NCBI GenBank assembly: GCA_023267215.1 | Contig: JAHFNS010000001.1 | Coordinates: 239,507 to 303,506 of the forward strand | Direction: 5' to 3' | Origin: Candidatus Nomurabacteria bacterium | GTDB lineage: Bacteria > Patescibacteriota > Minisyncoccia > Phycocordibacterales > UBA9973 | DNA: 64,000 bases | The notes under the pieces: model-generated | What the model was told of the DNA's origin: nothing | Database searches by the model: none | Seen by the model: only the letters and a program-made list of their open reading frames with translations | Position numbers and translations under genes: made by a program | In this document: positions 1 through 64,000 of the stretch, piece by piece | Position numbering within the stretch: position 1 is the stretch's first letter | Layout of the letters: each line of letters opens with the position of its first letter

Positions 1-146
1 CAAAACCTAAAACACTCGACAATACAATTAATTTTTTCTTCATATTTCTCTTATAAACTAATAATTAATAATAAAAAGCGACCTTATTTATAATACTTAA
101 TAATACTCAAATTATATCATAAAAAGAACAATAATAATACAAGTAT

Positions 147-860
147 CTACTGCTTTAAATGTGGAATTGCATACTCAATACCAAAAGTAGATCCTAATAT
201 CTTTACCAATCCCCAAACCCCAACCATCACCACCAAACCAATAATTCCCCAAATCATAAACTCTTTTCCCTTCTGTTTTTTTGCTTCTTCATCACTGTTG
301 ATGACATATTGTACAACTCCCCAGATAAACATAGCCACAGCCAAAGAAGCAATAAGAGGAATGATAGAACTATTTATAAGACAAGTCGCATAATTTAGTA
401 AGTCTCCTAGTTTTGGACTATTTGAGAGTATGCAACTAGCCGTATTAGTCGCCACGATCGAAGTGTTATTTTGCACAAAATTAGAAATAAGTATAGAACT
501 GTTAGGATCAAAACCAAAAGTATTAATAACAATCATTACAATACCTTCTAAAGCAAAGATAACAACAAAACCGATAATACCATATATCATTCTCATTTTT
601 CCTGCTTGTTTAGCTTCTTCTTCACTTGCAATAACATAAGTGACAATTCCCCAGATAAAATATACAACTCCCAAAACAATCATCACAGGAATAATTGTTT
701 TTAAAATAGAACCTATCTTACACAAAACATCTCCAATGGTCATAACTGTTGCACCACAAACTTTAGAAGTAGTATCCGGTGTCTGAGCAAAAGAGAATAA
801 AGGTAAAGTTAAAACAGTTAGAATAAAGATTATAAAAACAAATTTTTTAAAATATTTCAT
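147..860 (-). CDS. TrbC/VirB2-like pilin-type membrane protein with internally duplicated domain
   Basis: Signal peptide, then two tandem copies of a hydrophobic module. Both copies share FIWG-V-YVI-S-EEAK-GK-MI-GIIG followed by a TM segment, the shape of TrbC/VirB2 conjugative pilins common in CPR. Confidence 0.5.
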   Translation of the reverse strand: MKYFKKFVFIIFILTVLTLPLFSFAQTPDTTSKVCGATVMTIGDVLCKIGSILKTIIPVMIVLGVVYFIWGIVTYVIASEEEAKQAGKMRMIYGIIGFVVIFALEGIVMIVINTFGFDPNSSILISNFVQNNTSIVATNTASCILSNSPKLGDLLNYATCLINSSIIPLIASLAVAMFIWGVVQYVINSDEEAKKQKGKEFMIWGIIGLVVMVGVWGLVKILGSTFGIEYAIPHLKQ

Positions 861-875
861 AAACTGATTTTTAAT

Positions 876-1232
876 TTATAATGCTTTGACTGTATCCACT
901 ATTAATTGCGCAATAGCCCAAGAACCTAAGAGTATCCCCGCCCCTATCAAGGTATAAAGTAAAGCCTTCTTAGCCTCTCCTAATTTTTCTGAATTACCTT
1001 GCGCTGAGACAAAAAGAAAACCAGAATAGATGATAGCTAAAGTGATTATGGGCAAGCCTATCTTTAGAGCTCCTTCTAAAATGTTTTTAATAAGCTGATT
1101 TATTGTCTGTGAACTAATTGGGTTTACAACTTTTGTTTGTCCTGTAGCATCTTGTGCTAAAGAAACAACTGGTAAAATTAACATAAAAGCTATCAATACA
1201 ATAACAAACAGATTTTTACTCAAATTTTTCAT
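876..1232 (-). CDS. TrbC/VirB2-like pilin-type membrane protein
   Basis: 118 aa. Signal peptide, central hydrophobic helix, charged EKLGEAKKAL loop, second TM helix. Single-copy version of the module in the neighbouring gene. Confidence 0.5.
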   Translation of the reverse strand: MKNLSKNLFVIVLIAFMLILPVVSLAQDATGQTKVVNPISSQTINQLIKNILEGALKIGLPIITLAIIYSGFLFVSAQGNSEKLGEAKKALLYTLIGAGILLGSWAIAQLIVDTVKAL

Positions 1233-1241
1233 ATATTTATA

Positions 1242-2297
1242 TTATAACCCTTTTTCAAGTCCAAACCAATTCCAACCGACAGTATTATATTGAGCTATTA
1301 CCAATATGGTATGCACTATAACGAAAGCCCCTGCGACCAAAGCCAATCCAATAGCCACATTAACGAATATGCTTTTTGCTTTAGATTTCTTCTCAGTTGA
1401 ACCACCAGAAGTAAGAAGCTCAAAGCCAGCATAAGCAAACATTATGGCTGAAAGTGGCACAGCAATATTAACTAAAATAAATGTCACAATGTTGTTAATC
1501 AACTTTATGAAATCATCAAAACCACAAGGGTTTTTTATTACACCTTCCATATCTTTGCCATTTTTATCATGCATTTCTCCTTTTGCATATCTTAATGTCC
1601 CACATTGTACCAAATTAGAAGAACCTGATGTATCTGTATTATTTGCTGCATCAAGTTTGTCTATACATTCACCATCCACTAATACTTGAGTTGGTGTACA
1701 AGTAACTGGAACAGTTGTCGTTCCGTTTCCAGTACTAGCTGAAGAAGGCTTTTGTATCTCACAAGCACCTCCACTAGATAATGAGCAAGCAGGTGGTATA
1801 AGTGAAACAATTCCTCCATTCATCCCTCCTATATATGTATATGGGGTTATAAAATTTGATGTCATATCAAAACTTAATGTTTCGCCATAAAATTTCTCAT
1901 CTACCTTGTCGTTAAAATAACCAACTGCTCTAAAATAATAAGTCGAGAAAGCTTTAATTTCTTGACTAGTATAAAAAATAGCAGCTTCGTCTACTGTCGT
2001 TTTGAGTGTGCTAGGACGCTTGATTTCAATTGTCTTCTCTTTGCCAGCATCAAAATTATTATCATCTTTTCTATATTCAAAATAGGTAGTAAAATCTTTC
2101 TTATCAAAATTGTTAAAATAATCTCCTGTAAAAATAATTGTATTCAAATTTACAACAGAATATCCAAGTGTTTCAACAGTAATTATATTATCACTTGGAG
2201 TCTGGGCTAAAGTTTTGCTATGAGAACTAAAAAATAAAGTAAAACCAACAACCACAGCAAGCAAAATTAATAAATATTTTAAATTGAATTTTTTCAT
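1242..2297 (-). CDS. Secreted Cys-rich protein with C-terminal TrbC-like two-TM domain
   Basis: N-terminal signal peptide, Cys-rich middle (CSLSSGGACE, CTPTQVLVDGECIDK). The C-terminal VPLSAIMFAYAGFELLTSGG...KAKSIFVNVAIGLALVAG segment resembles the adjacent pilin-like proteins. Confidence 0.4.
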   Translation of the reverse strand: MKKFNLKYLLILLAVVVGFTLFFSSHSKTLAQTPSDNIITVETLGYSVVNLNTIIFTGDYFNNFDKKDFTTYFEYRKDDNNFDAGKEKTIEIKRPSTLKTTVDEAAIFYTSQEIKAFSTYYFRAVGYFNDKVDEKFYGETLSFDMTSNFITPYTYIGGMNGGIVSLIPPACSLSSGGACEIQKPSSASTGNGTTTVPVTCTPTQVLVDGECIDKLDAANNTDTSGSSNLVQCGTLRYAKGEMHDKNGKDMEGVIKNPCGFDDFIKLINNIVTFILVNIAVPLSAIMFAYAGFELLTSGGSTEKKSKAKSIFVNVAIGLALVAGAFVIVHTILVIAQYNTVGWNWFGLEKGL

Positions 2298-2319
2298 ATT
2301 TTTATAATTTAATCCCGAC

Positions 2320-3621
2320 CTATTGTGTCGGAATTAATAATAATCCCATTTTTGCATTTCCGTCACTCATTGCTTCTGTTTGAGACAGACTACCAGAGAG
2401 AACTTTTTCAACCATTCCGCGAAAAATATCATCACTCTCTTTTGGAGACGGATCAAGCCAACTTCTGGCATAAAAAGCAGAAGTATAAAAAGCTGGAGAA
2501 TATGCATCAGTGGGCATGGTTTTAATTAAATCTCGACGAGCTGGGGCTATACCTAAAGAAGTAGAAAACTTAGAGGCAAAATCACCGTTGGCTAAAAGAC
2601 CTGCTGTGGTGAAAGCTGTATTAAAATTTTTAGAAAAAGAAGAAATAGCAATACCAATCACGTGGGCAAAAGTAAGCTTTAAATTACTATCTTTAATCTG
2701 AGGCATAGAAGTAACTAAGAAATTTTGATTTGGATTTTTGTTAACTAAAGATTGGAGTTCACTGGCAAAACCAAAGTAAAATGCTAAATTCTCTGCTGAG
2801 AAAGCATCGCGAGAGCTAGAAAAAGATTTATTCCAAGAGTAAACATTCTTTAATGGATCAGCAAAATCTGTAAAAAATTTTAAGACTGAACTTAGATCAT
2901 ATTTTCCATTAGTTTGATTTAAAGATGAAGTAAAAAAACCATTTTTCTCTGTAACGATAGGACTTCCCGCTTGCATAAAAAGAGTGCTCAAAATATCTTT
3001 AGCATAAAAAACATTAGAAAATTGACCCATAGCCACAGCACTTTTTATAATAGCACCCTTATCATCTTTCTTAGTTAAAAGTGGAACGAGGTTGGAAAAT
3101 TCATTCCAATCAGCTGGAGGATAAGCAATTCCATTTGCATCAAGCATACTTCTGTTGTAATACATCATCAATGGATCAACAGCAATAGGAAGGGCCACGA
3201 TTCCCTTCTCTGTTAAAAATACTTCTCCGGCTCCAATAAAACTATTTTTGAAAGTATTAACTGGAAGACTTGCATAAGGAATAGTAAAAATTTTATTACT
3301 ATATTTAAAAGCTAAACTATCTGTTATAAAAAACATATCTGGACCCGTGCCTGAAGCTAGAGCTTCTAATAAATCATTATCAAAAGTATTTATCGGTTTT
3401 TCAACATATTTCAGAATAAGAGTTGGATTAGCACGGTTAAAGTCATCGATTAAAGGACCAAGGATCGAAGCTTTTTCTGTGCCCCATAAAACTACAGTCC
3501 CTTGGGCTCCTGGGTTAGAATTACCCCCAATAGGAATAACTCCTGAAAAAACTAAAACACCCAAAATAGCAGCAGCAACAAATATAATTAAAACTATAAC
3601 TTGAAAATTTCCCTTTTTCAT
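2320..3621 (-). CDS. Extracellular solute-binding protein (ABC transporter family-1, sugar-type) with N-terminal membrane anchor
   Basis: 433 aa. N-terminal TM/signal segment, then a region with general resemblance to MalE/family-1 substrate-binding proteins (TVVLWGTEKA...DMFFITD...). Confidence 0.45.
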   Translation of the reverse strand: MKKGNFQVIVLIIFVAAAILGVLVFSGVIPIGGNSNPGAQGTVVLWGTEKASILGPLIDDFNRANPTLILKYVEKPINTFDNDLLEALASGTGPDMFFITDSLAFKYSNKIFTIPYASLPVNTFKNSFIGAGEVFLTEKGIVALPIAVDPLMMYYNRSMLDANGIAYPPADWNEFSNLVPLLTKKDDKGAIIKSAVAMGQFSNVFYAKDILSTLFMQAGSPIVTEKNGFFTSSLNQTNGKYDLSSVLKFFTDFADPLKNVYSWNKSFSSSRDAFSAENLAFYFGFASELQSLVNKNPNQNFLVTSMPQIKDSNLKLTFAHVIGIAISSFSKNFNTAFTTAGLLANGDFASKFSTSLGIAPARRDLIKTMPTDAYSPAFYTSAFYARSWLDPSPKESDDIFRGMVEKVLSGSLSQTEAMSDGNAKMGLLLIPTQ

Positions 3622-4141
3622 TTCTTTTTAAATATTATACCATAATGATGCTTTCCTGCATCTATTTCTTTTTGCCAAATAAAACCTTTTTCTTCAAACA
3701 TTTCTTTAGCTTTATCATTTGAAATTATTTTATGAAAACTAGAAGAAACGGCAACAGAATTATCCATCCAATCAATAAGCAAGAGCTTGCCACTTGGTTT
3801 AAGAATTCTTTTTATTTCTTCTATAAATTTATCTTTATTTTCAACTTGAAAAAGAATATTTGAAGCAATGGCTACATCTACAATATTATCTTTCAACTTA
3901 GTTCCACCTATTTTTTCAACATCTCCACAAATACATTCTATATTCTCTAAATGATTTTCTCTAGCTTTATTTCTGATGGTAGTAATAAAATCTTTTTGTA
4001 TTTCAATAGCATACACTTTGCCTTTGGCAACCATCTTAGCAGCTGGAATAGAATAAAAACCAGATCCTGCACCCAAATCCGCCACAATCATATTTTCCCC
4101 TAAACCAAAGAATTTTAAATTTTTTACTGGATCAGTAAACA
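3618..4141 (-). CDS. Class I SAM-dependent methyltransferase
   Basis: Motif I VADLGAGSGFYS. Start moved to MFTDPVKNLKF at 4141, because the longer ORF to 4316 would overlap the REP hairpin and the RAYT gene. Confidence 0.7.
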
Positions 4142-4185
4142 TGGATATATTATAGTATAAAAAAAACTTATCCACTACCCTTTCT

Positions 4186-4204
4186 GTCAAGGATGCCCCT
4201 TGAC
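4186..4204. repeat. REP-like hairpin copy 1 (GTCAAGGATGCCCCTTGAC)
   Basis: Perfect 7-bp inverted repeat GTCAAGG/CCTTGAC around loop ATGCC. The identical sequence recurs at 5806-5824, and in inverted orientation at 4847-4865. Confidence 0.8.
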
Positions 4205-4220
4205 ATGCTATAATATCCTT

Positions 4221-4847
4221 ATGAAAAATAGAGACTATAAAGAATTTGCTTCTGGTAATATTCTGCATATTTATAACAGAGGCAATAATAAAGAAAAAAT
4301 ATTTTTTGATGAACAAGATTATAGAGCTTTTCTTTTTAGATTAGGACTTTGTTTGGGATTTACAGAAGAAGAATTAAATAAAGAAAAATTAATTGCTATG
4401 CCCTATTCAAGAATTAGGATTACTGATACAGATAAAAAAGATTTTACACTCCATGCTTTTTGTTTACTGCCAAACCATTTCCATTTATTAATAGAACAAA
4501 ATAAAGATATCCAAGTTTCAAAAATAATTTCTAAATTATGTACAAGTTATGCCATGTATTTGAATAAAAAACATAAAAGAGTTGGGCATGTTTTTCAAGA
4601 TCAATTTAAAGCAGTACTCGTCGAAGATGATCCACAACTGATGTGGACTTCTGCTTATATTCATATGAATCCAGTAAAAGATAAATTGGTAAAGAAACCT
4701 GAAGATTATAAATGGAGCAGTTATAATGATTTTGCATCTGATAGAAATTTACCAATAGTTAGTAAAGAACTATTAATAGAAACTTTTGGTGATCAAAAAA
4801 GTTTAATAAAAGAAACGTTAAATTTTAAGGTTAAAACAGAAATCTAG
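4221..4847 (+). CDS. IS200/IS605-family Y1 (HUH) transposase, REP-associated tyrosine transposase (RAYT)-like
   Basis: HUH motif LLPNHFHLLIEQ and a downstream Tyr-containing AYIHMNPVK motif. Flanked on both sides by REP hairpins. Start taken at ATG 4221 (MKNRDYKEF), since the track ORF starts on TTG inside REP1. Confidence 0.75.
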   Translation: MKNRDYKEFASGNILHIYNRGNNKEKIFFDEQDYRAFLFRLGLCLGFTEEELNKEKLIAMPYSRIRITDTDKKDFTLHAFCLLPNHFHLLIEQNKDIQVSKIISKLCTSYAMYLNKKHKRVGHVFQDQFKAVLVEDDPQLMWTSAYIHMNPVKDKLVKKPEDYKWSSYNDFASDRNLPIVSKELLIETFGDQKSLIKETLNFKVKTEI

Positions 4848-4865
4848 TCAAGGGGCATCCTTGAC
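4847..4865. repeat. REP-like hairpin copy 2, inverted orientation (GTCAAGGGGCATCCTTGAC)
   Basis: Same stem as copy 1 with a reverse-complemented loop. Lies between the RAYT stop and the dehydrogenase gene. Confidence 0.8.
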
Positions 4866-4869
4866 ATCT

Positions 4870-5781
4870 TTATTTTATCAAATTTATTGGCTTGTCTTTT
4901 AAATAAGCCTCAATATTATCTATCATCATTTTACTTCCCTTTCTGTCTGTTGTATCTGTATTATAAGAAATATGAGGTGTTGCCAAAACTTTTGGATGCT
5001 TGGCAAATTTCATATAAGATAAATCTAAAACATCACCATTCTGAATTGATCCACAATCATTGGCAACCCCTGCTAAAATATTTTTATCTAATGCTTCTAA
5101 AATTGCATTAGTATCATGCATTTGTATGCTCGTAATGGTTATAAAATAAGCACCTTTTTTAAAAGAATTAAAAAATTGTTTGTCTAAAAGTCCTGTCGTT
5201 TCTTTGTTTAAAGATAGAGTATTAACTACTACATCTGCATTTTTTATAGACTCTACCAAATCGTCATTTCTAATAAAATATTTAACATTCATCCCAAAAT
5301 CTTCACAAATTTTACCAACCTGTAAACCAATATTGCCTTTACCTAAAATGGTGATATTTTTACCAACCAAACCTTTGGTTCTTTCAGGAGTAACTCCTAC
5401 GGGTAAACTTAGATTATTAACATAATTTAGTAAATCTCTAAATAAATTAAGAACCATTGCTATTACCCATTCACTCACAGCTTCACTATTACAACCAGGA
5501 GCTCTTGCTACCAAAATATTTTTTTCTTTTAACTTTTCTAGGTTTAAAAAACCAACTCCAACAATCGGACAAGAAAAAAATTTATTTTCTAGTTCATATA
5601 ATTTTTCAGAAGCAAAACCAAAACGTCCAGTACAAATAATATCTGCATCTTTACACCTACTAAACCATTCATCCAACGTGGTAGATAAATTTTCATAATA
5701 AATAACTTCTCCTAATTTATTTAATCTTTCTCTTTCTTCTTTATTTAACCCCAAATCTTGTGTAACTACTATTTTAGACAT
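4870..5781 (-). CDS. D-isomer-specific 2-hydroxyacid dehydrogenase (NAD-binding; glycerate/phosphoglycerate dehydrogenase-like)
   Basis: Rossmann GXGXXG (ITILGKGNIGLQVG) plus catalytic-domain pattern (RFGFASEK...LVARAPG, HISYNT). Confidence 0.8.
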   Translation of the reverse strand: MSKIVVTQDLGLNKEERERLNKLGEVIYYENLSTTLDEWFSRCKDADIICTGRFGFASEKLYELENKFFSCPIVGVGFLNLEKLKEKNILVARAPGCNSEAVSEWVIAMVLNLFRDLLNYVNNLSLPVGVTPERTKGLVGKNITILGKGNIGLQVGKICEDFGMNVKYFIRNDDLVESIKNADVVVNTLSLNKETTGLLDKQFFNSFKKGAYFITITSIQMHDTNAILEALDKNILAGVANDCGSIQNGDVLDLSYMKFAKHPKVLATPHISYNTDTTDRKGSKMMIDNIEAYLKDKPINLIK

Positions 5782-5805
5782 AAAAATATTTAAATCCTCT
5801 TAAAT

Positions 5806-5824
5806 GTCAAGGATGCCCCTTGAC
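5806..5824. repeat. REP-like hairpin copy 3 (GTCAAGGATGCCCCTTGAC)
   Basis: Identical to copy 1, between the dehydrogenase start and the gyrA stop. Confidence 0.8.
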
Positions 5825-5828
5825 ATAT

Positions 5829-8282
5829 TTACATACAAGTCAGAGAAGCTATGCCGTCGCCAGCACGAAGACGCATTATTGTCACACCTTGAGTTTGTCT
5901 ACCAAGAGAGGAAATGTCTTTCAAAGCTGTCCTTATAACTTGACCTTTTTTGGACATTGCAATCAATTCTTCTTCTTCTCCTGTCACTACTTTCGCAACA
6001 ATAAGCTTACCCGTTTTAGGTGTTACTTTTGCCGTTTTAATACCAGAACCTCCTCTCTTTTGAACTTTGTATTCTTTAAGAGAAGTTTTCTTACCGAAGC
6101 CGTTTGCACTCATCGTCAAAAATGCACCATCTTTATTTTCTTTTTTCACAACATCCACACCGATAACAGCGTCTCCCTTACCGAGCTTAATTCCACGGAC
6201 ACCTCCTGCTGTTCTGCCCATTTCTCTAATATCAGATTCTTTAAATCTGATAGATTGTCCACCTTCTGTCGCCACCATCACTTCATCACCTTTCTCTATA
6301 ATGAGTGCTGAAACGAGACTGTCACCTTTATCTAGCCGAATAGCGATAATGCCACTTCTTCTGACATCTTTAAATCCTTCCCCAGACATTTTTTTAGCTG
6401 TGCCATCTTTAGTAGTTAAAATAAGGGAAATAGGAGATTTTTTCAATTCTTTTGGCATTGGTAAAATTGAAGTCACTTTCTCATCATTGTTGAGAGATAA
6501 GAAATTCATAATTGATTTACCTTTTGTCGCACGACGACCTTCTGGTATGTCATACATTTTCATTTGATATGCTTTTCCTAAGTTGGTGAAGAAAAGAAGA
6601 TCGCTGTGCGTAGAACCAGAAGCAAGCATCGTGACGAAATCTTCTTCTTTAGTTTCGAGGTCAACGACACCGACCCCCCCTCTTTTCTGAGAATGATATT
6701 CTGAAGGGTCAGTACGTTTGACATATCCACCTGCGGTGAAGACAAGCATCGTTTCTTTATCTGGAATTAAATCTTCATCAGAAATTTCTTTATTACCACC
6801 TTTGACAATTTTCGTCCTACGTTCGTCTGCATATTTTTCACGAATTTCTTTCAACTCAGAAGAAATAACACCTAAAATTTTCTTTGGTGATGCCAGAAGC
6901 TCCTTTGTTTCCTTGATGAATTTTTGTTTTTCGGCAAGTTCATTTTCTACTGCTTTTCTCTCAAGTCCGGCAAGTTTCTGTAATCTCATTTCCAAAATTG
7001 CTATCGTCTGCAATTCTGAAAACTTAAATTCTTTCATCAAATTAAACTTTGCGACTTGTCCATCTTTAGACCCACGGATGACAGTGATGACACGATCAAT
7101 TTTATCCAGTGCTTTTTTCAAGCCAAGTAAAATGTGTTCGCGTTCTTCTGCTTTTTTCAAATCATAAATATTTCTTCTTTTTACGACATCCTTTCTGTGT
7201 GTAATAAATAAAGCAAGAATTGATTTTAATGAGAGAGTCTCTGGGACACCATCTACTAGTGCCACAACATTAAAATTAAAATTGGATTCAAGTTGTGTAT
7301 TTTTATAAATATAATTTAAAATCTTTTCTGGTACAGCCGTATTTTTTAAATCAATGACTATTCTAATATCTTTGGTGGATTCGTCTCGCAAACCTTTTAT
7401 ACCATCAAGTTTTTTTTCTTGAACTAATTCTGCAATAGCCATTATTAAATTTGCTTTATTTACTCGATAAGGAATCGAAGTGATTATTATTTGAAATCCA
7501 CCTTTTTGTTCTATTATTTCAGCTTCACCACGACAAACAACCCCGCCCCGTCCTGTGCCATAAGCATGTAGCATGTCTTTGTAATTGTAGGCTATACCAC
7601 CAGTCGGAAAGTCAGGTCCTTTAACAAATTGCATCAAATCTTCGGTAGTAGCATCTTCATTTTCAATTAAATAATTAGTAGCATCTAACACTTCAGCTAG
7701 ATTGTGTGGAGGAATATTTGTGGCCATACCAACAGCAATACCAAGAGTACCGTTTAAAAGAAGAGATGGAACAGCTGAAGGTAAAACAACTGGTTCTGTT
7801 CTAGTCTGATCATAGTTGGGACGAAAGTCTACAGTTTCCTTTTCTAAATCTTGTAAAAGTAAAGAAGAAATTTTTGACATTTTTGCCTCTGTGTAACGCA
7901 TAGCAGCCGCACTATCTCCGTCAATTGAACCGAAATTTCCTTGTCCTAAAATTAAAGGATAACGATAAGAGAATTCTTGCGCCATACCAACCATGGTGTC
8001 ATAAACTGCCACATCTCCATGTGGATGATATTTTCCAAGCACATCTCCTACTATCGCTGCAGATTTTCGAAAACGAGCTGTTGAAGAGAGCCCCATTTCA
8101 TTCATACCAAATAAAATTTTACGATGCACTGGTTTCAATCCATCTCTAATATCTGGTAAAGCGCGCGAAGTAATGACAGACATAGCGTATGCCAAATAAG
8201 ATTCTTTCATTTCGGATACTACATCGACTGAAATTACTCCTTCTTTTCTTATTTCTATTATTTCCTTTTCTTTTTTTGCCAT
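5829..8282 (-). CDS. gyrA: DNA gyrase subunit A
   Basis: 817 aa. N-terminal [30 protein letters not shown] and the active-site Tyr region ([10 protein letters not shown]). C-terminal beta-pinwheel repeats. Confidence 0.95.
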
Positions 8283-8488
8283 TATTTTGTGATACTATCT
8301 TTTAATACTGAAAATGGTTTTAAATCTTCTTTCATTTTTGTTTGTGTGTCGGAATCTGATAACTTTTTACTCAAACTAACAACCCATAAAATTATCATAA
8401 AAATAACCAGAATAAACATAACAATATACAAAACATGTCTTCTTGTTTCTTCAGGTTGTCTTCTTAAATTATGAATTATTTTCCTCAT
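8282..8488 (-). CDS. Small single-TM membrane protein (hypothetical)
   Basis: 68 aa with one hydrophobic helix. Abuts the gyrA start. No recognisable family. Confidence 0.3.
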
Positions 8489-8492
8489 CTTG

Positions 8493-9137
8493 TTATATCG
8501 TTTTTAATACAATAACTTCTCCTTCTTTGCCATCTAAATCTTTTAATTTAAGTGTTAACTTATCTACTTTTTCAGCCTTTTCTTCACCCATTTCTTTTAG
8601 GAATATTTGTAAAGATTTTTCATCATAACTCATAGGTATAATCAATTTTGATTCGAACAACAAGGCAAGCTTTGCAGCTTCTTTGGGATCAATTAAGCTT
8701 ACTTCTTTAGAATAATTTTTCCCACCAATTGGAACAAAAAGAATATCTGGACTATCTATCACCTCTTGGGCTTCTTTGGAAAGTTCAGGATTTGATAATG
8801 CACCCAAAAATGCAACTTTAATATTATCTAATGTAAACGAATAAATAGTATTAATATAATTTTCATTAGAAACTAAAGCATTTGACATCGCACCTTTAAT
8901 AAAAATTTCTTTCACTTCGTAATCTCCAGGACCAGAAATGACAAATGGCATGCGCTCACCATGAGAAAGCTGTTCTACTCCATTATACAAAGAATGATTG
9001 GTAGTCACCAATGCAATATCCGCACCAAAATGTGAAGAAACATCAGATTTTGCATTTTTACTAACAGGATTAAAAGCAAGGACCATGTCCCCTTGTGTCA
9101 TCTTAAAAAATTGTTCACCAAAATATGTGATTATCAT
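8493..9137 (-). CDS. MBL-fold metal-dependent hydrolase (UPF0173-like)
   Basis: MIITYFGEQFF start is typical of UPF0173/MBL-fold hydrolases. Start placed at 9137 because the track start (GTG at 9182) lies inside the GC-rich palindromic repeat. Confidence 0.5.
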   Translation of the reverse strand: MIITYFGEQFFKMTQGDMVLAFNPVSKNAKSDVSSHFGADIALVTTNHSLYNGVEQLSHGERMPFVISGPGDYEVKEIFIKGAMSNALVSNENYINTIYSFTLDNIKVAFLGALSNPELSKEAQEVIDSPDILFVPIGGKNYSKEVSLIDPKEAAKLALLFESKLIIPMSYDEKSLQIFLKEMGEEKAEKVDKLTLKLKDLDGKEGEVIVLKTI

Positions 9138-9177
9138 TGTATCTATTATACCAAATAAGGATAGAAAAACAAATATC

Positions 9178-9284
9178 CTCACCCCTTAATCCCCTCTCCA
9201 AGCAAGCTTAGAGAGGGGAAAAATACGTGAGCACCCCCTCTCTAAAATTTTAATTTTGGAGAGGGGGCAGGGGGGTGAGGAGGT
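9178..9284. repeat. GC-rich compound palindromic repeat, copy A (CCTCACCCC...CCCCTCTCC...GGAGAGGGG...GGGGTGAGG family)
   Basis: Nested inverted repeats cccctctc/gagagggg and ccccctctc/gagaggggg, bounded by cctcacccc/ggggtgagg. GC content is far above the flanks. Confidence 0.8.
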
Positions 9285-9420
9285 TGCATTTTTTAATTTT
9301 TTGTATTAATATAAACCCTAATATATTAAAAGCATGGATTTAGGGTAACCTTTCGATTTCGGTCGAAAAACCTAAGCCTTATATCCGCTTTAGGGCGGAT
9401 TTTTAATTTTAAGTAACATT

Positions 9421-10500
9421 ATGAAAAAAGAAGAAATTATAGATGAAAATTTAGTTTTAAAATCTATTGTTGATCGCAGTAAAGATAAACCAGAAGTAGA
9501 TTCACTCGTAGAAGGCCCAGTTATTTTGGTTGAAAAATCATCAGTCTTTGTTGATTTATCTCCCTTTGGAACAGGTATTATTTACGGACGTGAATTTATT
9601 AATGCTAAAGATATTATCAAAAAGATAAGCCTTGGTGATATCATCAAAGCAAAAGTTGTTGAGAAAGAAAATGAAAATGGTTATACAGAACTTTCTCTTA
9701 AAGAAGCCAAACAAGCGCTCACTTGGAGTGAAGCTGAAAAAGCTATCAAGGCAAAAACTGTCTTGGATTTGGAAATAAAAGATGCAAATAAAGGAGGACT
9801 TATCCTAGAATGGCAAGGAATACAAGGATTTTTACCAGCTTCTCAACTTAAAGCTGATCACTATCCTCGAGTACTTGATTCAGATAAAGATAAAATATTA
9901 AAAGAATTGAAAAAACTTGTAGGTGAAAAAATTTCTGTCATGATTATTTCTACTCTTCCTAAAGAAGGTAAATTAATCTTCTCAGAGAAAGATAATAATC
10001 CTGAAGAGAAAAAAGAAATATTAAGCAAATATACTGTCGGCGATGAATTGAATTGTACTGTCGCTGGACTAGTTGATTTTGGAGTATTCTTGAAATTAGA
10101 AGATGGATTGGAAGGTCTTGTGCATATTTCTGAACTTGATTGGGGTCTAGTAGATGATCCTAGAACCATGTTTAAAGTAGGAGATGCTATAAAAGCTAAA
10201 GTAATCGAAATAAAAGATGGTAAAATTTCTCTTTCAATCAAAGCTCTTAAAGAAAATCCCTGGACAGAATTCGAAGGCAAATTGAAAAAGGGTGACATTA
10301 TCAAAGGTGTTGTTATTAAATACAACAAACATGGCGCTCTTATTTCTATCAAGGAAGGAGTGGCTGGACTTGTACATAATTCAACTTTTGGTGGAGAATT
10401 AAAACTACGTGAAAAACTAGAACTTGGAAAAACTTATAATTTCCAGATTACTCTCTTTGAACCTAAAGAGCATAAGATGACTTTGATACATCTAGAATAA
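9421..10500 (+). CDS. rpsA: 30S ribosomal protein S1 (short form with several S1 domains)
   Basis: Repeated S1-domain signatures (GxV...FGxFV...GLEGLVHISEL). Confidence 0.8.
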   Translation: MKKEEIIDENLVLKSIVDRSKDKPEVDSLVEGPVILVEKSSVFVDLSPFGTGIIYGREFINAKDIIKKISLGDIIKAKVVEKENENGYTELSLKEAKQALTWSEAEKAIKAKTVLDLEIKDANKGGLILEWQGIQGFLPASQLKADHYPRVLDSDKDKILKELKKLVGEKISVMIISTLPKEGKLIFSEKDNNPEEKKEILSKYTVGDELNCTVAGLVDFGVFLKLEDGLEGLVHISELDWGLVDDPRTMFKVGDAIKAKVIEIKDGKISLSIKALKENPWTEFEGKLKKGDIIKGVVIKYNKHGALISIKEGVAGLVHNSTFGGELKLREKLELGKTYNFQITLFEPKEHKMTLIHLE

Positions 10501-10504
10501 AATA

Positions 10505-10590
10505 AAAAAGATACTTTTTTGGCATACGCAATATTAGTTTCGTGAACCATTGTCAGGTTCAAGTGCGAGCCGTGAAAAAGTATCTTTTTT
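10505..10590. terminator. Long bidirectional hairpin between convergent rpsA and the glucosaminidase gene
   Basis: AAAAAAGATACTTTTT...AAAAAGTATCTTTTTT 16-bp stem around a ~50-nt GC-richer loop, with A/T runs on both sides. Confidence 0.5.
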
Positions 10591-10594
10591 ATTT

Positions 10595-11221
10595 TTATGA
10601 AGTTATTGGTGCTGGAATAATTATATCTTCCGGACCAATGTCACTCATTATTTTCATCACTTGTTCAGCGTAACGAAGGACTATAGAAGGAGGATTGTAT
10701 GCGCGTAAAATTTGTTTGGTAGTTTTATCTGCATAATGTCTCTCAGTGTTAGGATTATTACCTCCTAAGTTTTTAGCTACTGTTTCAATAGCTTCTTCTA
10801 CAGTATCAAAACCTATCTTACAAGAACCCCATCCAAAAGGATTATTTTCTACTTTTATACAATCATTTCTACCTCCTGTAGATTCTCGAACAGCTATGGC
10901 GGGTATCAAACGCCAGTCAAGATCATTCTTTTCAGCTTCAATAACCATCTTTTCTCCTTGACCTGCTAAAGGCATACCATGATCTCTAAAATAAATATCA
11001 ATAGCATCAGCTTTTGCCTTCAGATCCTTAGCTTTTTGATCTAACTCCTGGTTAAAGGCTATTAAATCATGAGCTTCTATATTTTGTTTTTGTATAAATA
11101 CAGTTTGAACAGTATCTCTTGTAGTATTAGTTAAAATACTTCCCATTGGCACTGGAGTTCCAGCTACAAACGGTAAAAGAATAAGAGATTGAGCAAATCG
11201 TATTAAATTGTTTTTATTCAT
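10595..11221 (-). CDS. Secreted glucosaminidase-domain peptidoglycan hydrolase (FlgJ/mannosyl-glycoprotein endo-beta-N-acetylglucosaminidase-like)
   Basis: Signal peptide. AIAVRESTGGRNDCIKVENNPFGWG fits the glucosaminidase ESgwG...NN.FG motif. Confidence 0.45.
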   Translation of the reverse strand: MNKNNLIRFAQSLILLPFVAGTPVPMGSILTNTTRDTVQTVFIQKQNIEAHDLIAFNQELDQKAKDLKAKADAIDIYFRDHGMPLAGQGEKMVIEAEKNDLDWRLIPAIAVRESTGGRNDCIKVENNPFGWGSCKIGFDTVEEAIETVAKNLGGNNPNTERHYADKTTKQILRAYNPPSIVLRYAEQVMKIMSDIGPEDIIIPAPITS

Positions 11222-11474
11222 ATTTGAGCGGTATGTGCTCCGCCAACTTCATATAGCTTTTTAGCTTTTACTGAAAAATCCTTATTTAATAGTTGTTTAA
11301 CCTATTTAACAAAGACATACTTATATACTAGCATACTCCATATTAAAAGTCAATAGCAAGACATCATTTTAGTCATATGTCAAACTCAAAAAAGCTTGTA
11401 AAATAAGGATATTTTACAAGGTCACCATTGACAAATAAGGCTAAAATATGAATAATTTAGCCTCTGGGGATAAA

Positions 11475-11521
11475 AAGAAGGGCCGGCCTTCTCTGGATTT
11501 TAGAGAAAGTCGGCCCTTCTT
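11475..11521. terminator. Rho-independent terminator downstream of murC
   Basis: AAGAAGGGCCG...CGGCCCTTCTT 11-bp GC stem, followed on the minus strand by a T-run. Confidence 0.6.
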
Positions 11522-12853
11522 TTAGAATTTGAATAGTTTGTTGGCCACTTTATACGCCTCCCCGGCTCCCATTGTTACAAATACATCGTTTTCTCCAAGA
11601 TTTAGTTCCCTGATATAGGCTTCTGCTGATTCAAAGTCTGGGAAAGCCTTAGCTTTATCCCCCGCCAAGGTGATAGCAGAAGCCAGCTTCTCGCTTGAGA
11701 TACTCTCATCTTTAGCTTCTCTGGCAAAGAAAATAGGTAACAGGAAAATATTGTCTGCTCTCTTGAAACATTTAGCAAAGTCGTTAAATAGGGCTTTCGT
11801 CCTACTGTAGAGATGAGGCTGAAATAGAATTGTAATTTTTTTGGCTGGCTTGCCCTCCGAAGCTTTAGCGGAGGAGGGATAGATCTCTCGTAATGCTTCT
11901 AGGCTCGCCTTTATCTCTGTCGGATGATGAGCATAGTCATCATATACAATGGTACCTTCTTTGGTTTCCCCTCTTTTTTCCAATCTACGCCAAGTGCCAG
12001 AAAATTCGCTTAAAGCTTTCTTTGTAATTTCTTCATCAATATTTAAAAACTCTGCCACGGCCATAGCGGATGCCGCATTCATTCTGTTGTGTTCCCCTGG
12101 CACAGAAAGTTTCGGAACTTTATCTAAATATTTTGTGTAATCAATAACCTTTGCTTTATGTTCCTTTTTTAGAACATTAGAAACAGAAATACTGTTCGGG
12201 TCGCAAACTATAAAACTATCAGTTTGGTTTACCATTTCAGAAAAAGCAGATTCAATATCTTTTATATCTTTATAATAGTCCAAATGGTCTGCTTCAATAT
12301 TTGTGATAACCAAAATTTTAGGTTTTATATTTAAAAAAGATCTTTTGTATTCACAAGCTTCCACTACAAAAATATCACTTTCCCCTATTACTAAATTTGA
12401 ATTTGTTTCTTTTAGTAAAGACCCAACTATTACTGAAGGGTCTTTATCTGTATCAATTAAAATTTTTGAAATCATTGCAGTTGTTGTGGTTTTACCGTGA
12501 GTGCCAGAAACTGCTATTGTATTTTTATTTTCAGTTAAAATTCCAAGCATTTCTGGATAAGATTTTGATAATATTTTAGAATCTTTTATTTGTTTAAAAA
12601 TTTTAGAATCGTATTCTTCTATAGACCTAGTATAAACAATAAGCTCCGTATCAGCAGGTATATTTTCATAAGATTGACCTATCATAATTTTTGCTCCCAA
12701 TTTACTTAATTCATCAACCATTTTCCCCTCTTGCATATCCTGTCCAGTTACATCTTTACCCTCTGAAAGCATTAATCTGGCAACAGCTGAAATACCTATT
12801 CCCCCGATTCCAACGAAGTGTATATTTTTAATTTTTTGTAAATCTAGATTCAT
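11522..12853 (-). CDS. murC: UDP-N-acetylmuramate--L-alanine ligase
   Basis: N-terminal HFVGIGGIGISAVARLM signature and Mur-ligase central domain GTHGKTTTTAM. Confidence 0.9.
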   Translation of the reverse strand: MNLDLQKIKNIHFVGIGGIGISAVARLMLSEGKDVTGQDMQEGKMVDELSKLGAKIMIGQSYENIPADTELIVYTRSIEEYDSKIFKQIKDSKILSKSYPEMLGILTENKNTIAVSGTHGKTTTTAMISKILIDTDKDPSVIVGSLLKETNSNLVIGESDIFVVEACEYKRSFLNIKPKILVITNIEADHLDYYKDIKDIESAFSEMVNQTDSFIVCDPNSISVSNVLKKEHKAKVIDYTKYLDKVPKLSVPGEHNRMNAASAMAVAEFLNIDEEITKKALSEFSGTWRRLEKRGETKEGTIVYDDYAHHPTEIKASLEALREIYPSSAKASEGKPAKKITILFQPHLYSRTKALFNDFAKCFKRADNIFLLPIFFAREAKDESISSEKLASAITLAGDKAKAFPDFESAEAYIRELNLGENDVFVTMGAGEAYKVANKLFKF

Positions 12854-14217
12854 TTTAATTTTTTAACTATTTTCATAAACAAATCATTTCTTTCATATTC
12901 ATTATTAAATTGCCCGAAGGAGGCAAAAGCGGGAGAGAAAAGAATGACATCTCCTCGTGAGGCAAGACCTAACGCAGTTTTTACAGCTTCATTTAGATTT
13001 TTTACTTTTTTGTTTGGTATTTTTATTTTGTAATTTTTAAGTATCTTTTCTGTGCCACTGCCAGGAATAAAAACTACTGCCTTACAAAAAGTATTTACTA
13101 TATTTACAAAAAGATTCAAATCCAGATTTTTATCCGCACCGCCACAAATCAAAACTATTTTCCCTTCTTTGCCCGCTTGATAAAGAGCCTTAATGCCAGC
13201 AATAGTGGCTTCTAGCGTCGTCGCATTATTATCGTTATAAATTTTTACCCCTTTAACCATCTTTATGTATTGCAATCTTCCTTCTAACCCTTTAAATTTT
13301 TGAACCGTATTTTTTACTCTTGCTGTAGGAATATTGAAAAGTTTAGCTACTTCCACGGCGCAAGCGAGATTTTCTCTTTGATGCTCTCCAGGAACAATGA
13401 ATTTGTACCCTTCTGTTGTTTTTATATCAGCCACAATTAATTTTGATTTTATATTCTTATTTATGAGTTTTTTAACATGTGGTCGCACAATCAGATAATC
13501 TCCCTTTTTTTGATATTTAAAAATATTCGCTTTGTCGTCAAAATATTTTTCCATATTATCTTTATAATAATTCATATGGTCAGGCATGAAACTCGTAAAC
13601 ACAGCTATGTGTGGCGAAAAACCAGTATCACCAACTTGTCTGCCGAATTTTTGATGGCGGAAACCTTGCAGTTGCCAAGAATCAAGCTCGCAAATTAAAA
13701 TATCATTCTCTTTTACTTTTTTAAGAAGTGGAAGAGTTGCCACTCCTCTAACATTCCCTCCAATATATACTTTTCTTTTTAAGAATTTCTCATTTTTTTT
13801 CAGAATTTCATAGATAAGAGTCGTCACCATAGATTTACCTCTCGTCCCCGTCACACCCACTATCATCACTTCCGGTGCACATTTTGCGAAAAGCGACACA
13901 TCCATCTCTACAGGTATTTTGTTTTTTCTCGCTTCTTTTATATAAATAGAATCAAGTGGAACACCAGCAGCTTTTATAACCATGTCTCTGTTTCGAAAGT
14001 CTTCTAACCTGTGTTCTCCCAAAACAAACTTAATATCTTTATGTTTAGCCAGAGCTTTTACAGAAGTTGCCAATTGCTTTCTTGTTTTCAAATCCGTCAC
14101 GATCAAATTCGCCCCGCATTCCGCGAAAAATTTAGTGTACCCAAGCCCACGTCCCAAAAGCCCTAGCCCCATGACTGTGATTTTCTTTCCCTTAAATTGT
14201 TTTTTATAATCTTGCAT
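12850..14217 (-). CDS. murD: UDP-N-acetylmuramoylalanine--D-glutamate ligase
   Basis: N-terminal Rossmann-like KITVMGLGLLGRGLG, then GVTGTRGKS P-loop. Overlaps the murC start by 4 bp. Confidence 0.85.
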   Translation of the reverse strand: MQDYKKQFKGKKITVMGLGLLGRGLGYTKFFAECGANLIVTDLKTRKQLATSVKALAKHKDIKFVLGEHRLEDFRNRDMVIKAAGVPLDSIYIKEARKNKIPVEMDVSLFAKCAPEVMIVGVTGTRGKSMVTTLIYEILKKNEKFLKRKVYIGGNVRGVATLPLLKKVKENDILICELDSWQLQGFRHQKFGRQVGDTGFSPHIAVFTSFMPDHMNYYKDNMEKYFDDKANIFKYQKKGDYLIVRPHVKKLINKNIKSKLIVADIKTTEGYKFIVPGEHQRENLACAVEVAKLFNIPTARVKNTVQKFKGLEGRLQYIKMVKGVKIYNDNNATTLEATIAGIKALYQAGKEGKIVLICGGADKNLDLNLFVNIVNTFCKAVVFIPGSGTEKILKNYKIKIPNKKVKNLNEAVKTALGLASRGDVILFSPAFASFGQFNNEYERNDLFMKIVKKLK

Positions 14218-14264
14218 AATTTTATACTTAACACTTTCTGACGATCGTTTAAAACTGTTAACAA

Positions 14265-15551
14265 TTATTTAAATATTTTCTTAAACTCTTCTATATCATC
14301 AAAATGCGACTTCACTCCTTTTATTTCTTGATAATCTTCATGCCCTTTACCAGCACAAAGAATCACATCTCCTTTGTTTGCTAATTCCACAGATTGCTCT
14401 ATGGCCAAGCGACGATCCACAATAGTTATCACTTTCTTATTTTCTTCGTGAGTCAAATCCCCTTTCATGTCATCAATTATTTTATCAGGGTTTTCACTCC
14501 TCGGATTGTCGGAAGTAAAAATGGCAATGTCTGACAAATCTGCTCCTATCTTCCCCATTTTAGAACGTTTTGATTTATCACGATCACCACCACAACCAAA
14601 AACAGAGATAATCCTTCCCGCCTCGGGCTTAATTTCTTTCACAGCTAAAAGAATTTTTTCCAACGCATCTGGCGAGTGAGCATAATCTACAACAACTAAG
14701 ACGCCTTCTCTAGAAGTGAAATGTTCAAATCTTCCTCTTGGAGGCTGTATTCTCTCTAAAACCTTATTAACCTTCCCCATATCAAAAAAAAGAAGTTTGG
14801 AAGCGCCCCAAACAGCAAGCAAATTGTAAGCATTAAATTTTCCTAAAAGTTTTGAATTTACTTTTTCTCCATTGAAATCAAGTTCTAGTCCATTAAAATC
14901 TGATTTTAAAATTTTGCCATAAAAGTTTTCTTCCCCAAAGACGGTCTTCGGGGAGTTTCCCCGAAGACCGTCTTTGGGGAATTCTATAAAACCATAAAAG
15001 AACTTTTCTGCCTTAATGTCATCAAGCATTCCATTACCATAATCATCATCCATATTTGAGAGAGCAAAAGCAGTCCTAGGCAACATTTCAAAAAATTTCT
15101 TTTTAGCCTTGAAATAATTTTCAAAATCTCTGTGGTAATCCAAATGGTCGTGCGTTAGATTAGTGAAAATTCCACCAGTGAAATTTATCCCCGTTACCCT
15201 ATTTTGATCGAGTGCATGAGAAGAAACCTCCATAAATACATATTCACAGCCTTTTTCTACCATTTCCTTAAAAATCTTCGTCAAAGAAACAGAATCTGGG
15301 GTGGTAGCCGGGATTGGTTTATTAGAGTTTAATTGTAACTTTTCTTTCCCTACCAATATTTCTACAGTACTAATAAGTCCAGCCTTGTAGCCCAATTCTA
15401 TTGCTACTTCATATAAAAGAGTCGCTGTCGTCGTCTTGCCATTTGTCCCCGTCACGCCAATTATCTTTAATTTTCTAGATGGGTTTCCATAACGAATTCT
15501 CGCTACAAAAAGTTTCCCCGCCCACCATATATTTTTTAATTTCTTTAACAT
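14265..15551 (-). CDS. murE: UDP-N-acetylmuramoyl-L-alanyl-D-glutamate--2,6-diaminopimelate (or L-Lys) ligase
   Basis: IIGVTGTNGKTTT P-loop and the MurE-specific DNPR motif (FTSDNPRSENP). Confidence 0.85.
   Translation of the reverse strand: MLKKLKNIWWAGKLFVARIRYGNPSRKLKIIGVTGTNGKTTTATLLYEVAIELGYKAGLISTVEILVGKEKLQLNSNKPIPATTPDSVSLTKIFKEMVEKGCEYVFMEVSSHALDQNRVTGINFTGGIFTNLTHDHLDYHRDFENYFKAKKKFFEMLPRTAFALSNMDDDYGNGMLDDIKAEKFFYGFIEFPKDGLRGNSPKTVFGEENFYGKILKSDFNGLELDFNGEKVNSKLLGKFNAYNLLAVWGASKLLFFDMGKVNKVLERIQPPRGRFEHFTSREGVLVVVDYAHSPDALEKILLAVKEIKPEAGRIISVFGCGGDRDKSKRSKMGKIGADLSDIAIFTSDNPRSENPDKIIDDMKGDLTHEENKKVITIVDRRLAIEQSVELANKGDVILCAGKGHEDYQEIKGVKSHFDDIEEFKKIFK
14931..14981. repeat. 51-bp perfect GC-rich hairpin embedded in-frame in murE
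   Basis: TTCCCCAAAGACGGTCTTCGGGGA-GTT-TCCCCGAAGACCGTCTTTGGGGAA: 24-bp perfect stem with a 3-nt loop. Total length 51 nt, i.e. 17 codons. Confidence 0.85.
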
Positions 15552-15552
15552 A

Positions 15553-15765
15553 TTATTTCATTTTTTTAAATCTATCAACTTTCTTCCCATCCACAACAGT
15601 TTTTTCTAAAAATATCTTGAGTGGTCTTATCCACAATCCTTTTTCTCCATAAAGTGCTTTATAAACAACAAAATCTTCCAGGGTTTCGCTATGCTTAGCT
15701 ACTCCAATCACCTTATATTTTCCTCCCTTGAAATGTTTATATTTCCCAAGTTCTACCTTTTTCAT
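15553..15765 (-). CDS. DUF1653-domain protein
   Basis: YKHFKGGKYKVIGVAKHSETLEDFVVYKALYGEKGLWIRPLKIF matches the conserved DUF1653 core. Confidence 0.6.
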   Translation of the reverse strand: MKKVELGKYKHFKGGKYKVIGVAKHSETLEDFVVYKALYGEKGLWIRPLKIFLEKTVVDGKKVDRFKKMK

Positions 15766-15813
15766 AAATTTTATAAACTTCTTAACCTAACATATATATT
15801 AGACTAATAATTT

Positions 15814-18378
15814 TTAATTTATTAAAGACTTACGATGCTGAGGGGCATTTATGAGTCCGCATTTTTTATATTTATAGACTTCCCCTGTGGCTGGATTGAT
15901 AGCCCCGCAAGGACAAGGATCATTCCTACCTACATTCATGTTATCTTCAATTGTTTTTTTGGTGTCTGAAAATTCGGGAGATTCGGTATGGCTTGTGATG
16001 AAGGCTTGCCCCGCCTGAGATAGGCGGGGTGAACTTTCGGCCTCACTTACTTCTGCTTCTACGTTTATCCTACTTTCAGTATTAATAGTCTCAACAAGCG
16101 AAAAAACCTGTTCCTTAAAGGCTTCTTCCATGCCTCGAAACATCATTAACCCTTCTTTTTTGTATTCTACTATCGGTTCCCTTTGTCCATAAGCACGTAA
16201 ATTTACAGAAGAACGTAAATAATCCATAGCTTCCAAATGTTCCATCCAGAGAGTGTCTGTGGTATAGAGAGCAATCCTACGAACAGTTTCAAAAAATGCC
16301 TCCTCGCCAAGTTTTTCTTTCTTTTCTTTTACTATTTTTCCAAATTTTTCTTTGTCTTCGTAATTTTCTTCAATCTGAATTAATAACTTTTCTATCTCCT
16401 CTTTATTAGAGCGCATCATTTTCTGTCGTCTTTCGTAAATAATTTTACGTTGATGGTTCATAACATCATCATATTCAAGGGTATTTTTACGAGCATCAAA
16501 ATGAAAACCTTCTATTTTAGCTTGAGCATTTTCAAGTGATCGACTGATAAAACCATTTTCTATCGGTACATCTTCTGGAATACCAAAACGACCCATCATG
16601 GTTTTTATCCGTTCTGATCCAAAGACTCTCATCAAATCATCTTCAAGTGAAACATAAAATTGAGTTTCTCCTGGATCTCCTTGTCTGCCTGCGCGACCTC
16701 GAAGTTGATTGTCTATTCTCCTCGCTTCATGACGTTCAGTGCCAAGCACAAATAAACCGCCAATATTTTTTACAAATTCATATTCTTCTTTTTTTATAGG
16801 ATTCCCTCCAAGTTTGATATCTATGCCACGACCAGCCATGTTTGTGGCAATAGTCACAGCACCTCTACGGCCCGCTTGTGCAATTATTTCTCCTTCTTTT
16901 TCGTGGTTCTTAGCATTCAAAATAACATGTGGAACACCTTCTTGTTTTAAATAAACAGATAAAAGTTCATTCTTCTCAATAGAAATAGTACCGATCAAAA
17001 CTGGCTGACCGTGTTCATTTAATTCTTTAACTTTTTTAGCGATAGCTTTGAACTTACCCTTTTCATTTTGAAAAATTAAGTCTGAATGATCTCCGCGAAT
17101 TACTGGTCGATTGGTTGGAATCACTATCACATCTAAGCCATAAACTTTTAAAAATTCTTCAGCAGAAGTAAGAGCTGTTCCTGTCATTCCTCCTAACTTT
17201 TTATAAAATCTAAAATAATTCTGGAAAGTAATAGAGCCACTGGACCTCGTCTCTTTTTCTATTTTTACACCTTCTTTGGCTTCAATCGCTTGGTGAATCC
17301 CTTCAGACCATCTTCGGCCAGGCTGAAGTCTACCAGTAAATGGATCAACAATAATAACTTCCCCTTCTTTTACTACGTAGTCTCGATCACGTTCGAAAAT
17401 TGCTTGAGCTTTCACAGCGGTTTCTAAATGATGCACATATTTTATACCTTTTTCAGTATAAATATTTTGTATTCCTAGTAAATTTTCAGCTTTTGTTATA
17501 CCTTCATCTGTTAAAGTAATCGCTTTTAATTTTTCATCTACTTTATAATCAGTATCTTTTTTTAATTGTTTGGCAATTTGGTAAAATTTAACATAAAAAT
17601 CTTCTGAATCACCAGAAGAAGAAGAAATAATAAGTGGAGTTCGAGCTTCATCTATTAAAATAGAGTCCACTTCGTCGACTATCGCAAAATAATGTCCTCT
17701 TTGCACAAGATCATTTATATTTGTTGCTAAATTGTCGCGCAAATAATCAAAACCATATTCATGATTTGTACCATAAGTGATATCTGCATTATAAGCTTCT
17801 TTGCGAGAACAAGGTTTTAAAAATTCATAAAGTATTTTAAATTCTGAAATTTTTTCTTCCTCTGTGTTTTCTTTGTGTGCTGGATCATAACGATAAGAAA
17901 CATTTTGAGAATTAATTACTCCTGTCAAAAGTCCTAAAAAATTATAGACTTGCCCCATAAGCACCGCGTCTCGACGAGCCAAATAATCATTCACAGTGAT
18001 CAAATGTACCCCTTCTCCAGTTAGAGCATTTAAATAAATCGGCAATGGAGCAACGTTGGTTTTTCCTTCACCAGTTTTCATTTCAGCGATCTTGCCCTTA
18101 TGAAGAGCAATACCTCCGACAAGCTGAACATCATAAAGCCTGATTCCTAGGGTTCTCTTTTGTGCTTCTCGAACAAGAGCAAAAGCTTCTGGTAAAATAT
18201 CATCTAGGCTTTCTTTTTTGGCTAATCTTTCTTTAAATTCTAAGGTCTTTTTTGGGAAATCCTCATCTAATAACTTTGAAATATCAGCTTCAAAAGCATT
18301 AATTTTGGCCACTATTTCTTTAGTGTCTTTTATGAACTTAGAACTTGTATCACCGAATATTTTGCTATATAAACTCAT
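15814..18378 (-). CDS. secA: Preprotein translocase ATPase SecA
   Basis: 854 aa. Walker A MKTGEGKT, DEVD Walker B, and a C-terminal zinc-binding tail (CPCGAINPATGEVYKYKKCG). Confidence 0.95.
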   Translation of the reverse strand: MSLYSKIFGDTSSKFIKDTKEIVAKINAFEADISKLLDEDFPKKTLEFKERLAKKESLDDILPEAFALVREAQKRTLGIRLYDVQLVGGIALHKGKIAEMKTGEGKTNVAPLPIYLNALTGEGVHLITVNDYLARRDAVLMGQVYNFLGLLTGVINSQNVSYRYDPAHKENTEEEKISEFKILYEFLKPCSRKEAYNADITYGTNHEYGFDYLRDNLATNINDLVQRGHYFAIVDEVDSILIDEARTPLIISSSSGDSEDFYVKFYQIAKQLKKDTDYKVDEKLKAITLTDEGITKAENLLGIQNIYTEKGIKYVHHLETAVKAQAIFERDRDYVVKEGEVIIVDPFTGRLQPGRRWSEGIHQAIEAKEGVKIEKETRSSGSITFQNYFRFYKKLGGMTGTALTSAEEFLKVYGLDVIVIPTNRPVIRGDHSDLIFQNEKGKFKAIAKKVKELNEHGQPVLIGTISIEKNELLSVYLKQEGVPHVILNAKNHEKEGEIIAQAGRRGAVTIATNMAGRGIDIKLGGNPIKKEEYEFVKNIGGLFVLGTERHEARRIDNQLRGRAGRQGDPGETQFYVSLEDDLMRVFGSERIKTMMGRFGIPEDVPIENGFISRSLENAQAKIEGFHFDARKNTLEYDDVMNHQRKIIYERRQKMMRSNKEEIEKLLIQIEENYEDKEKFGKIVKEKKEKLGEEAFFETVRRIALYTTDTLWMEHLEAMDYLRSSVNLRAYGQREPIVEYKKEGLMMFRGMEEAFKEQVFSLVETINTESRINVEAEVSEAESSPRLSQAGQAFITSHTESPEFSDTKKTIEDNMNVGRNDPCPCGAINPATGEVYKYKKCGLINAPQHRKSLIN

Positions 18379-18730
18379 ATATATATCTTAACATATATAG
18401 GCACAACTAAAAAATCCTCCTAACCTAAGTCGGAGAATTTTTTAGAAGTAGGAAAAGACTATGCTCGCTTCTTTGTTGTCTTTTTTGCTTTTGCCTTCTT
18501 TGCAACTTTCTTTTTTGCTGCCATATTATTTTTTGTGCTAGCTTCACTAGAAGTGAAATTCGCAAAATTATTTTTTAATTTAGTTTGCAATAATACGACC
18601 TCAAAATATTTTTCAATTAAAAAGAAAAATATTTTTAATTAATTACTGCTGAACAATTTAATTATCTCGCATATTAAAAAAGAACACAATACTTTTTTCA
18701 CAAAACTGTGGATAACTTTTTAAAAATAAA

Positions 18731-18765
18731 AAATCTGCAAAAATATTTTTGCAGATTTTTTATTT
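18731..18765. terminator. Bidirectional rho-independent terminator downstream of ddl
   Basis: AAAAAATCTGCAAAAATATTTTTGCAGATTTTTT: perfect hairpin flanked by A and T runs. Confidence 0.6.
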
Positions 18766-18868
18766 TATTATTTTCATTTGAAGCGGGTGATGGCGAAACT
18801 CCAACATATGTGCCTATGTGAGTGCGATCACCCGCTACAGATAAAAATAATTTGATAGTTAAATTATA

Positions 18869-19741
18869 TCATAATAATACGTTATCAAAAATATGCTCAA
18901 TGACTTGATGCATATTCGTACCCACTAAACCACAAACTTGTGAAAGATGTGACTCTGGTTTCAGATCTGGAATCATCTCAAAATTTAACAAATATACCTT
19001 ATTTCTTTTATCTAAAATAAAATCTAATTTTAGATAATGCCGAACTCCCATATTCATATGTAATTTTTGGGCAATATTAATTAACTTTTCTTTCTCAGAA
19101 GAAGTAAAAGTACCAAAAGTATTTCCAAATGGAAAAGTGTATAAATTTTCCCCTCTAAAAAATGGCACCAAATGAAGAGAGGCTACTTTCCCTTCTATAA
19201 ATTCTTCAACTAAAATGTTTTTTTGATCTCTTGTTGTATTATCAAACACTTCCACTAATTCAGGAAAAGTCTTTATTAATTTAATTTCATTATTAATTTT
19301 TACAACCCAAGGTGAAGAAAATCTTTTAAAAACTTCTTGTGCATTTTTGGGAGAGACTATACATCTAGGCATTTTTATTCCCATCTTTTTAATTTTTTCC
19401 TGAAATTTTTCTTTGCTAATTTCAAAAAAAGGAGAAAAAGCCGGAATCCCAATATTTTTTATAGAATGACTTTCAAGAATATTAGAAAATCTTTGATGGG
19501 ACAAATTCCAAACCATATCTACCTTATATAATAATTTCATTGGTTCTATGGGCAAACCATTTAAATGCCAATTCCCTTCTTTATCTATCAAAATATCAAA
19601 AGGTTTATATTTATGAGATAAGTTTTCCAAAATATAAGAAATTATCTCCCCTCCTTTACGTAAAGAAGATTCGTAATGTTCATAATCACCTCCCCGCAAG
19701 ATACCTATACGTATTTTATCTTTTTCTTTTTTTTCTGGCAT
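18869..19741 (-). CDS. ddl: D-alanine--D-alanine ligase-like ATP-grasp enzyme
   Basis: N-terminal KIRIGILRGGDYEHYESSL resembles Ddl's KIRVGVLFGGRSAEHEVSL. Central VVKINNE and EEFIEGKVASLHLV are ATP-grasp patterns. Confidence 0.65.
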   Translation of the reverse strand: MPEKKEKDKIRIGILRGGDYEHYESSLRKGGEIISYILENLSHKYKPFDILIDKEGNWHLNGLPIEPMKLLYKVDMVWNLSHQRFSNILESHSIKNIGIPAFSPFFEISKEKFQEKIKKMGIKMPRCIVSPKNAQEVFKRFSSPWVVKINNEIKLIKTFPELVEVFDNTTRDQKNILVEEFIEGKVASLHLVPFFRGENLYTFPFGNTFGTFTSSEKEKLINIAQKLHMNMGVRHYLKLDFILDKRNKVYLLNFEMIPDLKPESHLSQVCGLVGTNMHQVIEHIFDNVLL

Positions 19742-19800
19742 CTAAATATTATAACACAGCTCAGCATTCTCCAGATTACATTTCATAATTAATCTTTTAG

Positions 19801-19850
19801 GCACCTCACCCCCTTACCCCCTCTCCAGATTACTGGCGAGGGGGTTTCGT
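19801..19850. repeat. GC-rich palindromic repeat, partial copy B
   Basis: GCACCTCACCCCCTTACCCCCTCTCC...GAGGGGG, immediately upstream of the DUF559 gene. Confidence 0.7.
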
Positions 19851-19864
19851 TATATAATTATTTA

Positions 19865-20218
19865 GTGACTCAATTTAAAACAATAATTAAAACTATATAT
19901 CTAAGAAAAAAAGAAACAAAAGCAGAAAAAATACTCTGGCAGGAATTAAGAAATAGCAATCTTGGTATAAAGTTTAGAAGACAATATCCTATTGATATGT
20001 ATATTCTTGATTTTTATGCACCTAAAATAAGACTTTCTATAGAACTTGATGGTTCTATCCATAAGCTAAAAGAAACTAAAGAATATGACGTAGAAAGAAG
20101 AATGTATTTAGAATCTAAATATATTTATGAATTAAGGTTTTGGAATTCTGAAATAGAGAATAATTTAAATTCAGTTTTAAACAAAATTAAAACAAAAATT
20201 AAAGAATTACATCACTAA
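19865..20218 (+). CDS. DUF559 (Vsr-like / PD-(D/E)xK endonuclease-like) domain protein
   Basis: TKAEKILWQELRN...GIKFRRQYPI..YILDFY...LSIELDGSIH...D.ERR..L...G..ELRFWNSEI matches the DUF559 consensus almost position by position. Confidence 0.75.
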   Translation: MTQFKTIIKTIYLRKKETKAEKILWQELRNSNLGIKFRRQYPIDMYILDFYAPKIRLSIELDGSIHKLKETKEYDVERRMYLESKYIYELRFWNSEIENNLNSVLNKIKTKIKELHH

Positions 20219-20220
20219 AA

Positions 20221-20347
20221 TGCACCTCACCCCTTCCCCGCTCCATTTTAATAAAATGGAGCGGGGTTGATGCGAAGCAGACGGGGTGAGGTGCATTTTT
20301 CTCCCCTCTCTGGTACTCCGGAGAGGGGGCAGGGGGTGAGGTGTATT
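20221..20347. repeat. GC-rich palindromic repeat, double copy C
   Basis: First, the 75-nt near-perfect palindrome TGCACCTCACCCC-TTCCCCGCTCC...GGAGCGGGG...GGGGTGAGGTGCA. Then CTCCCCTCTC...GGAGAGGGGGCAGGGGGTGAGGTG. Confidence 0.8.
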
Positions 20348-20349
20348 AA

Positions 20350-20658
20350 CTATTTTTTCCTAAATTTGGAATCAATTAATTTATAAACAGTTATAATAAA
20401 ATAAGGAATTATAAGTGCAAATAAATATTCCTCAAGTGGCATTAAACCTATATGTACCCCAAGTATACCCCCCCCTGGAAAAGACCAATGGCCACGCCAA
20501 ATTGCAAATGAATCCCAAATAACACCAAAAAGAAAGAAGAACCCAACAATCTCAAATCTTTCTTTTCTAGATTTGTAAAGATGAATGTGTTTCTTGTTCT
20601 CTAAAAATAAAGCAATAAAAAGTAAAATAATAAGAATTGTTAAATATTCAAAAGACAT
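20350..20658 (-). CDS. Small polytopic membrane protein, possibly lycopene-cyclase-domain (CrtYcd-like) family
   Basis: About 102 aa with three hydrophobic helices. GVHIGLMPLEEYLFALIIPY resembles the G..iPiEE..fF motif. Start set at the internal Met (MSFEYL), because the track start at 20694 lies inside a terminator hairpin. Confidence 0.35.
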   Translation of the reverse strand: MSFEYLTILIILLFIALFLENKKHIHLYKSRKERFEIVGFFFLFGVIWDSFAIWRGHWSFPGGGILGVHIGLMPLEEYLFALIIPYFIITVYKLIDSKFRKK

Positions 20659-20677
20659 ACTTTTATTATAACAAAAA

Positions 20678-20708
20678 ACACCTCGTGTTTCCACGAGGTG
20701 TTTTTTTT
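20678..20708. terminator. Bidirectional rho-independent terminator 3' of the 16S rRNA gene
   Basis: AAAAAACACCTCGTG-TTTC-CACGAGGTG-TTTTTTTT: 9-bp GC-rich stem with an A-run upstream and a T-run downstream. Confidence 0.7.
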
Positions 20709-20979
20709 GCTGTTCTATGTTTTGTTTCGTTCTATAAATCCACTAAAATTTTAAAAAATTTAGGCGGATAAACTTTTTTATTTATTTGTCTTTCCAAATT
20801 GTCTTAGATTTTTAAGTTGTCTTAAACTTCACTTTTCTAGATTGTTGTGATCAAACATTGTGTCGTCAATTGAGCGACACAATACCGACTCAATTAGTTC
20901 AACCTCTCCGAGGTCAGGATACTCCAGTGGAGCATCTCTCAGCTTTGTAAAATAAATTTTACAAAGCTGGAACGGTTTT

Positions 20980-22600
<1,621 letters not shown>

Positions 22601-22827
22601 GTTTACCCAACACACTTAAATTAAGTGTATGGGTTTATATTAGAACGAAACAAAACAAAAAACAGCAATGTTTTTGTCTTACTTAATCCTAGCTCTAAAA
22701 ATTATTTATACTTACTCAAAAAAACTATTGAGACTTGCTCCCGACTATTCATCGGGGTTCTCAAGTTATTAACTTGTCAAAGATTGAAACAAAAACGCCC
22801 TATCAAATTGGTAGAGACGCTGAGGAG

Positions 22828-22856
22828 AGTATATATCAAGCGATACGCGCTGTCAA
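22828..22856 (-). promoter_or_regulatory. Putative sigma70-type rRNA promoter (-35 TTGACA, 17-bp spacer, -10 TATACT)
   Basis: Minus strand reads cTTGACAgcgcgtatcgcttgataTATACTctcc, about 230 nt upstream of the 16S 5' end. Confidence 0.45.
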
Positions 22857-22997
22857 GCACAAAAAATACCCTTATTTGAGGGCATTTTTTGTGCTAATCT
22901 ATCTAGTACTATTTTTTAGCCTTTTTGGGTTTCTTTTTTTCTTTTCTATGTCCATCACCTTTTGCCATAAAATTTTTTTGTTAATTGATAATATTTT

Positions 22998-25718
22998 TTA
23001 TTTTAATAAAGCTTTGCTAGTTGCAGGACCTAGCAATCCATCTACTGTAAGTCCATTTCCAGCCTGAAATTTTTTAAGAGCCATTTGAGTGGCATAACCA
23101 AAATATTCTGTCTCTTGGCCTACCTCCACTCCTTCGATTTTAAAACCTTTTTCATTTAATAATTTCTGAAGACATTTAACTTCAGAATCGTTTATCCCTT
23201 TACTTAAAATTTTAGTAAACTCAGAGCAACTTGATGCTTCTACATTTGTATTTATATTTGTTTGTGAATTTTTTTCATCATTATTTGTTGCACTACCGAA
23301 AGCATCTAACGCATTTGCTGTTAACGAACTAAAAATTGAATTTTTGCTTGCAGTTGTTCCGGATGTTGAATTTATTTTTACCGTCAAATTTATTTTTGGA
23401 CTTCCACTGTTGTTAGAACCTACTGCCATAAACGTCAGATTATATGTCCCAGCGGCAAAATATGAGTGAGTAAATATTGCTGTAGATTGAGTAGTACTCG
23501 ATGGCAAAATTAGACAAGAAGTATCTGTTGGACATTGAGCCCCAGCGTCTCCCCAATCGACTATATATGTAAGAGTTGCACCACTTGAACTAGAAGCATT
23601 TATTGTCCAAGTGCCTGTTTGATTTACATTTAAGGTTTGCGGACCAGAAATATTATAAATCGTTACGGTTCCACTAGAAACGACAGGAAGATTAATTGGA
23701 TTAGAAGGAGTTGTGATTGGAGTTGGAGTTGGAGAAGTAACAGTAAAGTAATTATCACTTGAATCTAAGATATCATAATTATATTTAAGAAGAATTTTTA
23801 CTTTATATTGACCAGGTGCTAAATTTTTCGATAAAGTAAAAGATTCTACTCCATCATTTGGTGTCCCGTCCGGACCAGTTAATTCATATCCATCAAAATA
23901 AATAGTATTCCCTGTATTGTTTAAAACGATTACAACTTTTTGATTGTCAGTTGAAATATTTGGTGAATTCCATTTCACAGTTATCATGTCTCCTGCTTTA
24001 TAAGTCTCTCCACCATTTGGCGAAAGAACATTTATAGAAGGAGTTGTTGTGGTCGTTGGAGTTGTGATAGGAGGAACAGTTCCACAAGACAATCCGTTTC
24101 TCTGCATCAAAAGTGAAGCATCGTAGGAAGAGACACTCCCGTTGCCATCTATATCTGCTCGTGATTTTTGATCAGTTGTGAGATTACCATTTACAGCTGC
24201 ATTTAAAATCATATTCACATCAGTGCAAGTGATAGAACCATCACCGTTTACGTCACCAAGCAAAGTTGAGACTGGTTTAACACATCTAAATGTATTACAT
24301 CCATCTGCTCCTGTGTAAGATTCTGGTGCTGTTCCAGCAGAACAACTGACAAAAATTTGTGGACAAGCTGGAGTTGAAGGAGTTGTTGCTCCACAAGTTA
24401 AACCATATCTTTGCATCAAGAGTGAAGAATCATATGCTTGTACACTCCCATTGCCATCTACATCTGCTCTTGATTTTTGGTCAACAGTTAAAGTTTTGTT
24501 CCCAACCACTGCATCTAAAATCATTTGATTATCTGTACAGGTAATAGAACCATCACCGTTTACATCACCAATTGATAAACTTGGAATTGGGGTCGTCCCA
24601 CCCACAGTCACAGTAAAATTACTTGAATTGATTCCACCTTTACAATCCGAAACTGTAACTTTTGCATTATATGTCCCTGCTTTATTCCAAACATGATTTG
24701 CATTATATGTCCAATTCTTTTTTTCTTGTAAATTTATATTTCCCATCGGACAAATCATACTGACGGCAGTTCCTTCACCCCAATCCGTTGACCAAATTAG
24801 ATTATCATTATCTGCGTCAGTAGCATTAAAAACAAAACTGACCGACTGACCAGTGTTTACATTTGAAGGGACTACAAAAGAACCAATAACAGGATTGTTA
24901 TTTGTTGGCACCGCTACACCAACTACATTTACCGTCAAACTCGTCTGTGCACTTCCTCCATTGCCAGGACATGGAGTTGTAATACATCTTATTGTATTTT
25001 CACTTGTCACTGTAAATACTGGCGTATATGTTCCTATTTGGGAATAAGTATGAGTGAAAGTTGCTGTTTGAGATTGCGGTTGTATTAAGGAATTTCCTTT
25101 TAAAATATCTGTAGAATAAACATCTCCCCAATTTACAGAATATGTAAGATTCCCGCCATTCGAGCTAGAAGCATTTATTGTCCACGTACCCATTTGATTT
25201 ACATTTAATGTTTGCGAACCAGAGACACTAGAAATAACTGGACCAGTTGAAGAAGTAGTACATTTATATGAAGTCGTACAATTATTTACACCTATGACTG
25301 GCTCTATTTTCCCATTAGGACAAAAATTTGGAGCTGGTTGTGTAATAGCTGGACAAATAATTGGAGTCACCCCACTACATCCACTCACACTTGATATTTT
25401 CGCTCTCGTTATTGGACCCACATATCCACTATTTAAAATACCAACTTTTGTTTGAAATGATTTCACAGCTATTTGAGTTAACAAACCAAAATAACCAGTT
25501 GGTTCTGAATTAAGATATCCTTGTGATTGTAAAAAATCTTGCAGAGTAGAAACATCTCCGCTGGTATTTATATCGCGGGAACGATATTGAAGATTGTGAG
25601 TAATAGAAGCACAAGATGAAGTTTGGTCTGGATTAACATCTCCAGTAATTTGTGCAAACGAAAAACCTGGAACTAATAGAACTCCAGCAAGAAACAAAAC
25701 GATAATATATTTCTTCAT
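22998..25718 (-). CDS. Large secreted cell-surface protein with peptidoglycan-binding, PKD-like and dockerin-like domains
   Basis: Signal peptide (MKKYIIVLFLAGVLLVPGFSFAQ). PG_binding_1-like modules at both ends (LQDFLQSQGYL..GYFG; LQKLLNEKGF..GYATQMALKKFQ). Two PKD-like modules (WGD...FTHTY...GTYT). Two dockerin-like repeats (GDVNGDGSITCTD...ADVDGNGSV). Thr/Pro-rich linkers. Confidence 0.6.
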   Translation of the reverse strand: MKKYIIVLFLAGVLLVPGFSFAQITGDVNPDQTSSCASITHNLQYRSRDINTSGDVSTLQDFLQSQGYLNSEPTGYFGLLTQIAVKSFQTKVGILNSGYVGPITRAKISSVSGCSGVTPIICPAITQPAPNFCPNGKIEPVIGVNNCTTSYKCTTSSTGPVISSVSGSQTLNVNQMGTWTINASSSNGGNLTYSVNWGDVYSTDILKGNSLIQPQSQTATFTHTYSQIGTYTPVFTVTSENTIRCITTPCPGNGGSAQTSLTVNVVGVAVPTNNNPVIGSFVVPSNVNTGQSVSFVFNATDADNDNLIWSTDWGEGTAVSMICPMGNINLQEKKNWTYNANHVWNKAGTYNAKVTVSDCKGGINSSNFTVTVGGTTPIPSLSIGDVNGDGSITCTDNQMILDAVVGNKTLTVDQKSRADVDGNGSVQAYDSSLLMQRYGLTCGATTPSTPACPQIFVSCSAGTAPESYTGADGCNTFRCVKPVSTLLGDVNGDGSITCTDVNMILNAAVNGNLTTDQKSRADIDGNGSVSSYDASLLMQRNGLSCGTVPPITTPTTTTTPSINVLSPNGGETYKAGDMITVKWNSPNISTDNQKVVIVLNNTGNTIYFDGYELTGPDGTPNDGVESFTLSKNLAPGQYKVKILLKYNYDILDSSDNYFTVTSPTPTPITTPSNPINLPVVSSGTVTIYNISGPQTLNVNQTGTWTINASSSSGATLTYIVDWGDAGAQCPTDTSCLILPSSTTQSTAIFTHSYFAAGTYNLTFMAVGSNNSGSPKINLTVKINSTSGTTASKNSIFSSLTANALDAFGSATNNDEKNSQTNINTNVEASSCSEFTKILSKGINDSEVKCLQKLLNEKGFKIEGVEVGQETEYFGYATQMALKKFQAGNGLTVDGLLGPATSKALLK

Positions 25719-25823
25719 ATTTTTATTCCCTAGTTTTTCTCTAGAGAAATTATTTAATAAACTTAATAATAAAAATTTAATAAAATTATACTTCTGTTGA
25801 TATATATCTGTCAAGAATAGTTT

Positions 25824-26936
25824 TTATTTCCCCAATATAATAGCTACGATATCTGGAAAATGTTCTGTATAGTCGCCAAATATTTGTTCTCCAAAAGCAT
25901 CTACTTCAAATTTCTCCCAAGTTATCTTTTCTTTAAACCCAGCTCCAGAATATGAACCGAAGCTCATTGGTGATGAATGTATTTCGATGAATCCTGCCCA
26001 TGAACGCACGACTTTCTCTTGCACTTCTTCTGTTTCTTCAAAAAGAAAATCTTTCTTAATGTGAGGAACGACACAAATAGGAAAATCTGCAGCGATACCT
26101 CCACCTAATTGCAAGAAGGCTAAACCTTTTTCTTTTGTATTGTCCATATACCATTCAGCAAGTCTATGCATGTAACGGAATGAATGATGAACGACATCAG
26201 GACTTATTGGTTTTTCTAATTTATATTTGGCCAGTAATGGATGATCACCATCGTAGCAAGCATGAGTGAAAATATTTCCCATGGTTGAATCTTCTGCTCC
26301 TGGAACAAAAACTGGAATTTTATTTAAGTACGCTTGATAGAGCCAGCATTCATCTGGATTGGCTGTCGGGTCAAACTTTATAAGTTTTCTTTCGAAAAGT
26401 TGGAAGAAATATTCATGCCACAAAAGAGGCTTGTTGTTTTCTTCTGCCTCACGCCACAATTTTTCTAATTCTGGTAGGACGACTCGGACTGATTCATCTT
26501 CTGGTAAAAATGTATCTGTGATTCTGCGAAGTCCTGCCCGAGCCAATTCTTTTTCTTCTTGTCTAGTGAGCTCGACATAGTCTGGAATGTAAGCATAATG
26601 ACTATTCGCCACGAGTCTATATAAACTTTCTTCCATATTTGCTCCTGTGACAGAAATGGCTGCTATCTTTCCAGCTCTGATGAGTTCAGATATCATGATA
26701 CCTTGTTGAAAAGAAGAACCTGCTCCAGACATAGTCAAAAATATTTTACCTCCGTTGTCTGTATGCTTCTTTAACCATAGTCCTGCATTGATGGTCTTTC
26801 CACCATTGCAATGTCTTTTCGTATCGACAAGCCAGTTTGTAATAGGTGTCTTAGGATCAGGCTTATAATCTCTCTCCCCCATAAAAATTTTAGCTTGTAA
26901 TTCCTTACTTAATGTAGATATTTTTTGTTGTGACAT
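25824..26936 (-). CDS. Deoxyhypusine synthase-family protein (DHS-like NAD-binding)
   Basis: TMSGAGSS...VTGANMEESL...AGLRRITDTFLP resemble the DHS conserved blocks (TaGgiEED; GlnRIGn). Confidence 0.5.
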   Translation of the reverse strand: MSQQKISTLSKELQAKIFMGERDYKPDPKTPITNWLVDTKRHCNGGKTINAGLWLKKHTDNGGKIFLTMSGAGSSFQQGIMISELIRAGKIAAISVTGANMEESLYRLVANSHYAYIPDYVELTRQEEKELARAGLRRITDTFLPEDESVRVVLPELEKLWREAEENNKPLLWHEYFFQLFERKLIKFDPTANPDECWLYQAYLNKIPVFVPGAEDSTMGNIFTHACYDGDHPLLAKYKLEKPISPDVVHHSFRYMHRLAEWYMDNTKEKGLAFLQLGGGIAADFPICVVPHIKKDFLFEETEEVQEKVVRSWAGFIEIHSSPMSFGSYSGAGFKEKITWEKFEVDAFGEQIFGDYTEHFPDIVAIILGK

Positions 26937-27033
26937 AATTTAGTATTATACAAAATTAAAGATAATAAATACAACCCCCGATATCCCCCTTGTCAGGGGG
27001 CTTTTTGTTAAAGTTTGTTCTGTATTGCATTTT

Positions 27034-27079
27034 CCACCTCTCCTTGTAAAGGAGAGGGGGCTAGGGGGTGAGGTGAATT
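27034..27079. repeat. GC-rich palindromic repeat, partial copy E
   Basis: CCACCTCTCCTTGTAAAGGAGAGGGGGCTAGGGGGTGAGGTG. Preceded at 26974-27010 by the hairpin CCCCCTTGTCAGGGGG plus a T-run. Confidence 0.7.
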
Positions 27080-27112
27080 GCTTTTTCTTCTATTTTATGT
27101 AATACTATCCCC

Positions 27113-27352
27113 ATGCAATTAGTAGCTAAAATATTGCCATATGCGCAAATAATACTTTCTGTAGTTTTAGTGACTGCTATATTACTTCAACAATCCGGCT
27201 CTGATACAGGAGGTGCCCTAGGAGGAAGTGGTGAATCTTTTCATCATACCCGTCGAGGCTTTGAAAGATTTCTTTTTTATCTATCTATAGTTTGTGGAAT
27301 TCTTTTTACTTTGTCCGCTTTCTTAGCTATAATAATAAAAGCAAAGAGCTAG
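27113..27352 (+). CDS. secG: Preprotein translocase subunit SecG
   Basis: 79 aa, two TM helices. ILLQQSGSDTGGALGGSG fits the SecG ILLQ.GKG..G..FG.G signature. Confidence 0.65.
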   Translation: MQLVAKILPYAQIILSVVLVTAILLQQSGSDTGGALGGSGESFHHTRRGFERFLFYLSIVCGILFTLSAFLAIIIKAKS

Positions 27353-27379
27353 ACCTACCTTCCTTTAAATTTAAGTTTT

Positions 27380-29131
27380 ATGGAAAATTTTTACAATCGT
27401 ATACGTAATTTATTGCCGTCAAAAAGCGAAATAAAGAAAGCCATCTCTCATTTTTCAAAAAGAGAGTATTTTGTTTTTCTCGGTCTAGTGATCATCTTTT
27501 GTATAAGCATATTGTTGATACTTGAAAGTGTAAACAAATCTTTTATGGTCTCCGTGCCTTTAAAAGGAGGTTCGATAACTGAAGGTATTGTGGGCACTCC
27601 TCGTTTTATTAATCCAATACTCGCCTATTCTGATGTAGATCAAGATTTGGTATCACTCATTTATTCTGGATTAATGAGAAAAAATACTGATGATACTCTT
27701 GCTCCTGATTTAGCTTTAAAATATGAAGTATCGAAAGATGGGCTTACTTATACTTTTACATTAAGAAATAATATATATTTTCACGACGGAAAAGAGATTA
27801 CAGCTGATGATGTAATTTTTACTATAAACAAAACAAAAGATGGAACTACTAAAAGTCCTAAAAAGGGAAATTGGGATGGGGTGAGTGTAGAAAAAATTGA
27901 TCAAAAAACAATTAAATTTATATTAAAACAACCCTATGCTTCATTTTTAGAAAACACAACTTTAGGCATAATGCCAGCTTATCTTTGGAATAGTTTACCA
28001 ATTGAATTGAATGATGCCAATACGCAACCAATCGGTTCCGGACCCTTTAAAGTTTCTAAGGTAAGCAAACAATCTGGAGGATTAATAGATTATTATGATT
28101 TAATACCTTTTGATAAATTTAATTTAGGTGAACCATATATTAAAACATTTACTTTACGTTTTTATTCAAATGAAGAAAATTTAATGTCAGCGCTTTTGAA
28201 AGGTGAAGTAGATCAAATAAGTTCTATCACCCCTCTTAATGCTGAAATTTTGAAAAATAAAAATTATCGAATAGAATCTCTCACCCTTCCTCGAGTTTTT
28301 GGACTCTTTTTTAACCAAAATCAAAATCAAATTTTTACCGATAAAAAAGTAATTGAAGCCATAAATTTAACTATCAATAAAGAACAAATCGTGAAAAATG
28401 TACTTTTAGGATACGGTGTCGTTATAAATGATCCGATACCCCCCAACATGATTAATTACCAAAAATTAAATAAAGAAAATAATACTTCTTATGAAGAAAA
28501 TATAAAAAAAGCTGAAGATATTTTAGACAAAGATGGATGGAAAAAAGGAGAAGATGGAATTTTGCAAAAAACTATCATTGACAAAAAAAAGAAAAAGACG
28601 ACAACTTACTTAGAATTTTCTATTTCTACGGGTAATGCCCCAGAACTCGCCAATACTGCTCTATTAATTAAAAAAGATTTAGAGAATATTGGAATGAGGA
28701 TAAATGTAAAAACTTTTGAGATCGGCAATCTAAATCAAGGAGTCATCCGTCCACGCAAATATGATGCTCTTCTTTTCGGACAAATAATAAATCATGAATC
28801 AGACTTGTTTGCCTTCTGGCATTCTTCTCAAAGAAAAGACCCAGGCCTTAATGTAGCTATGTATACTAACGCTAAAGTAGATAAAATATTAGAAGATGCT
28901 TTTATTACTATCGATGAACAATCTAGAGTTAAAAAATATGCAGAATTTGAAAATGAGATAAGGAAAGATATGCCTGCTATATTTTTATATAGTCCAGACT
29001 TTATTTATGTAATTTCTAAAAATATTCAAGGATTTTCAATCAATCATATAATCACCCCAGGAGACAGATTTTTAAATTCATACCTATGGTATACTAAAAT
29101 CGACAATGTTTGGAAAATATTTTCTAAATAA
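27380..29131 (+). CDS. Extracellular solute-binding protein family 5 (oligopeptide/dipeptide ABC transporter substrate-binding-like)
   Basis: 583 aa, N-terminal TM anchor, OppA/DppA-like architecture. Confidence 0.6.
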   Translation: MENFYNRIRNLLPSKSEIKKAISHFSKREYFVFLGLVIIFCISILLILESVNKSFMVSVPLKGGSITEGIVGTPRFINPILAYSDVDQDLVSLIYSGLMRKNTDDTLAPDLALKYEVSKDGLTYTFTLRNNIYFHDGKEITADDVIFTINKTKDGTTKSPKKGNWDGVSVEKIDQKTIKFILKQPYASFLENTTLGIMPAYLWNSLPIELNDANTQPIGSGPFKVSKVSKQSGGLIDYYDLIPFDKFNLGEPYIKTFTLRFYSNEENLMSALLKGEVDQISSITPLNAEILKNKNYRIESLTLPRVFGLFFNQNQNQIFTDKKVIEAINLTINKEQIVKNVLLGYGVVINDPIPPNMINYQKLNKENNTSYEENIKKAEDILDKDGWKKGEDGILQKTIIDKKKKKTTTYLEFSISTGNAPELANTALLIKKDLENIGMRINVKTFEIGNLNQGVIRPRKYDALLFGQIINHESDLFAFWHSSQRKDPGLNVAMYTNAKVDKILEDAFITIDEQSRVKKYAEFENEIRKDMPAIFLYSPDFIYVISKNIQGFSINHIITPGDRFLNSYLWYTKIDNVWKIFSK

Positions 29132-29160
29132 TTAAACTAATTAAAAATAACCAAAAAACA

Positions 29161-31098
29161 ATGAGAAAAAACAGACTACCTTTCAGTGCTTTAAGCATAG
29201 AACCTGCACATAATAATGTGCATAACAATAATACAGGTTTGGTGAAAAAAGAATTACCAAATCAAAATTCTAGACATCACTCTACAAAAAAACCTATAAA
29301 AAGTTCTACTTATCAATATTCCAAAAAAAATTACGGACAATCTCGAAACAAAAATCATTCATTAAATGACAAAAATAAATACAAAGATATTAATGAAAAT
29401 AAAATTCCTAAAATAGAAGAAGGAGTCGTTCGTATTATTCCGCTCGGTGGCGTAGAAGAAATTGGAAAAAATATGACTGCCATTGAAATCGGTGATGATA
29501 TTATCGTCATTGATGCTGGTATGCATTTTTCCAACGAAGATACGCCAGGAGTAGATTACGTCATTCCAAATACAACATATCTCGAAGAACATAAAGATAA
29601 AATACGTGGACTTTTTATCACTCATGGACACTTGGACCACATAGGAGGAGTACCTTTGGTGCTTTCTCGTATTGGTAATCCACCTGTTTATTCTCGCCAG
29701 CTTTCAATGCTCTTGATGCGAAAACGTCAAGCAGAATTTCCTCAATTACCTCCCATGAAAGAAAATATTGTAGAAAAAGACGAAGTTATTACTTGTGGAA
29801 AAATAAAAATAAGATTTTTTGGTGTTATGCATACAATTCCTGATTCTATGGGAATAATTGTTGAGACAAAAAATGGTTGGATAGTAAATCCAGGAGACTA
29901 TAAATTGGACCAAATAGATGGAATCGTAACACAAATAGAAGAAAAAGAATATTCTATCTTCGATCGTGCAAAAGTTTTGCTCTTGATGACTGATTCCACA
30001 AATATAGAAAATGAGGGTTTTGCTTTGCCTGAAATAAAAGTACATCAAGGATTAGAAAACTTAATAAAAAAAATAAACGGTAGAATAATCATCGCCGCTT
30101 TCGCTTCTCATATCACTCGACTAGCTCATATAATAAAAGTTGCAGAGTCTCTCGGTAAAAAAGTAGCATTTGACGGTCGTTCAATGAAAACGAACATAGA
30201 TGTTGCAATAGAAACTGGATTTTTAACACTTAAAAAAGGTACTTTAATACCAATAGAAGAAGCTAAAGATTATCCACCAAATAAAATTGTTGCCCTTATG
30301 ACGGGCGCGCAAGGTGAAGAATTTGCCGCGTTAAATCGTGCTGCTAATAAATCTAATGCAAAATTTTCACTTCAAAAAGGAGACACGATAATACTTTCAG
30401 CTTCTGTTATTCCGGGCAATGAAAGAGCAGTAGTGAGAATGAAAGATGGTTTATCACGACAAGGTGTGAAAATTATTAGTTATCGTACAGCTGGAGAAGA
30501 TTTCGTACATGCTACAGGTCATGGCAACAAAGAAGATATAAAATGGCTTCATAAGAAAACTCATCCTAAATTTTTCATTGCTATTCACGGCAATCATTAT
30601 ATGTTAGAACTTCACAAAGAACTAGCTGTTGATCTTGGGATGTCAGAAAAAAATGTTATTGTACCAGACAATGGTTCAGTTATTGAAATTTCAGCTGATG
30701 GAGAAAAAATAAATATAAGAAAGGAAAAAGCACCAAGTGCTCCAATGATGGTAGATGGACTCTCAATTTCAGATCTACAAGACGTTGTAATTAGAGACAG
30801 ACAAATGCTCGCCCAAGATGGAATGTTTGTCATCATTGCACTCATTGATCAAAAAACAGGAAAATTAAAAAAATCCCCCGACCTTATATCTCGTGGTTTC
30901 GTTTATTTGAAAGAAAACCAAGAACTTTTACGCCAAGTACGAATCATTATTAAAAAAGGAGTGGAAGATGTAGCTGTAAAAAATAACGTAGTTGATCTTG
31001 ACCATATCAAAGCAAATCTAGGAGAGACTGTTTCAAAATTCTTATATCAAAAAACAGCCAAAAGACCATTAGTTATACCAGTAGTATTGAGTATATGA
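29161..31098 (+). CDS. rnj: Ribonuclease J (beta-CASP metallo-beta-lactamase RNase) with ~95-aa basic N/K/S-rich N-terminal extension
   Basis: RIIPLGGVEEIGKNMTAIEIGDDIIVIDAG and the HxHxDH motif (ITHGHLDHIGG), plus beta-CASP and C-terminal domain. Confidence 0.85.
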   Translation: MRKNRLPFSALSIEPAHNNVHNNNTGLVKKELPNQNSRHHSTKKPIKSSTYQYSKKNYGQSRNKNHSLNDKNKYKDINENKIPKIEEGVVRIIPLGGVEEIGKNMTAIEIGDDIIVIDAGMHFSNEDTPGVDYVIPNTTYLEEHKDKIRGLFITHGHLDHIGGVPLVLSRIGNPPVYSRQLSMLLMRKRQAEFPQLPPMKENIVEKDEVITCGKIKIRFFGVMHTIPDSMGIIVETKNGWIVNPGDYKLDQIDGIVTQIEEKEYSIFDRAKVLLLMTDSTNIENEGFALPEIKVHQGLENLIKKINGRIIIAAFASHITRLAHIIKVAESLGKKVAFDGRSMKTNIDVAIETGFLTLKKGTLIPIEEAKDYPPNKIVALMTGAQGEEFAALNRAANKSNAKFSLQKGDTIILSASVIPGNERAVVRMKDGLSRQGVKIISYRTAGEDFVHATGHGNKEDIKWLHKKTHPKFFIAIHGNHYMLELHKELAVDLGMSEKNVIVPDNGSVIEISADGEKINIRKEKAPSAPMMVDGLSISDLQDVVIRDRQMLAQDGMFVIIALIDQKTGKLKKSPDLISRGFVYLKENQELLRQVRIIIKKGVEDVAVKNNVVDLDHIKANLGETVSKFLYQKTAKRPLVIPVVLSI

Positions 31099-32243
31099 AG
31101 CATAACAGAAAAATAATATATTTAGCAGGATTTTTATTTTCCATTCCCATAGCTCTCACCTCTTATATAAATTCTAGTTTTTTGGAAAATTACATTGATA
31201 AAAATTATATCGGTGTTATCTACATAATTGCATCAATTTTGACCATCTTGGGCTTACTAAAAATGCCCAAACTTTTAACCTACCTTGGAAATCGTTCAAC
31301 AATTATTTTGTTTTCTTTTTTAATCTTTCTTTCGCTTATTTTATTAGCATTTGGAAATACAGTTTTTACTATTCTCTCAGCTTTTATTGTCTATTTTATT
31401 TCTATCAATTTTGTTATTGCTTCTCTTGATATTTTTATTGAAGATTTCTCTAAAAATTCCCCCATCGGCTCACTTCGAGGATTTTATTTGACAGTTATAA
31501 ACCTTGCCTGGGTTATTGCTCAATTTATTTCTGGTTCAATTATTGATAAAAGTTCTTTTCTAGGTCTTTATCTATTTAGTTCATTGTTTATGGTTTTAGT
31601 TTTGTTTATTTTCATAGTATTTTTACATGATTTTAAAGATCCAGAATACAAAAAGATATCTACCTTGAAAACAATAAAAACTTTTATTCAGAGCAAACAT
31701 CTCTCAAAAATATATTTTATAAATTTTATTATAAAATTTTTTTACTCTTGGATGGTCGTTTATACACCTATTTATTTACATGAATATATGGGTTTTAATT
31801 GGGATAAAATTGGTATAATTTTTGGAATTATGCTTTTACCTTTTGTTATTTTAGATTTTCCTTTGGGTAAACTCTCAGATAAAATCGGTGAGAAAAAAAT
31901 GCTTTTTATTGGTTTTTTAATTATAATTTTTTCTGTTTTGATAATTCCTTTTATTAAAGAATCCATACTTTGGATTTGGGCTTCAATTCTTTTTGCGACA
32001 CGTATGGGTGCAGCCACGATTGAGGTAATGAGTGAAAGTTATTTTTTCAAAATAGTAAAAGAAGAAAACGCTGATGAAATCAGTTTCTTCAGAAACACTT
32101 ATCCCCTTTCTTATATCATCGCCCCACTTTTCGCTATCCCTATTTTGCTATTAGTACCTTCTTTTAAATATCTCTTCTTCGTTTTAGGTGCAGTATTACT
32201 CGTAGGATTCTTCATCACCCTACGAGTAAAAGATGTAAAATAA
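31095..32243 (+). CDS. MFS-type transporter (12 predicted TM helices)
   Basis: 382 aa, uniformly hydrophobic, helices in a 6+6 arrangement. Confidence 0.55.
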   Translation: MKHNRKIIYLAGFLFSIPIALTSYINSSFLENYIDKNYIGVIYIIASILTILGLLKMPKLLTYLGNRSTIILFSFLIFLSLILLAFGNTVFTILSAFIVYFISINFVIASLDIFIEDFSKNSPIGSLRGFYLTVINLAWVIAQFISGSIIDKSSFLGLYLFSSLFMVLVLFIFIVFLHDFKDPEYKKISTLKTIKTFIQSKHLSKIYFINFIIKFFYSWMVVYTPIYLHEYMGFNWDKIGIIFGIMLLPFVILDFPLGKLSDKIGEKKMLFIGFLIIIFSVLIIPFIKESILWIWASILFATRMGAATIEVMSESYFFKIVKEENADEISFFRNTYPLSYIIAPLFAIPILLLVPSFKYLFFVLGAVLLVGFFITLRVKDVK

Positions 32244-32246
32244 AAT

Positions 32247-33575
32247 TTAATTATCTTTGGCAGCTTCGAGGGTTACTGGTACTGTTTTTTCTACACCTTT
32301 ATGTAATATTTTTAGATTAATCACAGAGCCTATACTTTTTTGTCTAATGATAGAAGCGAGAGTATTGTTTTCATCCAATTTCACACCATCAACTTCTAAA
32401 ACTATATCATTTTCTACTATCCCCGCTTTGTCGGCAGGACTTCCTGGAACAACTGCTAATTCATTTTGATTAGCTCCAGCTTTAACAAGTACTCCGTAAT
32501 CAACTGTTAAATTATTTTTATCTTTCATTTCCGTATTAATAGCAACATAACGAATACCTAAATATGGTCTTACAATTTTACCAGTGGCCTTAACTGATTC
32601 TATGGCGCTTTTTATATTATTTATCGGTAAAGCAAAACCTATATTTTGAGATCCTTGTGCTATGGCCACGTTTACTCCGATTACTTCTCCAGATAAATCA
32701 AGCAATGGCCCACCAGAATTCCCAGGATTAATAGCTGCATCCGTTTGAATGACATGGTCGAGCGTTTCTGTATTTCCAGAAGAGTCCCCCGCTGTCACAG
32801 ATCTAGCGAGCCCTGACACAACACCTACAGAAACTGTATTTCTAAATTCTCCAAGTGCATTGCCAATAGCAATAACGCTCTGCCCTATTTGTAATGAATC
32901 AGAATTACCTAGTGAAAGAAATGGAAAATCAGATCCAACAATTTTTATAAGTGCAATATCAAGCACGGGATCTCGAGCAATGACTTTGGCTTCATGTTTT
33001 TTACCATCATTCGTAAAGACAGTGTACATCGCATCTTTCTCGGAAACAACATGCTTATTTGTAACAATCAATCCATCACTCGAGACAAAAAATCCTGAAC
33101 CTCCACCAATGTCTTTTTTCTCTGTGCCATTCTGACGATACTGGGGAACATTAAAAAAGAAACCAGGAAACAATCCACCAAATGGATCTTGTTGTTGGTT
33201 TGGATCAGTATAAAGCTCATATTTGGGAACATTTTTACTAATGATAATAGAAACGACAGCTGGATTAGTTTTCTTTACTGCATTAATTACAAAATGCTCT
33301 TCTGAAAAAATAGATTGTTTTTCTGTTTTATCAGTGATTAATTTCTGGTCATTTCCTAACTTACTATTTGGGTTTTGAACTTCTTGTAAATATTCTTTGG
33401 CAAAATAATCAAAAACATTTGCTCTATAATACCAAACAAGACCCACCCCAATAGCCAAAAGGATGACCAAAGAAACTAAACTTACCAAGAATGAATGTAG
33501 GAAGTTTTTATTTAAAAAAAATCTTTTTATTTGTTTTATTGTATCTAAGTTTTCCATATAATTTTGTAAAATCAT
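32247..33575 (-). CDS. htrA: HtrA/DegP-family trypsin-like serine protease with PDZ domain
   Basis: Catalytic triad context GGGSGFFVSSDGLIVTNKHVV ... DAAINPGNSGGPLLD. C-terminal PDZ. N-terminal TM anchor. Confidence 0.85.
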   Translation of the reverse strand: MILQNYMENLDTIKQIKRFFLNKNFLHSFLVSLVSLVILLAIGVGLVWYYRANVFDYFAKEYLQEVQNPNSKLGNDQKLITDKTEKQSIFSEEHFVINAVKKTNPAVVSIIISKNVPKYELYTDPNQQQDPFGGLFPGFFFNVPQYRQNGTEKKDIGGGSGFFVSSDGLIVTNKHVVSEKDAMYTVFTNDGKKHEAKVIARDPVLDIALIKIVGSDFPFLSLGNSDSLQIGQSVIAIGNALGEFRNTVSVGVVSGLARSVTAGDSSGNTETLDHVIQTDAAINPGNSGGPLLDLSGEVIGVNVAIAQGSQNIGFALPINNIKSAIESVKATGKIVRPYLGIRYVAINTEMKDKNNLTVDYGVLVKAGANQNELAVVPGSPADKAGIVENDIVLEVDGVKLDENNTLASIIRQKSIGSVINLKILHKGVEKTVPVTLEAAKDN

Positions 33576-33618
33576 ATTGGGTATGATTTTAAATAAAAAA
33601 ATTATTGATAATATAAAA

Positions 33619-34059
33619 TTATATATGTCTTTTCTTATTTAGCAAGTGGCTTTTATATATATTTTGTTTATATGGCTTCAAACGTTTAATTTTTATTAAA
33701 AAGTTATTATTTTTTAAGTCTTTTCTTAGCTCCTTTACATATGCCTTCTGATCATAACCTAAAGCAATTATATTTGGTTTTTCTTTTTTAATATGAAAAA
33801 AATAATTTTTCAAACTACCTAAAACCACCTTATCAACCAACTTACTTTTTTTTACTAAATTCGTTCTTTTCTTTTCATTTAAAAATGGCTTTACGCCTTT
33901 TATTCTTTTAACATTCTTGTCTCTAGCTATAGATACGATTAAAAATGAATTTTGGTGCAATTTTTTTGCTTGTTTAAAAAAATTTAAGTGACCTTCGTGT
34001 AATCCATCAAAAGTACCAAAAATCATTATTTTCGTTTGTTCGTTATTTCTATTTAACAT
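33619..34059 (-). CDS. Cytidylyltransferase-like nucleotidyltransferase (HIGH-motif family; FMN adenylyltransferase/TagD-like)
   Basis: MIFGTFDGLHEGH is a (H/T)xGH nucleotidyltransferase motif. Confidence 0.5.
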   Translation of the reverse strand: MLNRNNEQTKIMIFGTFDGLHEGHLNFFKQAKKLHQNSFLIVSIARDKNVKRIKGVKPFLNEKKRTNLVKKSKLVDKVVLGSLKNYFFHIKKEKPNIIALGYDQKAYVKELRKDLKNNNFLIKIKRLKPYKQNIYKSHLLNKKRHI

Positions 34060-34149
34060 TGTTTTATTATAACAATTTTGTTATCCACAGTAAAAATTGA
34101 CAGATACTAGAGAAAGCATAAAATGAAAGAGTTCATTAAAAAGTTATAG

Positions 34150-34288
34150 TAAGTGATTGGGGAAACTGGTTAGATTCCAGTACAGTGCCGCTACGGTAAG
34201 TCCTGAACACCAATAGGTGGAAGGAACAAGTCCGATTACCAATCATTTTTATGAATCCCGAGCAGGACTAAGCCATTTTGAAGGCCCA
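34150..34288 (+). promoter_or_regulatory. Cobalamin (B12) riboswitch aptamer
   Basis: GGGAAACTGGTTAGATTCCAGTACAGTGCCGCTACGGTAAGTCC...GGAAGGAAC parallels the cobalamin-riboswitch core GGGAAnCCGGTGAAAATCCGGnnCnGnCCCGCCACTGTAA...GGAAGG, including a variant B12 box (GCCGCTACGG). Confidence 0.7.
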
Positions 34289-34316
34289 AAATTCTGCTCA
34301 AGCAGAATTTTTTCGT
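34289..34316 (+). terminator. Riboswitch expression-platform terminator
   Basis: AAAATTCTGCTCAAGCAGAATTTTTTCG: 8-bp stem plus T-run, immediately before the ATG at 34320. Confidence 0.65.
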
Positions 34317-34319
34317 TTT

Positions 34320-34763
34320 ATGCAAGATAAAAACAACAAAAAAGTAATATGGTTCGGTCTTATTGTTTCTATTTTTTTCTTTCTAATTTTTATTTTCACA
34401 AAAGATCTTGGACAAAATACCACAAACAGGCAAGGCCTGTTAGAACAAGTCTTGCCTGGTGCTATTGAAACAGATCAAGCATTTCTAGAAATCAATGAGA
34501 AAAAAATTGGGACAAAAATAATAAAAAATGAAAATATTTATGATTTCATGCAAGAATTACAAAAAGAAAGAAAAATAAACTTCAAAGATACAACTTATAT
34601 CGGAATGGGAAAATTAATTGAAGAGATAAACGGAATTAAAAACAGTGGAGAAAGAAATTGGATTTATTATGTGAATGATGTTGAAGCACAAGTCGGTGTT
34701 TCAAATTATAAATTAAAAGTTGGAGACGTGGTGTCTTGGAAATATGAGCAAACAAATCATTAA
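34320..34763 (+). CDS. Membrane-anchored DUF4430-like protein (transcobalamin/intrinsic-factor beta-domain-like)
   Basis: N-terminal TM. C-terminal NWIYYVNDVEAQVGVSNYKLKVGDVVSWKYE resembles the DUF4430 W.y.vNg...G...y.lk.GD.i.w.y motif. Confidence 0.45.
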   Translation: MQDKNNKKVIWFGLIVSIFFFLIFIFTKDLGQNTTNRQGLLEQVLPGAIETDQAFLEINEKKIGTKIIKNENIYDFMQELQKERKINFKDTTYIGMGKLIEEINGIKNSGERNWIYYVNDVEAQVGVSNYKLKVGDVVSWKYEQTNH

Positions 34764-36309
34764 AATAATATTATTAAGTTTTATATCTCTTGGTTTTTTC
34801 AGTACTGTTTATGCAGATACTCCAATACATTTAAAGATAGCTACTCCAACAAATATAATTTATGATAAAGATATAACCGTCACCCCTTGTGATAGTGATA
34901 ATAATCCTCTAACCCCAGATATCATCACAGCCTACTGTGCAATCCTACAATCTGAAATATCAAATATCTGGGACTGGAGTTGGGCTCCTGGTGCATTCGT
35001 CACTTCTATAAATAATATTTCTGGTTTTACAAGCAAAGACAGAAACAATAATGATGTTTATCATTATTGGAGTTGGACTTTAAATGGAACAGAGGGGGCC
35101 ACTGGATTAAATCAATATACTTTACAGCCAAATGATTTAATTTCTCTTAATTTTATAGATCCAATAGATCTAACTCCTATCGTTTCAGCTGGTTCTCCAC
35201 AAATTGTCTCCCCAGAAATTAGTGCTACCCCCACCGCACTAGAACCAACAAGGGTACCAGTATCTACGCCTATAAAAATAAAACCTATATTTGATACAAA
35301 AAAGGCTTCTGATTTTATAGTATCACAACAAAAGGAGGATGGAACTTGGGGAAATGATCTTTACACAGACTGGATAGCTATCTCTCTGGCTTCTTTGAAA
35401 AAAGAAGATCAAAAAATAAATCCAATTATAGAATTAATAAAATATTTATCTTTAAATAAAATTTCTAGCACACTTTTAACCGATCATGAAAGACATACTA
35501 TGGCTCTATCAGCTCTCGGACTTAATCCATACAACATCAATGGAGAAAATTATATAAAAAAAATAACAGATAGTTTCGATGGGAAACAATTTGGTGATAT
35601 TGATAAAGATAATGATGATATTTTTGCTTTGATTGTTTTACAAAATGCTGGTTTTACTAAAGATGAAGATATTATTAAAAATGATATCTCTTACATATTA
35701 TCAAAACAAAAAGAAAATGGTTCTTGGGATAATAGTGTAGATATGACAGGAGCTGCTATGGAGTCTCTTTCTATATTTAGTAAACAAGACCCCTTCCTAA
35801 CCTCCCCCTTAGCAGAGGGAGGAACAATTCCAAATGCTATTAGTAAAGCAAAAGAGTATTTAAAACAAAACCAAAAAGATGATGGCGGTTTTGGCAATGT
35901 TTCTTCCACCTCTTGGGCTATAGAAGGTATCTTATCTCTCGGAGAAAAAGCAGAAGATTGGATAAAAAATGAACAATCCCCTATTGATTATTTAGCGACT
36001 ATGCAAAATGAAGATGGGAGTGTAAAAGAAGATAATTTAGACAACAAAATCTGGCAAACATCTTATGCTCTTTCAGCATTATCAGGGAAAACTTGGAATG
36101 AATTAATGCAAAAATTTGAAAAACCAAAAGAAATATTAGAAGAAAAAATAATTAAAAAATATACTCCAAAAATAAAAAACTCAAAAATTCAAAATAATGC
36201 AAACACCATAAATTCCATAATTAATTCTCCAATAAACACAGAAAAAGAAACAGCTCCTATAAAAAAGAGCTGGTTCAAAAACTTTTTAAATAAATTATTT
36301 GGAATTTAA
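34720..36309 (+). CDS. Secreted protein: DUF4430-like beta domain plus alpha/alpha-toroid domain (terpene-cyclase/prenyltransferase-like QxxDGxW repeats)
   Basis: Signal/TM segment. N-terminal domain with WSWTLNGTEGATGLNQYTLQPNDLISLNF (DUF4430-like). Then four repeats of the type QKEDGTWGND / QKENGSWDNS / QKDDGGFGNV / QNEDGSVKED. Confidence 0.5.
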   Translation: METWCLGNMSKQIIKIILLSFISLGFFSTVYADTPIHLKIATPTNIIYDKDITVTPCDSDNNPLTPDIITAYCAILQSEISNIWDWSWAPGAFVTSINNISGFTSKDRNNNDVYHYWSWTLNGTEGATGLNQYTLQPNDLISLNFIDPIDLTPIVSAGSPQIVSPEISATPTALEPTRVPVSTPIKIKPIFDTKKASDFIVSQQKEDGTWGNDLYTDWIAISLASLKKEDQKINPIIELIKYLSLNKISSTLLTDHERHTMALSALGLNPYNINGENYIKKITDSFDGKQFGDIDKDNDDIFALIVLQNAGFTKDEDIIKNDISYILSKQKENGSWDNSVDMTGAAMESLSIFSKQDPFLTSPLAEGGTIPNAISKAKEYLKQNQKDDGGFGNVSSTSWAIEGILSLGEKAEDWIKNEQSPIDYLATMQNEDGSVKEDNLDNKIWQTSYALSALSGKTWNELMQKFEKPKEILEEKIIKKYTPKIKNSKIQNNANTINSIINSPINTEKETAPIKKSWFKNFLNKLFGI

Positions 36310-36692
36310 AACAAAGACAAAATCCAAGGTGATGGGATAGCTAATAACATAAGGACTGCTCCTAAAAGAGCCATATTCTTTTTGAAATTTATTTCTTCCC
36401 CCATTCTTGTCATTTGATCAGAAACTTTCCAATATTGATGCATTTGTATAGATGTCACAAACAAGAAAACTGCAAGCAAGAGAACAGAAAGCTCAATATA
36501 AACTCCTAAAAGTATCCCCAAACCACCAATAATCATCATAAGACCCGTTAAAGACACAGCCAAACTTGGCATTGGTACTTTTTTAGATTGAGCATAGCCA
36601 GTCAACATTTTTAGATTTTTGAGATGACTAAAACCACTCAATATAAAATATCCCCCTAATAATATCCTTCCTAAAATAAATAAATATTCCAT
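36306..36692 (-). CDS. DoxX-family membrane protein
   Basis: 128 aa, four TM helices. LGRILLGGYFILSGFSHL matches the DoxX N-terminal signature. Confidence 0.65.
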   Translation of the reverse strand: MEYLFILGRILLGGYFILSGFSHLKNLKMLTGYAQSKKVPMPSLAVSLTGLMMIIGGLGILLGVYIELSVLLLAVFLFVTSIQMHQYWKVSDQMTRMGEEINFKKNMALLGAVLMLLAIPSPWILSLF

Positions 36693-36758
36693 ATACTTTT
36701 AAATCTCAGCCTGCGGCTGATCCGCCCTAGGCGGCAAATTAGATTAATAAGATTTATA

Positions 36759-37385
36759 TTATACTATTTTTCTTCTAGGAGACGCAAATTCCTCAATTTT
36801 ACCTATTTTTATTTCTATTTTGTCTACTTTTCTTAAATTTTTGATAGTTGTTTTTGATAAAATATCATAATGCTTTATATTATCTAATTCTTGATCTATT
36901 CCCCAAAGATCACCATCTTCCACCTCCCATCCCTTTTTGAATACATTTAAATTAAGAGGTTTAGAATAACTTCTTAATGTTTTTAATCCATTATCTAAAA
37001 AATATTCGTGAAAATAAGACATTACAAGTTCATGTATACTTTTATATACTGGTTCACGATATCTAAGCACTGCATGATTAGTTTTTGATAATGCACCCCA
37101 ATATCCTTTTATCTTAAATGGAGCCACTACGTGGTCATAATCCCCTTTGGTCGTCTTTAAATGAAGCACAAGAGGCGGAAAACCATGTAAAGAAAGAATA
37201 TAAGCACCCAAAATAGCTCCTTCAATACAATGGGCATTTTTTGCTCTTAAGGTTGAAATAGGAGATTTCAATGTTTCACCTTTTTCCTCAAAATTAAACT
37301 TTAAACTATTCAAAAAGTCCTGCACCTTCGGTGGTGTATTTAATTTATGCAATAATTCTTTTTCTTTTTCAGTAAAACAAAGCAT
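36759..37385 (-). CDS. Hypothetical protein (conserved Cys/His pair, possibly papain-like fold)
   Basis: 208 aa. NAHCIEGAILGAY ... DHVVAPF. No family assigned. Confidence 0.3.
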   Translation of the reverse strand: MLCFTEKEKELLHKLNTPPKVQDFLNSLKFNFEEKGETLKSPISTLRAKNAHCIEGAILGAYILSLHGFPPLVLHLKTTKGDYDHVVAPFKIKGYWGALSKTNHAVLRYREPVYKSIHELVMSYFHEYFLDNGLKTLRSYSKPLNLNVFKKGWEVEDGDLWGIDQELDNIKHYDILSKTTIKNLRKVDKIEIKIGKIEEFASPRRKIV

Positions 37386-37598
37386 TTATATACCGAGCTC
37401 ACTACCACTTAAGGCACTTGTATAATTACTTAAAAATGATGGCAAAACAAACATTAATCCTATAAGGGGTATAACTACAGCAATTACTGTAATCCAAATT
37501 GTCATTAAAAAATATTTTCTGGTTTTTTCTACCGACTTATAAATAGCATCTATCTTTACTCCTTGCTCTTCTATTTTTTGTTTTAATTCTTGATCCAT
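37386..37598 (-). CDS. Small two-TM membrane protein (hypothetical)
   Basis: 70 aa. Plausible from hydrophobicity only. Confidence 0.3.
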   Translation of the reverse strand: MDQELKQKIEEQGVKIDAIYKSVEKTRKYFLMTIWITVIAVVIPLIGLMFVLPSFLSNYTSALSGSELGI

Positions 37599-37630
37599 GA
37601 TTTAATCATATCACAAACTAATTAAAAAAT

Positions 37631-38185
37631 TTATAAATTTTCTTTCTTGTAAAAGTAAGCAACCAACAAAAGAGTAATGAGAGCAAAAAATACTGTTAAA
37701 GAAAACATCGGAATAGAAATATATCCTCCGACTTCATCCACAAATTTTTGAACACAAGAAATACCAGAAGCATCACAAGCACCTACGCTTTCTGTAAAAT
37801 AATAAATAAAATTATGATAAAGTGAGATCAACAAACCTGAGAGGAGAAGTGGAAAAATATAACCTGTCACGTTCCTATCCTTTTTTAAATAGGCCATACC
37901 AAAAAGCACTGTCTGGGGAAATAAAAATATTCTTTGTAGCCAACACAAAAAGCATACAGCATAACCCGCCACTTCAGAATAGAAAAGTGACAAAACAGCG
38001 GTAAAAAATGAAATAATAAATCCGATTAACAAAAAATGTTCTGAAACAAAAGAAAGAAATTCATTTTTAAAACTGTTTTTATTAGGAACTGCAAAAAGAA
38101 GGATCAAAGTAAAAACACACAAGAATTGTAACGTAATTGCAAAGACACCGAGAATTAAATTAAGATAATGTATATATGTCATCAA
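37631..38185 (-). CDS. dsbB: Disulfide bond formation protein B (DsbB/BdbC family)
   Basis: Four TM helices. CFLCWLQR (the Cx2C-W-QR motif of BdbC/DsbB) and a second Cys pair (GACDASGISC). Confidence 0.6.
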   Translation of the reverse strand: MMTYIHYLNLILGVFAITLQFLCVFTLILLFAVPNKNSFKNEFLSFVSEHFLLIGFIISFFTAVLSLFYSEVAGYAVCFLCWLQRIFLFPQTVLFGMAYLKKDRNVTGYIFPLLLSGLLISLYHNFIYYFTESVGACDASGISCVQKFVDEVGGYISIPMFSLTVFFALITLLLVAYFYKKENL

Positions 38186-38565
38186 AAGATTTTAGGTAAA
38201 AAAATAATAAATCCGATAATCACAGCTGTAAAGGCAGCTACCAAAACAGCAGCTGCAGCGACATCTTTGGTGTCTCGAGCAAAAGGATGATACTCTGGAG
38301 AGGTTAAATCTATATCTATCTCAATGGCTGTATTTATTGTCTCAGTTATTATAACTAATCCAATAGAAAAAATTAAAGCAATCCATTCAAGACTTGAAAT
38401 TTTTAAATAAAATCCTAAAATTATCACAACTAGTGCCACAAATATATGAAAATATAAATTTTTGGTCGTTCTACCAAAAACGTATAAACCACGAAAGGCA
38501 TTCAAAAATTTCTCACTTTTTTTAACTTCTCTCCAAGCTCTTATTTCTCTTTTAGAATCTGACAT
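38182..38565 (-). CDS. dgkA: Diacylglycerol/undecaprenol kinase (DgkA family)
   Basis: 127 aa, three TM helices. ETINTAIEIDID matches the DgkA E.lNTAiE motif. Confidence 0.7.
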   Translation of the reverse strand: MSDSKREIRAWREVKKSEKFLNAFRGLYVFGRTTKNLYFHIFVALVVIILGFYLKISSLEWIALIFSIGLVIITETINTAIEIDIDLTSPEYHPFARDTKDVAAAAVLVAAFTAVIIGFIIFLPKIF

Positions 38566-38582
38566 TTTATTTTTTATGATTT

Positions 38583-39212
38583 TTAATTTTTACTACGCCA
38601 CAAATCAATAAACCAAAAAATATGTTTAGTACTTTTTTCTAATAAATTAAATAAAATAGCGAGTGTGAATAGCAAGATAGCGAGACTAATACTGAAAAAC
38701 GATACAAAGATAGCAATAGCGGCAGCTACTACAGGAAATAAAATATGCATGTTGGCATGTTCATTCTCTTTCTTGGTAAATGATGTATTTTCAATAGTTT
38801 TAGAATTGATGATATACTGACGCATTTTAAATAAAGTGAAACCAATGAAGATAATATTCAAAGCAAAAAATATGATGGCTATCTGTGAATAACTGTATCT
38901 ACCGAGAAGATGTGAAGAAAATGGAACCAACCCTACGAAAAAGAAAAAGATGGCATTCAAGTTAGAAAATTTGGTATCAATATTTTTTGCTAAAATTGAT
39001 TCAATAAAATGATGCGAGCGCCAATAAGTAAAAAGCAGAGAAAAACTTAAAAGATAACTCAAAAATACTGGCAAAAGATTTATTAATGAATTTAAAAGTG
39101 TTTGTTCGTTTATTATCCCAACATAGTCTGGTATCCTTATTTCAAAAACCAAAATAGTCATTACTATGGCAAATATACTATCTGCTAATTGATCCAATCG
39201 TATTTGTTTCAT
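38583..39212 (-). CDS. DUF1211 (TMEM175-like) membrane protein
   Basis: N-terminal RLDQLADSIFAIVMTILVFEI matches the RxxxFSDgVFAIaiTLLvlei signature. Confidence 0.6.
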   Translation of the reverse strand: MKQIRLDQLADSIFAIVMTILVFEIRIPDYVGIINEQTLLNSLINLLPVFLSYLLSFSLLFTYWRSHHFIESILAKNIDTKFSNLNAIFFFFVGLVPFSSHLLGRYSYSQIAIIFFALNIIFIGFTLFKMRQYIINSKTIENTSFTKKENEHANMHILFPVVAAAIAIFVSFFSISLAILLFTLAILFNLLEKSTKHIFWFIDLWRSKN

Positions 39213-39242
39213 GGGTTTTATTATACTATAAAAATAAAAGCG

Positions 39243-39617
39243 TTAATTAGCTGGTAATACACAACCACTTATTTTTGCTAAATTATCCAATTCTTGTTCT
39301 CCAACATATTTTTGCCCTTTTTCATCTATCCAAGTTGGATAACTCTCTACTCCTTTGGCGATACATTCATCTGATTTTTCTGTACATTCAACGTAAGGCA
39401 CATATTTAAAAGAATCTCCGAAACGTTCTTTTTGTGCTTTACAGTGAGAACACCAAGAAGCACCATACATCGTCAAATTTTTTGAAGCGAGACATTGCGC
39501 AAAAGTATCATATTTACCAAGTGGAACATTTCCTCCTCCACCTTGTAATAAAACAGTCGCGACTGTGCCTAAAACCAAGAGAACAATTACTAAAAAGAAA
39601 ATATTTTTTTGTTTCAT
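39243..39617 (-). CDS. Secreted thioredoxin-fold thiol-disulfide oxidoreductase
   Basis: Signal peptide plus thioredoxin-type CxxC active site (MYGASWCSHCKAQK). Confidence 0.65.
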   Translation of the reverse strand: MKQKNIFFLVIVLLVLGTVATVLLQGGGGNVPLGKYDTFAQCLASKNLTMYGASWCSHCKAQKERFGDSFKYVPYVECTEKSDECIAKGVESYPTWIDEKGQKYVGEQELDNLAKISGCVLPAN

Positions 39618-39623
39618 ATAATT

Positions 39624-40130
39624 TTATTCTTTACAACAATCTACTAATTTAGCCATAATATCATCATAAGTCATTGGTTTTTCATTCTCCAAAACATTTT
39701 TGATATGAGGCGCGCTGATAATTTTTAACCTAAGTCCAAAAAACAAATTAAAAATTTTGTAAGCAAAAGTAAACATTTGCTTTGCATCTTCTGTTTTGCC
39801 ATCACCTTGTAATTTTGTACCAACTTCCATGAGTCTCATCGTGGTGCCTAATAAATGCTTGGAAATACACCAACTTTCCGCTTCTGTTTTGTCTATCATT
39901 CGAGCCAAAAGTACTTTTCTCATTTCACGCACTTCATGCAACATATCATAATATTCATCTTTACCAGTTTTCGCACCAGAAAAAAAGAAATGCTCTTCCA
40001 AGCTTATCAAATTCATCACTGCTATACTTAAATCTTCTTCAGTTGATAAATCTACTCCCCTATTTTCTTTGAGAGTTGCTATCTTTTTTTGGAGTTCTTC
40101 AAAACTCATTAATTTTGGATCAGTTGTCAT
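39624..40130 (-). CDS. Hypothetical protein
   Basis: 168 aa, no recognisable motif. Sits between the thioredoxin-like and CcdA genes. Confidence 0.3.
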   Translation of the reverse strand: MTTDPKLMSFEELQKKIATLKENRGVDLSTEEDLSIAVMNLISLEEHFFFSGAKTGKDEYYDMLHEVREMRKVLLARMIDKTEAESWCISKHLLGTTMRLMEVGTKLQGDGKTEDAKQMFTFAYKIFNLFFGLRLKIISAPHIKNVLENEKPMTYDDIMAKLVDCCKE

Positions 40131-40245
40131 AATGTTTTGTTCCCAAGTTTGCTAAGATTTGCTTTTTATAAGGTCCTCGGTTCTCTGGGTCCCCTACCCC
40201 AGCCAGACCATTCTAAAAAGTAAATCTTAGCAAACTTTTATAAAT

Positions 40246-40956
40246 TTATAATGTAAATATAATAATACCAAAAGCAAGCAAAATAAGCGACAAGACTACT
40301 CTTGCTCTCTTGGTTTCCAGTCTTCGTAACCTATCAATTTTTTCTGCCATAGCTTTATTAGTAGCAAAAATAAGTATAAGAATAAGAGGTAAAACAAAGA
40401 AAAGATTGTAAGCAATCAAATACCAAAACCCTGTCCAATAAGTGGCGTAATCATGAAGCAATGTCAAAACAAAAAGATATGGACCTCCGGTGCATGGAAA
40501 TTCAAACATCGCAACAAGAGCACCTAATAAAAAAAAAGCTGGAATAGAGCCCTTGCTGATTATCTTTGCAAGCGTTTTATGAGAGCTTTCTGGCATTTTC
40601 AATTTGATTGGGAAGCTTGGAAAGAATTCATTTATTAAATTAATTACAGCATAAATTATCAATATGGATGCTCCTATCTTCCCCATCACATTAGGTACAC
40701 TAAAAGCACCGAGGACTCGAAGAGCTCCCAACCCCACTAAAGTATAAATGAAGACAATTGCAAAGATATAAACACCTCCAGAAATTAAAACAAATTTCCT
40801 GTTTTTACCGAGGCTGAATAAAAAAGTGATAGTTAAAAAAAGGACGGATATAGCACAAGGATTTAAACTATCTATAATTGCCGAAGTCATAATGACTGGC
40901 AAAAAACTATGAATGCTAGTGGCTAAAGCGGGAGACATGTGGCTATAATAGCACAA
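40246..40956 (-). CDS. ccdA: Cytochrome c-type biogenesis / thiol-disulfide electron-transport membrane protein CcdA (DsbD family)
   Basis: Six TM helices with two conserved Cys motifs: SLNPCAISV, and the second conserved Cys in FEFPCTGGPY. Confidence 0.8.
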   Translation of the reverse strand: MCYYSHMSPALATSIHSFLPVIMTSAIIDSLNPCAISVLFLTITFLFSLGKNRKFVLISGGVYIFAIVFIYTLVGLGALRVLGAFSVPNVMGKIGASILIIYAVINLINEFFPSFPIKLKMPESSHKTLAKIISKGSIPAFFLLGALVAMFEFPCTGGPYLFVLTLLHDYATYWTGFWYLIAYNLFFVLPLILILIFATNKAMAEKIDRLRRLETKRARVVLSLILLAFGIIIFTL

Positions 40957-41009
40957 AAAAATTTCAAAAACAAAAACTTCAAAAATGTTAAAAGCCGAGC
41001 TTTTAACAT

Positions 41010-41078
41010 TACCTCACCCCAGCTTGCTAGCTTTCCCCTCTCCTTATTAAGGAGAGGGGTCAGGGGTGAGGTGAATTT
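41010..41078. repeat. GC-rich palindromic repeat, copy F
   Basis: ACCTCACCCC-AGCTTGCTAGCTT-TCCCCTCTCCTTATTAAGGAGAGGGGTCAGGGGTGAGGTG. Confidence 0.8.
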
Positions 41079-42264
41079 ATTGGTATTGAATATAAATAGG
41101 TTTAGGATTTAGTTTCAATAGTTGGGCGGGAGTCATCATGACAGTGCCTTTTTCTAAAATATCATTTTTATAAAATAATTTAAAACCAGCAAATTGCACA
41201 GGTTCTGGATAAATAAAATTTTTATATGTGCCTATTTTTTTAGCTACTCCTCCCCAACCATCCATATCCATCACAATTTGTACATCTCTCAATGGTTTAA
41301 TTTCTTTATAATTTGTTACCATTTTTTGTGTATAACGATGTACAATCAATATTTTCGGTTGAAGATTATTCTCTTTCACAATTTTGGCTAAATAGTTTGC
41401 AGCAAAATTTATATCACTCGCATCGAGTGTGCCAACTATTTTACCCGGACGAATTCCACTCTTCATAGAAAATTCTGGATCAACACCGAGATGTACATTT
41501 GGCATTTTTAAATACTTTTCAAGAAGTGGCACTTCTGTTTGTAAATTACTAAAACCAACTTGAATATCTAAAAAAACAATTGCATTTATTTTCTGTGCTA
41601 TTTTCAAAACTTTATCTATTTCTGTATTCGGCATTCTGGCTCTATACTTCCCATCTGCCCCTGCACTTCCTTGGGCTACCACTGCAATATAGTGTAGAGC
41701 CGGGATCGCAGGTGTTTTTGGATCTGCTAGATTCCATTTTTCAACTTCATTTTGTAATTTAGCAATCATTTCTGCTTCAGGATATTGTCCGAGTACTCCC
41801 ATGTTTTTTGAATATAAGTTTCCATAATAAGCGATAATGCGATTAAATGGTAAAAGAGCTCCAGTATTAGGATAAGCTGTCTTCACTGGCCAAAGATGAG
41901 TCCGTACTGGTTGTGGGTCAAGTGGCACTTTTTCTGTCTTAATAATGTCCTTACCTTTTTTATCTTTGCCGATCACTGTTTTAACGGTTTTATAAACTAT
42001 CGGATCTGGAGGATTATTGGCCAACTCTTTCATCTTTTTATCATAAGTTATAGTATCAATCGGCAAAATATTAGAAACGGCAGGCGTTTCAACTGTTTTT
42101 TCTGTTTCATTCAATTCCACTTTTTCTCCATTAATTATTTGATCACTAAAAAATTCAGGGACCACAAAAAACAAAACCACACATAAAATCACCAAACCAA
42201 CAAAAAACCCCAAATGGGTCTCCGTAAACATTTTTTTAATTTTTGAAACTATAGCCTTGTTCAT
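41077..42264 (-). CDS. Membrane-anchored hypothetical protein (possible TIM-barrel hydrolase-like extracellular domain)
   Basis: N-terminal TM, then a 350-aa soluble domain with no confident family. Confidence 0.3.
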   Translation of the reverse strand: MNKAIVSKIKKMFTETHLGFFVGLVILCVVLFFVVPEFFSDQIINGEKVELNETEKTVETPAVSNILPIDTITYDKKMKELANNPPDPIVYKTVKTVIGKDKKGKDIIKTEKVPLDPQPVRTHLWPVKTAYPNTGALLPFNRIIAYYGNLYSKNMGVLGQYPEAEMIAKLQNEVEKWNLADPKTPAIPALHYIAVVAQGSAGADGKYRARMPNTEIDKVLKIAQKINAIVFLDIQVGFSNLQTEVPLLEKYLKMPNVHLGVDPEFSMKSGIRPGKIVGTLDASDINFAANYLAKIVKENNLQPKILIVHRYTQKMVTNYKEIKPLRDVQIVMDMDGWGGVAKKIGTYKNFIYPEPVQFAGFKLFYKNDILEKGTVMMTPAQLLKLNPKPIYIQYQ

Positions 42265-43307
42265 TTAGGATTTTCAGACTTATTAATCACTTCCTCTATA
42301 GTACTACCTTTTTCGTAAATTATTAAATCGCCTTCGGAATTTTGCCAAGATTTTTGTAAATTATCTAAAATTCTCCAAGTTTCGAGTATCTCACCACTTG
42401 AGATAAATAAATCACGTCTTCCTTCTATGACGGCTTTAATGACCCTTTCATAAGCATCCGCTTCATGTTCAATATTAAAAACTTTTTTATTACCATCTTT
42501 ATATTTAATGACTATTTGCGTTAATTTTTCCGAAAGAGATTTGCCGGTAGATAAAATTATTGAAACACCCTTCCAAGTTTTATCATTTGAAACCATATTA
42601 ATGGAGACAAATGTTTCCGTCATACTTTTAGGATTATTCACTTCCTCTCGGTATCCTTTGTACTGTCCTCTCTTCACACATTTATGATCCCCGACATCAC
42701 AAACAATTTCTAAATTCTTTAGCGCCTCATATCGGTCATCCATTTTAAAAGATTGAGAAAGCACCACTGCCGCCATTTCCAAAAGATGACTTTGCACAAA
42801 ATCTTTCAGTGCTCCTGTTTGTTCATAGAAATTAACCCTGCCTTCTATATCTATTTTTTCACTAGCAAAAATTTCTATTTCCGCAATATTTTCTTTCTGC
42901 CACTTTTCATTTACAACATTCTGCATGGACTGTTTGGCTAAATAATGATCCACTCTATAAATTTGATGCTCGGAAAAATATTGGTCAACATGCTCTACTA
43001 GACTTTGTGCAGACTCCAAATCTTTACCGAAAGGTTTTTCCAACATTATTTTTATATTCTCTCTGTCAAAATCATCATTAATTATTTTCACGACATCTGA
43101 CACAGCTTCGGGTGGAATAGCCAAATGAAAAATTTTCTCTCCGTCACTTGTGATTAAATCTTTTAAATTTCCATAATCTTTACGAGAAATAGGAATAACA
43201 GCACCGACATAATTCATATCTTGCATGTTTTTTAATGCAGGCAACAAATAACGCCTTGAAAGGTCGCCAGAAGCTCCGAAAATTATAAATGTTGGTTTAT
43301 TATTCAT
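42261..43307 (-). CDS. zwf: Glucose-6-phosphate dehydrogenase (compact 348-aa form)
   Basis: N-terminal FIIFGASGDLSRRYLLPAL, the EKPFGKDLESA motif and the active-site region YRVDHYLAKQ. Confidence 0.75.
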   Translation of the reverse strand: MNNKPTFIIFGASGDLSRRYLLPALKNMQDMNYVGAVIPISRKDYGNLKDLITSDGEKIFHLAIPPEAVSDVVKIINDDFDRENIKIMLEKPFGKDLESAQSLVEHVDQYFSEHQIYRVDHYLAKQSMQNVVNEKWQKENIAEIEIFASEKIDIEGRVNFYEQTGALKDFVQSHLLEMAAVVLSQSFKMDDRYEALKNLEIVCDVGDHKCVKRGQYKGYREEVNNPKSMTETFVSINMVSNDKTWKGVSIILSTGKSLSEKLTQIVIKYKDGNKKVFNIEHEADAYERVIKAVIEGRRDLFISSGEILETWRILDNLQKSWQNSEGDLIIYEKGSTIEEVINKSENPK

Positions 43308-44214
43308 TGTTTATTTTATGTCCACCGAAAGCATTACGCATGAGGGCAAGCAATTTGGTGGCAAAATTTACTTTCCCTTTTTGTGATTCTATTCTGACAT
43401 CAAAAGCAGATTGGATTGAAGGCATTTCTATTTGAAATTCTTTCCCGACTTCTAAGGCAAACCTCGCCTCGCCTGATTCTACGACAACTCCTTCCACTCC
43501 TTTCAATTCTGGATTTTCTTTCTGTATTTTTAGGGCATCCACAGTGAGCTCATTCAACCATGAAGTTATGACGCTTCTTTTTTGCCAAACTTCTCCAGCG
43601 GAAACTAAATCAAGATTTTTATAAGGCCCTTCTTTGAGTAGTCTATATCCTTCAGCAAGGCTCTCCATCATACCATACTCAATAGCGTTGTGGACCATTT
43701 TGACATAGTGCCCAGAACCCGGTTCTCCAAAATGGTGATACGCGCCAGTTGGTTTTTCTAGCGTTTGCAAAATCGGTTCAATAATTTTGAAAGTTCTTGC
43801 GTCCCCTCCCACCATCATAGAAAATCCGTTTTTATATCCCCAAACTCCCCCACTCGTCCCGACATCCATTAAAATAGAGCCCGCATTTGAAACTTTTTCT
43901 GCATGCTTTTTCGTCTGACGAAAATCAGAATTACCTCCATCAATTATGACGCTCCCTTTAGGAATTATTTTCAGCCATGCATCAATTTCTTGATCAACAA
44001 CATCTGCTGGCACCATCATCCAGACGATCATTTGCTCTTCATTAAATAAATTTACCACTTCTTCTTTAGTATAAGCAGGAATCATCCCCAGACTTTTCAT
44101 CTCATCTATTGAAACACTACTCCTATTATGAGCAACAACAATATGCCCACCTTCGTGAAGTTTCTTTGCTATCTGCGCCCCCATTTTTCCTAAACCTGAT
44201 ATTGCTATTTTCAT
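43300..44214 (-). CDS. gnd: 6-phosphogluconate dehydrogenase, decarboxylating (short ~300-aa form)
   Basis: MKIAISGLGKMGAQIAKKL NAD-binding start, 6PGDH C-terminal domain. Confidence 0.75.
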   Translation of the reverse strand: MKIAISGLGKMGAQIAKKLHEGGHIVVAHNRSSVSIDEMKSLGMIPAYTKEEVVNLFNEEQMIVWMMVPADVVDQEIDAWLKIIPKGSVIIDGGNSDFRQTKKHAEKVSNAGSILMDVGTSGGVWGYKNGFSMMVGGDARTFKIIEPILQTLEKPTGAYHHFGEPGSGHYVKMVHNAIEYGMMESLAEGYRLLKEGPYKNLDLVSAGEVWQKRSVITSWLNELTVDALKIQKENPELKGVEGVVVESGEARFALEVGKEFQIEMPSIQSAFDVRIESQKGKVNFATKLLALMRNAFGGHKINNE

Positions 44215-44255
44215 ATAATTTTTTATAAAACTTTAGAAACAAAAATTTTTGATTT

Positions 44256-44923
44256 TCAAGATTTTAAGTCGCTAAATATTGTTAATAATGGGACTTTTTT
44301 CAAAACTTGCGCCGGTTGCTTTAAAATATTTATATCTTCATTCAACAAATCTTTTATAACTGGCCATTTTTCTTCTCCCTGCATAAAAACCACCGCTTCA
44401 TTGAACTTTTCTATCGTTTTAGGAGTTATAGTAATTCGAGAAAATAAAGGAGTATTATAATTGGAAGCAAAATCCTGACAATCTACGGCCACACTCTCTG
44501 GTAAGATACCAGCAGTATGTCCATCAGCACCAACACCAAATAAACCGATTTTATAATTAGCTAAATTTAATTCTTTTGTAAGATTTTCATTAAATTTTTG
44601 AGTAGTAACATTTATATTTTCATTAATTAAAATTGGAATAATCTTTGCCTGTGATAGATTAAAACCTTTTTCTGAAAGTTGAAAAAAATTTGAATTGGAG
44701 TGATTGATCTCACCATACCTCTCATCTGTCAACATTATAGTTAGATTTTGAACTGAATTTCCTTTTAAAAGTTCTGATACTTTCACTCCTACAGCAATAG
44801 AAGAACCCCCAGTTACAAAAAATAAAACGCGTTTACCTTGATTTAGCTGACTTAAAATAGAGGCAACAATAAAATCCGCAACTTCTTCTATTTTAGTCGT
44901 TGTTTTTAAAGTAATACTCATAA
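44256..44923 (-). CDS. pgl: 6-phosphogluconolactonase
   Basis: LFGVGADGHTAGILP matches the 6PGL L.GMGEDGHTAS.FP motif. Start moved to MSITLK (about 44923) to avoid overlapping the upstream gene. Confidence 0.65.
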
Positions 44924-44961
44924 AGCCATTATACCAAAATTCCAACCATTTCGGCAGCTCA

Positions 44962-46230
44962 TTAAAACTGTGAAATATCTCTAGAAGAAAATAAATTAAT
45001 CGTCCAATCGACAGCAACTTTTACCTTTTTATGCCAAGAAATAAGTTTTGATAAATAAATGGTGCGCCAAACCCACCAAGCAAAATGTCCTGATAAATTA
45101 AAATTAAATATTTGCCCTACAGCCATCCATTTACCGAGCGAAACAAGTACACCATTACTATGATAAGTAAAAGATTTTAATGCCTGTTCATCAATTTGAT
45201 TTTTAATATTTCCTGCGACCGTCTCTGCTTCCCCTATAGCCACTTGTGCCAACATTGGAATAAAAGTACCATCTTTATTTTTTGCTCCAGCGATATCACC
45301 TATCGCATAGACAAAAGGATATTTTTCAAGCTGTAAATATTCATTTACTTTCATTTTACCATTTGGTTCTAAAGCAACCATTTCTTCAAACAAAATTTCG
45401 CTTGGTTTCACCCCAGCCACCCATACCACCGTTTTCGTTTCTAAAATTCTTCCATCTTCGAGCTCTACTGTATCTGCTGTTACTTTTTTTACAACAGAAT
45501 TAAGTAAAACTTTTACTCCTTTTTTCTCTATTATTTTTAAACTTTTTTCTTGTAATGGTTTCGGAAATTGAGAAAGAATTTCTTTACTTCTTTGAACAAT
45601 CACTATTGAAATATCGTTGATTATTTTTTTAGGATAATAATGTGAAAAAGTTTCTTTCAAAAACTCCTCTAGTTCGGAAGCAAGCTCCACACCAGTCGGA
45701 CCTCCACCTATTACAACAAACTGCAACATTTTTTTTCTTTCTGTTTCATCGATAATAAAAGAAGCTTGATCAATAATATTGATACAATGATTCTTTAATT
45801 TTATGGCATCTTCAAGTGATTTGAGAGTAAAAGAATTCTCTTTGGACCCCAAAATATCATAAAAATTGGTCTCTGCCCCGGGGGCTAAAATGAGATAATC
45901 ATAAGTCCAAGATCCAGCTGTCGTATCTAAAGTATGTCTATCTAAATTAACTTTAGTCACTTTGCCAACATGAAAAGTATGAAGACAACATCCCAAAATT
46001 TTCCTAATTGGTTCTATTATATTTATCGGATTTATACTTCCAGTCGCCACTTCGTGTAATAAAGGCGTAAAAAGAAAATAGTTTTTCTCGCTGATCAAGG
46101 TGATTTCTACTCTTCTATCTTGGTGAAAAATTTTATGTAATTTTTTTAAAACATACACTCCACCAAAGCCACCTCCAACAATTGTAATTCGGATAGATTT
46201 CATAAGTGAATTATAGCAAATTAAAAACAA
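44962..46230 (-). CDS. ndh: Type II NADH dehydrogenase (NDH-2)-like FAD-dependent pyridine nucleotide-disulfide oxidoreductase
   Basis: IRITIVGGGFGG FAD-binding start and a second Rossmann VVIGGGPTGVELA. Confidence 0.75.
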   Translation of the reverse strand: MFLICYNSLMKSIRITIVGGGFGGVYVLKKLHKIFHQDRRVEITLISEKNYFLFTPLLHEVATGSINPINIIEPIRKILGCCLHTFHVGKVTKVNLDRHTLDTTAGSWTYDYLILAPGAETNFYDILGSKENSFTLKSLEDAIKLKNHCINIIDQASFIIDETERKKMLQFVVIGGGPTGVELASELEEFLKETFSHYYPKKIINDISIVIVQRSKEILSQFPKPLQEKSLKIIEKKGVKVLLNSVVKKVTADTVELEDGRILETKTVVWVAGVKPSEILFEEMVALEPNGKMKVNEYLQLEKYPFVYAIGDIAGAKNKDGTFIPMLAQVAIGEAETVAGNIKNQIDEQALKSFTYHSNGVLVSLGKWMAVGQIFNFNLSGHFAWWVWRTIYLSKLISWHKKVKVAVDWTINLFSSRDISQF

Positions 46231-46299
46231 TTTCTATATTGTTGTTCTCTTAACCTTCAAAGGTGACACTGTGGATAACTCAAAATATCCTTGGTGAAG

Positions 46300-46370
46300 T
46301 TGGCGGAGGCAATGCCTCCGCCAATAAAAAACATTTACGCCATGGCGTAGATGTTTTTTATTTATTTACT
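46300..46370. terminator. Pair of hairpins / bidirectional terminator at the core-island junction
   Basis: TTGGCGGAGGCAATGCCTCCGCCAA, then AAAAAACATTTACGCCATGGCGTAGATGTTTTTT. Confidence 0.55.
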
Positions 46371-46930
46371 AATTTCTTTCTCGCCTTTTTCCAATCCTCT
46401 TTTAAAAGGCCATACATATTTTGATCATGAATTATCCCTGTAGCCAAACATTTCTTTCTTTTCCTTAAAACACCCTCTAATACATACCCCATTTTCTTTT
46501 GAGTTGCATTTGAGGCTTTATTGTCTTTATAAACATAAGAATCTAATCTTCTTAATTTAAGTTTATCAAAAGCAAAATCATTTACAGCTATTTTTGCTTC
46601 TGTAATATATCCGTTTCTCCAATATTTTTTATTTATCCAAGAACCAGTTTAAGCAGTTCCAGAAAATTTACTTATATCACCAAATCCAATACCACCAATT
46701 ACTTTCTTTTCAGCTTTTAATTCAATAGAAAACTGCATACTTGTTATTATTTTTTGTTTACTCTCTTTGTCCGTTTTTTTAATGAAATCATACGCTTCTT
46801 TTTTTCTGTAAGGATGAGGCATGTATGACATCATTTTAGCAACATTAAAATCACCAAGCCCTTCCACAATATCTTTCCAATCGCTCTTTTTTGGTTTTCT
46901 TAATATTAGTCTTTTGGTTTCTAATTGCAT
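46358..46930 (-). pseudogene. GNAT-family (RimJ/RimL-like) N-acetyltransferase interrupted by an in-frame TAA
   Basis: N-terminal part (KRLILRKPKKSDWKDIVEGL...IGGIGFGDISKFSGTA) stops at TAA 46649-46651. The same frame continues TGSWINKKYWRNGYITEAKIAVNDFAFDKLKLRRLDSYV...GYVLEGVLRKRKK...DWKKARKKLVNK*, which is the rest of a GNAT fold. Confidence 0.6.
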
Positions 46931-46937
46931 AGATTTA

Positions 46938-47312
46938 TTATATTCTTATATAATTTAATGTTTCTTCAAATAGTTTTTCCTCTACACCTTCTTCAATAAA
47001 TACATGACTAGCACCTTCAACTATCGCAAATTCATTAGCCACCTTTATTTTACCTAAAAATGGTTTCCAAGTTTCGAACTTATTATAGTTTCCAGCAAAA
47101 ATAAACTTACAAGGAACATTTATTTTCTCAGCTAATTTACCTATATCTATAGTTTTCCACTCATTAACTAATTCTTTATCAAAATAACCTTCTGCCCATT
47201 TTTTTCTTTTCTCAATTGATATTTCTCTCGTTTTTAAATAGTGTAAATAATCCTTTTTATTCCTAAAAGTCATTCCCCCGTGAATCATAAGTATTTGTGT
47301 TTTCTTTTTCAT
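46938..47312 (-). CDS. Alpha/beta-hydrolase-fold remnant (lacks nucleophile elbow)
   Basis: N-terminal ILMIHGG and C-terminal VEGASHVFIEE resemble the ends of a small alpha/beta hydrolase. No GxSxG motif between them, and only 124 aa. Confidence 0.35.
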   Translation of the reverse strand: MKKKTQILMIHGGMTFRNKKDYLHYLKTREISIEKRKKWAEGYFDKELVNEWKTIDIGKLAEKINVPCKFIFAGNYNKFETWKPFLGKIKVANEFAIVEGASHVFIEEGVEEKLFEETLNYIRI

Positions 47313-47335
47313 GTTTTTATTATAACAAATTTTAT

Positions 47336-47605
47336 TTATTTTTTGGGATAAATAATTAAAAATCTATCTTTATAAGATAAACCTTGAATCATAGAACCTA
47401 TCAATAGTCCAATGATTAATTCATTTCTAAAATTAAGAACTAGTATAACTATAAGTAACATCGAACACCAAATCCAATGGTGAATATGAATATAATTATT
47501 TTTTACAGAAAAACGTAGAGATTTTTCAATCTTATCTCCTTCATGTTTTCCAGAAAGTAATTTAGAAAACAAAAAACCAAGAATTATTCCAATTATTAAT
47601 ATCAT
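47336..47605 (-). CDS. Small membrane protein (hypothetical)
   Basis: 89 aa with two or three hydrophobic segments. Confidence 0.3.
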   Translation of the reverse strand: MILIIGIILGFLFSKLLSGKHEGDKIEKSLRFSVKNNYIHIHHWIWCSMLLIVILVLNFRNELIIGLLIGSMIQGLSYKDRFLIIYPKK

Positions 47606-47727
47606 TATAAAAGTATACTATATATTGCTGGGACGCTCGGGCTGGAACCATTTGCCTCCTTACCCCATAATGTTATTTTTAACTTTTTTATTATACCAAA
47701 ACGACGCATCTCGAGCACTGTTTATTT

Positions 47728-49005
47728 TTAATCTTTTAGATTTAATACCAATGAACTCGAAAATAGCTCAAGGCTTTTTACATATCTTTCTAGTATCTCC
47801 CTATGTAATAATTGCCATTGTTCGCTTATATATAAATCTATTAACTTCTCTTTTTTTAGTGTTGGAATTAAATTTTCGTCTTCTTGGTGAGCCCCCAAAA
47901 GACTTACTATTCTTAATAAGTTTCTTATTCCAAATAAATCATTACTTACTGTAATTTTTTTTGAAAATAAATATAATTGTAATGAATTGACGCTCTTATT
48001 AATGCTTTGCGAATCAATTCCAGGTATTAATTTACTTGCTTCTTCAAATGTCATATTGTGATTTTTTGCCGATGATTCAATGTTTTGCATTATATCTCTA
48101 AGATTTGAACAGCATATTACCATTGAATTTTTATCTTTGGCTGTTTCTATTTGAGATATGAGCGTTTCATCATCAGGGAAAATTTTATGGTCAAATAGAG
48201 ATAAAGATTTTTCGTTTATTTTTTGTCTAAGTGTACTTATATTAGCAACCTGCTTACCATTAGAAAATTGTTCGGAGTCTTTTGTTTCTTTTTTTGTTAA
48301 TATTTCTTCCTCATTCTTATTCTTCTTTTCTATAAGTAGTTTTGAAGCGCTTGAACCTTCTTTTTTAATTTTTTCTATCAAAATATCAACCTTTCCTCCT
48401 TTCCATCCAAGGATTTCTCTTGTTAGTATTATTTCAGAATCTTTATTTTTTATGGTATCAAAATTATCAATAAAATATTGATAATTTGTTTTAGAATCAA
48501 TAATTAAAAAGAAATATAGAGCTACTTTTCTATCTTCTTTATCGAAGGAATTATTAAAAAATATATCTTTAAGTATTTCACTAAACTCTGCTAAAGCATT
48601 TGCTTTCTTTAAATAATCTAGTAGATTATAGAGCATTATATATTTTTCTGACTGTACATAATAGTTCGTAAAAATTATTTTTGCTCTTTCAACGACCTCT
48701 TCATCAAAGTCTGAAACTTTTATTAGATCATCCAGACAAGATATAAAATCATTTGATCCTGTGTTTTTTGATTTTGCTATCTCTTTAATTATCTCGTGCG
48801 CCTCTTTTGAGTCAATTTTTGATATTGAATCTAGAAATGCGTAGGACCAATAATGATCATTGTATTTTTTATATGAATCATAAATAGGATATAAAAAACA
48901 TACATTCGTAATTTCATTTATATCTTGCAAAATAGAATGTGCTTCTTCGGCATCTTTAGCTCTATATAAATCTGAAATTAATTTTGAATGATATGCTGTT
49001 GTCAT
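47728..49005 (-). CDS. Hypothetical protein (425 aa, helical-repeat-like)
   Basis: Long ORF with no recognisable motif. At the edge of the accessory island, next to a GC-rich noncoding block. Confidence 0.4.
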   Translation of the reverse strand: MTTAYHSKLISDLYRAKDAEEAHSILQDINEITNVCFLYPIYDSYKKYNDHYWSYAFLDSISKIDSKEAHEIIKEIAKSKNTGSNDFISCLDDLIKVSDFDEEVVERAKIIFTNYYVQSEKYIMLYNLLDYLKKANALAEFSEILKDIFFNNSFDKEDRKVALYFFLIIDSKTNYQYFIDNFDTIKNKDSEIILTREILGWKGGKVDILIEKIKKEGSSASKLLIEKKNKNEEEILTKKETKDSEQFSNGKQVANISTLRQKINEKSLSLFDHKIFPDDETLISQIETAKDKNSMVICCSNLRDIMQNIESSAKNHNMTFEEASKLIPGIDSQSINKSVNSLQLYLFSKKITVSNDLFGIRNLLRIVSLLGAHQEDENLIPTLKKEKLIDLYISEQWQLLHREILERYVKSLELFSSSLVLNLKD

Positions 49006-49205
49006 TTGTTTATTATTAACGCGTCTCGAGCGCGCGAACCTAGCTCAAACTGGCTGACAGTCATGGTCTCAAATATGTGAGACCAAACAACATAAGGATA
49101 TCTTACCACCCCTTCTACTCCTTGTACTAGGTGTCTCGGTCTATAGGGTCTTTTTGTGAATGCTACAGATGAGACACAAAACACCTGTCTCGGTCTCTGT
49201 CTCAA
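49005..49205. other. GC-rich ~200-bp noncoding block, candidate structured RNA
   Basis: GC is far above the flanks. Hairpins GGTCTCAAATATGTGAGACC, AGGTGTCTC...GAGACAC..ACACCT, and a repeated TGTCTCGGTCT motif. The two small track ORFs here have odd composition and are likely spurious. Confidence 0.3.
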
Positions 49206-49652
49206 TTACAAAGGTTCGCCGTTCTTGTACCATTCTAGCGTTATAATTTCTCCTGCTTTTTCGGATACTCCAAAAACAATAAAGAGTCCAAGCTGATAAC
49301 CATACCCACCAAGCTCTTGAGTAAGACCTTCTAGTTTCCAAAGGTCATCACGTTTTGGGTTGTTGTTTGTTTCAAGTTCAATAGCAACAAGATTATTATT
49401 ATCAATACTGCGTTCATGGATAGCTATATCAATTTCTATCAAATCACCATTAAGTCTTTTTGATGCGTCTCCATGTTTATTATAGAAAGGATCAACAGTA
49501 ATATTTCCTGTTTCAAAAATCAACTTCAATTTATTAGCAAGGTCAGTTGTAAATGTACGTTCAACCCGACCTCTTTTTAGATGACTTATTTGTTCGTGAG
49601 CTGACTCACTGATTGCATGTTCTATTTTTTTAATAAGAGTTGTGTCGTCCAT
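49206..49652 (-). CDS. Hypothetical protein (148 aa), last gene of the Hachiman-containing operon
   Basis: Only 4 nt from the upstream gene. Acidic patches (DLIEIDIAIHER, VAIELETNNNPK) are faintly nuclease-like. No family assigned. Confidence 0.4.
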   Translation of the reverse strand: MDDTTLIKKIEHAISESAHEQISHLKRGRVERTFTTDLANKLKLIFETGNITVDPFYNKHGDASKRLNGDLIEIDIAIHERSIDNNNLVAIELETNNNPKRDDLWKLEGLTQELGGYGYQLGLFIVFGVSEKAGEIITLEWYKNGEPL

Positions 49653-49656
49653 ATTA

Positions 49657-50757
49657 TTAATCCTTAGATTCTTTTTTGAGTCTTCGCTTTGCTAATTCTA
49701 ACAAATCCTCCTCTCTTTCGTAAGCTCTTAAACGACCAGTCAGTATGCCCATACGATAAAAGATACCGTCACTCATTAAACGCCAGTTAGTATCATCAAT
49801 AGCTTTCTTTATTATCTTTTGTAAATCATGAGTACTAGCTAAATCAATCCTTTCAGGATTAGCATCATGTGCGGTAAATGGAAGTATTAAATCCTTACCC
49901 ATGTCAGGCGTTCCAAATTGGAACTTTACATATTTTGCTTTTTCACAAAGAGGTATTAATAATTCTTCTAAAGAAACAATCGTTAATTTTTTTAGTTTTT
50001 CAACTTCATCGTATTCATCTTTGTGTTTTTCCTTTTCTTCCCATTTCTCCATGAATTTAGCCACTGATTCAAGCTGAGATTTTTCAAGAAGATTTTTACT
50101 CAGAGCTTCTCCTGATAAACAAAATCGTTCTCTATCTTTTTCGTAATCAGGATCTGGTGGTTCTTCTTCTTTTAAAGTTAAATCAAACTCGTCGGTTTCC
50201 ATATGACCACAACTAGGGCAGGTTTCAGTAGTAATAACTTTCTTATTTTCAATCCTCTCGCTATTTCTCTCCAAGATTGATTTACATTTAGGGCATAAAT
50301 GAGGTTTTATTTTATACTCTTCACCATCATTAAAAAATGCTCTGTGTGGAACGCATTCATTTGGACAATCGTAGGTAAATAAAATTCTATCGCCTTTGTC
50401 TTCGTGGCTATCGTATAAAATTTTGCTAGTTTGAGTAGTGAGACTCTGACATTTAAGGCATCTTATACCCCTAGGTGCTTCAGCATTTTCATAAAGTTCA
50501 TCTTTCTGGGTATCTCTGCTGATCCATTCACTTATTTTGCTTTCTTTTCCTTCATGCCATTTAATAGTTGCATGGAGAAGATCATAATGAAGTGCCATTT
50601 CCGTAACACCTTCATAAAATTTCTCACTAACTTGCTTAGCTAATTCTTCACTTGGTTTTGAGTTCTTATGAAAGTTCTCTCGCCATCGACAATCCTTTAC
50701 TGTCAGTCGATCATAGAGGTCTATATATTCTTGCCTTGTTTTAAGATATTTACTCAT
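49657..50757 (-). CDS. Hypothetical double zinc-ribbon protein (366 aa)
   Basis: Four CxxC pairs (CLKC, CPNEC, CPKCK, CPSCGH) spaced as two zinc ribbons, with unknown N- and C-terminal domains. Confidence 0.45.
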   Translation of the reverse strand: MSKYLKTRQEYIDLYDRLTVKDCRWRENFHKNSKPSEELAKQVSEKFYEGVTEMALHYDLLHATIKWHEGKESKISEWISRDTQKDELYENAEAPRGIRCLKCQSLTTQTSKILYDSHEDKGDRILFTYDCPNECVPHRAFFNDGEEYKIKPHLCPKCKSILERNSERIENKKVITTETCPSCGHMETDEFDLTLKEEEPPDPDYEKDRERFCLSGEALSKNLLEKSQLESVAKFMEKWEEKEKHKDEYDEVEKLKKLTIVSLEELLIPLCEKAKYVKFQFGTPDMGKDLILPFTAHDANPERIDLASTHDLQKIIKKAIDDTNWRLMSDGIFYRMGILTGRLRAYEREEDLLELAKRRLKKESKD

Positions 50758-50772
50758 GCAATAGTACTAAAA

Positions 50773-51498
50773 TTATTTATTTTTTATTGCTTGTCCGATA
50801 TGCCACACCAATCGTTCGTATGACCAGCGATCTAACGCTCTCTGTCCACTTAGCATTGATGAGAAAAAGATGGGTATCTTTTTACTTCCTCTTGTAAACC
50901 AATGGAAGCCTCTACTCTCATCCCATAATAAATCATTCTTAATATGTTCCCGTAGTAGTTCAGAAGCAAATGCATTTCCAACTATTATGCATCGTGGGTC
51001 AACCTCAACAAGAATTTCTTCAAAAAGAACAATTTGGTCTAAAGCAAACTGATTTAATTTTTTACCATCTCTTATGCGTTCCATAAAATCTTTCTGGGAA
51101 GTTTCTTTGTATAAAAATAAATCTATGTGTTGCCAATCGACTCCGAGTTTCTTTGATATCTCAATTGGACGACCAAAATAGAGTGGATATTTTGCTTGTG
51201 CATAATTCTCTATTTTAATACAGTCATCAACTAGATTTAGGTTTAAAGATATATTACTCCACTTGAAGAAAACAGTAGGATCAAGATAAGTATATTCTGT
51301 ATCCTTCAAAATTGACTTGAACCCACGTGCACTAAAAGATGGGTTCATTCCGACAAAAAGAAGCGAGTCTTTCTTAAAATCCTCGTAAAAAAGTGGTGAA
51401 TACACGTCAGGATTATTTTTGAAATATTTATTCCACAGTTCTATTATTTTTTGATTGATTTTCTGATTTTTCATAAACTTGTTTATGCTATTAACCAA
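50773..51498 (-). CDS. Hypothetical protein with possible uracil-DNA-glycosylase-superfamily (MUG/TDG-like) fold
   Basis: LLFVGMNPSFSARGF resembles the MUG/TDG motif VFCGINPGLSSAG. C-terminal FFSSMLSGQRAL could be the second UDG motif. Overlaps the hamB-like stop by 8 bp. Confidence 0.3.
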   Translation of the reverse strand: MVNSINKFMKNQKINQKIIELWNKYFKNNPDVYSPLFYEDFKKDSLLFVGMNPSFSARGFKSILKDTEYTYLDPTVFFKWSNISLNLNLVDDCIKIENYAQAKYPLYFGRPIEISKKLGVDWQHIDLFLYKETSQKDFMERIRDGKKLNQFALDQIVLFEEILVEVDPRCIIVGNAFASELLREHIKNDLLWDESRGFHWFTRGSKKIPIFFSSMLSGQRALDRWSYERLVWHIGQAIKNK

Positions 51499-54079
51499 AG
51501 ATTTCTAATACTTCTTCGTAGTGTTCATTTTTCTTATCAATCACTTTCAGTAATTCTGTCTCTTTAACATCAAGCAATTCTCCAGTATCACTAAATGTAA
51601 GGAGATCACTATGTTCACTGATAAGGTATCTGGAAGCCCCACGAGAAAAACCAATATTTTGAAGTTCAATTACACGTTTGTCAGTCGTTCCATACTCAAT
51701 AAATTCTGACCAATCTTGGCCTGCATTTTCTTCACCCAAAACATATCTAGAAAGCAGGTAATAATTTAAGAAATATTTTTCAATTTTAAATCTCAAGCCA
51801 TTTTCAATATCACTCATTATTTGCTCAATAATAATATTAATTTGTTTCTGGTCACCAGTAAACTTTTCATTTATTGGGCGTCCATCTTCGTAGAACCAAA
51901 TATCTCCTTTTTCTTGATGATACTTCAAAGAAAAAGTTATTAACCTACTGATGGGTTCAGCTTTCGTCCAGTTTCTTATAAGCATAGCCCAATATCTTAA
52001 ACGAGACATACCATGACCTACTCCCACTAATCCTTTTGGAATTAATGGATCTCTTCCCCCTGATTCTTCAACGCCCCAGTTGTACATTTCATACAAAGTC
52101 TCAAGTGCGTGAACAATCACATCAATATTTTCATTATTTATAGTTAGCACTGCTTGCTGTTGATTTTTCTGAATGTATACAAGAACTTTATTTTGATAGA
52201 TAGGTTTTATTGTTGAAGAAGATCTAAGAATATCACTTGGGACATTATTATTTTTCTTAGTTTTTTCTAAGAGTTCAAAGGCTTGAGTATTCTTTTCAAA
52301 AAAGCCAGCTTTGAGAACCGAACCATCATTCTCAATATGGTGCAATAACATGATGGTAGAGTAATGGGTTAAATTTTCTTTTTCACCAACACGCAAACTA
52401 GTAGATAAATCTTCATTCAGTAAAGCCTTACCAATATTGATAAATTCTTTTTTCCTTCGTTTTTCTTTGTTTATCAAAAAACTATCAACTTTTTCTAAGT
52501 CTGTTTTCTTAAGCAGATCAGCACCTTCCTTCCATCGTCTGTCTTCGTCTCGAACACAAATAACATTACCAGAAACTTCTTTCATAAGACGACCAGCACG
52601 ACCAATTAAATTTTCAAAATCGATTTTTTCAAATGTATGTGACCCATGACCATCATTAAAGACAAATATGTTCTTCGCTGGAAGATTTATGCCTTCCAAT
52701 AATGTTGAGGTGCAAAAAACATACCTAAGTGACGAATCCTTGTCAGCAAAGAAATCTTCAATTTTACGTCTAACTGGTTGGGGCATTTTCCCATGGTGAA
52801 ATGCCACACCTTTTCTGAGACATTCAATAAGGTAATAATCTTTGTGGACATAATCAGCAATAAAAACAATTAGGTCACGAAGTTCTTGGGTATCTGGAAC
52901 TTTCTGTAGGGTTAAGGCAAATTCTTTCGCCCTTCGTACCGTCTCAGAAATTCCATTACAATAGATAATGTTATTAACATCCTTGCCTAGATTTTCAATT
53001 AACTTGTTTGAGCTAAGATTAAACTGAAAATTATCCAATTCATGTTTATCACCAAGATCAGAAAATAATGTGGCATGTTTTTCTTTAAAATCAACAAAGT
53101 ATCTATTCTGAGCAACTGTCTGTTCTGTAATAGCAAGCGAACCCTTTTCGTCCTTCTCAAACAATTTCAAGAAAATATCTGGGTTGGGTATATTAGGTGA
53201 TGCAAAAACTAATTTTGTGGCAAACCTTCGTGTAGTTTCATATATCGCATGATAGTAAAGAGAGCTACGAGAATCATTTTCGGCAATTACTTTCTGAGCC
53301 TCATCCACAAACAAATATTTTATAGTAAGACTATTGGTACTTACATAACTTAGTAATCTTTCAGGTGTAAAAACAAATACGTGGTGCTTGTATCGTTTCT
53401 GGGCATATGAGGACAACACTGGATGAGAAGCAATGTTAACTTCGCTGTCATCAATTTCATTTCTTAATTCAGCAACAACCTGACCAATCAACGCTCTAGT
53501 TGGAACAAGAATTACAACAGCCCCATTAGATATTTGATTTTGTTGCAATAGGTGCCTGATATAATCTTTCATAATAAAAGATTTTCCAATTGATGTTGGA
53601 CCAGAAAAACTAAAGTAATCGAACAAATCTAATTCTTTTCTAATTTGATATTGGGCATCCGTAAAAACATATTTACCATTAGATGTTTTCTGATTTTCAG
53701 ACTTCACTTGTTTTTCTATATCCCTTTCTAGTGGAAGCGTACTAATATATTCGTGGTTATCTCGGAGAAACTGCAATGCAGGAAAATTTCCTAATTTTGA
53801 AAGAATCGCACTTGCAAACAAATTGAAGCCCTCGGTGTGTCCGAAAACTTTAACCAAAAGAGCAATAATCTTGTATGCCAAATTTCTTGCATTTGAATCA
53901 GTTGAATGAGATAGTATGTCTGCAAATCTCATTAAATCCTTAAACTCTTTTTCGGATATTGATTCTTTCGTTGCAAGACTGAAACAATCACAAGCTGAAA
54001 TCACTTCTGCTTTCTGAAAAAGACTCAGAAAATAATCATCCTTCAATATGTCGTTTTTCAGAGTTTCAGCAATGGTCAT
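51491..54079 (-). CDS. hamB: Superfamily-2 helicase, Hachiman HamB-like
   Basis: 862 aa. Walker A GPTSIGKS, motif II FVDEAQKV, motif VI GRAGR. Start overlaps the upstream DUF1837-like gene by 4 bp. Confidence 0.55.
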   Translation of the reverse strand: MTIAETLKNDILKDDYFLSLFQKAEVISACDCFSLATKESISEKEFKDLMRFADILSHSTDSNARNLAYKIIALLVKVFGHTEGFNLFASAILSKLGNFPALQFLRDNHEYISTLPLERDIEKQVKSENQKTSNGKYVFTDAQYQIRKELDLFDYFSFSGPTSIGKSFIMKDYIRHLLQQNQISNGAVVILVPTRALIGQVVAELRNEIDDSEVNIASHPVLSSYAQKRYKHHVFVFTPERLLSYVSTNSLTIKYLFVDEAQKVIAENDSRSSLYYHAIYETTRRFATKLVFASPNIPNPDIFLKLFEKDEKGSLAITEQTVAQNRYFVDFKEKHATLFSDLGDKHELDNFQFNLSSNKLIENLGKDVNNIIYCNGISETVRRAKEFALTLQKVPDTQELRDLIVFIADYVHKDYYLIECLRKGVAFHHGKMPQPVRRKIEDFFADKDSSLRYVFCTSTLLEGINLPAKNIFVFNDGHGSHTFEKIDFENLIGRAGRLMKEVSGNVICVRDEDRRWKEGADLLKKTDLEKVDSFLINKEKRRKKEFINIGKALLNEDLSTSLRVGEKENLTHYSTIMLLHHIENDGSVLKAGFFEKNTQAFELLEKTKKNNNVPSDILRSSSTIKPIYQNKVLVYIQKNQQQAVLTINNENIDVIVHALETLYEMYNWGVEESGGRDPLIPKGLVGVGHGMSRLRYWAMLIRNWTKAEPISRLITFSLKYHQEKGDIWFYEDGRPINEKFTGDQKQINIIIEQIMSDIENGLRFKIEKYFLNYYLLSRYVLGEENAGQDWSEFIEYGTTDKRVIELQNIGFSRGASRYLISEHSDLLTFSDTGELLDVKETELLKVIDKKNEHYEEVLEIFG

Positions 54080-55005
54080 TGTATGTATTCAATTATTTTC
54101 TTTCTAGTAGAGTCTATACAAACATCGCCTTTCTTTATAAACGGTACGGCGTAGATATAAAAATGATAGCCAGATAAATTATAGGCTGTAATTTGTTCTT
54201 TTATATAGTCATATTTTTCCTCTACAGCTTTTTTAACTTCTTCTTTTATTTTCTTTTCAAAATCAGAGTCTGTTATATTTTGAAGATCCCAATCATTTAT
54301 ATCGATTTCAAATCCAACGAAAATACCAAAGGCATTCATTTTCGTAATTGTGGTATCGCGGGCAGATGGTTTAATAATCTTTTTCAAAAACTCAACTGTA
54401 GCTTCTGAATAAGATTCTTTCATGAGATTAGAATCAACGAGATTTAATTCACCACCGATACCCTCAGTTTCAACTTTCTTAATTGATTTAAAAGCATCAG
54501 CGATTGCCTTGCGGAAACTTGAACCTTTTTCAGTTGAATCACTGATCATTTTTGATTCTCCAAAAATTAGATGAAAATTTCCATCTCCTAAATCAAGTAA
54601 ATGAATTCCATCAGCTCCTTTTATATAATCATTACCAGCTGTTTTCAATTCCATTTTGGATAATATTTTTGGAGCATTCAAGTGTGTCTCTAAAAAACAA
54701 TACAGAAAAAGTTCTCCTCCTTCTCCGTCATTAACCTTAGAATTTCTAAAGGATTCCTGAACTCGCTTTATGTGTTCATGCATTTTACCTTCTTCAATTC
54801 CTTCAAATTTAGTACGAGAAAATACATAAGTAATCGCAGCGTTACCCAATTCTCGATTCATACTTTCATAATCGAAATGCCCACCGTCTATACGCAACAC
54901 ATACAAACTAACTTTAGTCTTCTGAGTTAATTCATGAGCATCAATCTCTGGTTTATAGAAGAGATCCAAAAATTGTTTTCCATTTTTTATACTTTGTTGC
55001 AACAT
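54076..55005 (-). CDS. hamA: DUF1837-like protein, Hachiman HamA-like
   Basis: 309 aa. GELFLYCFLE...APKILSKMELKT...DGIHLLD core recalls DUF1837. Placed 5' of, and overlapping, a large SF2 helicase gene, as in Hachiman. Confidence 0.5.
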   Translation of the reverse strand: MLQQSIKNGKQFLDLFYKPEIDAHELTQKTKVSLYVLRIDGGHFDYESMNRELGNAAITYVFSRTKFEGIEEGKMHEHIKRVQESFRNSKVNDGEGGELFLYCFLETHLNAPKILSKMELKTAGNDYIKGADGIHLLDLGDGNFHLIFGESKMISDSTEKGSSFRKAIADAFKSIKKVETEGIGGELNLVDSNLMKESYSEATVEFLKKIIKPSARDTTITKMNAFGIFVGFEIDINDWDLQNITDSDFEKKIKEEVKKAVEEKYDYIKEQITAYNLSGYHFYIYAVPFIKKGDVCIDSTRKKIIEYIQ

Positions 55006-55011
55006 ATAATT

Positions 55012-55353
55012 TTATTCTTTCCAACGTGTGACCACTTGTGGCACGTGCTGTAATTCTTTCCTGTAATGTGCTGGTTTAGCGTGAATATCTATTGGAAGTT
55101 TCCATAGCGGATCACGATCAGCAGAAACCTTTTCTAAAATGTTGTTTTTTGACAAGGCTCCTAAAATACCACCAATTGTTTTTCGGTATTCTGCCTCATC
55201 TTCAATAATCAAAAATTTCCTCATTGCTTTCGCAAAATCAGATGAGAAAAAAGGCTTATTTTTCTCATCATAAAGCTTGGTTAATACTACATAGAGCCCA
55301 ACCTGTTGTTTGGCGGAAAGCTCTTTTAAGTTCCTCTTTTGTCCTTTTTTCAT
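55012..55353 (-). CDS. Small hypothetical protein, possible winged-helix regulator
   Basis: Start set at MKKGQKRNLKEL. Divergent from the next gene across a 40-bp AT-rich region containing TATAGCATAGTACTCTATAGTATAAT. Confidence 0.3.
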   Translation of the reverse strand: MKKGQKRNLKELSAKQQVGLYVVLTKLYDEKNKPFFSSDFAKAMRKFLIIEDEAEYRKTIGGILGALSKNNILEKVSADRDPLWKLPIDIHAKPAHYRKELQHVPQVVTRWKE

Positions 55354-55393
55354 CGTCCTAGTATAGCATAGTACTCTATAGTATAATAACGAC

Positions 55394-55978
55394 ATGAAAG
55401 AAATGAAGAGCAAGTTTGTAAAAAGACTAAATGATCAAGAAATTATACTTCAATTTGGGCCTTTTCCTGTTACATCTCCAAATCCAAATGTTGAGTCATT
55501 CGAAGAATATCATTACCTTAGATCTCAAAAGCGGATTGTATATGAAAAGTATGAAACAGGTATACTTCCAAAAGATGTAACTCTTAGCACTCCAAATTTC
55601 AGACGGTTCATACAATCTCCCGACAAAGAAATAGCACTAAGAGATATTTCTTTTATTAAAGTAATTTTTGATTGCGATAAAAAGAAGAAAAAGTACAGTT
55701 TGACCATCATTGAATTTTTTGATTATAAAAAAATCAATTTGTCGTCAACTCCTATGAGAAAGATGATTGAAATTTTATGTAGCAAAGACGATTATGTAAA
55801 CACCAAAGAACTAGTGAGAAAAACCGGATTCAAAAATATAGATACTCTTAGAGCATCAAAACGGAGAATAAATGCTCAAATCAGAAAAAAATTTGGCACA
55901 AACAAGGACTTCTTAGAGGGAGATCAAGGAAACGGCTATCATATCTCGAAGTCTTTTCTTGTTTTAAAGAAATCATAG
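55394..55978 (+). CDS. Hypothetical protein, possible C-terminal HTH DNA-binding domain
   Basis: 194 aa. The C-terminal segment (KELVRKTGFKNIDTLRASKRRINAQIRKKFG) looks like an HTH. Confidence 0.3.
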   Translation: MKEMKSKFVKRLNDQEIILQFGPFPVTSPNPNVESFEEYHYLRSQKRIVYEKYETGILPKDVTLSTPNFRRFIQSPDKEIALRDISFIKVIFDCDKKKKKYSLTIIEFFDYKKINLSSTPMRKMIEILCSKDDYVNTKELVRKTGFKNIDTLRASKRRINAQIRKKFGTNKDFLEGDQGNGYHISKSFLVLKKS

Positions 55979-56004
55979 GTAGAACACTCAGTTATCCACA
56001 GCGT

Positions 56005-56030
56005 CTCAAAAGACGCTGTTTTTTGTTGCC
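56005..56030 (+). terminator. Rho-independent terminator
   Basis: ACAGCGTCTCAAAAGACGCTGTTTTTTG. Confidence 0.6.
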
Positions 56031-56147
56031 TTATACGCCAAATCAAATTTTTTATCAATAAAATATTCGTCCTGCTTTTTCTTGTAGTTTTGGGAAAATT
56101 AAGGTGGGTCGATACTAAAAAGTATTAGTAATTTAATAAAAAATATT

Positions 56148-57434
56148 ATGAAAAAACAAAAATTAGTGTGGCGTACGGAAAAGCGAAAAGTAAATTCGCT
56201 AATTCCTTATGACAAAAATCCGAGGAGTATAACTAAAACACAAGAAGACCAATTAGATTCAAGTGTCGTTACTTACGGTTATGTGGAGTTGGTTGCAATA
56301 AATACAGATGGAGTGATTATTGCCGGACACAAAAGAGTCGAATCTCTTAAACGTCTAGGTTGTGGCGAAGAAGAAATAGAAGTGAGAATTCCGTGTCGTA
56401 AATTATCGGAAAAAGAATTCAGAGCATATTTGCTCATTAGCAATCGCTCTGGAGGAACATTCGATTTTGATAAGTTGGCGGCTGATTTTGACATCGATGA
56501 ACTTCTAACAGCAGGATTTGATTCACTGGATTTAAGCAATATCTTTGATGACAACTTGGATGTTGTTGACGATGAATTTGACGAAGAAAAAGAAATTGAA
56601 AAAGCAAAAAATACTGATATTAAGATTGGGGATTATTTTGCCCTGGGTCGGCATAGACTACTTTGTGCAGATAGCACAGATCCAGAGAATGTTAGGAAGT
56701 TAATGAATGGAGTAAAAGCAGACATGGTCAATACAGATTTACCATATAATATTTCTTACTCATACGACAGCGGGTTGTCTAACAAAAAAGGAAAATATGG
56801 TGGACGAACCAACGACAGTAAGACTGATGAAGAGTACGATAAATTTGTAAAATCAGTTATGCGAAATGCATTGTCTGTCACTAAGCCCGATGCACATATA
56901 ATGTTCTGGTGCGATGAACGGTTTGTCTGGCTTTTTCAGAACGCATATAGAGAACTTGGCATTGATTCCAAACGACTACTCATCTGGATCAAGGACAATG
57001 CGACACCGACAGATAAAATAGCGTGGAATAAAGTAACAGAATATTGTGTTTATGGAACGATAGGTCATCCTTGGCTAAATAGCAAGATAAAAAATCTAAA
57101 TGAAATACAGAATAAAGAGGTTTCTACAGGGAATAGACTTACTGATGACATCCTAGATTTATTTAATATCTGGCTCGTAAAGAGATTGCCTGCATCTGAA
57201 TATTTACATCCCACTCAAAAAAATCCTACTCTTCACGAAAAAGCATTAAGAAGATGCACTCGCCCCGGAGATGTAGTTCTAGATCTTGCCTCGGGGTCAG
57301 GAAGTATTCTTTCATCATGTGAGCAAATGAAACGCACCGCATACATGTGTGATTGTGAAAATGTCTTTTGCCAAGTAATTATTAACCGCTTTAAACAACT
57401 TAATCCCAATGAAAAAATTATCAAACTCAATTAA
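56148..57434 (+). CDS. ParB-like nuclease domain fused to beta-class DNA N6-adenine/N4-cytosine methyltransferase
   Basis: N-terminal ParB/Srx block (IPYDKNPRS...VIIAGHKRVESLKRLG). Methyltransferase motif IV DLPYN, then motif I VLDLASGSGS. Confidence 0.8.
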   Translation: MKKQKLVWRTEKRKVNSLIPYDKNPRSITKTQEDQLDSSVVTYGYVELVAINTDGVIIAGHKRVESLKRLGCGEEEIEVRIPCRKLSEKEFRAYLLISNRSGGTFDFDKLAADFDIDELLTAGFDSLDLSNIFDDNLDVVDDEFDEEKEIEKAKNTDIKIGDYFALGRHRLLCADSTDPENVRKLMNGVKADMVNTDLPYNISYSYDSGLSNKKGKYGGRTNDSKTDEEYDKFVKSVMRNALSVTKPDAHIMFWCDERFVWLFQNAYRELGIDSKRLLIWIKDNATPTDKIAWNKVTEYCVYGTIGHPWLNSKIKNLNEIQNKEVSTGNRLTDDILDLFNIWLVKRLPASEYLHPTQKNPTLHEKALRRCTRPGDVVLDLASGSGSILSSCEQMKRTAYMCDCENVFCQVIINRFKQLNPNEKIIKLN

Positions 57435-58167
57435 ATACGGAGATGTTTTTCGCCTCGGAGATAATTTGCTTTTGTGTGCCGATTGCCGAGACAAAGAGCT
57501 GATTAAAAAATTAATCGGCGAGCATAAAATAAAAGCGGTAATAAGTGATCCTCCATACGGAGTAGCTGTGACTGAAAGTAAAGAAAACTTTCAAACACTC
57601 TCAAAGAACAAAGTAATAGCCAATGATCACCTCCAAACAGATGAGGAGTATAAGAAGTTCACAATGGACTGGATTGAGCCTATTAAGCCCCACCTAGAGC
57701 GTAAAAACGTCTTCTATATCTTCAATGCAGATAAGATGATATTTGCTCTACGTGAAGGAATGCTTGAGGCAGGACTCAAATTTGCCCAGCTCTTAATATG
57801 GGTCAAAACTCACGCTGTTATAGGACGTATGGACTATGCTCCCCAACACGAGTTAATCGCTTACGGTTGGTATGGGGTGCATGAATTAGTAAAGGCAAAA
57901 GACAAAAGTGTGTTGGTGTGTCCCAAGCCGAACAAAAGTAAAATGCATCCGACCACCAAGCCAATGGAACTAATTCGTAGATTGGTTTTGAACAGCACTC
58001 GAATTGGAGATGTAGTATACGATCCCTATCTCGGTTCAGGGACAACACTTTTAACATGTCAGCAAACAAAACGAATTTGTATTGGAGTTGAAATAGATCC
58101 GGAATATTGTGCAACAACAATTTTTAGGTTCGAAAAATTAGCAGGTCTAACCGCTAAAAAATTATGA
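57409..58167 (+). CDS. Beta-class DNA methyltransferase (N6-adenine or N4-cytosine)
   Basis: Motif IV SDPPYG, then motif I VYDPYLGSGTT. Confidence 0.8.
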   Translation: MKKLSNSIKYGDVFRLGDNLLLCADCRDKELIKKLIGEHKIKAVISDPPYGVAVTESKENFQTLSKNKVIANDHLQTDEEYKKFTMDWIEPIKPHLERKNVFYIFNADKMIFALREGMLEAGLKFAQLLIWVKTHAVIGRMDYAPQHELIAYGWYGVHELVKAKDKSVLVCPKPNKSKMHPTTKPMELIRRLVLNSTRIGDVVYDPYLGSGTTLLTCQQTKRICIGVEIDPEYCATTIFRFEKLAGLTAKKL

Positions 58168-58598
58168 GCAGAAAAGACACAATTAAAATTAGGCAGAATA
58201 AATTAAAAGAAGCTTTTCTTGATCAGCTTAAAAGGACGCCGACGATAGAAACAGCGTGTCAGAAAGTTGGAGTATCTCGGGCAACTGTATATCGATGGAT
58301 CAAAGAAAGTAAAAAGTTTGAACAACAGGTCGATGAATCACTAATTGAAGGCAGAACCTTTATGTCCGACATTGCTGAAAACCAACTCTTCTCCCTAATT
58401 GGCGACAAAAAAATTGAAGCAATTAGATTGTATCTCTCAACGCATAATGCTCGCTACGGCAATAAGCTTGAATTATCTGGAAATCTATCAACAAAAAATA
58501 AACCAATACCGAAAGAAGACAGAAAAGATATTTTTAGAGCATTAAAAATGTCATCACTTAAAAATTATGAAAAAAAAGAAAAAGAAAAAAGAAAGTGA
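58164..58598 (+). CDS. Phage terminase small subunit-like HTH protein
   Basis: 144 aa. HTH (IETACQKVGVSRATVYRWIKE). Overlaps the methyltransferase stop, and overlaps the next (large terminase) gene. Confidence 0.5.
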   Translation: MSRKDTIKIRQNKLKEAFLDQLKRTPTIETACQKVGVSRATVYRWIKESKKFEQQVDESLIEGRTFMSDIAENQLFSLIGDKKIEAIRLYLSTHNARYGNKLELSGNLSTKNKPIPKEDRKDIFRALKMSSLKNYEKKEKEKRK

Positions 58599-60021
58599 AA
58601 AAGTATTTAAACGTATATTAAAGGATCAAAAATTTCGTCAGGAACTCGTTAAAAGAAGTTTAGAATTTTTCTTTCCAATATATCTCCACCAGTACATTAA
58701 ATACGATACGGCTCCTTTTCATAAGGAAATATTTAGTATTCTTCAAAATGAAAAGTATAAACTTGCTGTTATCGCCGCCTTCCGAGGTTCAGCCAAATCA
58801 ACCATAGTAACCACTGCCTATGTTCTGTGGTCAATCCTTGGTACACCACAGTGTAAATTTATCATCATCTGTTCGCAGACTGAAGTAAAATCTAGACAAC
58901 ACTTAAACAACATTAAAGATCAGCTTCTACAAAACGAATTACTCAAGAAAGATTTAGGGCCATTCGAAGAAGAGAGAAATAATCTAGGTAATGCTACAGC
59001 CCTCATTATCAAACGAATGAATGTGAAAATAATGATCTGTTCAGTTGAGCAGAGTATTCGCGGTATGCGTCATAACCAGTATCGCCCTGACCTCATTATT
59101 CTGGATGACATTGATGACTTGGACTCAGTTAAAACAAAAGAGGGTCGCAATAAAACCTTTGATTGGCTAACTGGCGATATCATTCCCGCAGGTACCAGCA
59201 AAACCCGTATTATCGCTATCGGTAACTTACTGCACGAAGATTGCGTATTGAAACGCTTAGAGAAAAAGATAGAGAATGGTGAACTGAAAAGAATGAATGG
59301 CATATACCGAGAATACCCAATTGTTGATAGTAAGGGTAACCCATTATGGCCCAGTAAATATCCAACCCTTGAGTCGATAGAAGAAGAGCATGAAAAAACT
59401 CTTGATGAAATTTCATGGCAACGAGAATTCATGCTGAAAATCATATCCAGCGATGAACAGATAGTAAAACCAGAATGGATTAAACTTTATGATGCTTTGC
59501 CTACAGGTAAACCACGTAATATATCTATTGGTATTGATTTGGCGATTAGTGAAAAAGATTCTGCAGATTATACCGCAATGGTTGTTGGGTATGTTTATGG
59601 ACTTGGAAAGAATATGAAAATATTCATAAAAAGAAATCCCATAAATACCAGAATTCCATTTCCCGTACAGGCAGAGTATGTAAAACAATTGGTTGCTACA
59701 GAAAAACTAGTATTCGAAAAAGTGAAGTTGTATATTGAAAATAACGGCTACCAAAAAGCACTGGTTCAAGTTCTGGATGCTCGGTTGTATGAGGTTGAAG
59801 GCGTACCGACAGGAAGAAACGATAAGGCTATGCGATTACGTATGACTACGTCCTTAATTAAAGAAGGGCGGGTATTGTTTGACAAAGAAGGATGCGAAGA
59901 ACTTCTTGATCAACTACTAGGATTCGGAAAAGAAAAACACGATGATTTAGTAGACGCTTTTTCTTTGATGGTAATTAAGGTGATTGAAAATAATCCCAAA
60001 AACGGATTTTTATTTGGATAA
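58567..60021 (+). CDS. Phage terminase large subunit
   Basis: 484 aa. ATPase Walker A-like AAFRGSAKST and Walker B LIILDDIDD. C-terminal RNase-H-like nuclease region (IGIDLAISEKDSADYTAMVVG). Confidence 0.7.
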   Translation: MKKKKKKKESEKVFKRILKDQKFRQELVKRSLEFFFPIYLHQYIKYDTAPFHKEIFSILQNEKYKLAVIAAFRGSAKSTIVTTAYVLWSILGTPQCKFIIICSQTEVKSRQHLNNIKDQLLQNELLKKDLGPFEEERNNLGNATALIIKRMNVKIMICSVEQSIRGMRHNQYRPDLIILDDIDDLDSVKTKEGRNKTFDWLTGDIIPAGTSKTRIIAIGNLLHEDCVLKRLEKKIENGELKRMNGIYREYPIVDSKGNPLWPSKYPTLESIEEEHEKTLDEISWQREFMLKIISSDEQIVKPEWIKLYDALPTGKPRNISIGIDLAISEKDSADYTAMVVGYVYGLGKNMKIFIKRNPINTRIPFPVQAEYVKQLVATEKLVFEKVKLYIENNGYQKALVQVLDARLYEVEGVPTGRNDKAMRLRMTTSLIKEGRVLFDKEGCEELLDQLLGFGKEKHDDLVDAFSLMVIKVIENNPKNGFLFG

Positions 60022-60024
60022 TAT

Positions 60025-60399
60025 CTATAGTAAGGCAATAAGATTAATCAAGATAAAAAATCCTATAGAAACTCCTACCGCAATGTATATTTTTTTCTTG
60101 AAATTACCACTTTTTTCCTCTTCCTTTTTACTTTTTGAAACAACTTCTTCTATTTCTTCTTTGGACATACTCTCATTCATGATCTTTTGAGCTCTTGGAG
60201 AATCTGCAGGGATAAGGTTTGGATTTTTACACTTAGGACAAACTGTATGCCTTGAGGAAGAACGCCAAGCTGAATAAATTAGACCCGGGATGATAAGTAA
60301 ACACCAAAGAAATATTTCAACCAACATACTTCCTTTAATAGCACCTTCTGCTTTTCCTACGTAACCACACTGAGTACAAACTAATATTTTTGACGACAT
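60025..60399 (-). CDS. Hypothetical zinc-ribbon membrane protein
   Basis: CTQCGY...CPKCKN zinc ribbon around one TM helix, plus a C-terminal TM. Confidence 0.35.
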   Translation of the reverse strand: MSSKILVCTQCGYVGKAEGAIKGSMLVEIFLWCLLIIPGLIYSAWRSSSRHTVCPKCKNPNLIPADSPRAQKIMNESMSKEEIEEVVSKSKKEEEKSGNFKKKIYIAVGVSIGFFILINLIALL

Positions 60400-60505
60400 A
60401 AATTATTTTGTTAATTATTAATAATGGTCGTGCCATCCTAGCTTAAACAAAAGGGTTTGTGTAGCTAGGTTACCAACAGTCTAAAATATCAAGCCCTTCA
60501 AGCCT

Positions 60506-61105
60506 TTATTCCTCATTTTCCAGCCTTTTCCTACGTTCATCTAATGTCTCGTCCTCATACATCCAATACAAAGTACCAGCCACGCTTTGCTTATATCCGA
60601 GCAGTTCCCGAGCAGATTCAGACAAGCTAGTTACTTTTCCTTTGAATTCTATTTTATTATTTTCCAAAACTTTGGCACTAATGGAATTATCTCTGGAATA
60701 TACAATCGTTGAACCAATAGGTACTTCGTATTTAACAAAATCAAATTTTGCTCTTTTTTCTTTTACTTCTTCTATCTCGTTTTGCTCCTCTTTTGTAACA
60801 TTTAAAAATTCTTTTGGAGTAATATCTTTTTTCTGAACTCGGCGAATAGCCGCAACAACACGCTCAGGATCAATTTTGAAAAATTCTCTTTCATCACGAA
60901 CTCGTCTATCAGAAAAAATAGAGTGAAGCCAAGTCTCTTCTGCTCGGGCATTATCTACTTCGCAAGCATAATAGCATTCAAAAGGTAGTGGAATATTTGT
61001 TCTGTCTAATTGCCTCATTCTTTCAAGAAGAGAATTATTCGTCATGCCGATTTTTACATATCCAGGCATCGCTTCGTTTGTTAAAATATAGACAATTTCA
61101 CTCAT
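60506..61105 (-). CDS. T5orf172 / GIY-YIG-like domain protein
   Basis: N-terminal IVYILTNEAMPGYVKIGMTNNSLLERMRQLDRT matches the T5orf172 / GIY-YIG-like signature. Confidence 0.5.
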   Translation of the reverse strand: MSEIVYILTNEAMPGYVKIGMTNNSLLERMRQLDRTNIPLPFECYYACEVDNARAEETWLHSIFSDRRVRDEREFFKIDPERVVAAIRRVQKKDITPKEFLNVTKEEQNEIEEVKEKRAKFDFVKYEVPIGSTIVYSRDNSISAKVLENNKIEFKGKVTSLSESARELLGYKQSVAGTLYWMYEDETLDERRKRLENEE

Positions 61106-61140
61106 AATATTTTATTAAATTAATAATTAGGCAAACAAAA

Positions 61141-61252
61141 AGCCCACCACTTAGGTGAAGGCTTTCGCCTTCCATACCGGTTTCCCGATACGGTCTGTCA
61201 GACAACCCCAAATGATGGGTTTTTTATGTCTGACAGAACTTCATTCACCATG
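61141..61252 (+). other. GC-rich structured intergenic element with embedded intrinsic terminator (candidate small RNA)
   Basis: Hairpins GGTGAAGGCTTTCGCCTTCCA and ACCGGTTTCCCGATACGGT. A 10-bp stem TCTGTCAGAC/GTCTGACAGA encloses AACCCCAAATGATGGGGTTTTTT. Confidence 0.3.
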
Positions 61253-61359
61253 CCTTTATTTCTAAAGGTTTAGGCTACTTTTAATATATTTAATTGTGTT
61301 TACATCATAACGCATAAAAGCCCTTTTGTTAAGGGGAGCATGATCAAATCAACCAGTAT

Positions 61360-62115
61360 TTATTTATGAGTTTTAAAATAATTAACAAAACCACTTTTAA
61401 AAATACTTTCAATAAATTCAAAATTTATAGGTGAGTTAAAAATATAATTTTTTGATATTCTACTTAACATTGAGGATGCTATTGATTTTGAATCTAAAAA
61501 TACGTCAATAACTTTTGCTTTATGTATAAAAGAATTTCTAATTATTATTAAGCATTCAGAAAACTCATCTACATTTTTTATTTCTCTGAACTTTTCATCT
61601 CCACTTTTTTTAATCTTGAAGTGATTAAAGAGTGTTTGTCTTTGTCTCTCGCTCAAGTTTTCCCTCAAAAAAATTCTCATTTTTTCACTGCTTCCGTATT
61701 TATTTTTCCATTCTGTTTGAAGTTCTTTTAATATTTTTTCACTATCTCCATTAAATTCTTTTGTTTTTTCTTTAAGTCGTTTTGTATTAAGCCATGTAAA
61801 AAAATCTTGATATTCATCTTCCTCATATAAAGATTCTATGACGGAAAAGGAAACAATAATTTTTTGAGTTTGTTTATATGCCATTTTGGGTTTATTTCCC
61901 ATGATGTACCAAAATGCACTAAGCCAGATAAACTTATTTTTATTGTCTGGATTTAACGATGCAACAAATTCATTGAATTCCTTTCTGTCTTTAAAGTTTT
62001 CAGCTAAGAGTTTCCAAGAAAACTTTATCCAAATTCTATGTTGCTTATCTCTTAGTTCTTGCCTAATTTTATCTGCACTCTTAATCATTGATTTTTTATT
62101 ATTTTGTTTGGTCAT
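61360..62115 (-). CDS. Hypothetical protein (251 aa)
   Basis: No recognisable motif. Overlaps the stop of the upstream 517-aa gene by 4 bp. Confidence 0.35.
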   Translation of the reverse strand: MTKQNNKKSMIKSADKIRQELRDKQHRIWIKFSWKLLAENFKDRKEFNEFVASLNPDNKNKFIWLSAFWYIMGNKPKMAYKQTQKIIVSFSVIESLYEEDEYQDFFTWLNTKRLKEKTKEFNGDSEKILKELQTEWKNKYGSSEKMRIFLRENLSERQRQTLFNHFKIKKSGDEKFREIKNVDEFSECLIIIRNSFIHKAKVIDVFLDSKSIASSMLSRISKNYIFNSPINFEFIESIFKSGFVNYFKTHK

Positions 62116-63665
62116 TTTTGTCTACGTTCTTTTGCCATCATCGCCCGACGCTGGTGACGATTCATATTAGAAAATTCCTCTTTTTTGTGTTCTGAAACTG
62201 CAGGGTATTCCTCAACATGCCTATGTTCGAGGTTTATATTTTCTTCTTTCAATATATCAAGATCTTTTAAATCAGCTGCCAAATCAGCTTCTAGCTCGGG
62301 TGTCCATTCTGGAGGTTGTTCCGCAAAAACCATATCTTCAGATGACCCATTTAGTGCTCTTGGGTTTTCCATTGGTTCGGTTGCAACTCCGACAATTGTT
62401 TTTATATTTGGATATTTTTTTAACAATCCCAAACAATAAACTAAAAGCATGTCTGAACGCACCTTGCGATATTTTTCGTAACCTCCTTTCATTTCTCTGC
62501 TTGGGTGCTCCAATGTCATAAAGACGTAGCCAATTTTATCTTCTGGTCTTTCGGGCAATGGCAACATCGATCGAAATCTTCTATTTATTTTACGCTCCAC
62601 AGATGGAGTTTTTTCTTCGAGTACTTCAATAATTCCTTTGCCGAGCATACGGCGATGGAGTCTTGGTTCATTAGCCATAATACTAACACCAATTTCGTAT
62701 TTAGATACATCAAGTGGTTTTCCGTCTGGAACTATCGTAGTTCCTGCTAATAAATGATTAGTGAAAGCTTCAATCAAGCGATCCCAAATATAAGAGTTTT
62801 CATCTGCTTCCTTTTTTCTTTTATATTGAGAACTCTTTAACATTTCAGTATATCCTCCGTCTATGGCCAAATGATCTCGAGCTTCCCAAGGGCGACCATC
62901 TGGATGTGGAAATCCATGTATGTTTTCAGTTCCAGTCAAATGCTCTAGGTAATAAGCTAGTAAATCTTCTTCTCCACTAGCAAGACCTAGATATCCTGAT
63001 CTGATGAATTTCTCTTTTTTTTCTAGATAGTCTGTAAAATCGGTGATGGTATCTAGTTCCCGCATAACAACATCAAAAGCAAGATCATCCATAACATGAA
63101 TAAATGATCCATCAGGATCTACGTCACCAACTCGAAAAGGAAAAAAATCAGGAGAAGATGAATCGAAATGTTTGCCACCTTTTATATTCGGTTGAATCAT
63201 AAAACTACCACTATCGCCATTAAAAAATTCACTACTTGCTTTATAGGCACCTCGTGCAATAGCTATCGCTTTTATTTTTCTTTTTTCAATTGTTGGAAGT
63301 TCAATGGGAAGTCTTTGAGTACAAGCAGGGTCAATAAAAATACGATCTGGATGTTCATTTATCCATCTTTCAGCACCTCTTATTTGTTTAACCGATTTTT
63401 GTACTGCTCTTTTGTACCAACGAACCCAAGCGACATTAGTATCTTTATCTTCCGACCATCCATTTTCCTTATCACTAAAAATTATAATGTGTTTTCCACA
63501 CACAACAAGTAAATCACACAGTTCTTTTCCTGTTCTGTGTCCATTAACAATTTCATCTCTATAAACATTAGGATATGCCCATAGATTAAGAAAGGTGCGA
63601 TCGGCTAGTTTGGCTAGATATCTTTCAGACTTAGTTGTTCCTGAACTTCGAGTAATTTTAGTCAT
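62112..63665 (-). CDS. Hypothetical protein (517 aa), possible N-terminal nuclease-related (NERD/PD-(D/E)xK-like) region
   Basis: N-terminal SERYLAKLADRTFLNLWAYPNVY...GKELCDLLVVCGKHIIIFSDKENGW is loosely NERD-like. Confidence 0.35.
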   Translation of the reverse strand: MTKITRSSGTTKSERYLAKLADRTFLNLWAYPNVYRDEIVNGHRTGKELCDLLVVCGKHIIIFSDKENGWSEDKDTNVAWVRWYKRAVQKSVKQIRGAERWINEHPDRIFIDPACTQRLPIELPTIEKRKIKAIAIARGAYKASSEFFNGDSGSFMIQPNIKGGKHFDSSSPDFFPFRVGDVDPDGSFIHVMDDLAFDVVMRELDTITDFTDYLEKKEKFIRSGYLGLASGEEDLLAYYLEHLTGTENIHGFPHPDGRPWEARDHLAIDGGYTEMLKSSQYKRKKEADENSYIWDRLIEAFTNHLLAGTTIVPDGKPLDVSKYEIGVSIMANEPRLHRRMLGKGIIEVLEEKTPSVERKINRRFRSMLPLPERPEDKIGYVFMTLEHPSREMKGGYEKYRKVRSDMLLVYCLGLLKKYPNIKTIVGVATEPMENPRALNGSSEDMVFAEQPPEWTPELEADLAADLKDLDILKEENINLEHRHVEEYPAVSEHKKEEFSNMNRHQRRAMMAKERRQK

Positions 63666-63695
63666 GTAGCCTTAGTTATCATTTCATACAAATAA

Positions 63696-64000
63696 CTATA
63701 GATCTTTAACCTTAGTAAGAATTTCTTCAATGTTTTTATTGTGTACCAAGAAAAAGTGCAATTTGCCTTTACCTAGTTTCTCCCAAATTTTTGCGATAAT
63801 TTCTTTATATTTAGTATCTTCATTGCTTACTCTATCTTCTCCCTTCCATTCCAACGCAACTAGATTTCCTTTTTTAGTAACAGCAACAAAGTCAGGATAA
63901 AACTTTCCTTTTTTCCAACCTTGTATATAGAACGGATCGACTTTCTCACGATTACGTACCCAGAATTCTATATTCTCTAAAGTACCGAGATCTATACGAT
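63696..64000 (-). CDS. C-terminal fragment of a PD-(D/E)xK restriction-endonuclease-like protein (runs off the window)
   Basis: The minus-strand frame ends ...QGWKKGKFYPDFVAVTKKGNLVALEWKGEDRVSNED...*. YPDF(x12)LEWK matches the PD...(D/E)xK nuclease core. Confidence 0.45.
   Translation of the reverse strand, partial: RIDLGTLENIEFWVRNREKVDPFYIQGWKKGKFYPDFVAVTKKGNLVALEWKGEDRVSNEDTKYKEIIAKIWEKLGKGKLHFFLVHNKNIEEILTKVKDL

Follow-up and report, generated by a model that had tools for sequence, protein, structure and literature searches.

The window analysed here, 64,000 nucleotides from a Candidatus Nomurabacteria bacterium, contains six loci of short G/C-rich repeats (E1–E6), a gene for a DUF559 / Vsr-like PD-(D/E)xK endonuclease (19865–20218, plus strand, 117 aa, GTG start), a 16S rRNA gene (20982–22599, minus strand, a full-length Rfam match) and a RAYT (IS200-like Y1 transposase) gene (4200–4847). 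No 23S, 5S or tRNA genes were found in the window. E1 (9177–9280) is a gene-less inverted pair of repeat units, TM(−) at 9177–9219 and TM(+) at 9235–9280, lying 15 bp apart between two divergent genes, one Lactamase_B_3-like and one for an S1 protein. E2 (19801–19850, minus strand) is a single TM(−) unit, CACCTCACCCCC-TTA-CCCCCTCTCC-AGATTACT-GGCGAGGGGG, and the DUF559 gene starts ~60 bp downstream. Past the gene, E3a (20221–20295) is a four-block variant: TGCACCTCACCCC/GGGGTGAGGTGCA form its outer stem, CCCCGCTCC/GGAGCGGGG its inner hairpin, and GCGAAGC occurs within its spacer of 16 nt, TTGATGCGAAGCAGAC. It is followed by E3b (20296–20345, plus strand), a single TM(+) unit, CATTTTTCT-CCCCTCTCT-GGTACTCC-GGAGAGGGGG-CAG-GGGGTGAGGTG, which forms with E2 an inverted bracket enclosing the DUF559 gene. 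E4 (21361–21430, plus strand) is a four-block copy composed of CCTCACCCC, a mini-hairpin and a TM(+) unit, CCCCTCTCC-TTATTAA-GGAGAGGGG-TTA-GGGGTGAGG. E5 (27034–27079, plus strand) is a single TM(+) unit between divergent genes, and E6 (41010–41078, plus strand) is a four-block copy of E4-like layout flanked by two minus-strand genes.

Direct inspection confirmed all six palindrome loci named by the sequence-only reading. The block GGGGTGAGG occurs 11 times in the window, where 0.12 would be expected, and GGAGAGGGG occurs 9 times, where 0.09 would be; neither count was attained in any shuffle, and exact matches of both blocks are confined to the six loci. A three-block detector applied to the window returned seven family units and one diverged candidate, and none in 20 shuffles of the window. 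The candidate (CCTCCCTC-TGCTAA-GGGGGAGG-TTA-GGAAGGGG; 35789–35822, minus strand) lies inside an ORF (34720–36309), and its membership of the family is uncertain. Every copy folds far better than shuffled sequence, with DNA fold z-scores of −7 to −11 for full copies and −3.5 to −4 for half copies; E3a reaches −35.6 kcal/mol (z = −11.2). The reported contrast between ~60% GC and flanks of ~30% is borne out at 51–62% in the elements and 23–33% in the flanks, except around the 16S copy, whose flanks are at 48%. The inner cores of E4 and E6, described as near-identical, match at 38/40 positions. The description of all copies as built from the same palindromic modules needs qualification: the blocks are shared, but E2 and E5 are single units rather than full palindromes, the supposedly double copy at 20221–20347 combines a four-block variant with a single unit after it, and the third block is a mirror repeat rather than simply an extra palindrome arm. 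The repeat class, the mirror third block and the intragenic position of one copy had gone unnoticed.

These repeats are members of the G/C-rich BoxC/PIT/TM 'intrastrand triplex motif' class. Their basic unit consists of three blocks: a pyrimidine block CCCCTCTCC, a loop, the complementary purine block GGAGAGGGG, a short loop of 3–5 nt, and GGGGTGAGG, which mirrors the purine block such that G faces G and A faces A or T. Units occur solo, in inverted pairs, or with one extra outer arm, and inverted pairing gives rise to the outer CCTCACCCC/GGGGTGAGG palindrome. Among 356 strand-wise pyrimidine/purine hairpins near DUF559 genes, detected without requiring a mirror, the third block is a perfect mirror in 136 and a perfect direct repeat in 43. 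The hairpin mismatch TCGCC/GGAGA is conserved in 23 units and equals the E. coli 'mm' types; E2 carries this recurrent G.A mismatch in its minus-strand hairpin.

Repeats of the BoxC/PIT/TMECO kind were reportedly treated by Bachellier in the 1990s and by Hoyne and Maher in 2000. The class is known from E. coli and >260 genomes (Holder et al. 2015, PMC4666352). With TMECO the window family shares the three-block design (pyrimidine, complementary purine and mirror purine-type block), a core, GGAGAGGGG-TTA-GGGGTGAGG, close to the E. coli GGGAGAGGG-TTA-GGGTGAGGG, the recurrent G.A mismatch, and a multi-copy presence in both orientations with frequent inverted pairs (MG1655 has 23 copies and five such pairs) and ties to local rearrangements. 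It differs in its host, an AT-rich candidate-phyla-radiation (CPR) bacterium, in a first loop of 7–14 nt rather than 3–5 nt, and in four-block forms with an extra outer arm. Moreover, TMECO is described as exclusively intergenic, yet a 16S rRNA gene contains one window copy, and window units bracket a DUF559 gene, whereas published work reports no mobile-element or flanking-gene link. In E. coli, triplex was not detected in vivo, and for the most part the repeats are fixed, occupying the same loci in different strains (PMC4666352).

The window DUF559 protein matches Pfam PF04480 (E = 9e-30) and PDB 3hrl, an 'endonuclease-like protein' (E = 1e-15). It has 1111 homologues, and its residues D49, E60, D62 and H66 do not vary in the alignment. 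Inverted units bracket this stand-alone, ~115-aa gene in the window genome and in most loci examined, across at least seven phyla. Among the 80 best tblastn DUF559 loci, drawn from that range of phyla, 74 have a unit within 300 bp of the gene, and unit density is 2.25 per kb near DUF559 versus 0.097 per kb further off. At the 68 loci with full flanks, a unit lies near DUF559 in 63 (93%) and on both sides in 47; control ORFs of the same loci have a unit nearby in 23 of 286 cases (8%) and on both sides in 0/286. Of 51 flanking pairs, 43 are inverted. In finished replicons of cultured bacteria, units adjoin DUF559 at 7 of 12 loci (Neisseria, Synechocystis twice, Deinococcus, Azospirillum, Photobacterium and Methylobacterium), and the phylum count including these replicons is nine. 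No unit was detectable near DUF559 at 6 of the 80 loci, at 5 of the 12 loci from cultured organisms, or beside 28 of 31 distantly related DUF559 genes on high-GC viral contigs; the link is thus specific to one DUF559 subfamily and not absolute. Gene-less pairs and solo units are also scattered away from DUF559. Unit density more than 1 kb from the gene is 0.126 per kb in Patescibacteria loci; the window figure is 0.125 per kb, and 489 kb of related 16S-bearing contigs, sampled regardless of DUF559, give 0.012 per kb.

Gene and repeat also travel together. Between a Betaproteobacterium and a Xanthomonadales genome, DUF559 protein identity reaches 95%; it is 81% for a copy from Chloroflexus and 72% for one from Geobacteraceae, and all four loci share GGGGGAGGG/GGGGGGAGG repeat types. 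Judged by these identities, the DUF559 gene and its repeat type have evidently crossed phyla together, transferred horizontally as a package. Predicted targets of programmed inversion show a 14-fold enrichment of DUF559 genes (PMC9881135), consistent with inverted repeats flanking the gene. At some loci the two even overlap, the DUF559 stop codon lying inside a unit hairpin (L016, L026 and E. coli ycjD).

Among relatives, orthologous sites are polymorphic, with units and gene gained or lost precisely, and this turnover at unit boundaries supports the earlier proposal of a mobile or recombination-prone, MITE/REP-like family. Eight relatives have DUF559 at the site where the window has E1, its gene-less form. 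In L016, window positions 9235–9280 align with TM(+) copies on either side of DUF559; the gene adjoins a complete E1-like pair and sits between two direct TM(+) copies. 3' of DUF559, where the window has both E3a and E3b, L002 has the E3a type only and L003 the E3b type only, and the presence of E3b in L003 and its absence from L002 differ at a unit boundary. The E3a variant with its spacer recurs in L002 and L022. E5 marks the exact right-hand end of a segment of 4.3 kb (~22.7–27.08 kb) missing in L003. The family resembles MITEs (Correia, Rickettsia palindromic elements, cyanobacterial Nezha) in its terminal inverted repeats, strong fold-back potential and tolerant insertion sites, including structured RNA or coding regions, and E1 resembles an internal deletion of a gene-bearing unit. 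Unlike MITEs, it shows no target-site duplication in the relatives' site alignments and has no DDE transposase partner, and its basic unit is a half element also found solo.

E4 lies within 103 nt that the Rfam consensus lacks, inserted at the tip of 16S helix 40 (expanded helix 21339–21453, minus strand; repeat I20). An AU-rich extension stem carries E4 at its tip, and the expansion folds as RNA at −78.5 kcal/mol (z = −11). No anti-Shine-Dalgarno sequence was found in the window 16S gene. E4-related copies are present in the 16S genes of L140, L138, L092 and L145, and a relative whose 16S is 91% identical lacks the copy; the 16S copy is inherited within a small clade, with compensatory changes. 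Insertions of ≥100 bases are reported for 42% of CPR 16S genes (Tsurumaki et al. 2022, PMC9297842). Like rRNA intervening sequences and CPR rRNA insertions, the expansion sits at the tip of a conserved helix, has a long stem and varies among relatives; unlike them, E4 belongs to a repeat family dispersed through the genome, not to an intron or homing-endonuclease ORF. A unit probably landed in the hypervariable helix-40 expansion and is tolerated at its tip, where it would simply lengthen an RNA hairpin.

Two readings are contradicted. The window's RAYT gene could in principle mobilise the copies as REP/REPIN elements, being close at hand, but it has a REP of its own: three perfect copies of the unrelated GTCAAGGATGCCCCTTGAC flank it, at 4186, 4847 and 5806. 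The GGGGTGAGG family never flanks RAYT, it flanks DUF559 in 74/80 loci, and most of those 74 loci have no known RAYT nearby. We regard mobilisation by RAYT as extremely improbable, and the separation of the two families in the sequence-only reading holds, with DUF559 as candidate partner of the palindromes. Independent intrinsic terminators or attenuators, alike by convergence, would account for GC-rich stems and the intergenic position of most copies. Yet the 18 terminator-like sites at 9–28 kb never overlap a unit, no unit stem is followed by a T-tract, no unit is otherwise terminator-like, the genes on either side of E1 and of E5 are divergent, E4 is inside the 16S gene, and the mirror third block with the 38/40 cores indicates shared origin. 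That reading, already disfavoured on sequence inspection, is scarcely credible.

We consider it moderately probable that BoxC/PIT/TM units associated with DUF559 form a REP/RAYT-like partnership, with a tolerated copy in 16S; the partnership itself is a likely interpretation of the layout. As in REP/REPIN and RAYT systems, palindromic repeats that are short and structured lie scattered between genes, one small nuclease-type gene has inverted copies around it, and repeat sequence co-varies with gene lineage; the window's genuine REP/RAYT pair (4186–5824) has the same layout. The differences are a PD-(D/E)xK DUF559/Vsr-like nuclease in place of an HUH enzyme and a third, mirror block in the repeat. 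DUF559 has the same fold and family (PF04480; PDB 3hrl) as Vsr and the EDxHD homing endonucleases (I-Bth0305I), but its gene is free-standing, outside introns or inteins and with no adjoining cytosine methyltransferase. Vsr acts on T.G mismatches, and unit hairpins often contain a T.G or G.A mismatch. The target of DUF559, in single-stranded or supercoiled DNA, would be the folded unit: a hairpin, often with the conserved mismatch, plus a third strand. The nuclease would nick there, after which units would be copied, deleted or converted by repair or recombination in the host. E1 and other inverted pairs lacking the gene would be MITE-like deletion forms of a gene-bearing cassette. Against such a partnership, a PD-(D/E)xK nuclease, to our knowledge, cuts and cannot integrate DNA alone, and we know of no cleavage or joining chemistry for DUF559.

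Evidence from E. coli fits the association and also bears on the direction of dependence. TM #9 lies ~170 bp downstream of ycjD, a TM-like hairpin spans the ycjD stop codon, and in K-12 the truncated 3' end of a second DUF559 lies between ycjD and TM #9. Located between fabI and sapF, ycjD takes the place of the eefRABCD operon in at least two independent lineages (PMC12817139). Matches to the ycjD-region query, TM #9 included, are similar in number among the listed strains with and without ycjD, which, together with the mostly fixed repeats, implies that any activity there is old or rare. A free-standing DUF559 homing-endonuclease gene might instead insert between or beside pre-existing units that spread otherwise, for instance by replication slippage, recombination or gene conversion driven by non-B structure. 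A proven homing endonuclease family, EDxHD (I-Bth0305I), falls within the DUF559/Vsr fold (cited in PMC9403480 and PMC3424549); the L016 arrangement, the replacement of eefRABCD and the second DUF559 remnant, as if insertion had recurred at one place, point the same way. This reversed order leaves unexplained why units are ~10 times rarer in related genomes sampled regardless of DUF559, and how a three-block mirror repeat arose or spread; we judge it unlikely. That repeat type changes with DUF559 clade fits either direction. Finally, the units could be host structural or regulatory DNA/RNA elements (mRNA stability, insulation, recombination hot spots) with DUF559 as incidental neighbour, as their ties to local genome instability in E. 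coli (PMC4666352), E5 at a synteny break and stop codons within unit hairpins, which could mean expression control, would allow. Such a role is improbable given the 93% versus 8% association, both-side units only at DUF559, the joint movement of gene and repeat type across phyla, and E. coli repeats without promoter or terminator activity or shared flanking-gene function (PMC4666352). What is new, besides the turnover of units and gene among relatives and the copy in 16S, is the link of BoxC/PIT/TM repeats to a DUF559 nuclease, here and in many other phyla, in what is likely a REP/RAYT-like partnership.

All six loci at which the sequence-only reading had placed GC-rich compound palindromes were present in the window as it described them. 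[quoted passage not shown] The contrast in composition was likewise recovered, with elements at 51–62% GC and flanks at 23–33%, except around the copy in the 16S gene, where the flanks are 48% GC. The motif GGGGTGAGG matched 11 times in the window against 0.12 expected, and GGAGAGGGG nine times against 0.09, with every exact match inside the six loci. Full copies folded much better than shuffled sequence (DNA z = -7 to -11, Watson-Crick folding only), and the cores of the 21.4-kb and 41-kb copies, earlier called nearly identical, agree at 38 of 40 positions.

Alignment of the copies revealed a unit that may open with (G)YATTTTT and continues, in order, with CCCCTCTCC, a 7–14-nt loop, GGAGAGGGG, a further 3–5 nt, and GGGGTGAGGTG. 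Rather than forming another palindrome arm, the third block repeats the purine block in reverse order, with a single A changed to T; such mirroring is what characterizes a purine-motif intrastrand triplex. A detector built on the three-block rule (a pyrimidine block, its reverse complement, and a mirror of the purine block by G*G, A*A or T*A) returned seven family units in the window plus one diverged candidate inside an ORF, and none in 20 window shuffles. The window tally is eight units, five on the plus strand, two on the minus strand and one variant. E1 (9177–9280) is an inverted pair; E2 (19801–19850, minus strand), E3b (20296–20345, plus strand) and E5 (27034–27079, plus strand) are single units; E4 (21361–21430) and E6 (41010–41078) each comprise one unit with an additional upstream CCTCACCCC arm and mini-hairpin. 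E3a (20221–20295) is a four-block variant whose 16-nt spacer contains GCGAAGC, an unusually stable DNA mini-hairpin. The compound palindrome described earlier is the appearance of inverted or closed-up units.

The diverged candidate, CCTCCCTC-TGCTAA-GGGGGAGG-TTA-GGAAGGGG at 35789–35822 (minus strand), lies in frame within ORF 34720–36309, which codes for a cobalamin-binding/terpenoid-cyclase-like protein, and encodes ...PLPNLPLSRGRN...; either chance or the insertion of a repeat in frame could account for it. A cobalamin riboswitch (34125–34261; 34 bits, just over the gathering score) lies upstream of the DUF4430 and cobalamin-binding-like ORFs (34278–36309). A perfect 24-nt inverted repeat with a 3-nt spacer (TTCCCCAAAGACGGTCTTCGGGGA / TCCCCGAAGACCGTCTTTGGGGAA, 14931–14981), unrelated in sequence to the family, sits within a Mur-ligase-like ORF (14265–15551). 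At 51491–63665 the window holds a defense-island-like region, in which HamA (54076–55005) and a helicase (51491–54079) resemble a Hachiman system, two N6_N4 methyltransferase genes occupy 56148–58167, and a T5orf172 gene (60506–61105) is accompanied by a LOOT RNA match (61157–61276, 85 bits) immediately before it.

The window family falls within an established class, the BoxC/PIT/TM intrastrand triplex motif repeats. These repeats were recognized in E. coli in the 1990s and are present in hundreds of genomes; to our knowledge, no function, partner protein or route of spread has been found for them. The E. coli member TMECO, earlier named BoxC and then the PIT element, reads CCCTCTCCC-loop-GGGAGAGGG-TTA/CCG-GGGTGAGGG (Holder et al. 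2015, PMC4666352). MG1655 carries 23 copies, five as inverted pairs, and related G/C-rich motifs occur in more than 260 genomes (PMC4666352). Its single strand forms a triplex in vitro, with none detected in vivo, and the CD and NMR data for the fold concern the E. coli sequence only; the repeat showed no promoter or terminator activity and no tie to mobile elements or to flanking genes of a particular class, and its sites undergo local rearrangement above control sites (PMC4666352). The window units follow the same three-block rule, mirror block included, and the E4 core, GGAGAGGGG-TTA-GGGGTGAGG, resembles the G/C-rich consensus GGGAGAGGG-TTA/CCG-GGGTGAGGG (Table 1, PMC4666352). Like that class, they are multi-copy, intergenic and found in both orientations, with one inverted pair; the exception is E4, within the 16S gene. 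Their second loop (3–5 nt) falls inside the 1–6 nt limit of the ITxF database, which is a search setting and not a biological definition, whereas the first loop (7–14 nt) exceeds it, so the published settings would miss these units. No described RNA family in Rfam covers them.

ORF 19865–20218, bracketed by two units in inverted orientation (E2 and E3b), encodes a 117-aa DUF559/Vsr-like PD-(D/E)xK endonuclease (PF04480, E = 9e-30; PDB 3hrl, E = 1e-15) with D, E, D and H invariant in alignment. We compared the best 80 tblastn loci carrying relatives of this protein (41–87% identity) in species-representative genomes of Patescibacteria, Chloroflexota, Verrucomicrobiota, Bacteroidota, Pseudomonadota, Planctomycetota and Thermodesulfobacteriota/Geobacteraceae. 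A unit lay no more than 300 bp from DUF559 in 74 of the 80, and unit density was 2.25 per kb within that distance versus 0.097 per kb in the remaining flanks. Among loci with full flanks, a unit occurred within 300 bp of 63/68 DUF559 genes versus 23/286 other ORFs, and on both sides of 47/68 versus 0/286; the pairs flanking DUF559 were inverted in 43 of 51 cases. The block pairs vary by lineage, for example GGAGAGGGG/GGGGTGAGG, GGGGGAGGG/GGGTGGGGG, GGGAGAGG/GGTGAGGG and GGGGAAGGG/GGGGATGGGG, and all variants retain the hairpin and the mirror block. When the mirror was not required in detection, 136 hairpins near DUF559 had a perfect mirror block versus 43 with a perfect direct-repeat block. 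Half of the hairpins near DUF559 are perfect; the most frequent departures are T.G (35) and G.A (25), and 23 of the 25 G.A mismatches stand in a TCGCC/GGAGA context, which is also the mismatch of the E. coli 'mm' types.

Is the bracket a property of all DUF559 genes? We rejected this reading, because 28 of 31 distant DUF559 genes (29–40% identity), on viral contigs of 71% GC, had no nearby unit. That only 3 of the 31 had one, in DNA so rich in GC, indicates that the link is confined to one DUF559 subfamily and does not arise from GC content, and that GC-richness alone does not trigger the detector. In an independent set, finished replicons of cultured bacteria, units accompanied DUF559 at 7 of 12 loci. 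A survey of predicted programmed-inversion targets found DUF559 genes enriched 14-fold (PMC9881135), which fits flanking inverted repeats. Our literature search, which covered subscription journals in part so that a prior description is possible, found no paper linking DUF559 or ycjD, its E. coli representative, with BoxC, PIT or triplex; the cross-phylum association of DUF559 with the unit appears to be new, as does a family member within a 16S expansion segment.

Triplex-motif units also come in tandem arrays. Such arrays lie downstream of a DUF559 gene in Photobacterium (14 units; L362 1850–3294) and Neisseria gonorrhoeae (6 units; L355 1975–2669), and the viral-labelled IMG/VR contig 3300020057_000061 (L274 1730–2870) carries tandem arrays with a period of ~72 nt. 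The exact window motif occurs in more than 120 IMG/VR stretches. The 16-nt E3a-type spacer T(T/G)GATGCGAAGCAGAC is conserved between the window (20266–20282) and two comparison loci, L002 and L022, where it lies near their DUF559 genes; in L022 the DUF559 start codon falls inside the right arm of the element.

Comparison with relatives established that both the gene and the units are polymorphic at orthologous sites, in keeping with the presence/absence differences that the sequence-only reading had proposed to look for. In the window, E1 stands without a gene between a Lactamase_B_3-like gene and an S1 protein gene; eight relatives (L005, L012, L014, L016, L020, L022, L023 and L026) carry DUF559 at exactly this site. 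In L016 a plus-strand unit stands on either side of DUF559 and the single plus-strand unit of the window aligns to both, as would be expected if DNA between direct repeats had been gained or lost. The DUF559 site that the window itself carries, next to the 16S gene, recurs only in L002 and L003. In the window this gene is followed downstream by both E3a and E3b, in L002 by the E3a type only and in L003 by the E3b type only, and the differences fall at unit boundaries. E5 marks the right edge of a 4.3-kb window-specific segment (~22700–27080) that is absent from L003. This segment codes for a 938-aa PKD/dockerin/peptidoglycan-binding protein and a deoxyhypusine-synthase-like protein; in L003 the region upstream of 16S directly joins the SBP_bac_5 gene region.

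Over longer distances, the gene and its repeats were transferred as a package. The DUF559 proteins of a Betaproteobacterium and a member of the Xanthomonadales are 95% identical, with a Chloroflexus copy at 81% and a Geobacteraceae copy at 72%, and all of them share their repeat types; gene and repeats therefore move together. Patescibacteria loci have 0.126 units per kb at distances above 1 kb from DUF559; the density is 0.125 per kb in the window and 0.012 per kb in 489 kb of related 16S-bearing contigs.

The full-length 16S gene lies at 20982–22599 on the minus strand (Rfam); no 23S, 5S or tRNA gene was found in the 64-kb window. Its helix 40 loop contains a 103-nt insertion with E4 at the tip, and as RNA the helix 40 region folds into a single long extended helix (-78.5 kcal/mol, z = -11). 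Scanning metagenomes with a 16S anchor specific to the lineage gave 80 loci (L082–L161); in the 74 that were measurable, the helix 40 region spans 41–204 nt between anchors, a spread that identifies helix 40 here as a hypervariable expansion segment. Versions of the repeat also occur in four of the 74 (L140, L138, L092 and L145), on the window's base stem; in L092, a DUF559 gene flanked by hairpins and GGGGTGAA/TTCACCCC arms lies 1.7 kb away. Unrelated sequence stands at this position in relatives such as L003 (91% 16S identity) and L040. Along the stem of the repeat-bearing sequences, double compensatory changes are seen at 6 of 51 pairs and several pairs are G:U in the rRNA sense only; the insert has thus been inherited in a small clade and is constrained as RNA. 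Related, diverged versions on four independent metagenome contigs, together with the compensatory changes, led us to reject an assembly artefact. The unit is tolerated in an rRNA expansion segment.

E4 resembles rRNA intervening sequences and CPR rRNA insertions in adding sequence at a helix tip relative to consensus and in varying among relatives. Many helix 40 inserts in the scanned loci (e.g. L098, L111, L120, L135, L108 and L095) are long hairpins of short tandem repeats, such as AATTACGAATTATCAATTACGAAT paired with ATTCGTAATTCGTAATT, or CTAGGCTTTAGGCTTTAGC-type arms. At the 515 primer site the window 16S has GCAGGAGCGG in place of the GCAGCCGCGG of most bacteria, and its 3' end reads ...GGAAUAAUUCAAUU, without the CCUCC anti-Shine-Dalgarno sequence. 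Insertions are frequent in CPR 16S genes, and the anti-SD motif is missing in part of the Parcubacteria (PMC9297842).

In E. coli K-12 (NC_000913.3 1351039–1351830), the ycjD stop codon falls within a TM-like hairpin and the TMECO copy TM #9 lies ~170 bp downstream. Between them is the truncated 3' end of a second DUF559, a ~45-nt duplicate of the ycjD 3' end (~2320–2370 versus ~2425–2475 in the fetched locus L001). Across E. coli, the fabI–sapF interval contains either ycjD with TM #9 (the K-12 form, 3346/5426 genomes) or the eefRABCD efflux operon (PMC12817139). In ycjD-less strains such as TCM3e1 the eef operon occupies the interval and no unit was found at the junction; these strains inform on turnover of the locus, not on mechanism. 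TM repeats are largely static in E. coli (PMC4666352).

What kind of element, then, is the unit? The earlier view that the copies are not terminators is borne out: 18 terminator-like sites lie in the 9–28 kb region and none overlaps a unit. The units also lack T-tracts and sit in unfitting contexts (E1 and E5 lie between divergent genes), and we rejected the intrinsic-terminator reading. Mobilization by the window's RAYT was rejected as well, since that gene has a different REP of its own, in agreement with the separation of the two families drawn earlier. The Y1_Tnp gene at 4200–4847 is flanked by perfect inverted GTCAAGGATGCCCCTTGAC copies at 4186 and 4847, and a third copy lies at 5806, beyond the next gene, the whole spanning 4186–5824. 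In layout, the bracketing of DUF559 by inverted units matches REP/REPIN–RAYT systems; the bracketed gene differs, being PF04480 DUF559 and not an HUH Y1 transposase (PF01797). The outer arms of TM copies are 9–13 bp, and E1 is MITE-like in being the gene-less form of a site that holds DUF559 in relatives, as after internal deletion. No target-site duplications were seen at the cassette ends of the window, L002 and L003, where few empty sites serve for comparison. The REP/MITE-like character first proposed for the family holds.

By analogy with REP/RAYT, DUF559 may recognize the folded unit and nick it, and host repair would then copy or delete units. In the chief competing reading, DUF559 is a homing-type gene directed at units that were already in place, and the Vsr/DUF559 fold of the window nuclease (PF04480, PDB 3hrl) is shared with homing endonucleases of the EDxHD/DUF559 type. 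Both readings make DUF559 and the repeats functional partners. We know of no integration chemistry for the DUF559 fold, which counts against an active system, as do the lack of target-site duplications at the cassette ends and the largely static repeats of E. coli. We propose tentatively, as a serious possibility that falls somewhat short of a probable one, that YcjD-type DUF559 is the missing partner of BoxC/PIT/TM repeats across bacteria. The two would form a second REP/RAYT-like symbiosis, in which a PD-(D/E)xK enzyme reads hairpin-plus-third-strand (triplex) DNA and a gene-plus-repeat package passes between phyla, seeding even rRNA expansion segments.

Together, the DUF559 bracket and the 16S copy render an old open question testable. 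The cross-phylum bracket yields a specific hypothesis open to experiment in E. coli K-12, which has both ycjD and 23 repeat copies. If the link is functional, it would define a new class of nuclease–repeat partnership alongside REP/RAYT, give the uncharacterized DUF559 family a role, and offer a natural example of a protein that reads triplex-prone DNA; dispersed genomic repeats would then be a source of some of the puzzling insertions in CPR rRNA genes.

What the first reader, a model, noticed from the sequence alone, without database searches (positions are those of the whole stretch)
14931..14981. 51-bp perfect GC-rich hairpin inserted in-frame within murE
TTCCCCAAAGACGGTCTTCGGGGA-GTT-TCCCCGAAGACCGTCTTTGGGGAA forms a 24-bp perfect stem inside the murE ORF. 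Its length, 51 nt (17 codons), keeps the frame. It encodes roughly EFPKDGLRGNSPKTVFG within an apparent linker region. Its GC is far higher than the rest of the gene.

This is the hallmark of palindromic elements that insert in-frame into coding genes, such as the Rickettsia palindromic elements. That would be unexpected in this lineage and inside an essential cell-wall gene.
Basis: seen in the sequence. Interest (0 to 1): 0.6.

Follow-up and report, generated by a model that had tools for sequence, protein, structure and literature searches.

The report
In-frame REP doublet inside murE
A 51-base perfect hairpin lying in frame inside the cell-wall gene murE of an ultra-small (Patescibacteria/CPR) bacterium is a copy of a small palindromic repeat whose unit flanks a hairpin-specific transposase gene in related bacteria. 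It adds 17 residues to a poorly modelled loop of the enzyme, which suggests that in these gene-dense genomes such repeats survive inside housekeeping genes.

Summary
Window 14931-14981 is a perfect 24-bp stem with a 3-nt loop, 57% G+C in a 33% G+C genome, and it lies in frame in murE (minus strand). The stem is far longer than chance gives: shuffles reach 9-12 bp.

It is an insertion. The two closest relatives (87% nt identity) have the empty 8-residue loop GEETEFLD.

Each arm is itself a near-palindrome, so the element is two inverted copies of a 21-23-nt unit, CCCCRAAGAC-S-GTCTTYGGGG. That is the architecture of a REPIN (REP doublet).

In metagenome contigs the same unit sits 33 nt upstream of, and just downstream of, the genes of one clade of REP-associated tyrosine transposases (RAYTs). 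It also lies in frame in murD, topA, gatB, atpG and other genes.

A wider family, TTCCCC-N13-GGGGA-N3-TCCCC-N13-GGGGAA, occurs only in Patescibacteria. All 14 copies found lie inside long ORFs, and 14 stem pairs covary.

The insert is the only part of the MurE model with pLDDT below 50. The same loop is enlarged in 49 of 120 relatives, by several unrelated palindrome types.

Verdict: a RAYT-associated REP doublet tolerated in frame. This is a new variant of a known kind (intragenic REPs, Rickettsia RPEs). Mobilisation by a RAYT is inferred, and the cognate RAYT is not in the window.

The parts
14931..14981 (-). 51-nt REP doublet (REPIN-like element): perfect 24-bp hairpin with a 3-nt loop, in frame in murE. 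It encodes FPKDGLRGNSPKTVFGE (MurE residues 191-207).
   Evidence: An identical doublet apart from the loop lies in murD of L041.
14958..14981 (-). Arm and unit 1 in mRNA sense (TTCCCCAAAGAC-G-GTCTTCGGGGA). Itself a near-palindrome with an A.C mismatch at the 5th stem pair.
14931..14954 (-). Arm and unit 2 in mRNA sense (TCCCCGAAGAC-C-GTCTTTGGGGAA). Exact reverse complement of unit 1, with a G.T at the 5th stem pair.
14265..15551 (-). Host gene murE (428 aa; Mur_ligase_M plus Mur_ligase_C; no N-terminal domain 1).
4221..4847 (+). Context only: a RAYT-like Y1/HUH transposase gene in the window. It is NOT the clade flanked by the murE-type unit (32-35% identity to that clade).
4186..4204 (+). 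Context only: a 19-nt hairpin, GTCAAGGATGCCCCTTGAC, just upstream of the window's RAYT. It belongs to a different REP family. An inverted copy lies at 4847-4865 and a further copy at 5806-5824.

Best explanation
**What it is.** The 51-nt palindrome is a non-autonomous REP doublet, a REPIN-like element. It consists of two inverted copies of a 21-23-nt imperfect hairpin, CCCCRAAGAC-S-GTCTTYGGGG, separated by 3-5 nt.

**Association with a transposase.** The unit belongs to a REP family that flanks one clade of REP-associated tyrosine transposase (RAYT; HUH/Y1) genes in related Patescibacteria.

**Inferred mechanism.** By analogy with RAYTs and IS200/IS605 TnpA, the transposase recognises the hairpin on single-stranded DNA. 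It then cuts and pastes, or copies, the doublet as one unit into single-stranded targets.

**Why it persists here.** In these gene-dense genomes, copies are seen in coding sequence where three conditions hold:
- the length is a multiple of three (51 nt = 17 codons);
- the reading frame used has no stop codon;
- the site is a tolerant loop.

In murE it landed in the variable loop between two beta-strands of the central domain, after this lineage split from its closest sampled relatives. It partly replaced the ancestral 8-residue loop. It is most likely translated as a disordered 17-residue Pro/Gly/Ser/Arg-rich insert.

**Shown versus inferred.**
- Shown: the hairpin, the insertion relative to orthologues, the unit and doublet anatomy, the family, the adjacency to RAYT genes, the in-frame position in many housekeeping genes, and the low-confidence loop.
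- Inferred: catalysis by a RAYT, the single-strand mechanism, translation of the insert, and neutrality for MurE.
For: **Insertion.**
- Relatives P0002 and P0003 (L003, L004; 87% nt identity, uniform along the gene) have YGF-GEETEFLD-FYGK. The window has YGF-IE[17 aa]EN-FYGK.

**Doublet anatomy.**
- The arm matches itself in reverse complement with 3 mismatches.
- Across 19 distinct family members the long hairpin is 98.2% paired, with 14 pairs changed on both sides. The two-hairpin alternative is 91% paired, with 10 covarying pairs and a recurrent mismatch at the 5th pair.

**The doublet occurs as one unit in two genes.**
- L041 murD carries the same asymmetric doublet (A..C in one arm, G..T in the other). 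It differs only in the loop.

**RAYT link.**
- The exact unit lies at -33 from the start codon in four RAYT loci: L026, L042, L044 and L045.
- It also lies at +690 to +692, at or just after the stop, in L026, L042 and L045. In L044 the downstream side is cut by the contig end.
- The five RAYTs are 68-83% identical to one another and carry HUH and YIHLNP motifs.
- Five of the 24 loci found with the unit hold such a RAYT.

**Other hosts of the unit.**
- murD, topA, gatB, ATP synthase gamma, an M1-type aminopeptidase and others.

**Wider 51-nt family.**
- The pattern gave 13 loci among 185,579 species genomes. Twelve are labelled Patescibacteria; the thirteenth is labelled Burkholderiales and is judged mis-binned.
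- All 14 elements lie in frame in ORFs of 202-719 codons. The hosts are murE, murD, fmt, rsmH, atpG, lepA, uvrA and a class-V aminotransferase.

**Tolerance.**
- Residues 191-207 are the only segment with pLDDT below 50 in a model that otherwise matches solved MurE (TM 0.78-0.81).

**Precedent.**
- Intragenic REPs and REP dimers encoding 20-30 residues are documented in other phyla (PMC3733652).
- REPINs are described as RAYT-dependent doublets (PMC5581495).
Against: - No second copy of the unit exists in the 64-kb window, even allowing 3 mismatches.
- The only RAYT in the window (4221-4847) belongs to another clade and is flanked by an unrelated hairpin. A cognate transposase in this genome is therefore not shown, and the copy may be an immobile relic.
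- Copy numbers are low: 2-4 strict doublets per genome where several were seen. Classical REPINs number in the tens to hundreds.
- No GTAG or CGTC end tag, target-site consensus or target duplication was found.
- The same loop of murE, and the same sites in murD, fmt and atpG, are occupied by different palindromes in different genomes. Simple random transposition does not predict this.
- RAYT-driven REPIN movement has only indirect support even in model organisms (PMC5581495).
Confidence: 0.78

Rival explanations
1. It is a mobile or once-mobile palindromic element, but it is spread by something other than a RAYT. Candidates are another single-strand transposase, replication template switching seeded by the hairpin, or gene conversion between hairpins. 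On this view the adjacency to RAYT genes reflects those genes being just another landing site.
For: - The unit also lies in frame INSIDE the RAYT genes, right after the HUH motif. RAYT genes are therefore themselves targets.
- No GTAG or CGTC tag is present.
- The window's genome shows no cognate RAYT in 64 kb.
Against: - The unit is at a fixed position (-33, followed by TATAAT) and at the stop codon on both sides of the gene, in three independent loci and upstream in a fourth. This is the diagnostic REP/RAYT arrangement.
- Three other RAYTs (window, L008, L009) are each flanked in the same way by their own hairpin.
Confidence: 0.1
2. It is a selected structural element of the murE gene or mRNA, for example a translational pause site, an RNase processing or stability hairpin, or a DNA-level signal. 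It would be inherited vertically and kept palindromic by selection.
For: - The same loop carries hairpins in many lineages.
- Compensatory changes keep pairing at 98%.
- The hairpin is very stable in the mRNA, at -50 kcal/mol.
Against: - The closest relatives lack it and retain the ancestral loop.
- The same sequence sits in unrelated genes and beside transposase genes.
- The loop is occupied by at least four unrelated palindrome types.
- No Rfam family reaches threshold, and there is no T-run terminator.
Confidence: 0.05
3. It arose locally by a one-off mutation: an inverted duplication or quasi-palindrome template switch of 24 nt of pre-existing murE sequence. On this view it is not a mobile element.
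For: - A perfect palindrome with a tiny loop is what template switching produces.
- 24 + 3 = 27 nt would also keep the frame.
Against: - Neither arm is present in the empty alleles L003 and L004.
- The identical 47 of 51 nt occur in murD of another organism, and the unit occurs in 24 metagenome loci.
Confidence: 0.02
4. The 17 residues are a selected functional peptide module of MurE, for example an interaction loop. On this view the palindrome is incidental.
For: - The insert is in frame and free of stop codons.
- Similar peptides (FP..G.RG.SP....GE) recur at this site.
Against: - What is conserved is DNA symmetry, not the peptide. Inner residues vary freely while pairing is kept.
- In other genes the same element is read in other frames, giving SPKTVFGE, PRRPSSG or PEDGLRG.
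- pLDDT is below 50.
- The insert is absent from the closest relatives.
Confidence: 0.03
5. It is an assembly artefact (a foldback chimera).
For: Perfect inverted repeats can be created by foldback artefacts.
Against: - The flanks are collinear with orthologous murE on both sides.
- The identical 51-mer is on the Logan contig of run SRR14366760, and the identical protein is on four contigs of the collection.
- The family is seen in dozens of assemblies.
Confidence: 0.01

Closest known systems
REPINs (REP doublets forming hairpins) and their RAYT transposases (Bertels & Rainey 2011; Nunvar 2010; Ton-Hoang 2012; as summarised in PMC5581495)
   Same: - The unit is a short imperfect palindrome.
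- Two inverted units form one long hairpin.
- The doublet recurs as a single unit.
- The unit flanks a Y1/HUH transposase gene of the REP_Tyr_transpos type on both sides.
   Different: - It is much shorter (51 nt).
- Copy number is very low.
- The doublets whose context was checked lie inside ORFs, in frame, rather than in extragenic space.
- There is no GTAG or CGTC tag.
- The host phylum is Patescibacteria.
- The unit is also embedded in frame in the RAYT gene itself.
Intragenic GTAG/CGTC REPs and REP dimers (Di Nocera et al. 2013, PMC3733652), including Rickettsia conorii RPE-4 and RPE-6
   Same: - REPs and REP dimers lie entirely within ORFs of known proteins, uvrA among them.
- They encode about 20-30 residues.
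- Occasionally the same site is used in orthologues, as in Xanthomonas recB (compare uvrA in L021).
   Different: - There intragenic copies are a minority of large extragenic families. Here they are the rule.
- The end tags are different or absent.
- Here one loop is reused by several families in about 40% of relatives.
Rickettsia palindromic elements RPE-1 (Ogata et al. 2000; cited from memory and via PMC3733652)
   Same: Palindromic repeats inserted in frame into housekeeping genes without inactivating them. They are thought to sit in surface loops.
   Different: - RPE-1 is about 100-150 bp and is confined to Rickettsia.
- No sequence similarity was tested.
- No associated transposase is known for RPE-1. 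Here a RAYT association is seen.
IS200/IS605 (IS608 TnpA) single-strand 'peel and paste' transposition (from established knowledge)
   Same: A Y1/HUH enzyme family that recognises imperfect hairpins on single-stranded DNA. It leaves no target duplication, which matches the absence of duplications here.
   Different: The element carries no gene. No conserved tetranucleotide target was found.

Membership tests
REP / REPIN (RAYT-associated) | The unit is a short (about 20-40 nt) imperfect palindrome. | tested here: met
   The unit is 21-23 nt, CCCCRAAGAC-S-GTCTTYGGGG. Across 19 doublets the unit hairpins are 91% paired, with a recurrent mismatch at pair 5.
REP / REPIN (RAYT-associated) | Two units in inverted orientation form one long hairpin (a doublet) that recurs as a unit. 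| tested here: met
   The stem is a perfect 24 bp. The family is 98.2% paired, with 14 covarying pairs. The same asymmetric doublet lies in L041 murD.
REP / REPIN (RAYT-associated) | The unit flanks a RAYT gene (family level). | tested here: met
   The exact unit lies at -33 in L026, L042, L044 and L045, and at +690 to +692 in L026, L042 and L045. The window's own RAYT is Y1_Tnp and closest to REP_Tyr_transpos by HMM, and the unit-flanked RAYTs are 32-35% identical to it, with HUH and YIHLNP motifs.
REP / REPIN (RAYT-associated) | A cognate RAYT is present in the same genome as this copy. | tested here: inconclusive
   The window holds one RAYT-like gene (4221-4847). It is 32-35% identical to the cognate clade and is flanked by a different hairpin. 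The rest of the genome was not available.
REP / REPIN (RAYT-associated) | Over-represented: many copies per genome. | tested here: not met
   There is one copy in 64 kb. Other genomes carry 2-4 strict doublets. The pattern required exact ends, so this is a lower bound.
REP / REPIN (RAYT-associated) | Extragenic location. | tested here: not met
   The window copy, and all 14 elements from the genome scan, lie in frame inside ORFs of 202-719 codons.
REP / REPIN (RAYT-associated) | A GTAG or CGTC tetranucleotide at one end of the palindrome (Di Nocera classes). | tested here: not met
   The ends are TT-CCCC...GGGG-AA or TATAAT. CGTC occurs only in the centre of this subfamily.
REP / REPIN (RAYT-associated) | Mobilised by the RAYT. 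| not testable with these tools
   This needs biochemistry or observed transposition. The literature itself calls the evidence indirect.
Rickettsia palindromic elements (RPE) | In-frame insertion into functional protein-coding genes. | tested here: met
Rickettsia palindromic elements (RPE) | Sequence membership in the RPE-1 to RPE-8 consensus families of Rickettsia. | not tested
   No RPE consensus library was at hand. The lineage (Patescibacteria) and the size (51 nt) differ from RPE-1 as I recall it.
MITE | Terminal inverted repeats matching an IS, plus target-site duplication. | tested here: not met
   No direct repeats flank the 14 elements or the window copy. The whole element is one hairpin.
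Rho-independent terminator | A G+C-rich hairpin followed by a T-run. | tested here: not met
   The terminator scan did not call it on either strand. The tails are GAAAAC and TTCTAT.
Known structured RNA (Rfam) | A score at or above a family's gathering threshold. | tested here: not met
   Only generic hairpin matches of 20-29 bits were found, against thresholds of 37-289.

The most novel reading that the evidence does not exclude
Patescibacteria may harbour REPIN lineages specialised for life inside open reading frames.

- The elements are exactly 51 nt long.
- They are stop-free in the frames used.
- They encode loop-forming Pro/Gly/Ser/Arg peptides.

They may not land at random. Instead they may home to, or replace, hairpins already resident in a small set of permissive loops in murE, murD, fmt and atpG. 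That would explain why the same codon positions carry different palindromes in different genomes.

The copy embedded in frame just after the HUH motif of every cognate RAYT could couple transposase expression or activity to its own repeat.
Probability: 0.25. Interest if true: 0.75.

Novelty: new variant of a known kind. Interest (0 to 1): 0.55.

Why it matters
**For annotation and phylogeny.** The finding accounts for a class of odd, G+C-rich, low-complexity inserts that litter Patescibacteria proteins. Such inserts can mislead alignments, phylogenies, structure predictions and gene calls.

**For REP biology.** It extends the REP/REPIN-RAYT association to a phylum with tiny, gene-dense genomes. 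There the repeats appear to have moved into coding sequence rather than disappear.

**As a natural experiment.** It gives three things to study:
- which loops of essential enzymes (Mur ligases, Fmt, GatB, TopA, UvrA, LepA) tolerate 8-17 extra residues;
- whether RAYT-type elements choose their targets;
- how very stable hairpins (-50 kcal/mol) are translated.

Same-site reuse by different repeat families is the part that current models do not predict.

Tried and rejected
1. **Other copies in the window.** None were found with up to 3 mismatches. The repeat nature had to be shown with related genomes.
2. **The window's own RAYT (4221-4847) as mobiliser.** It is flanked by an unrelated 19-nt hairpin and is only 32-35% identical to the unit-flanked RAYT clade. 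It is rejected as the demonstrated partner.
3. **A recombinant patch.** I tested whether the insert came in from an L001- or L005-like allele. Sliding-window identity shows the window's murE is L003/L004-like along its whole length, so there is no sign of a patch.
4. **Target-site consensus or duplication.** None is evident in the flanks of 14 elements. The junction in murE cannot be placed exactly, because the occupied allele keeps only 4 of the 8 ancestral loop residues.
5. **Rfam and terminator scans.** Nothing above threshold.
6. **Literature on REPs, MITEs or palindromes in CPR/Patescibacteria.** Five full-text searches found nothing. The library lacks most subscription journals, so absence is not proof.
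7. **The source genome in the species-representative collection.** The window's own element was not among the hits. Genome-wide copy number and the cognate RAYT could therefore not be checked.
8. **All-frames-open as an adaptation.** The subfamily is open in all six frames. By my rough estimate, about 1 in 6 random palindromes of this composition would be too, so I do not count it as evidence.
Full report
**1.

Window 14931-14981 reads TTCCCCAAAGACGGTCTTCGGGGA-GTT-TCCCCGAAGACCGTCTTTGGGGAA. The 24-nt arms are 100% complementary and the loop is 3 nt. G+C is 0.57, against 0.30-0.41 in 2-kb bins of the window.

The element lies in the minus-strand ORF 14265..15551. That ORF is 428 aa, has Mur_ligase_M and Mur_ligase_C domains, and matches solved MurE by sequence and by fold, with TM 0.78-0.81. 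The 51 nt are 17 codons encoding FPKDGLRGNSPKTVFGE.

The hairpin is far beyond chance:
- Twenty dinucleotide-preserving shuffles of the window never gave a perfect stem longer than 12 bp.
- The RNA folds at -50 kcal/mol (z = -9.3) and the DNA at -31 kcal/mol (z = -11.1).

It is not an assembly artefact. The identical protein is on four contigs of the collection, and the Logan contig of run SRR14366760 carries the identical 51-mer.

**2. It is an insertion.**

Hit names place the organism in the Patescibacteria, among Nomurabacteria/Paceibacteria.

The two closest MurE relatives are P0002 and P0003, on loci L003 and L004. They are 87% identical at the nucleotide level, uniformly along the gene. 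They read YGF-GEETEFLD-FYGK, an 8-residue loop shared with many more distant relatives. The window reads YGF-IE[17 aa]EN-FYGK.

The element was therefore gained after the split from those relatives, and part of the old loop was lost with it. Sliding-window identity gives no hint of a recombinant patch.

**3. Anatomy.**

Each arm is itself nearly self-complementary. The element is thus two inverted copies of a 21-23-nt hairpin unit, CCCCRAAGAC-S-GTCTTYGGGG.

At the same murE site other genomes carry elements of identical length and layout but different inner sequence: TTCCCC-N13-GGGGA-N3-TCCCC-N13-GGGGAA. I aligned 19 distinct members and counted pairs.
- The long hairpin is 98.2% paired, and 14 of its 24 pairs change on both sides. 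None of 500 shuffles reached the observed percentage paired, number of pairs changed on both sides, or covariation score. Register shifts drop pairing to 28-61%.
- The two-short-hairpin alternative is 91% paired. It has a recurrent mismatch at the 5th pair of each unit, in 14/19 and 11/19 members, which the long hairpin resolves.

An imperfect unit combined with a perfect doublet is the REPIN design described for RAYT-associated repeats (PMC5581495).

**4. Distribution.**

*Generic 51-nt pattern, 185,579 species genomes.* The pattern has 22 fixed bases and hit 13 loci. Twelve are labelled Patescibacteria; the thirteenth is labelled Burkholderiales and is probably mis-binned. All 14 elements lie in frame inside ORFs of 202-719 codons. 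The hosts are:
- murE, three times, at the same site;
- murD, three times, at the same site;
- fmt, twice, at the same site;
- rsmH, ATP synthase gamma, lepA, uvrA and a class-V aminotransferase.

Copies within one genome share their inner sequence. The same site in different genomes carries different inner sequences.

*The window's own unit, JGI/ENA metagenome contigs.* The unit hit 24 loci.
- As doublets it lies in murD, in topA, in gatB and in ATP synthase gamma. The murD copy (L041) is identical to the window's doublet apart from the loop.
- As single units it lies in an M1-type aminopeptidase and in other ORFs.
- It is read in all three frames.

**5. The transposase link.**

Five of those 24 loci contain a gene of one RAYT clade: L026, L031, L042, L044 and L045. 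The proteins are 68-83% identical to one another. They have the N-terminus MG[FY]RK..EFYHIYNRGN, the HUH motif LMPNHFHIY and the tyrosine motif SYIHLNPIK.
- In four loci the exact unit sits 33 nt before the start codon and is followed by TATAAT.
- In three loci it is also at the stop codon, at +690 to +692. In the fourth the contig ends there.

That is the diagnostic REP-RAYT arrangement. Three other RAYT-like genes, in the window, L008 and L009, are each flanked in the same manner by their own, different hairpin. The arrangement is therefore general in this group.

All five cognate RAYTs also carry the unit in frame just after the HUH motif.

**6. What the window itself contributes, and what it does not.**

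The window has a RAYT-like gene at 4221-4847. It scores 45 bits against Pfam Y1_Tnp and 72 bits against NCBIfam REP_Tyr_transpos, whose cut-off is 80.

It is flanked by GTCAAGGATGCCCCTTGAC and its inverse, with a third copy at 5806. This is another REP family, and the protein is only 32-35% identical to the cognate clade.

No further copy of the murE unit exists in the 64 kb. Whether this genome still has the matching transposase is unknown.

**7. Protein tolerance and the hot spot.**

In an AlphaFold model (mean pLDDT 84) residues 191-207, which are exactly the insert, form the only segment with pLDDT below 50. They lie between strands 182-188 and 210-218. This fits a tolerated, probably disordered loop. 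Exposure was not measured.

The loop between YGF and F[YH]G[KE]I is 5 or 8 residues long in the basal state. It is longer in 49 of 120 relatives. The inserts carry at least four unrelated palindrome-type peptides:
- FP....RG.SP....GE;
- SGVGHP..VSNTR;
- DVGHLE or DVGRLE..TSG;
- PARNASH.DAGG.

The SGVGHP type matches the hairpin that flanks the L008 RAYT.

The window's closest relatives carry other in-frame G+C-rich palindromes elsewhere in murE: MPARNATHSVAGG in L003 and LPASGGKTFEGDPPRAG in L004. Gain and loss of such elements is therefore fast relative to 13% sequence divergence.

**8. Most likely mechanism.**

The element is a RAYT-dependent REP doublet inserted as a unit into single-stranded DNA. 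It was then filtered by selection for frame, absence of stops and loop position.

- Shown: sections 1-7 above.
- Inferred: the enzymology, by analogy with RAYT and IS200/IS605 Y1 transposases, and the translation and neutrality of the insert.

Same-site reuse is not explained by this model. Either very few sites are tolerated, or resident hairpins attract or are replaced by new ones. I could not distinguish these possibilities, and no target consensus or duplication is visible.

**9. Rivals.**

- *A selected murE RNA or DNA structure.* This is contradicted by absence in the closest relatives and by presence of the same sequence in unrelated genes and beside transposase genes.
- *A local template-switch duplication.* This is contradicted by the copies elsewhere.
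- *A selected peptide.* This is contradicted by conservation of DNA symmetry rather than residues, by the use of different frames and by the low pLDDT.
- *An artefact.* This is excluded by the identical 51-mer on a second assembly's contig.
- *A non-RAYT mobiliser.* This remains possible, at about 0.1.

**10. Comparison with what is known, and novelty.**

In-frame palindromic repeats are known. Examples are the Rickettsia RPEs and the intragenic GTAG/CGTC REPs and REP dimers in Opitutus, Thauera, Xanthomonas and others, which also occur in uvrA (PMC3733652).

This case works like a REPIN. It nevertheless fails three formal REP criteria: extragenic location, high copy number and a GTAG or CGTC tag. 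It also sits in a phylum for which five full-text searches found no such description.

I therefore rate it a new variant of a known kind, of moderate interest. The recurrent reuse of the same loops and the repeat inside its own transposase gene are the unexplained and more interesting parts.

Noticed in passing
window 4186-5824: A RAYT-like Y1/HUH transposase gene lies at 4221-4847 (+). It is bracketed by a 19-nt hairpin, GTCAAGGATGCCCCTTGAC, at 4186-4204 and by the inverse copy at 4847-4865. A third copy lies at 5806-5824, beyond the neighbouring 303-aa gene. This is a second REP-RAYT pair, unrelated in sequence to the murE element.
   Followed up: partly
window 20224-20292, 21362-21429, 41011-41072 (partial copies 9178-9267, 19803-19845, 27034-27074): Intergenic elements of 62-69 nt have 10-bp terminal inverted repeats, ACCTCACCCC...GGGGTGAGGT. 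These enclose an inner hairpin, CCCCTCTCC-loop-GGAGAGGGG. The motif GGGGTGAGGT occurs 9 times against 0 expected. Similar inner hairpins occur in L008.
   Followed up: partly
window 11473-11523: Another 51-nt hairpin (22-bp stem, 2 mismatches, 7-nt loop; AAAAGAAGGGCCGGCC...) overlaps the stop codon of murC. It has A/T runs on both sides and looks like a bidirectional terminator.
   Followed up: no
window 14265-15551 and all 120 relatives: MurE here is about 410-450 aa and aligns from about residue 91-100 of solved MurE proteins. The canonical N-terminal domain 1 is missing and is replaced by a single predicted helix (residues 2-21).
   Followed up: no
L003 (murE 4954-6237), L004 (murE 838-2121), L005 (murE 889-2205): Close relatives carry different in-frame G+C-rich palindromes at other murE positions. 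These are MPARNATHSVAGG (-31 kcal/mol), LPASGGKTFEGDPPRAG (-39 kcal/mol) and IPTRVGTPTGVGESTRG. The PARNA..AGG type recurs in several relatives at the same place.
   Followed up: partly
L026, L031, L042, L044, L045 (RAYT genes): Every RAYT flanked by the murE-type unit also contains that unit in frame directly after its HUH motif (...NHFHIY..[F/S]PEDGLRGE...). The nearest outgroup RAYT, in L009, lacks it.
   Followed up: partly
L020 5119-5169 and 5832-5882: One class-V aminotransferase gene carries two 51-nt doublets of two different subfamilies (inner sequences TATGTCAGACATA and GAAACCAGGTTTA). They are read in different frames.
   Followed up: no
L011 (JAMPXW010000005.1) and protein P0055: A contig and a MurE labelled 'Burkholderiales bacterium' carry a Patescibacteria-type element and a Patescibacteria-like MurE (68% identical to the window's). 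They are probably mis-binned or mislabelled.
   Followed up: no
L008 12600-13465: A RAYT gene is inserted between murD and murC. It is flanked by TTAGGTGTCCAACACCTATAAT hairpins. The same hairpin type, read in frame, gives the SGVGHP/VSNTR peptides seen in the MurE loop of other relatives.
   Followed up: partly

Follow-up and report, generated by a model that had tools for sequence, protein, structure and literature searches.

A DUF559 nuclease gene enclosed by inverted triplex-motif repeats: a candidate nuclease-plus-repeat system in a CPR bacterium

The BoxC/PIT/TMECO repeats of E. coli, which also occur in more than 260 other genomes, are intrastrand triplex-motif repeats (Holder et al., 2015, NAR 43:10126, PMC4666352). 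The strand carrying the E. coli motif forms an intrastrand triple helix in vitro as judged by CD and NMR, and no evidence was found for a stable triplex in vivo (Holder et al., 2015, PMC4666352). Neither a consensus function for the genes flanking the motif nor a transposase or integrase close to it was reported (Holder et al., 2015, PMC4666352).

The second system of interest is REP/RAYT. Here a single-gene nuclease lies between inverted copies of a palindromic repeat that is also scattered over the rest of the genome. Its gene is located on the chromosome, is passed on mostly by vertical descent, evolves under purifying selection and is present in far fewer copies than the repeat. The DUF559 locus described here shares all of these features. 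RAYT is an HUH/Y1 enzyme of the IS200/IS605 type, and acts on single-stranded hairpins. For the BoxC/PIT/triplex-motif repeats, which have been known since the 1990s, we know of no origin, function or associated protein. DUF559 is likewise an orphan: a very large family with a solved structure and no known role. The locus joins these two orphans.

The locus lies in a stretch of 64 kb, referred to here as the window. The original prediction, made from the letters of the window, was that a 117-aa DUF559 ORF at 19865-20218 is bracketed on both sides by a palindromic repeat. The features are as follows.

~19755-19800, + strand: degenerate second left end, seen directly in the sequence as the remnant of an arm, the 5' half of a hairpin (TCTCCAGATTAC) and a promoter-like stretch
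19801-19845, + strand: left end (copy B), with C-rich arm GCACCTCACCCC, spacer and GC hairpin CCCCCTCTCCAG/CTGGCGAGGGGG
19853-19858, + strand: TATAAT box, 6 nt 5' of the GTG and kept in position
19865-20218, + strand: DUF559 gene, GTG start, 117 aa, Vsr-like PD-(D/E)xK nuclease
20217-20299, no strand assigned: unit C1, a complete ORF-less unit with arm, hairpin (CCCCGCTCC variant), conserved spacer TTGATGCGAAGCAGAC and opposite arm
20303-20343, + strand: right end (C2), with hairpin CCCCTCTCTGG-TACT-CCGGAGAGGGG (20303-20328), spacer GCA and G-rich arm GGGGGTGAGGTG (20332-20343)

The ORF is DUF559 as predicted (Pfam PF04480, E=9.3e-30, 103.2 bits against a cut-off of 20.6). Copy B had been placed 15 nt upstream of it; the copy is there, but its hairpin ends 19 nt before the GTG, with the TATAAT box between them. 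The arm CACCTCACCCC of this copy occupies 19802-19812, and its hairpin (CCCCCTCTCCAG-ATTA-CTGGCGAGGGGG, 19816-19845; -12.7 kcal/mol, z=-3.9) carries one fixed T.C mismatch. The double copy expected directly downstream was found, in the form of C1 and C2. A 75-nt near-perfect palindrome had been described within it, and C1 is indeed a palindrome, but of 83 nt and imperfect, so that the description was slightly generous: it consists of a 17-bp outer stem, a 14-bp inner hairpin and a 16-nt asymmetric insert TTGATGCGAAGCAGAC (-36.7 kcal/mol, z=-12.3). A unit of the C1 type with spacer GATGCGAAGCAGAC is also present in L001, L017, L019 and L092. The degenerate second left end, the inverted and outward-armed ends and the third G-rich mirror block had been missed. 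The degenerate end can be aligned to the left end of L001, which is intact, and TCTCCAGATTAC is found twice, at 19768 and 19822.

The left and right ends form an inverted pair whose arms point outward, which gives 19801-20343 the anatomy of one element with terminal inverted repeats. According to the ORF list there is no other ORF inside the cassette, and a transposase of known class is absent. The terminator scan found none within or after the cassette, and in the aligned cassette ends there is no consistent direct repeat outside the arms, as would be expected for target-site duplications. When the left ends of 19 cassettes are aligned, a TA-rich -10-like box falls at equal distance from the start codon, and TATAAT at 19853-19858 is probably the cassette's own -10 element, producing a leaderless mRNA. 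It was not flagged by a consensus promoter scan of the cassette because it has no -35, and the promoter is for that reason one that we infer.

Judged by their layout, the cassette ends belong to the BoxC/PIT/"triplex motif" repeat family. They have the same order of C-rich hairpin strand, loop, purine strand, 2-4 nt spacer and mirror G-rich block, as is apparent when CCCCTCTCC-TTATTAA-GGAGAGGGG-TCA-GGGGTGAGGTG from the window is set against CCCTCTCCC-TGT-GGGAGAGGG-CC-GGGGTGAGGGC from E. coli (Table 1 of Holder et al., 2015). The third, G-rich block mirrors the purine strand of the hairpin, which is the triplex-motif architecture. In both cases the repeats are multicopy and intergenic, occur singly or as inverted pairs, include the same subtype with a mismatch at a fixed position (the 'mm' types of E. 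coli) and are associated with local rearrangement. They differ in that the repeats in the literature are orphans, whereas here they form both ends of a DUF559 gene cassette, and in that one window copy is inside an rRNA gene.

The DUF559 protein also matches NCBIfam PRK09767, the YcjD family (E=7e-21, 74.5 bits). The score is below the equivalog cut-off of 218, and the ORF is therefore a family member rather than a YcjD equivalog. D49, E60, D62 and H66 are invariant in 39 DUF559 sequences, and all four are kept in the window protein. We read the invariant E60-x-D62-G-x-x-H66 as the putative active site, related to the acidic/histidine motif of Vsr. The protein has A10T and R11I at nearly invariant positions, which counts against our main reading of the locus. 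An AF2 model (pLDDT 82) has a restriction-endonuclease-like fold, in agreement with the fold that had been predicted: with Foldseek it matches the DUF559 structure 3HRL (E=3.6e-7, TM 0.73/0.89), and the nearest solved structure after that is the catalytic domain of I-Bth0305I (3R3P; profile E=0.0035, Foldseek E=2.2e-4, TM 0.58/0.67), a remote homologue at 22-24% identity. The profile search likewise puts 3HRL ahead of 3R3P. PHROG matches to phage homing endonucleases are weak, as is a PADLOC match to a methyl-directed type II restriction enzyme. Membership of an anti-phage defence system was rejected, given that the PADLOC matches are only weak.

Vsr (PF03852) belongs to the same fold superfamily as DUF559, and some sources annotate DUF559 proteins as 'very-short-patch-repair endonuclease'. 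However, Pfam assigns the protein to DUF559 and not to PF03852, and the Foldseek match to 1VSR is weak (E=0.18). A further difference is that no cytosine methyltransferase gene adjoins the cassette; the adjoining genes encode a Ddl-like ATP-grasp protein and a protein with a lycopene-cyclase domain.

The search with the 117-aa query gave 1,111 homologues, and 587 DUF559 loci were confirmed in species-representative genomes. Homologues occur in only 2 of 50,697 phage records and 37 of 72,556 plasmid records, the latter being mostly chromids or mislabelled chromosomes, and phages and plasmids were consequently rejected as the vehicle of transfer. Two entries, P0033 and P0086, are 99% identical and assigned to one 18.7-kb contig. 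A recent intragenomic duplication was considered and rejected: there is one gene on record and no separate record for P0086, which is probably the same gene as P0033 with a different start call.

The association between gene and repeat that was suggested by the window holds for other DUF559 genes. Among the CPR relatives, a left end is found at 18 of 20 DUF559 genes and a right end at 16 of 20, whereas control ORFs of the same CPR loci have them in 2/45 and 0/45 cases. For control ORFs in other (non-CPR) loci the numbers are 1/88 and 2/88, and none of the control ORFs (45 CPR plus 88 other) is flanked by both ends. L001 and L002, which have DUF559 at the same locus as the window, both carry it with repeats. 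Thus neither of the two outcomes that would have spoken against the original prediction (DUF559 genes elsewhere unassociated with the repeat, or relatives with a repeat-free DUF559 at this locus) was observed. Over all 80 DUF559 loci, CTCACCC is present within 200 nt upstream in 31 (CPR 18/20) and GGGTGAG within 200 nt downstream in 35 (CPR 16/20). The arms point outward rather than inward in 33 v 8 cases upstream and 37 v 17 downstream, and the far flanks of these loci, some 400 kb, hold only 27+35 arm motifs. A sequence-agnostic test, which requires only a GC hairpin and a mirror-symmetric third strand, gave 30 left-type v 10 right-type upstream and 24 right-type v 10 left-type downstream (far flanks 34/319), and the mirror signal exceeds that of shuffled flanks. 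Distances from left to right end are bimodal, with 19 pairs at up to 250 nt and 17 pairs at 450-550 nt, and every pair of the 450-550 nt class encloses DUF559.

Lineage-specific variants of the repeat flank DUF559 in Deinococcus, Bacteroidota, Elusimicrobia, cyanobacteria and Neisseria. In Bacteroidota, loci with differing variants all have DUF559 proteins with about 43-53% identity to the query, indicating that a protein of about 100 aa does not resolve the variant groups. In E. coli, the stop codon of ycjD is within a degenerate hairpin, followed by a duplicated fragment of the 3' end of the ORF, and TMECO no. 9 is downstream of ycjD in the same orientation (Table 1 of Holder et al., 2015, PMC4666352). 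As far as can be read from these genomes, the DUF559-plus-repeat unit recurs across many bacterial phyla, and DUF559 may consequently be the missing protein partner of this widespread orphan repeat family. We searched the literature on DUF559, ycjD and BoxC/triplex repeats and did not find a prior description of the pairing. Two observations speak against the partnership. A GC hairpin is lacking on both sides in 14 of the 80 DUF559 loci. Seen from the side of the repeat, the association is weak: DUF559 is near only 4 of 120 metagenome loci with a left end, and in E. coli only one of 23 triplex motifs (that at ycjD) is associated with it.

An association of this kind could be passive. Triplex-motif units would then be hot spots of recombination or insertion, or insulators, and DUF559 a small, often-transferred nuclease gene whose role lies elsewhere (in restriction-like defence or in the nicking of mismatches, for example) and which tends to land or be retained there. 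Rearrangement is more pronounced at loci with triplex motifs than in control intergenic DNA (Holder et al., 2015, PMC4666352), certain E. coli phylogroups have ycjD where others have the eefRABCD operon (PMC12817139), a cassette end coincides with recombination breakpoints, and the weak PADLOC match would fit a restriction-like role. We nevertheless consider this explanation quite improbable. In the few end-to-end pairs longer than 250 nt, nearly all of them from loci chosen for DUF559, no other family of cargo was identified; control ORFs are almost never flanked; and the orientation of the gene relative to the ends is constant. Moreover, the stop codon lies next to the repeat or within it, and the left hairpin is followed by a conserved -10-like box, so that ends and gene make up one conserved unit across phyla.

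The repeat is not confined to the cassette. With up to one mismatch allowed, the window contains 10 occurrences of the 11-mer CACCTCACCCC compared to 0.25 expected, and none of 100 shuffles reached 10. There are seven triplex-motif sites in the 64 kb, all intergenic except for one within the 16S rRNA gene, and a GC hairpin, short spacer and G-rich mirror block can be read directly in all window copies. Four ORF-less units lie outside 19755-20343.

9177-9283, + strand: ORF-less double-hairpin unit, with arm, hairpin 1, 15-nt spacer, hairpin 2 and arm
21361-21430, - strand: ORF-less unit inserted into the 16S rRNA gene, at the tip of an extended helix and immediately 5' of GGAGGAAGG
27034-27075, + strand: solitary right-type motif, hairpin plus GGGGGTGAGGTG, intergenic
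41010-41073, - strand: ORF-less unit with one hairpin and both arms, intergenic, with a stop codon 3 nt away

The dominant internal stem variant is GGCGAGGGG, which contains a G.A/T.C mismatch and accounts for 17 of 137, every other internal variant being found at most 3 times. A variant held at a fixed position suggests that recognition is of the hairpin form itself.

Some of these sites are polymorphic between relatives. The unit at 9177-9283, between the gene at 8493-9182 (- strand) and rpsA, is ORF-less in the window, and the same site in six relatives (L004, L013, L015, L018, L019 and L020) is occupied by a DUF559 gene between both hairpins. A second unit in L008 retains the last 12 nt of the ORF and the entire right end. 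We read the ORF-less units as minimal or deleted cassettes, and for at least some of them derivation from a cassette can be traced. The unit at 21361-21430 is missing from the orthologous 16S helix of L002, in which the flanking 16S sequence is 94-97% identical. Triplex-motif units can evidently sit within rRNA genes of CPR bacteria.

The position of this last unit, at the apex of a helix in 16S rRNA, might suggest that DUF559 acts on RNA, binding or cleaving hairpin units in transcripts, for example in order to excise the unit from 16S pre-rRNA or to process mRNAs. ORF-carrying intervening sequences are known in 23S rRNA (PMC4990558), and our fold search also returned mitoribosomal proteins of Toxoplasma and Tetrahymena with a DUF559-like fold, so that the idea has analogies in rRNA intervening sequences and in the apicomplexan mitoribosome. 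It is nonetheless very improbable, given that L002 has DUF559 at the same locus and a 16S gene without the unit, that the closest functional homologues are DNA endonucleases, and that purine-type triplexes are not formed in RNA (Holder et al., 2015, PMC4666352). In addition, the probable promoter is inside the left end, which would leave the left arm outside the mRNA.

Cassettes are found at a minimum of three chromosomal sites, namely between Ddl and 16S, upstream of rpsA, and between efp and recA. At the window locus, dS for DUF559 is 0.35-0.46, compared to 1.07-1.65 for the adjacent Ddl and 1.23-2.53 for SecA, and on passing the left end of the cassette nucleotide identity jumps from about 0.6 to about 0.9. 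This sequence comparison indicates that the cassette is younger than its left flank. Between the window and L001 the tract of low dS also spans the neighbouring lycopene-cyclase-domain gene, and this exchange may reflect ordinary recombination with an endpoint at the repeat, as opposed to an event driven by the cassette. At the rpsA site, DUF559 and rpsA are both saturated at synonymous sites; the comparison is uninformative, and the site was rejected as a second example of discordant dS. The cassettes there look anciently and vertically inherited, implying that movement, if any, is rare. The original prediction had been a functional link, either through a small mobile cassette of repeat plus DUF559 or through a nuclease that would act on the palindromes. 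This proposal is supported, the cassette reading by the uniform size of 450-550 bp, the three or more sites, the ORF-less and occupied forms of one site, the deleted copy and the low dS.

The DUF559 gene has a dN/dS of 0.14-0.16, which indicates purifying selection. Such selection, acting over long periods at fixed sites, is explained by a domesticated function no less well than by a purely selfish one. DUF559 might accordingly be a housekeeping nuclease that processes the non-B DNA of the repeats (hairpin, cruciform or triplex), for example at stalled forks, the adjacency of gene and repeat reflecting shared history with no spreading. This fits with the long time over which cassettes have been inherited vertically at fixed sites, across genera and in CPR genomes that are very small, and with the near absence of DUF559 from phages (2/50,697) and plasmids (37/72,556). 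PIT elements block DNA polymerase in vitro, and genomic instability is found at triplex-motif sites (Holder et al., 2015, PMC4666352). We consider this explanation unlikely, however, because it does not account for the nesting of the gene between inverted, outward-armed ends at a fixed size, for deleted cassettes that retain fragments of the ORF, or for a cassette younger than its flank. Also, E. coli lineages lacking ycjD exist (PMC12817139), while most TMECO were assigned to their loci in all 56 E. coli genomes compared (Holder et al., 2015, PMC4666352), although these 56 may or may not include such lineages.

DUF559 and its repeats are most likely a selfish or RAYT-like nuclease-plus-repeat system. 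As to how it works, the balance tips slightly towards 19801-20343 being a compact cassette of about 0.45-0.55 kb whose nuclease acts on its own repeat and which is copied by host repair. The nuclease would recognise the repeat either as a palindromic hairpin site of about 26 bp or in an extruded or single-stranded hairpin or triplex form, perhaps at the fixed G.A/T.C mismatch, and would nick or cut there. Host homologous repair would then copy the cassette, or ORF-less derivatives of it, into other repeat-bearing sites and into related genomes, and internal deletion would give rise to MITE-like minimal units that persist in large excess. The anatomy of the cassette and its conservation across genomes are observed; we infer the action of the nuclease on the repeat, the position of the cut and the spread by recombination. 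A point against this mechanism is that, to our knowledge, a PD-(D/E)xK nuclease alone is unable to transpose DNA.

The logic of the proposed mechanism resembles that of a homing-endonuclease gene or of REP/RAYT, with a different enzyme and a different repeat. Like I-Bth0305I, DUF559 would be a selfish nuclease gene that is present or absent at orthologous sites, and the dS of the cassette is discordant with that of its flank, as expected after homing with co-conversion. The 3R3P structure was deposited as a 'mobile intron protein'. The DUF559 cassette, by contrast, is intergenic, chromosomal and free-standing, has structured inverted repeats as its boundaries and leaves behind MITE-like derivatives; homing is putative here. 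The terminal inverted repeats of about 45 bp, and the excess of ORF-less internal-deletion derivatives over the full element, are reminiscent of insertion sequences and MITEs. The cassette differs from these in having neither a transposase of known class nor an observed target-site duplication, and in having ends that are structured motifs, also found singly. Compared to REP/RAYT, the enzyme is a PD-(D/E)xK Vsr-like nuclease, and the repeat is a hairpin with a mirror third strand, where REP has a GTAG/CGTC tag. Since DUF559 is not an HUH/Y1 transposase, the system is an analogue of REP/RAYT and not a member. We know of no strand-transfer chemistry for DUF559.

More tentatively, and with rather less than even confidence, DUF559 with its triplex-motif ends could represent a new class of autonomous selfish element, in which a Vsr-like nuclease of about 115 aa reads the structured ends (hairpin or triplex, with a fixed mismatch) and host repair does the copying. 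It would then be both the source and the mobiliser of the BoxC/PIT/TM repeats of hundreds of bacterial genomes, including those of E. coli K-12 (ycjD and 23 TMECOs), in a second REP/RAYT-like partnership that uses entirely different chemistry. If the link is functional, it offers a candidate explanation for each of the two orphans, provides a second case of a nuclease gene partnered with its own dispersed palindromic repeat, and may explain the genomic instability reported at BoxC/PIT/TM repeats. As E. coli K-12 carries both ycjD and the TMECO copies, the link is directly testable there. The anatomy of the cassette also explains artefacts of annotation, in which N- or C-terminal extensions of the ORF read into the hairpins.

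The window is AT-rich (GC content ~32%) and comes from a CPR bacterium in the Paceibacteria/Nomurabacteria group, the names that the closest homologues of its DUF559 protein bear. The features discussed here are the following.

9177-9283: ORF-less repeat unit located between rpsA and the 8493-9182 gene, with two hairpins separated by a 15-nt spacer and an arm at either end
18869-19741, minus strand: Ddl-like ATP-grasp gene, left neighbour of the cassette
~19755-19800: decayed additional left end
19802-19812: upstream arm, CACCTCACCCC
19816-19845: upstream GC hairpin
19865-20218: DUF559 ORF, GTG start, 117 aa (Pfam DUF559, E = 9.3e-30)
20217-20299: C1, an imperfect palindrome of 83 nt (-36.7 kcal/mol, z = -12.3)
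20303-20328: second downstream hairpin
20332-20343: downstream arm, GGGGGTGAGGTG
20350-20694, minus strand: lycopene-cyclase-domain membrane protein, right neighbour of the cassette
20982-22599, minus strand: 16S rRNA gene, beyond the lycopene-cyclase-domain gene
21361-21430: complete repeat unit capping an extended helix within the 16S rRNA gene, immediately 5' of GGAGGAAGG
34125-34261, plus strand: cobalamin riboswitch match that narrowly exceeds its gathering score (34 bits)
61157-61276, minus strand: LOOT RNA match, 85 bits

The feature is a conserved cassette, consisting of a DUF559 gene and triplex-motif ends. As originally predicted, the palindromic repeat lies on both sides of the ORF, with an arm and hairpin upstream and a double copy downstream, but the palindrome described as 75 nt and near-perfect is in fact 83 nt long and imperfect. 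The window has 10 copies of the 11-mer arm with at most one mismatch, where 0.25 would be expected. The two ends are mutually inverted with the arms outermost, so that 19801-20343 resembles a single element with terminal inverted repeats. Aligned cassettes have a TATAAT-like box 6-10 nt upstream of the start codon and no Shine-Dalgarno sequence, which points to a promoter inside the cassette and a leaderless mRNA; because a consensus promoter scan does not flag the box, the promoter should be regarded as putative.

Gene calls often run DUF559 proteins on into the repeats (the homologous protein P0033, at locus L202 9975-10040, and C-termini in the homologue alignment). The N-terminal sequence MARGEVRYYYK is a translation of the left hairpin, and C-terminal tails such as SPL, PPL, APRQ and LTPSPSPK extend into the right hairpin. 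These extensions are artefacts of annotation at the ends of the cassette.

Each motif is composed of three blocks, namely CCCCTCTCC, a loop, GGAGAGGGG, a spacer of 2-4 nt, and then GGGGTGAGG, which is the mirror of the hairpin purine strand with one A replaced by T. The design is the same as that of TMECO in E. coli (Holder et al. 2015, PMC4666352), for example CCCTCTCCCTGTGGGAGAGGGCCGGGGTGAGGGC, an element formerly named BoxC or PIT. The triplex motif has 23 copies in K-12 and is present in >260 genomes; it folds as an intrastrand triplex in vitro and has no promoter or terminator activity, while the genes beside it have no consensus function and a transposase or integrase was never found nearby (PMC4666352). 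No earlier description of a link between DUF559 and the repeat was found in the literature searched, which was that available without subscription.

The 3' strand of the hairpin is often GGCGAGGGG in place of GGAGAGGGG, so that the stem has a G.A (or T.C) mismatch, always at one position. This variant is common in CPR left ends, outnumbers every other internal variant in a set of 137 metagenome left ends (17 copies, against ≤3 for any other), and corresponds to the 'mm' types that form the majority of E. coli copies. The mismatch exists solely in the extruded or single-stranded form, which is a hint, albeit speculative, that such a form is what is recognised. It is equally speculative to set beside it the fold that DUF559 shares with a mismatch-nicking enzyme.

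Species-representative genomes were scanned with an alignment of 39 homologues, and 587 DUF559 loci were confirmed. The best 80 were retained, 20 of which form the CPR subset (55-87% identity). The original prediction had asked whether other DUF559 genes of the genome are repeat-flanked; in this subset of other genomes most are: CTCACCC is found ≤200 nt upstream in 18/20 loci and GGGTGAG ≤200 nt downstream in 16/20, and one additional CPR locus has an arm differing by one mismatch. Among the best 80 of 587 loci, outward arms outnumber inward ones by 33 to 8 upstream and 37 to 17 downstream, compared with 27+35 arms in the far flanks of the same loci (~400 kb). Other ORFs of ≥100 aa within these loci served as the control, and had flanking arms in 2/45 and 0/45 cases in CPR and 1/88 and 2/88 elsewhere, with none having arms on both sides. 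GC-rich hairpins reach 4.6 per kb adjoining DUF559 against 0.87 per kb elsewhere, and a sequence-independent test (hairpin plus mirror third strand) gave an equally oriented enrichment at DUF559. Distances from a left end to the following right end are of two kinds, 19 being ≤250 nt and 17 being 450-550 nt; DUF559 lies inside all pairs of the longer kind. Local rearrangement is associated with the triplex motif (PMC4666352), and the gene might be a passive associate of a recombination hot spot; beside these oriented and paired ends, we consider this quite unlikely.

From the repeat side the link to DUF559 is weak. Metagenome contigs were scanned for the left-end pattern, and DUF559 was nearby in only 4/120 loci, most copies being a solitary arm and hairpin; in E. 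coli, 1/23 motifs is linked to a DUF559 gene. The transposase/MITE and RAYT/REP systems likewise pair one gene with numerous ORF-less copies. Some of the ORF-less units, at least, are cassette derivatives. At the rpsA site, where the flanks are orthologous, six other genomes have DUF559 between the two hairpins and the window copy is ORF-less. In the homologous locus L008, a second unit directly behind the cassette retains the final 12 nt of the ORF together with the entire right end, and the E. coli ycjD locus has a similar ORF-end fragment. The C1 spacer GATGCGAAGCAGAC recurs in several species, which makes C1 a propagated subfamily. A third conserved cassette site in Paceibacteria lies between efp and recA (L202 9353-11484; downstream flanks of L007, L012 and L017).

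Just upstream of rpsA (window 9327-9405) is a non-coding motif, TTAAAAGCATGGATTTAGGGTAACC ... AACCTAAGCC, followed by a terminator-like hairpin, CCGCTTTAGGGCGG. No Rfam family matches the motif at gathering score. Four genomes share it (the window, L004, L019 and L020), and it could be a leader or an autoregulatory element of S1.

L002 lacks the unit in the 16S rRNA gene: the corresponding helix has an AT-rich hairpin there, the remaining 16S being 94-97% identical to the window. At the left end of the cassette, nucleotide identity jumps from ~0.6 to ~0.9. Among the window and the homologous loci L001 and L002, dS is 0.35-0.46 for DUF559 (third-position identity 0.79-0.84), compared to 1.07-1.65 for the adjacent Ddl and 1.23-2.53 for SecA. 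Between the window and L001 the low-dS tract includes the lycopene-cyclase-domain gene (dS 0.36), so the exchange could represent a longer recombination tract that stops at the repeat. At the rpsA site synonymous change is saturated throughout, and the residence of the cassette there appears to be old.

The Ddl-like protein is only 43-52% identical between the window and L001 and L002, in genomes whose 16S is ~95% and SecA 86-88% identical; it appears either to evolve unusually fast or to have been replaced. The L001 lycopene-cyclase-domain gene (3443-3785) aligns to that of the window in two pieces, with a gap of 25 nt against 24 expected, which suggests a frameshift or sequencing error.

DUF559 has a dN/dS of 0.14-0.16, and the 39 homologues show no variation at D49, E60, D62, H66 and a number of aromatic and basic residues. 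The window copy departs at two nearly invariant positions (A10T, R11I), having Thr-Ile at residues 10-11 where ≥90% of the homologues have Ala-Arg (KARYLR to KTIYLR); this may be early functional decay or altered specificity. The best fold match to the AF2 model (pLDDT 82) is 3HRL, and the next is the catalytic domain of the homing endonuclease I-Bth0305I (Foldseek E = 2e-4; profile E = 0.0035), with weaker matches to Toxoplasma and Tetrahymena mitoribosomal proteins, PvuRts1I, Vsr and TnsA. PHROGs gave weak matches to phage homing-endonuclease families; DUF559 homologues are nearly absent from phages and rare on plasmids. The likeliest mechanism, which we hold with slightly better than even confidence, would be homing-like or RAYT-like: the nuclease would act on its own repeat, and breaks there would drive recombination-dependent copying. 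The protein might instead be a domesticated nuclease that processes DNA structures, an explanation that we consider unlikely, and an RNA-level role for it is very improbable.

In the fold search, the DUF559 fold also matched several mitochondrial ribosome proteins from Toxoplasma and Tetrahymena (E ~0.01). This structural similarity suggests that the fold may be usable for RNA binding.

Lineage-specific versions of the motif lie beside DUF559 in Deinococcus, Bacteroidota, Elusimicrobia, Nitrospirota and proteobacterial MAGs, and also in Deinococcus aetherius, Picosynechococcus PCC 7002, Pseudanabaena and Neisseria gonorrhoeae, the source species of the solved DUF559 structure 3HRL. In E. coli phylogroups A, B1 and C, ycjD lies between fabI and sapF in the position of the eefRABCD operon (PMC12817139). 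The stop codon of the K-12 gene falls within a degenerate hairpin, CCCTCTCCC TGA AAGAGCGAGGGGG. Downstream is a ~45-nt duplicate of the ycjD 3' coding end (L081, NC_000913 1349500-1352500, locus 1705-1925), and after it comes BoxC/TMECO no. 9, oriented as the motif is in the window; together these resemble what is left of a second, deleted cassette.
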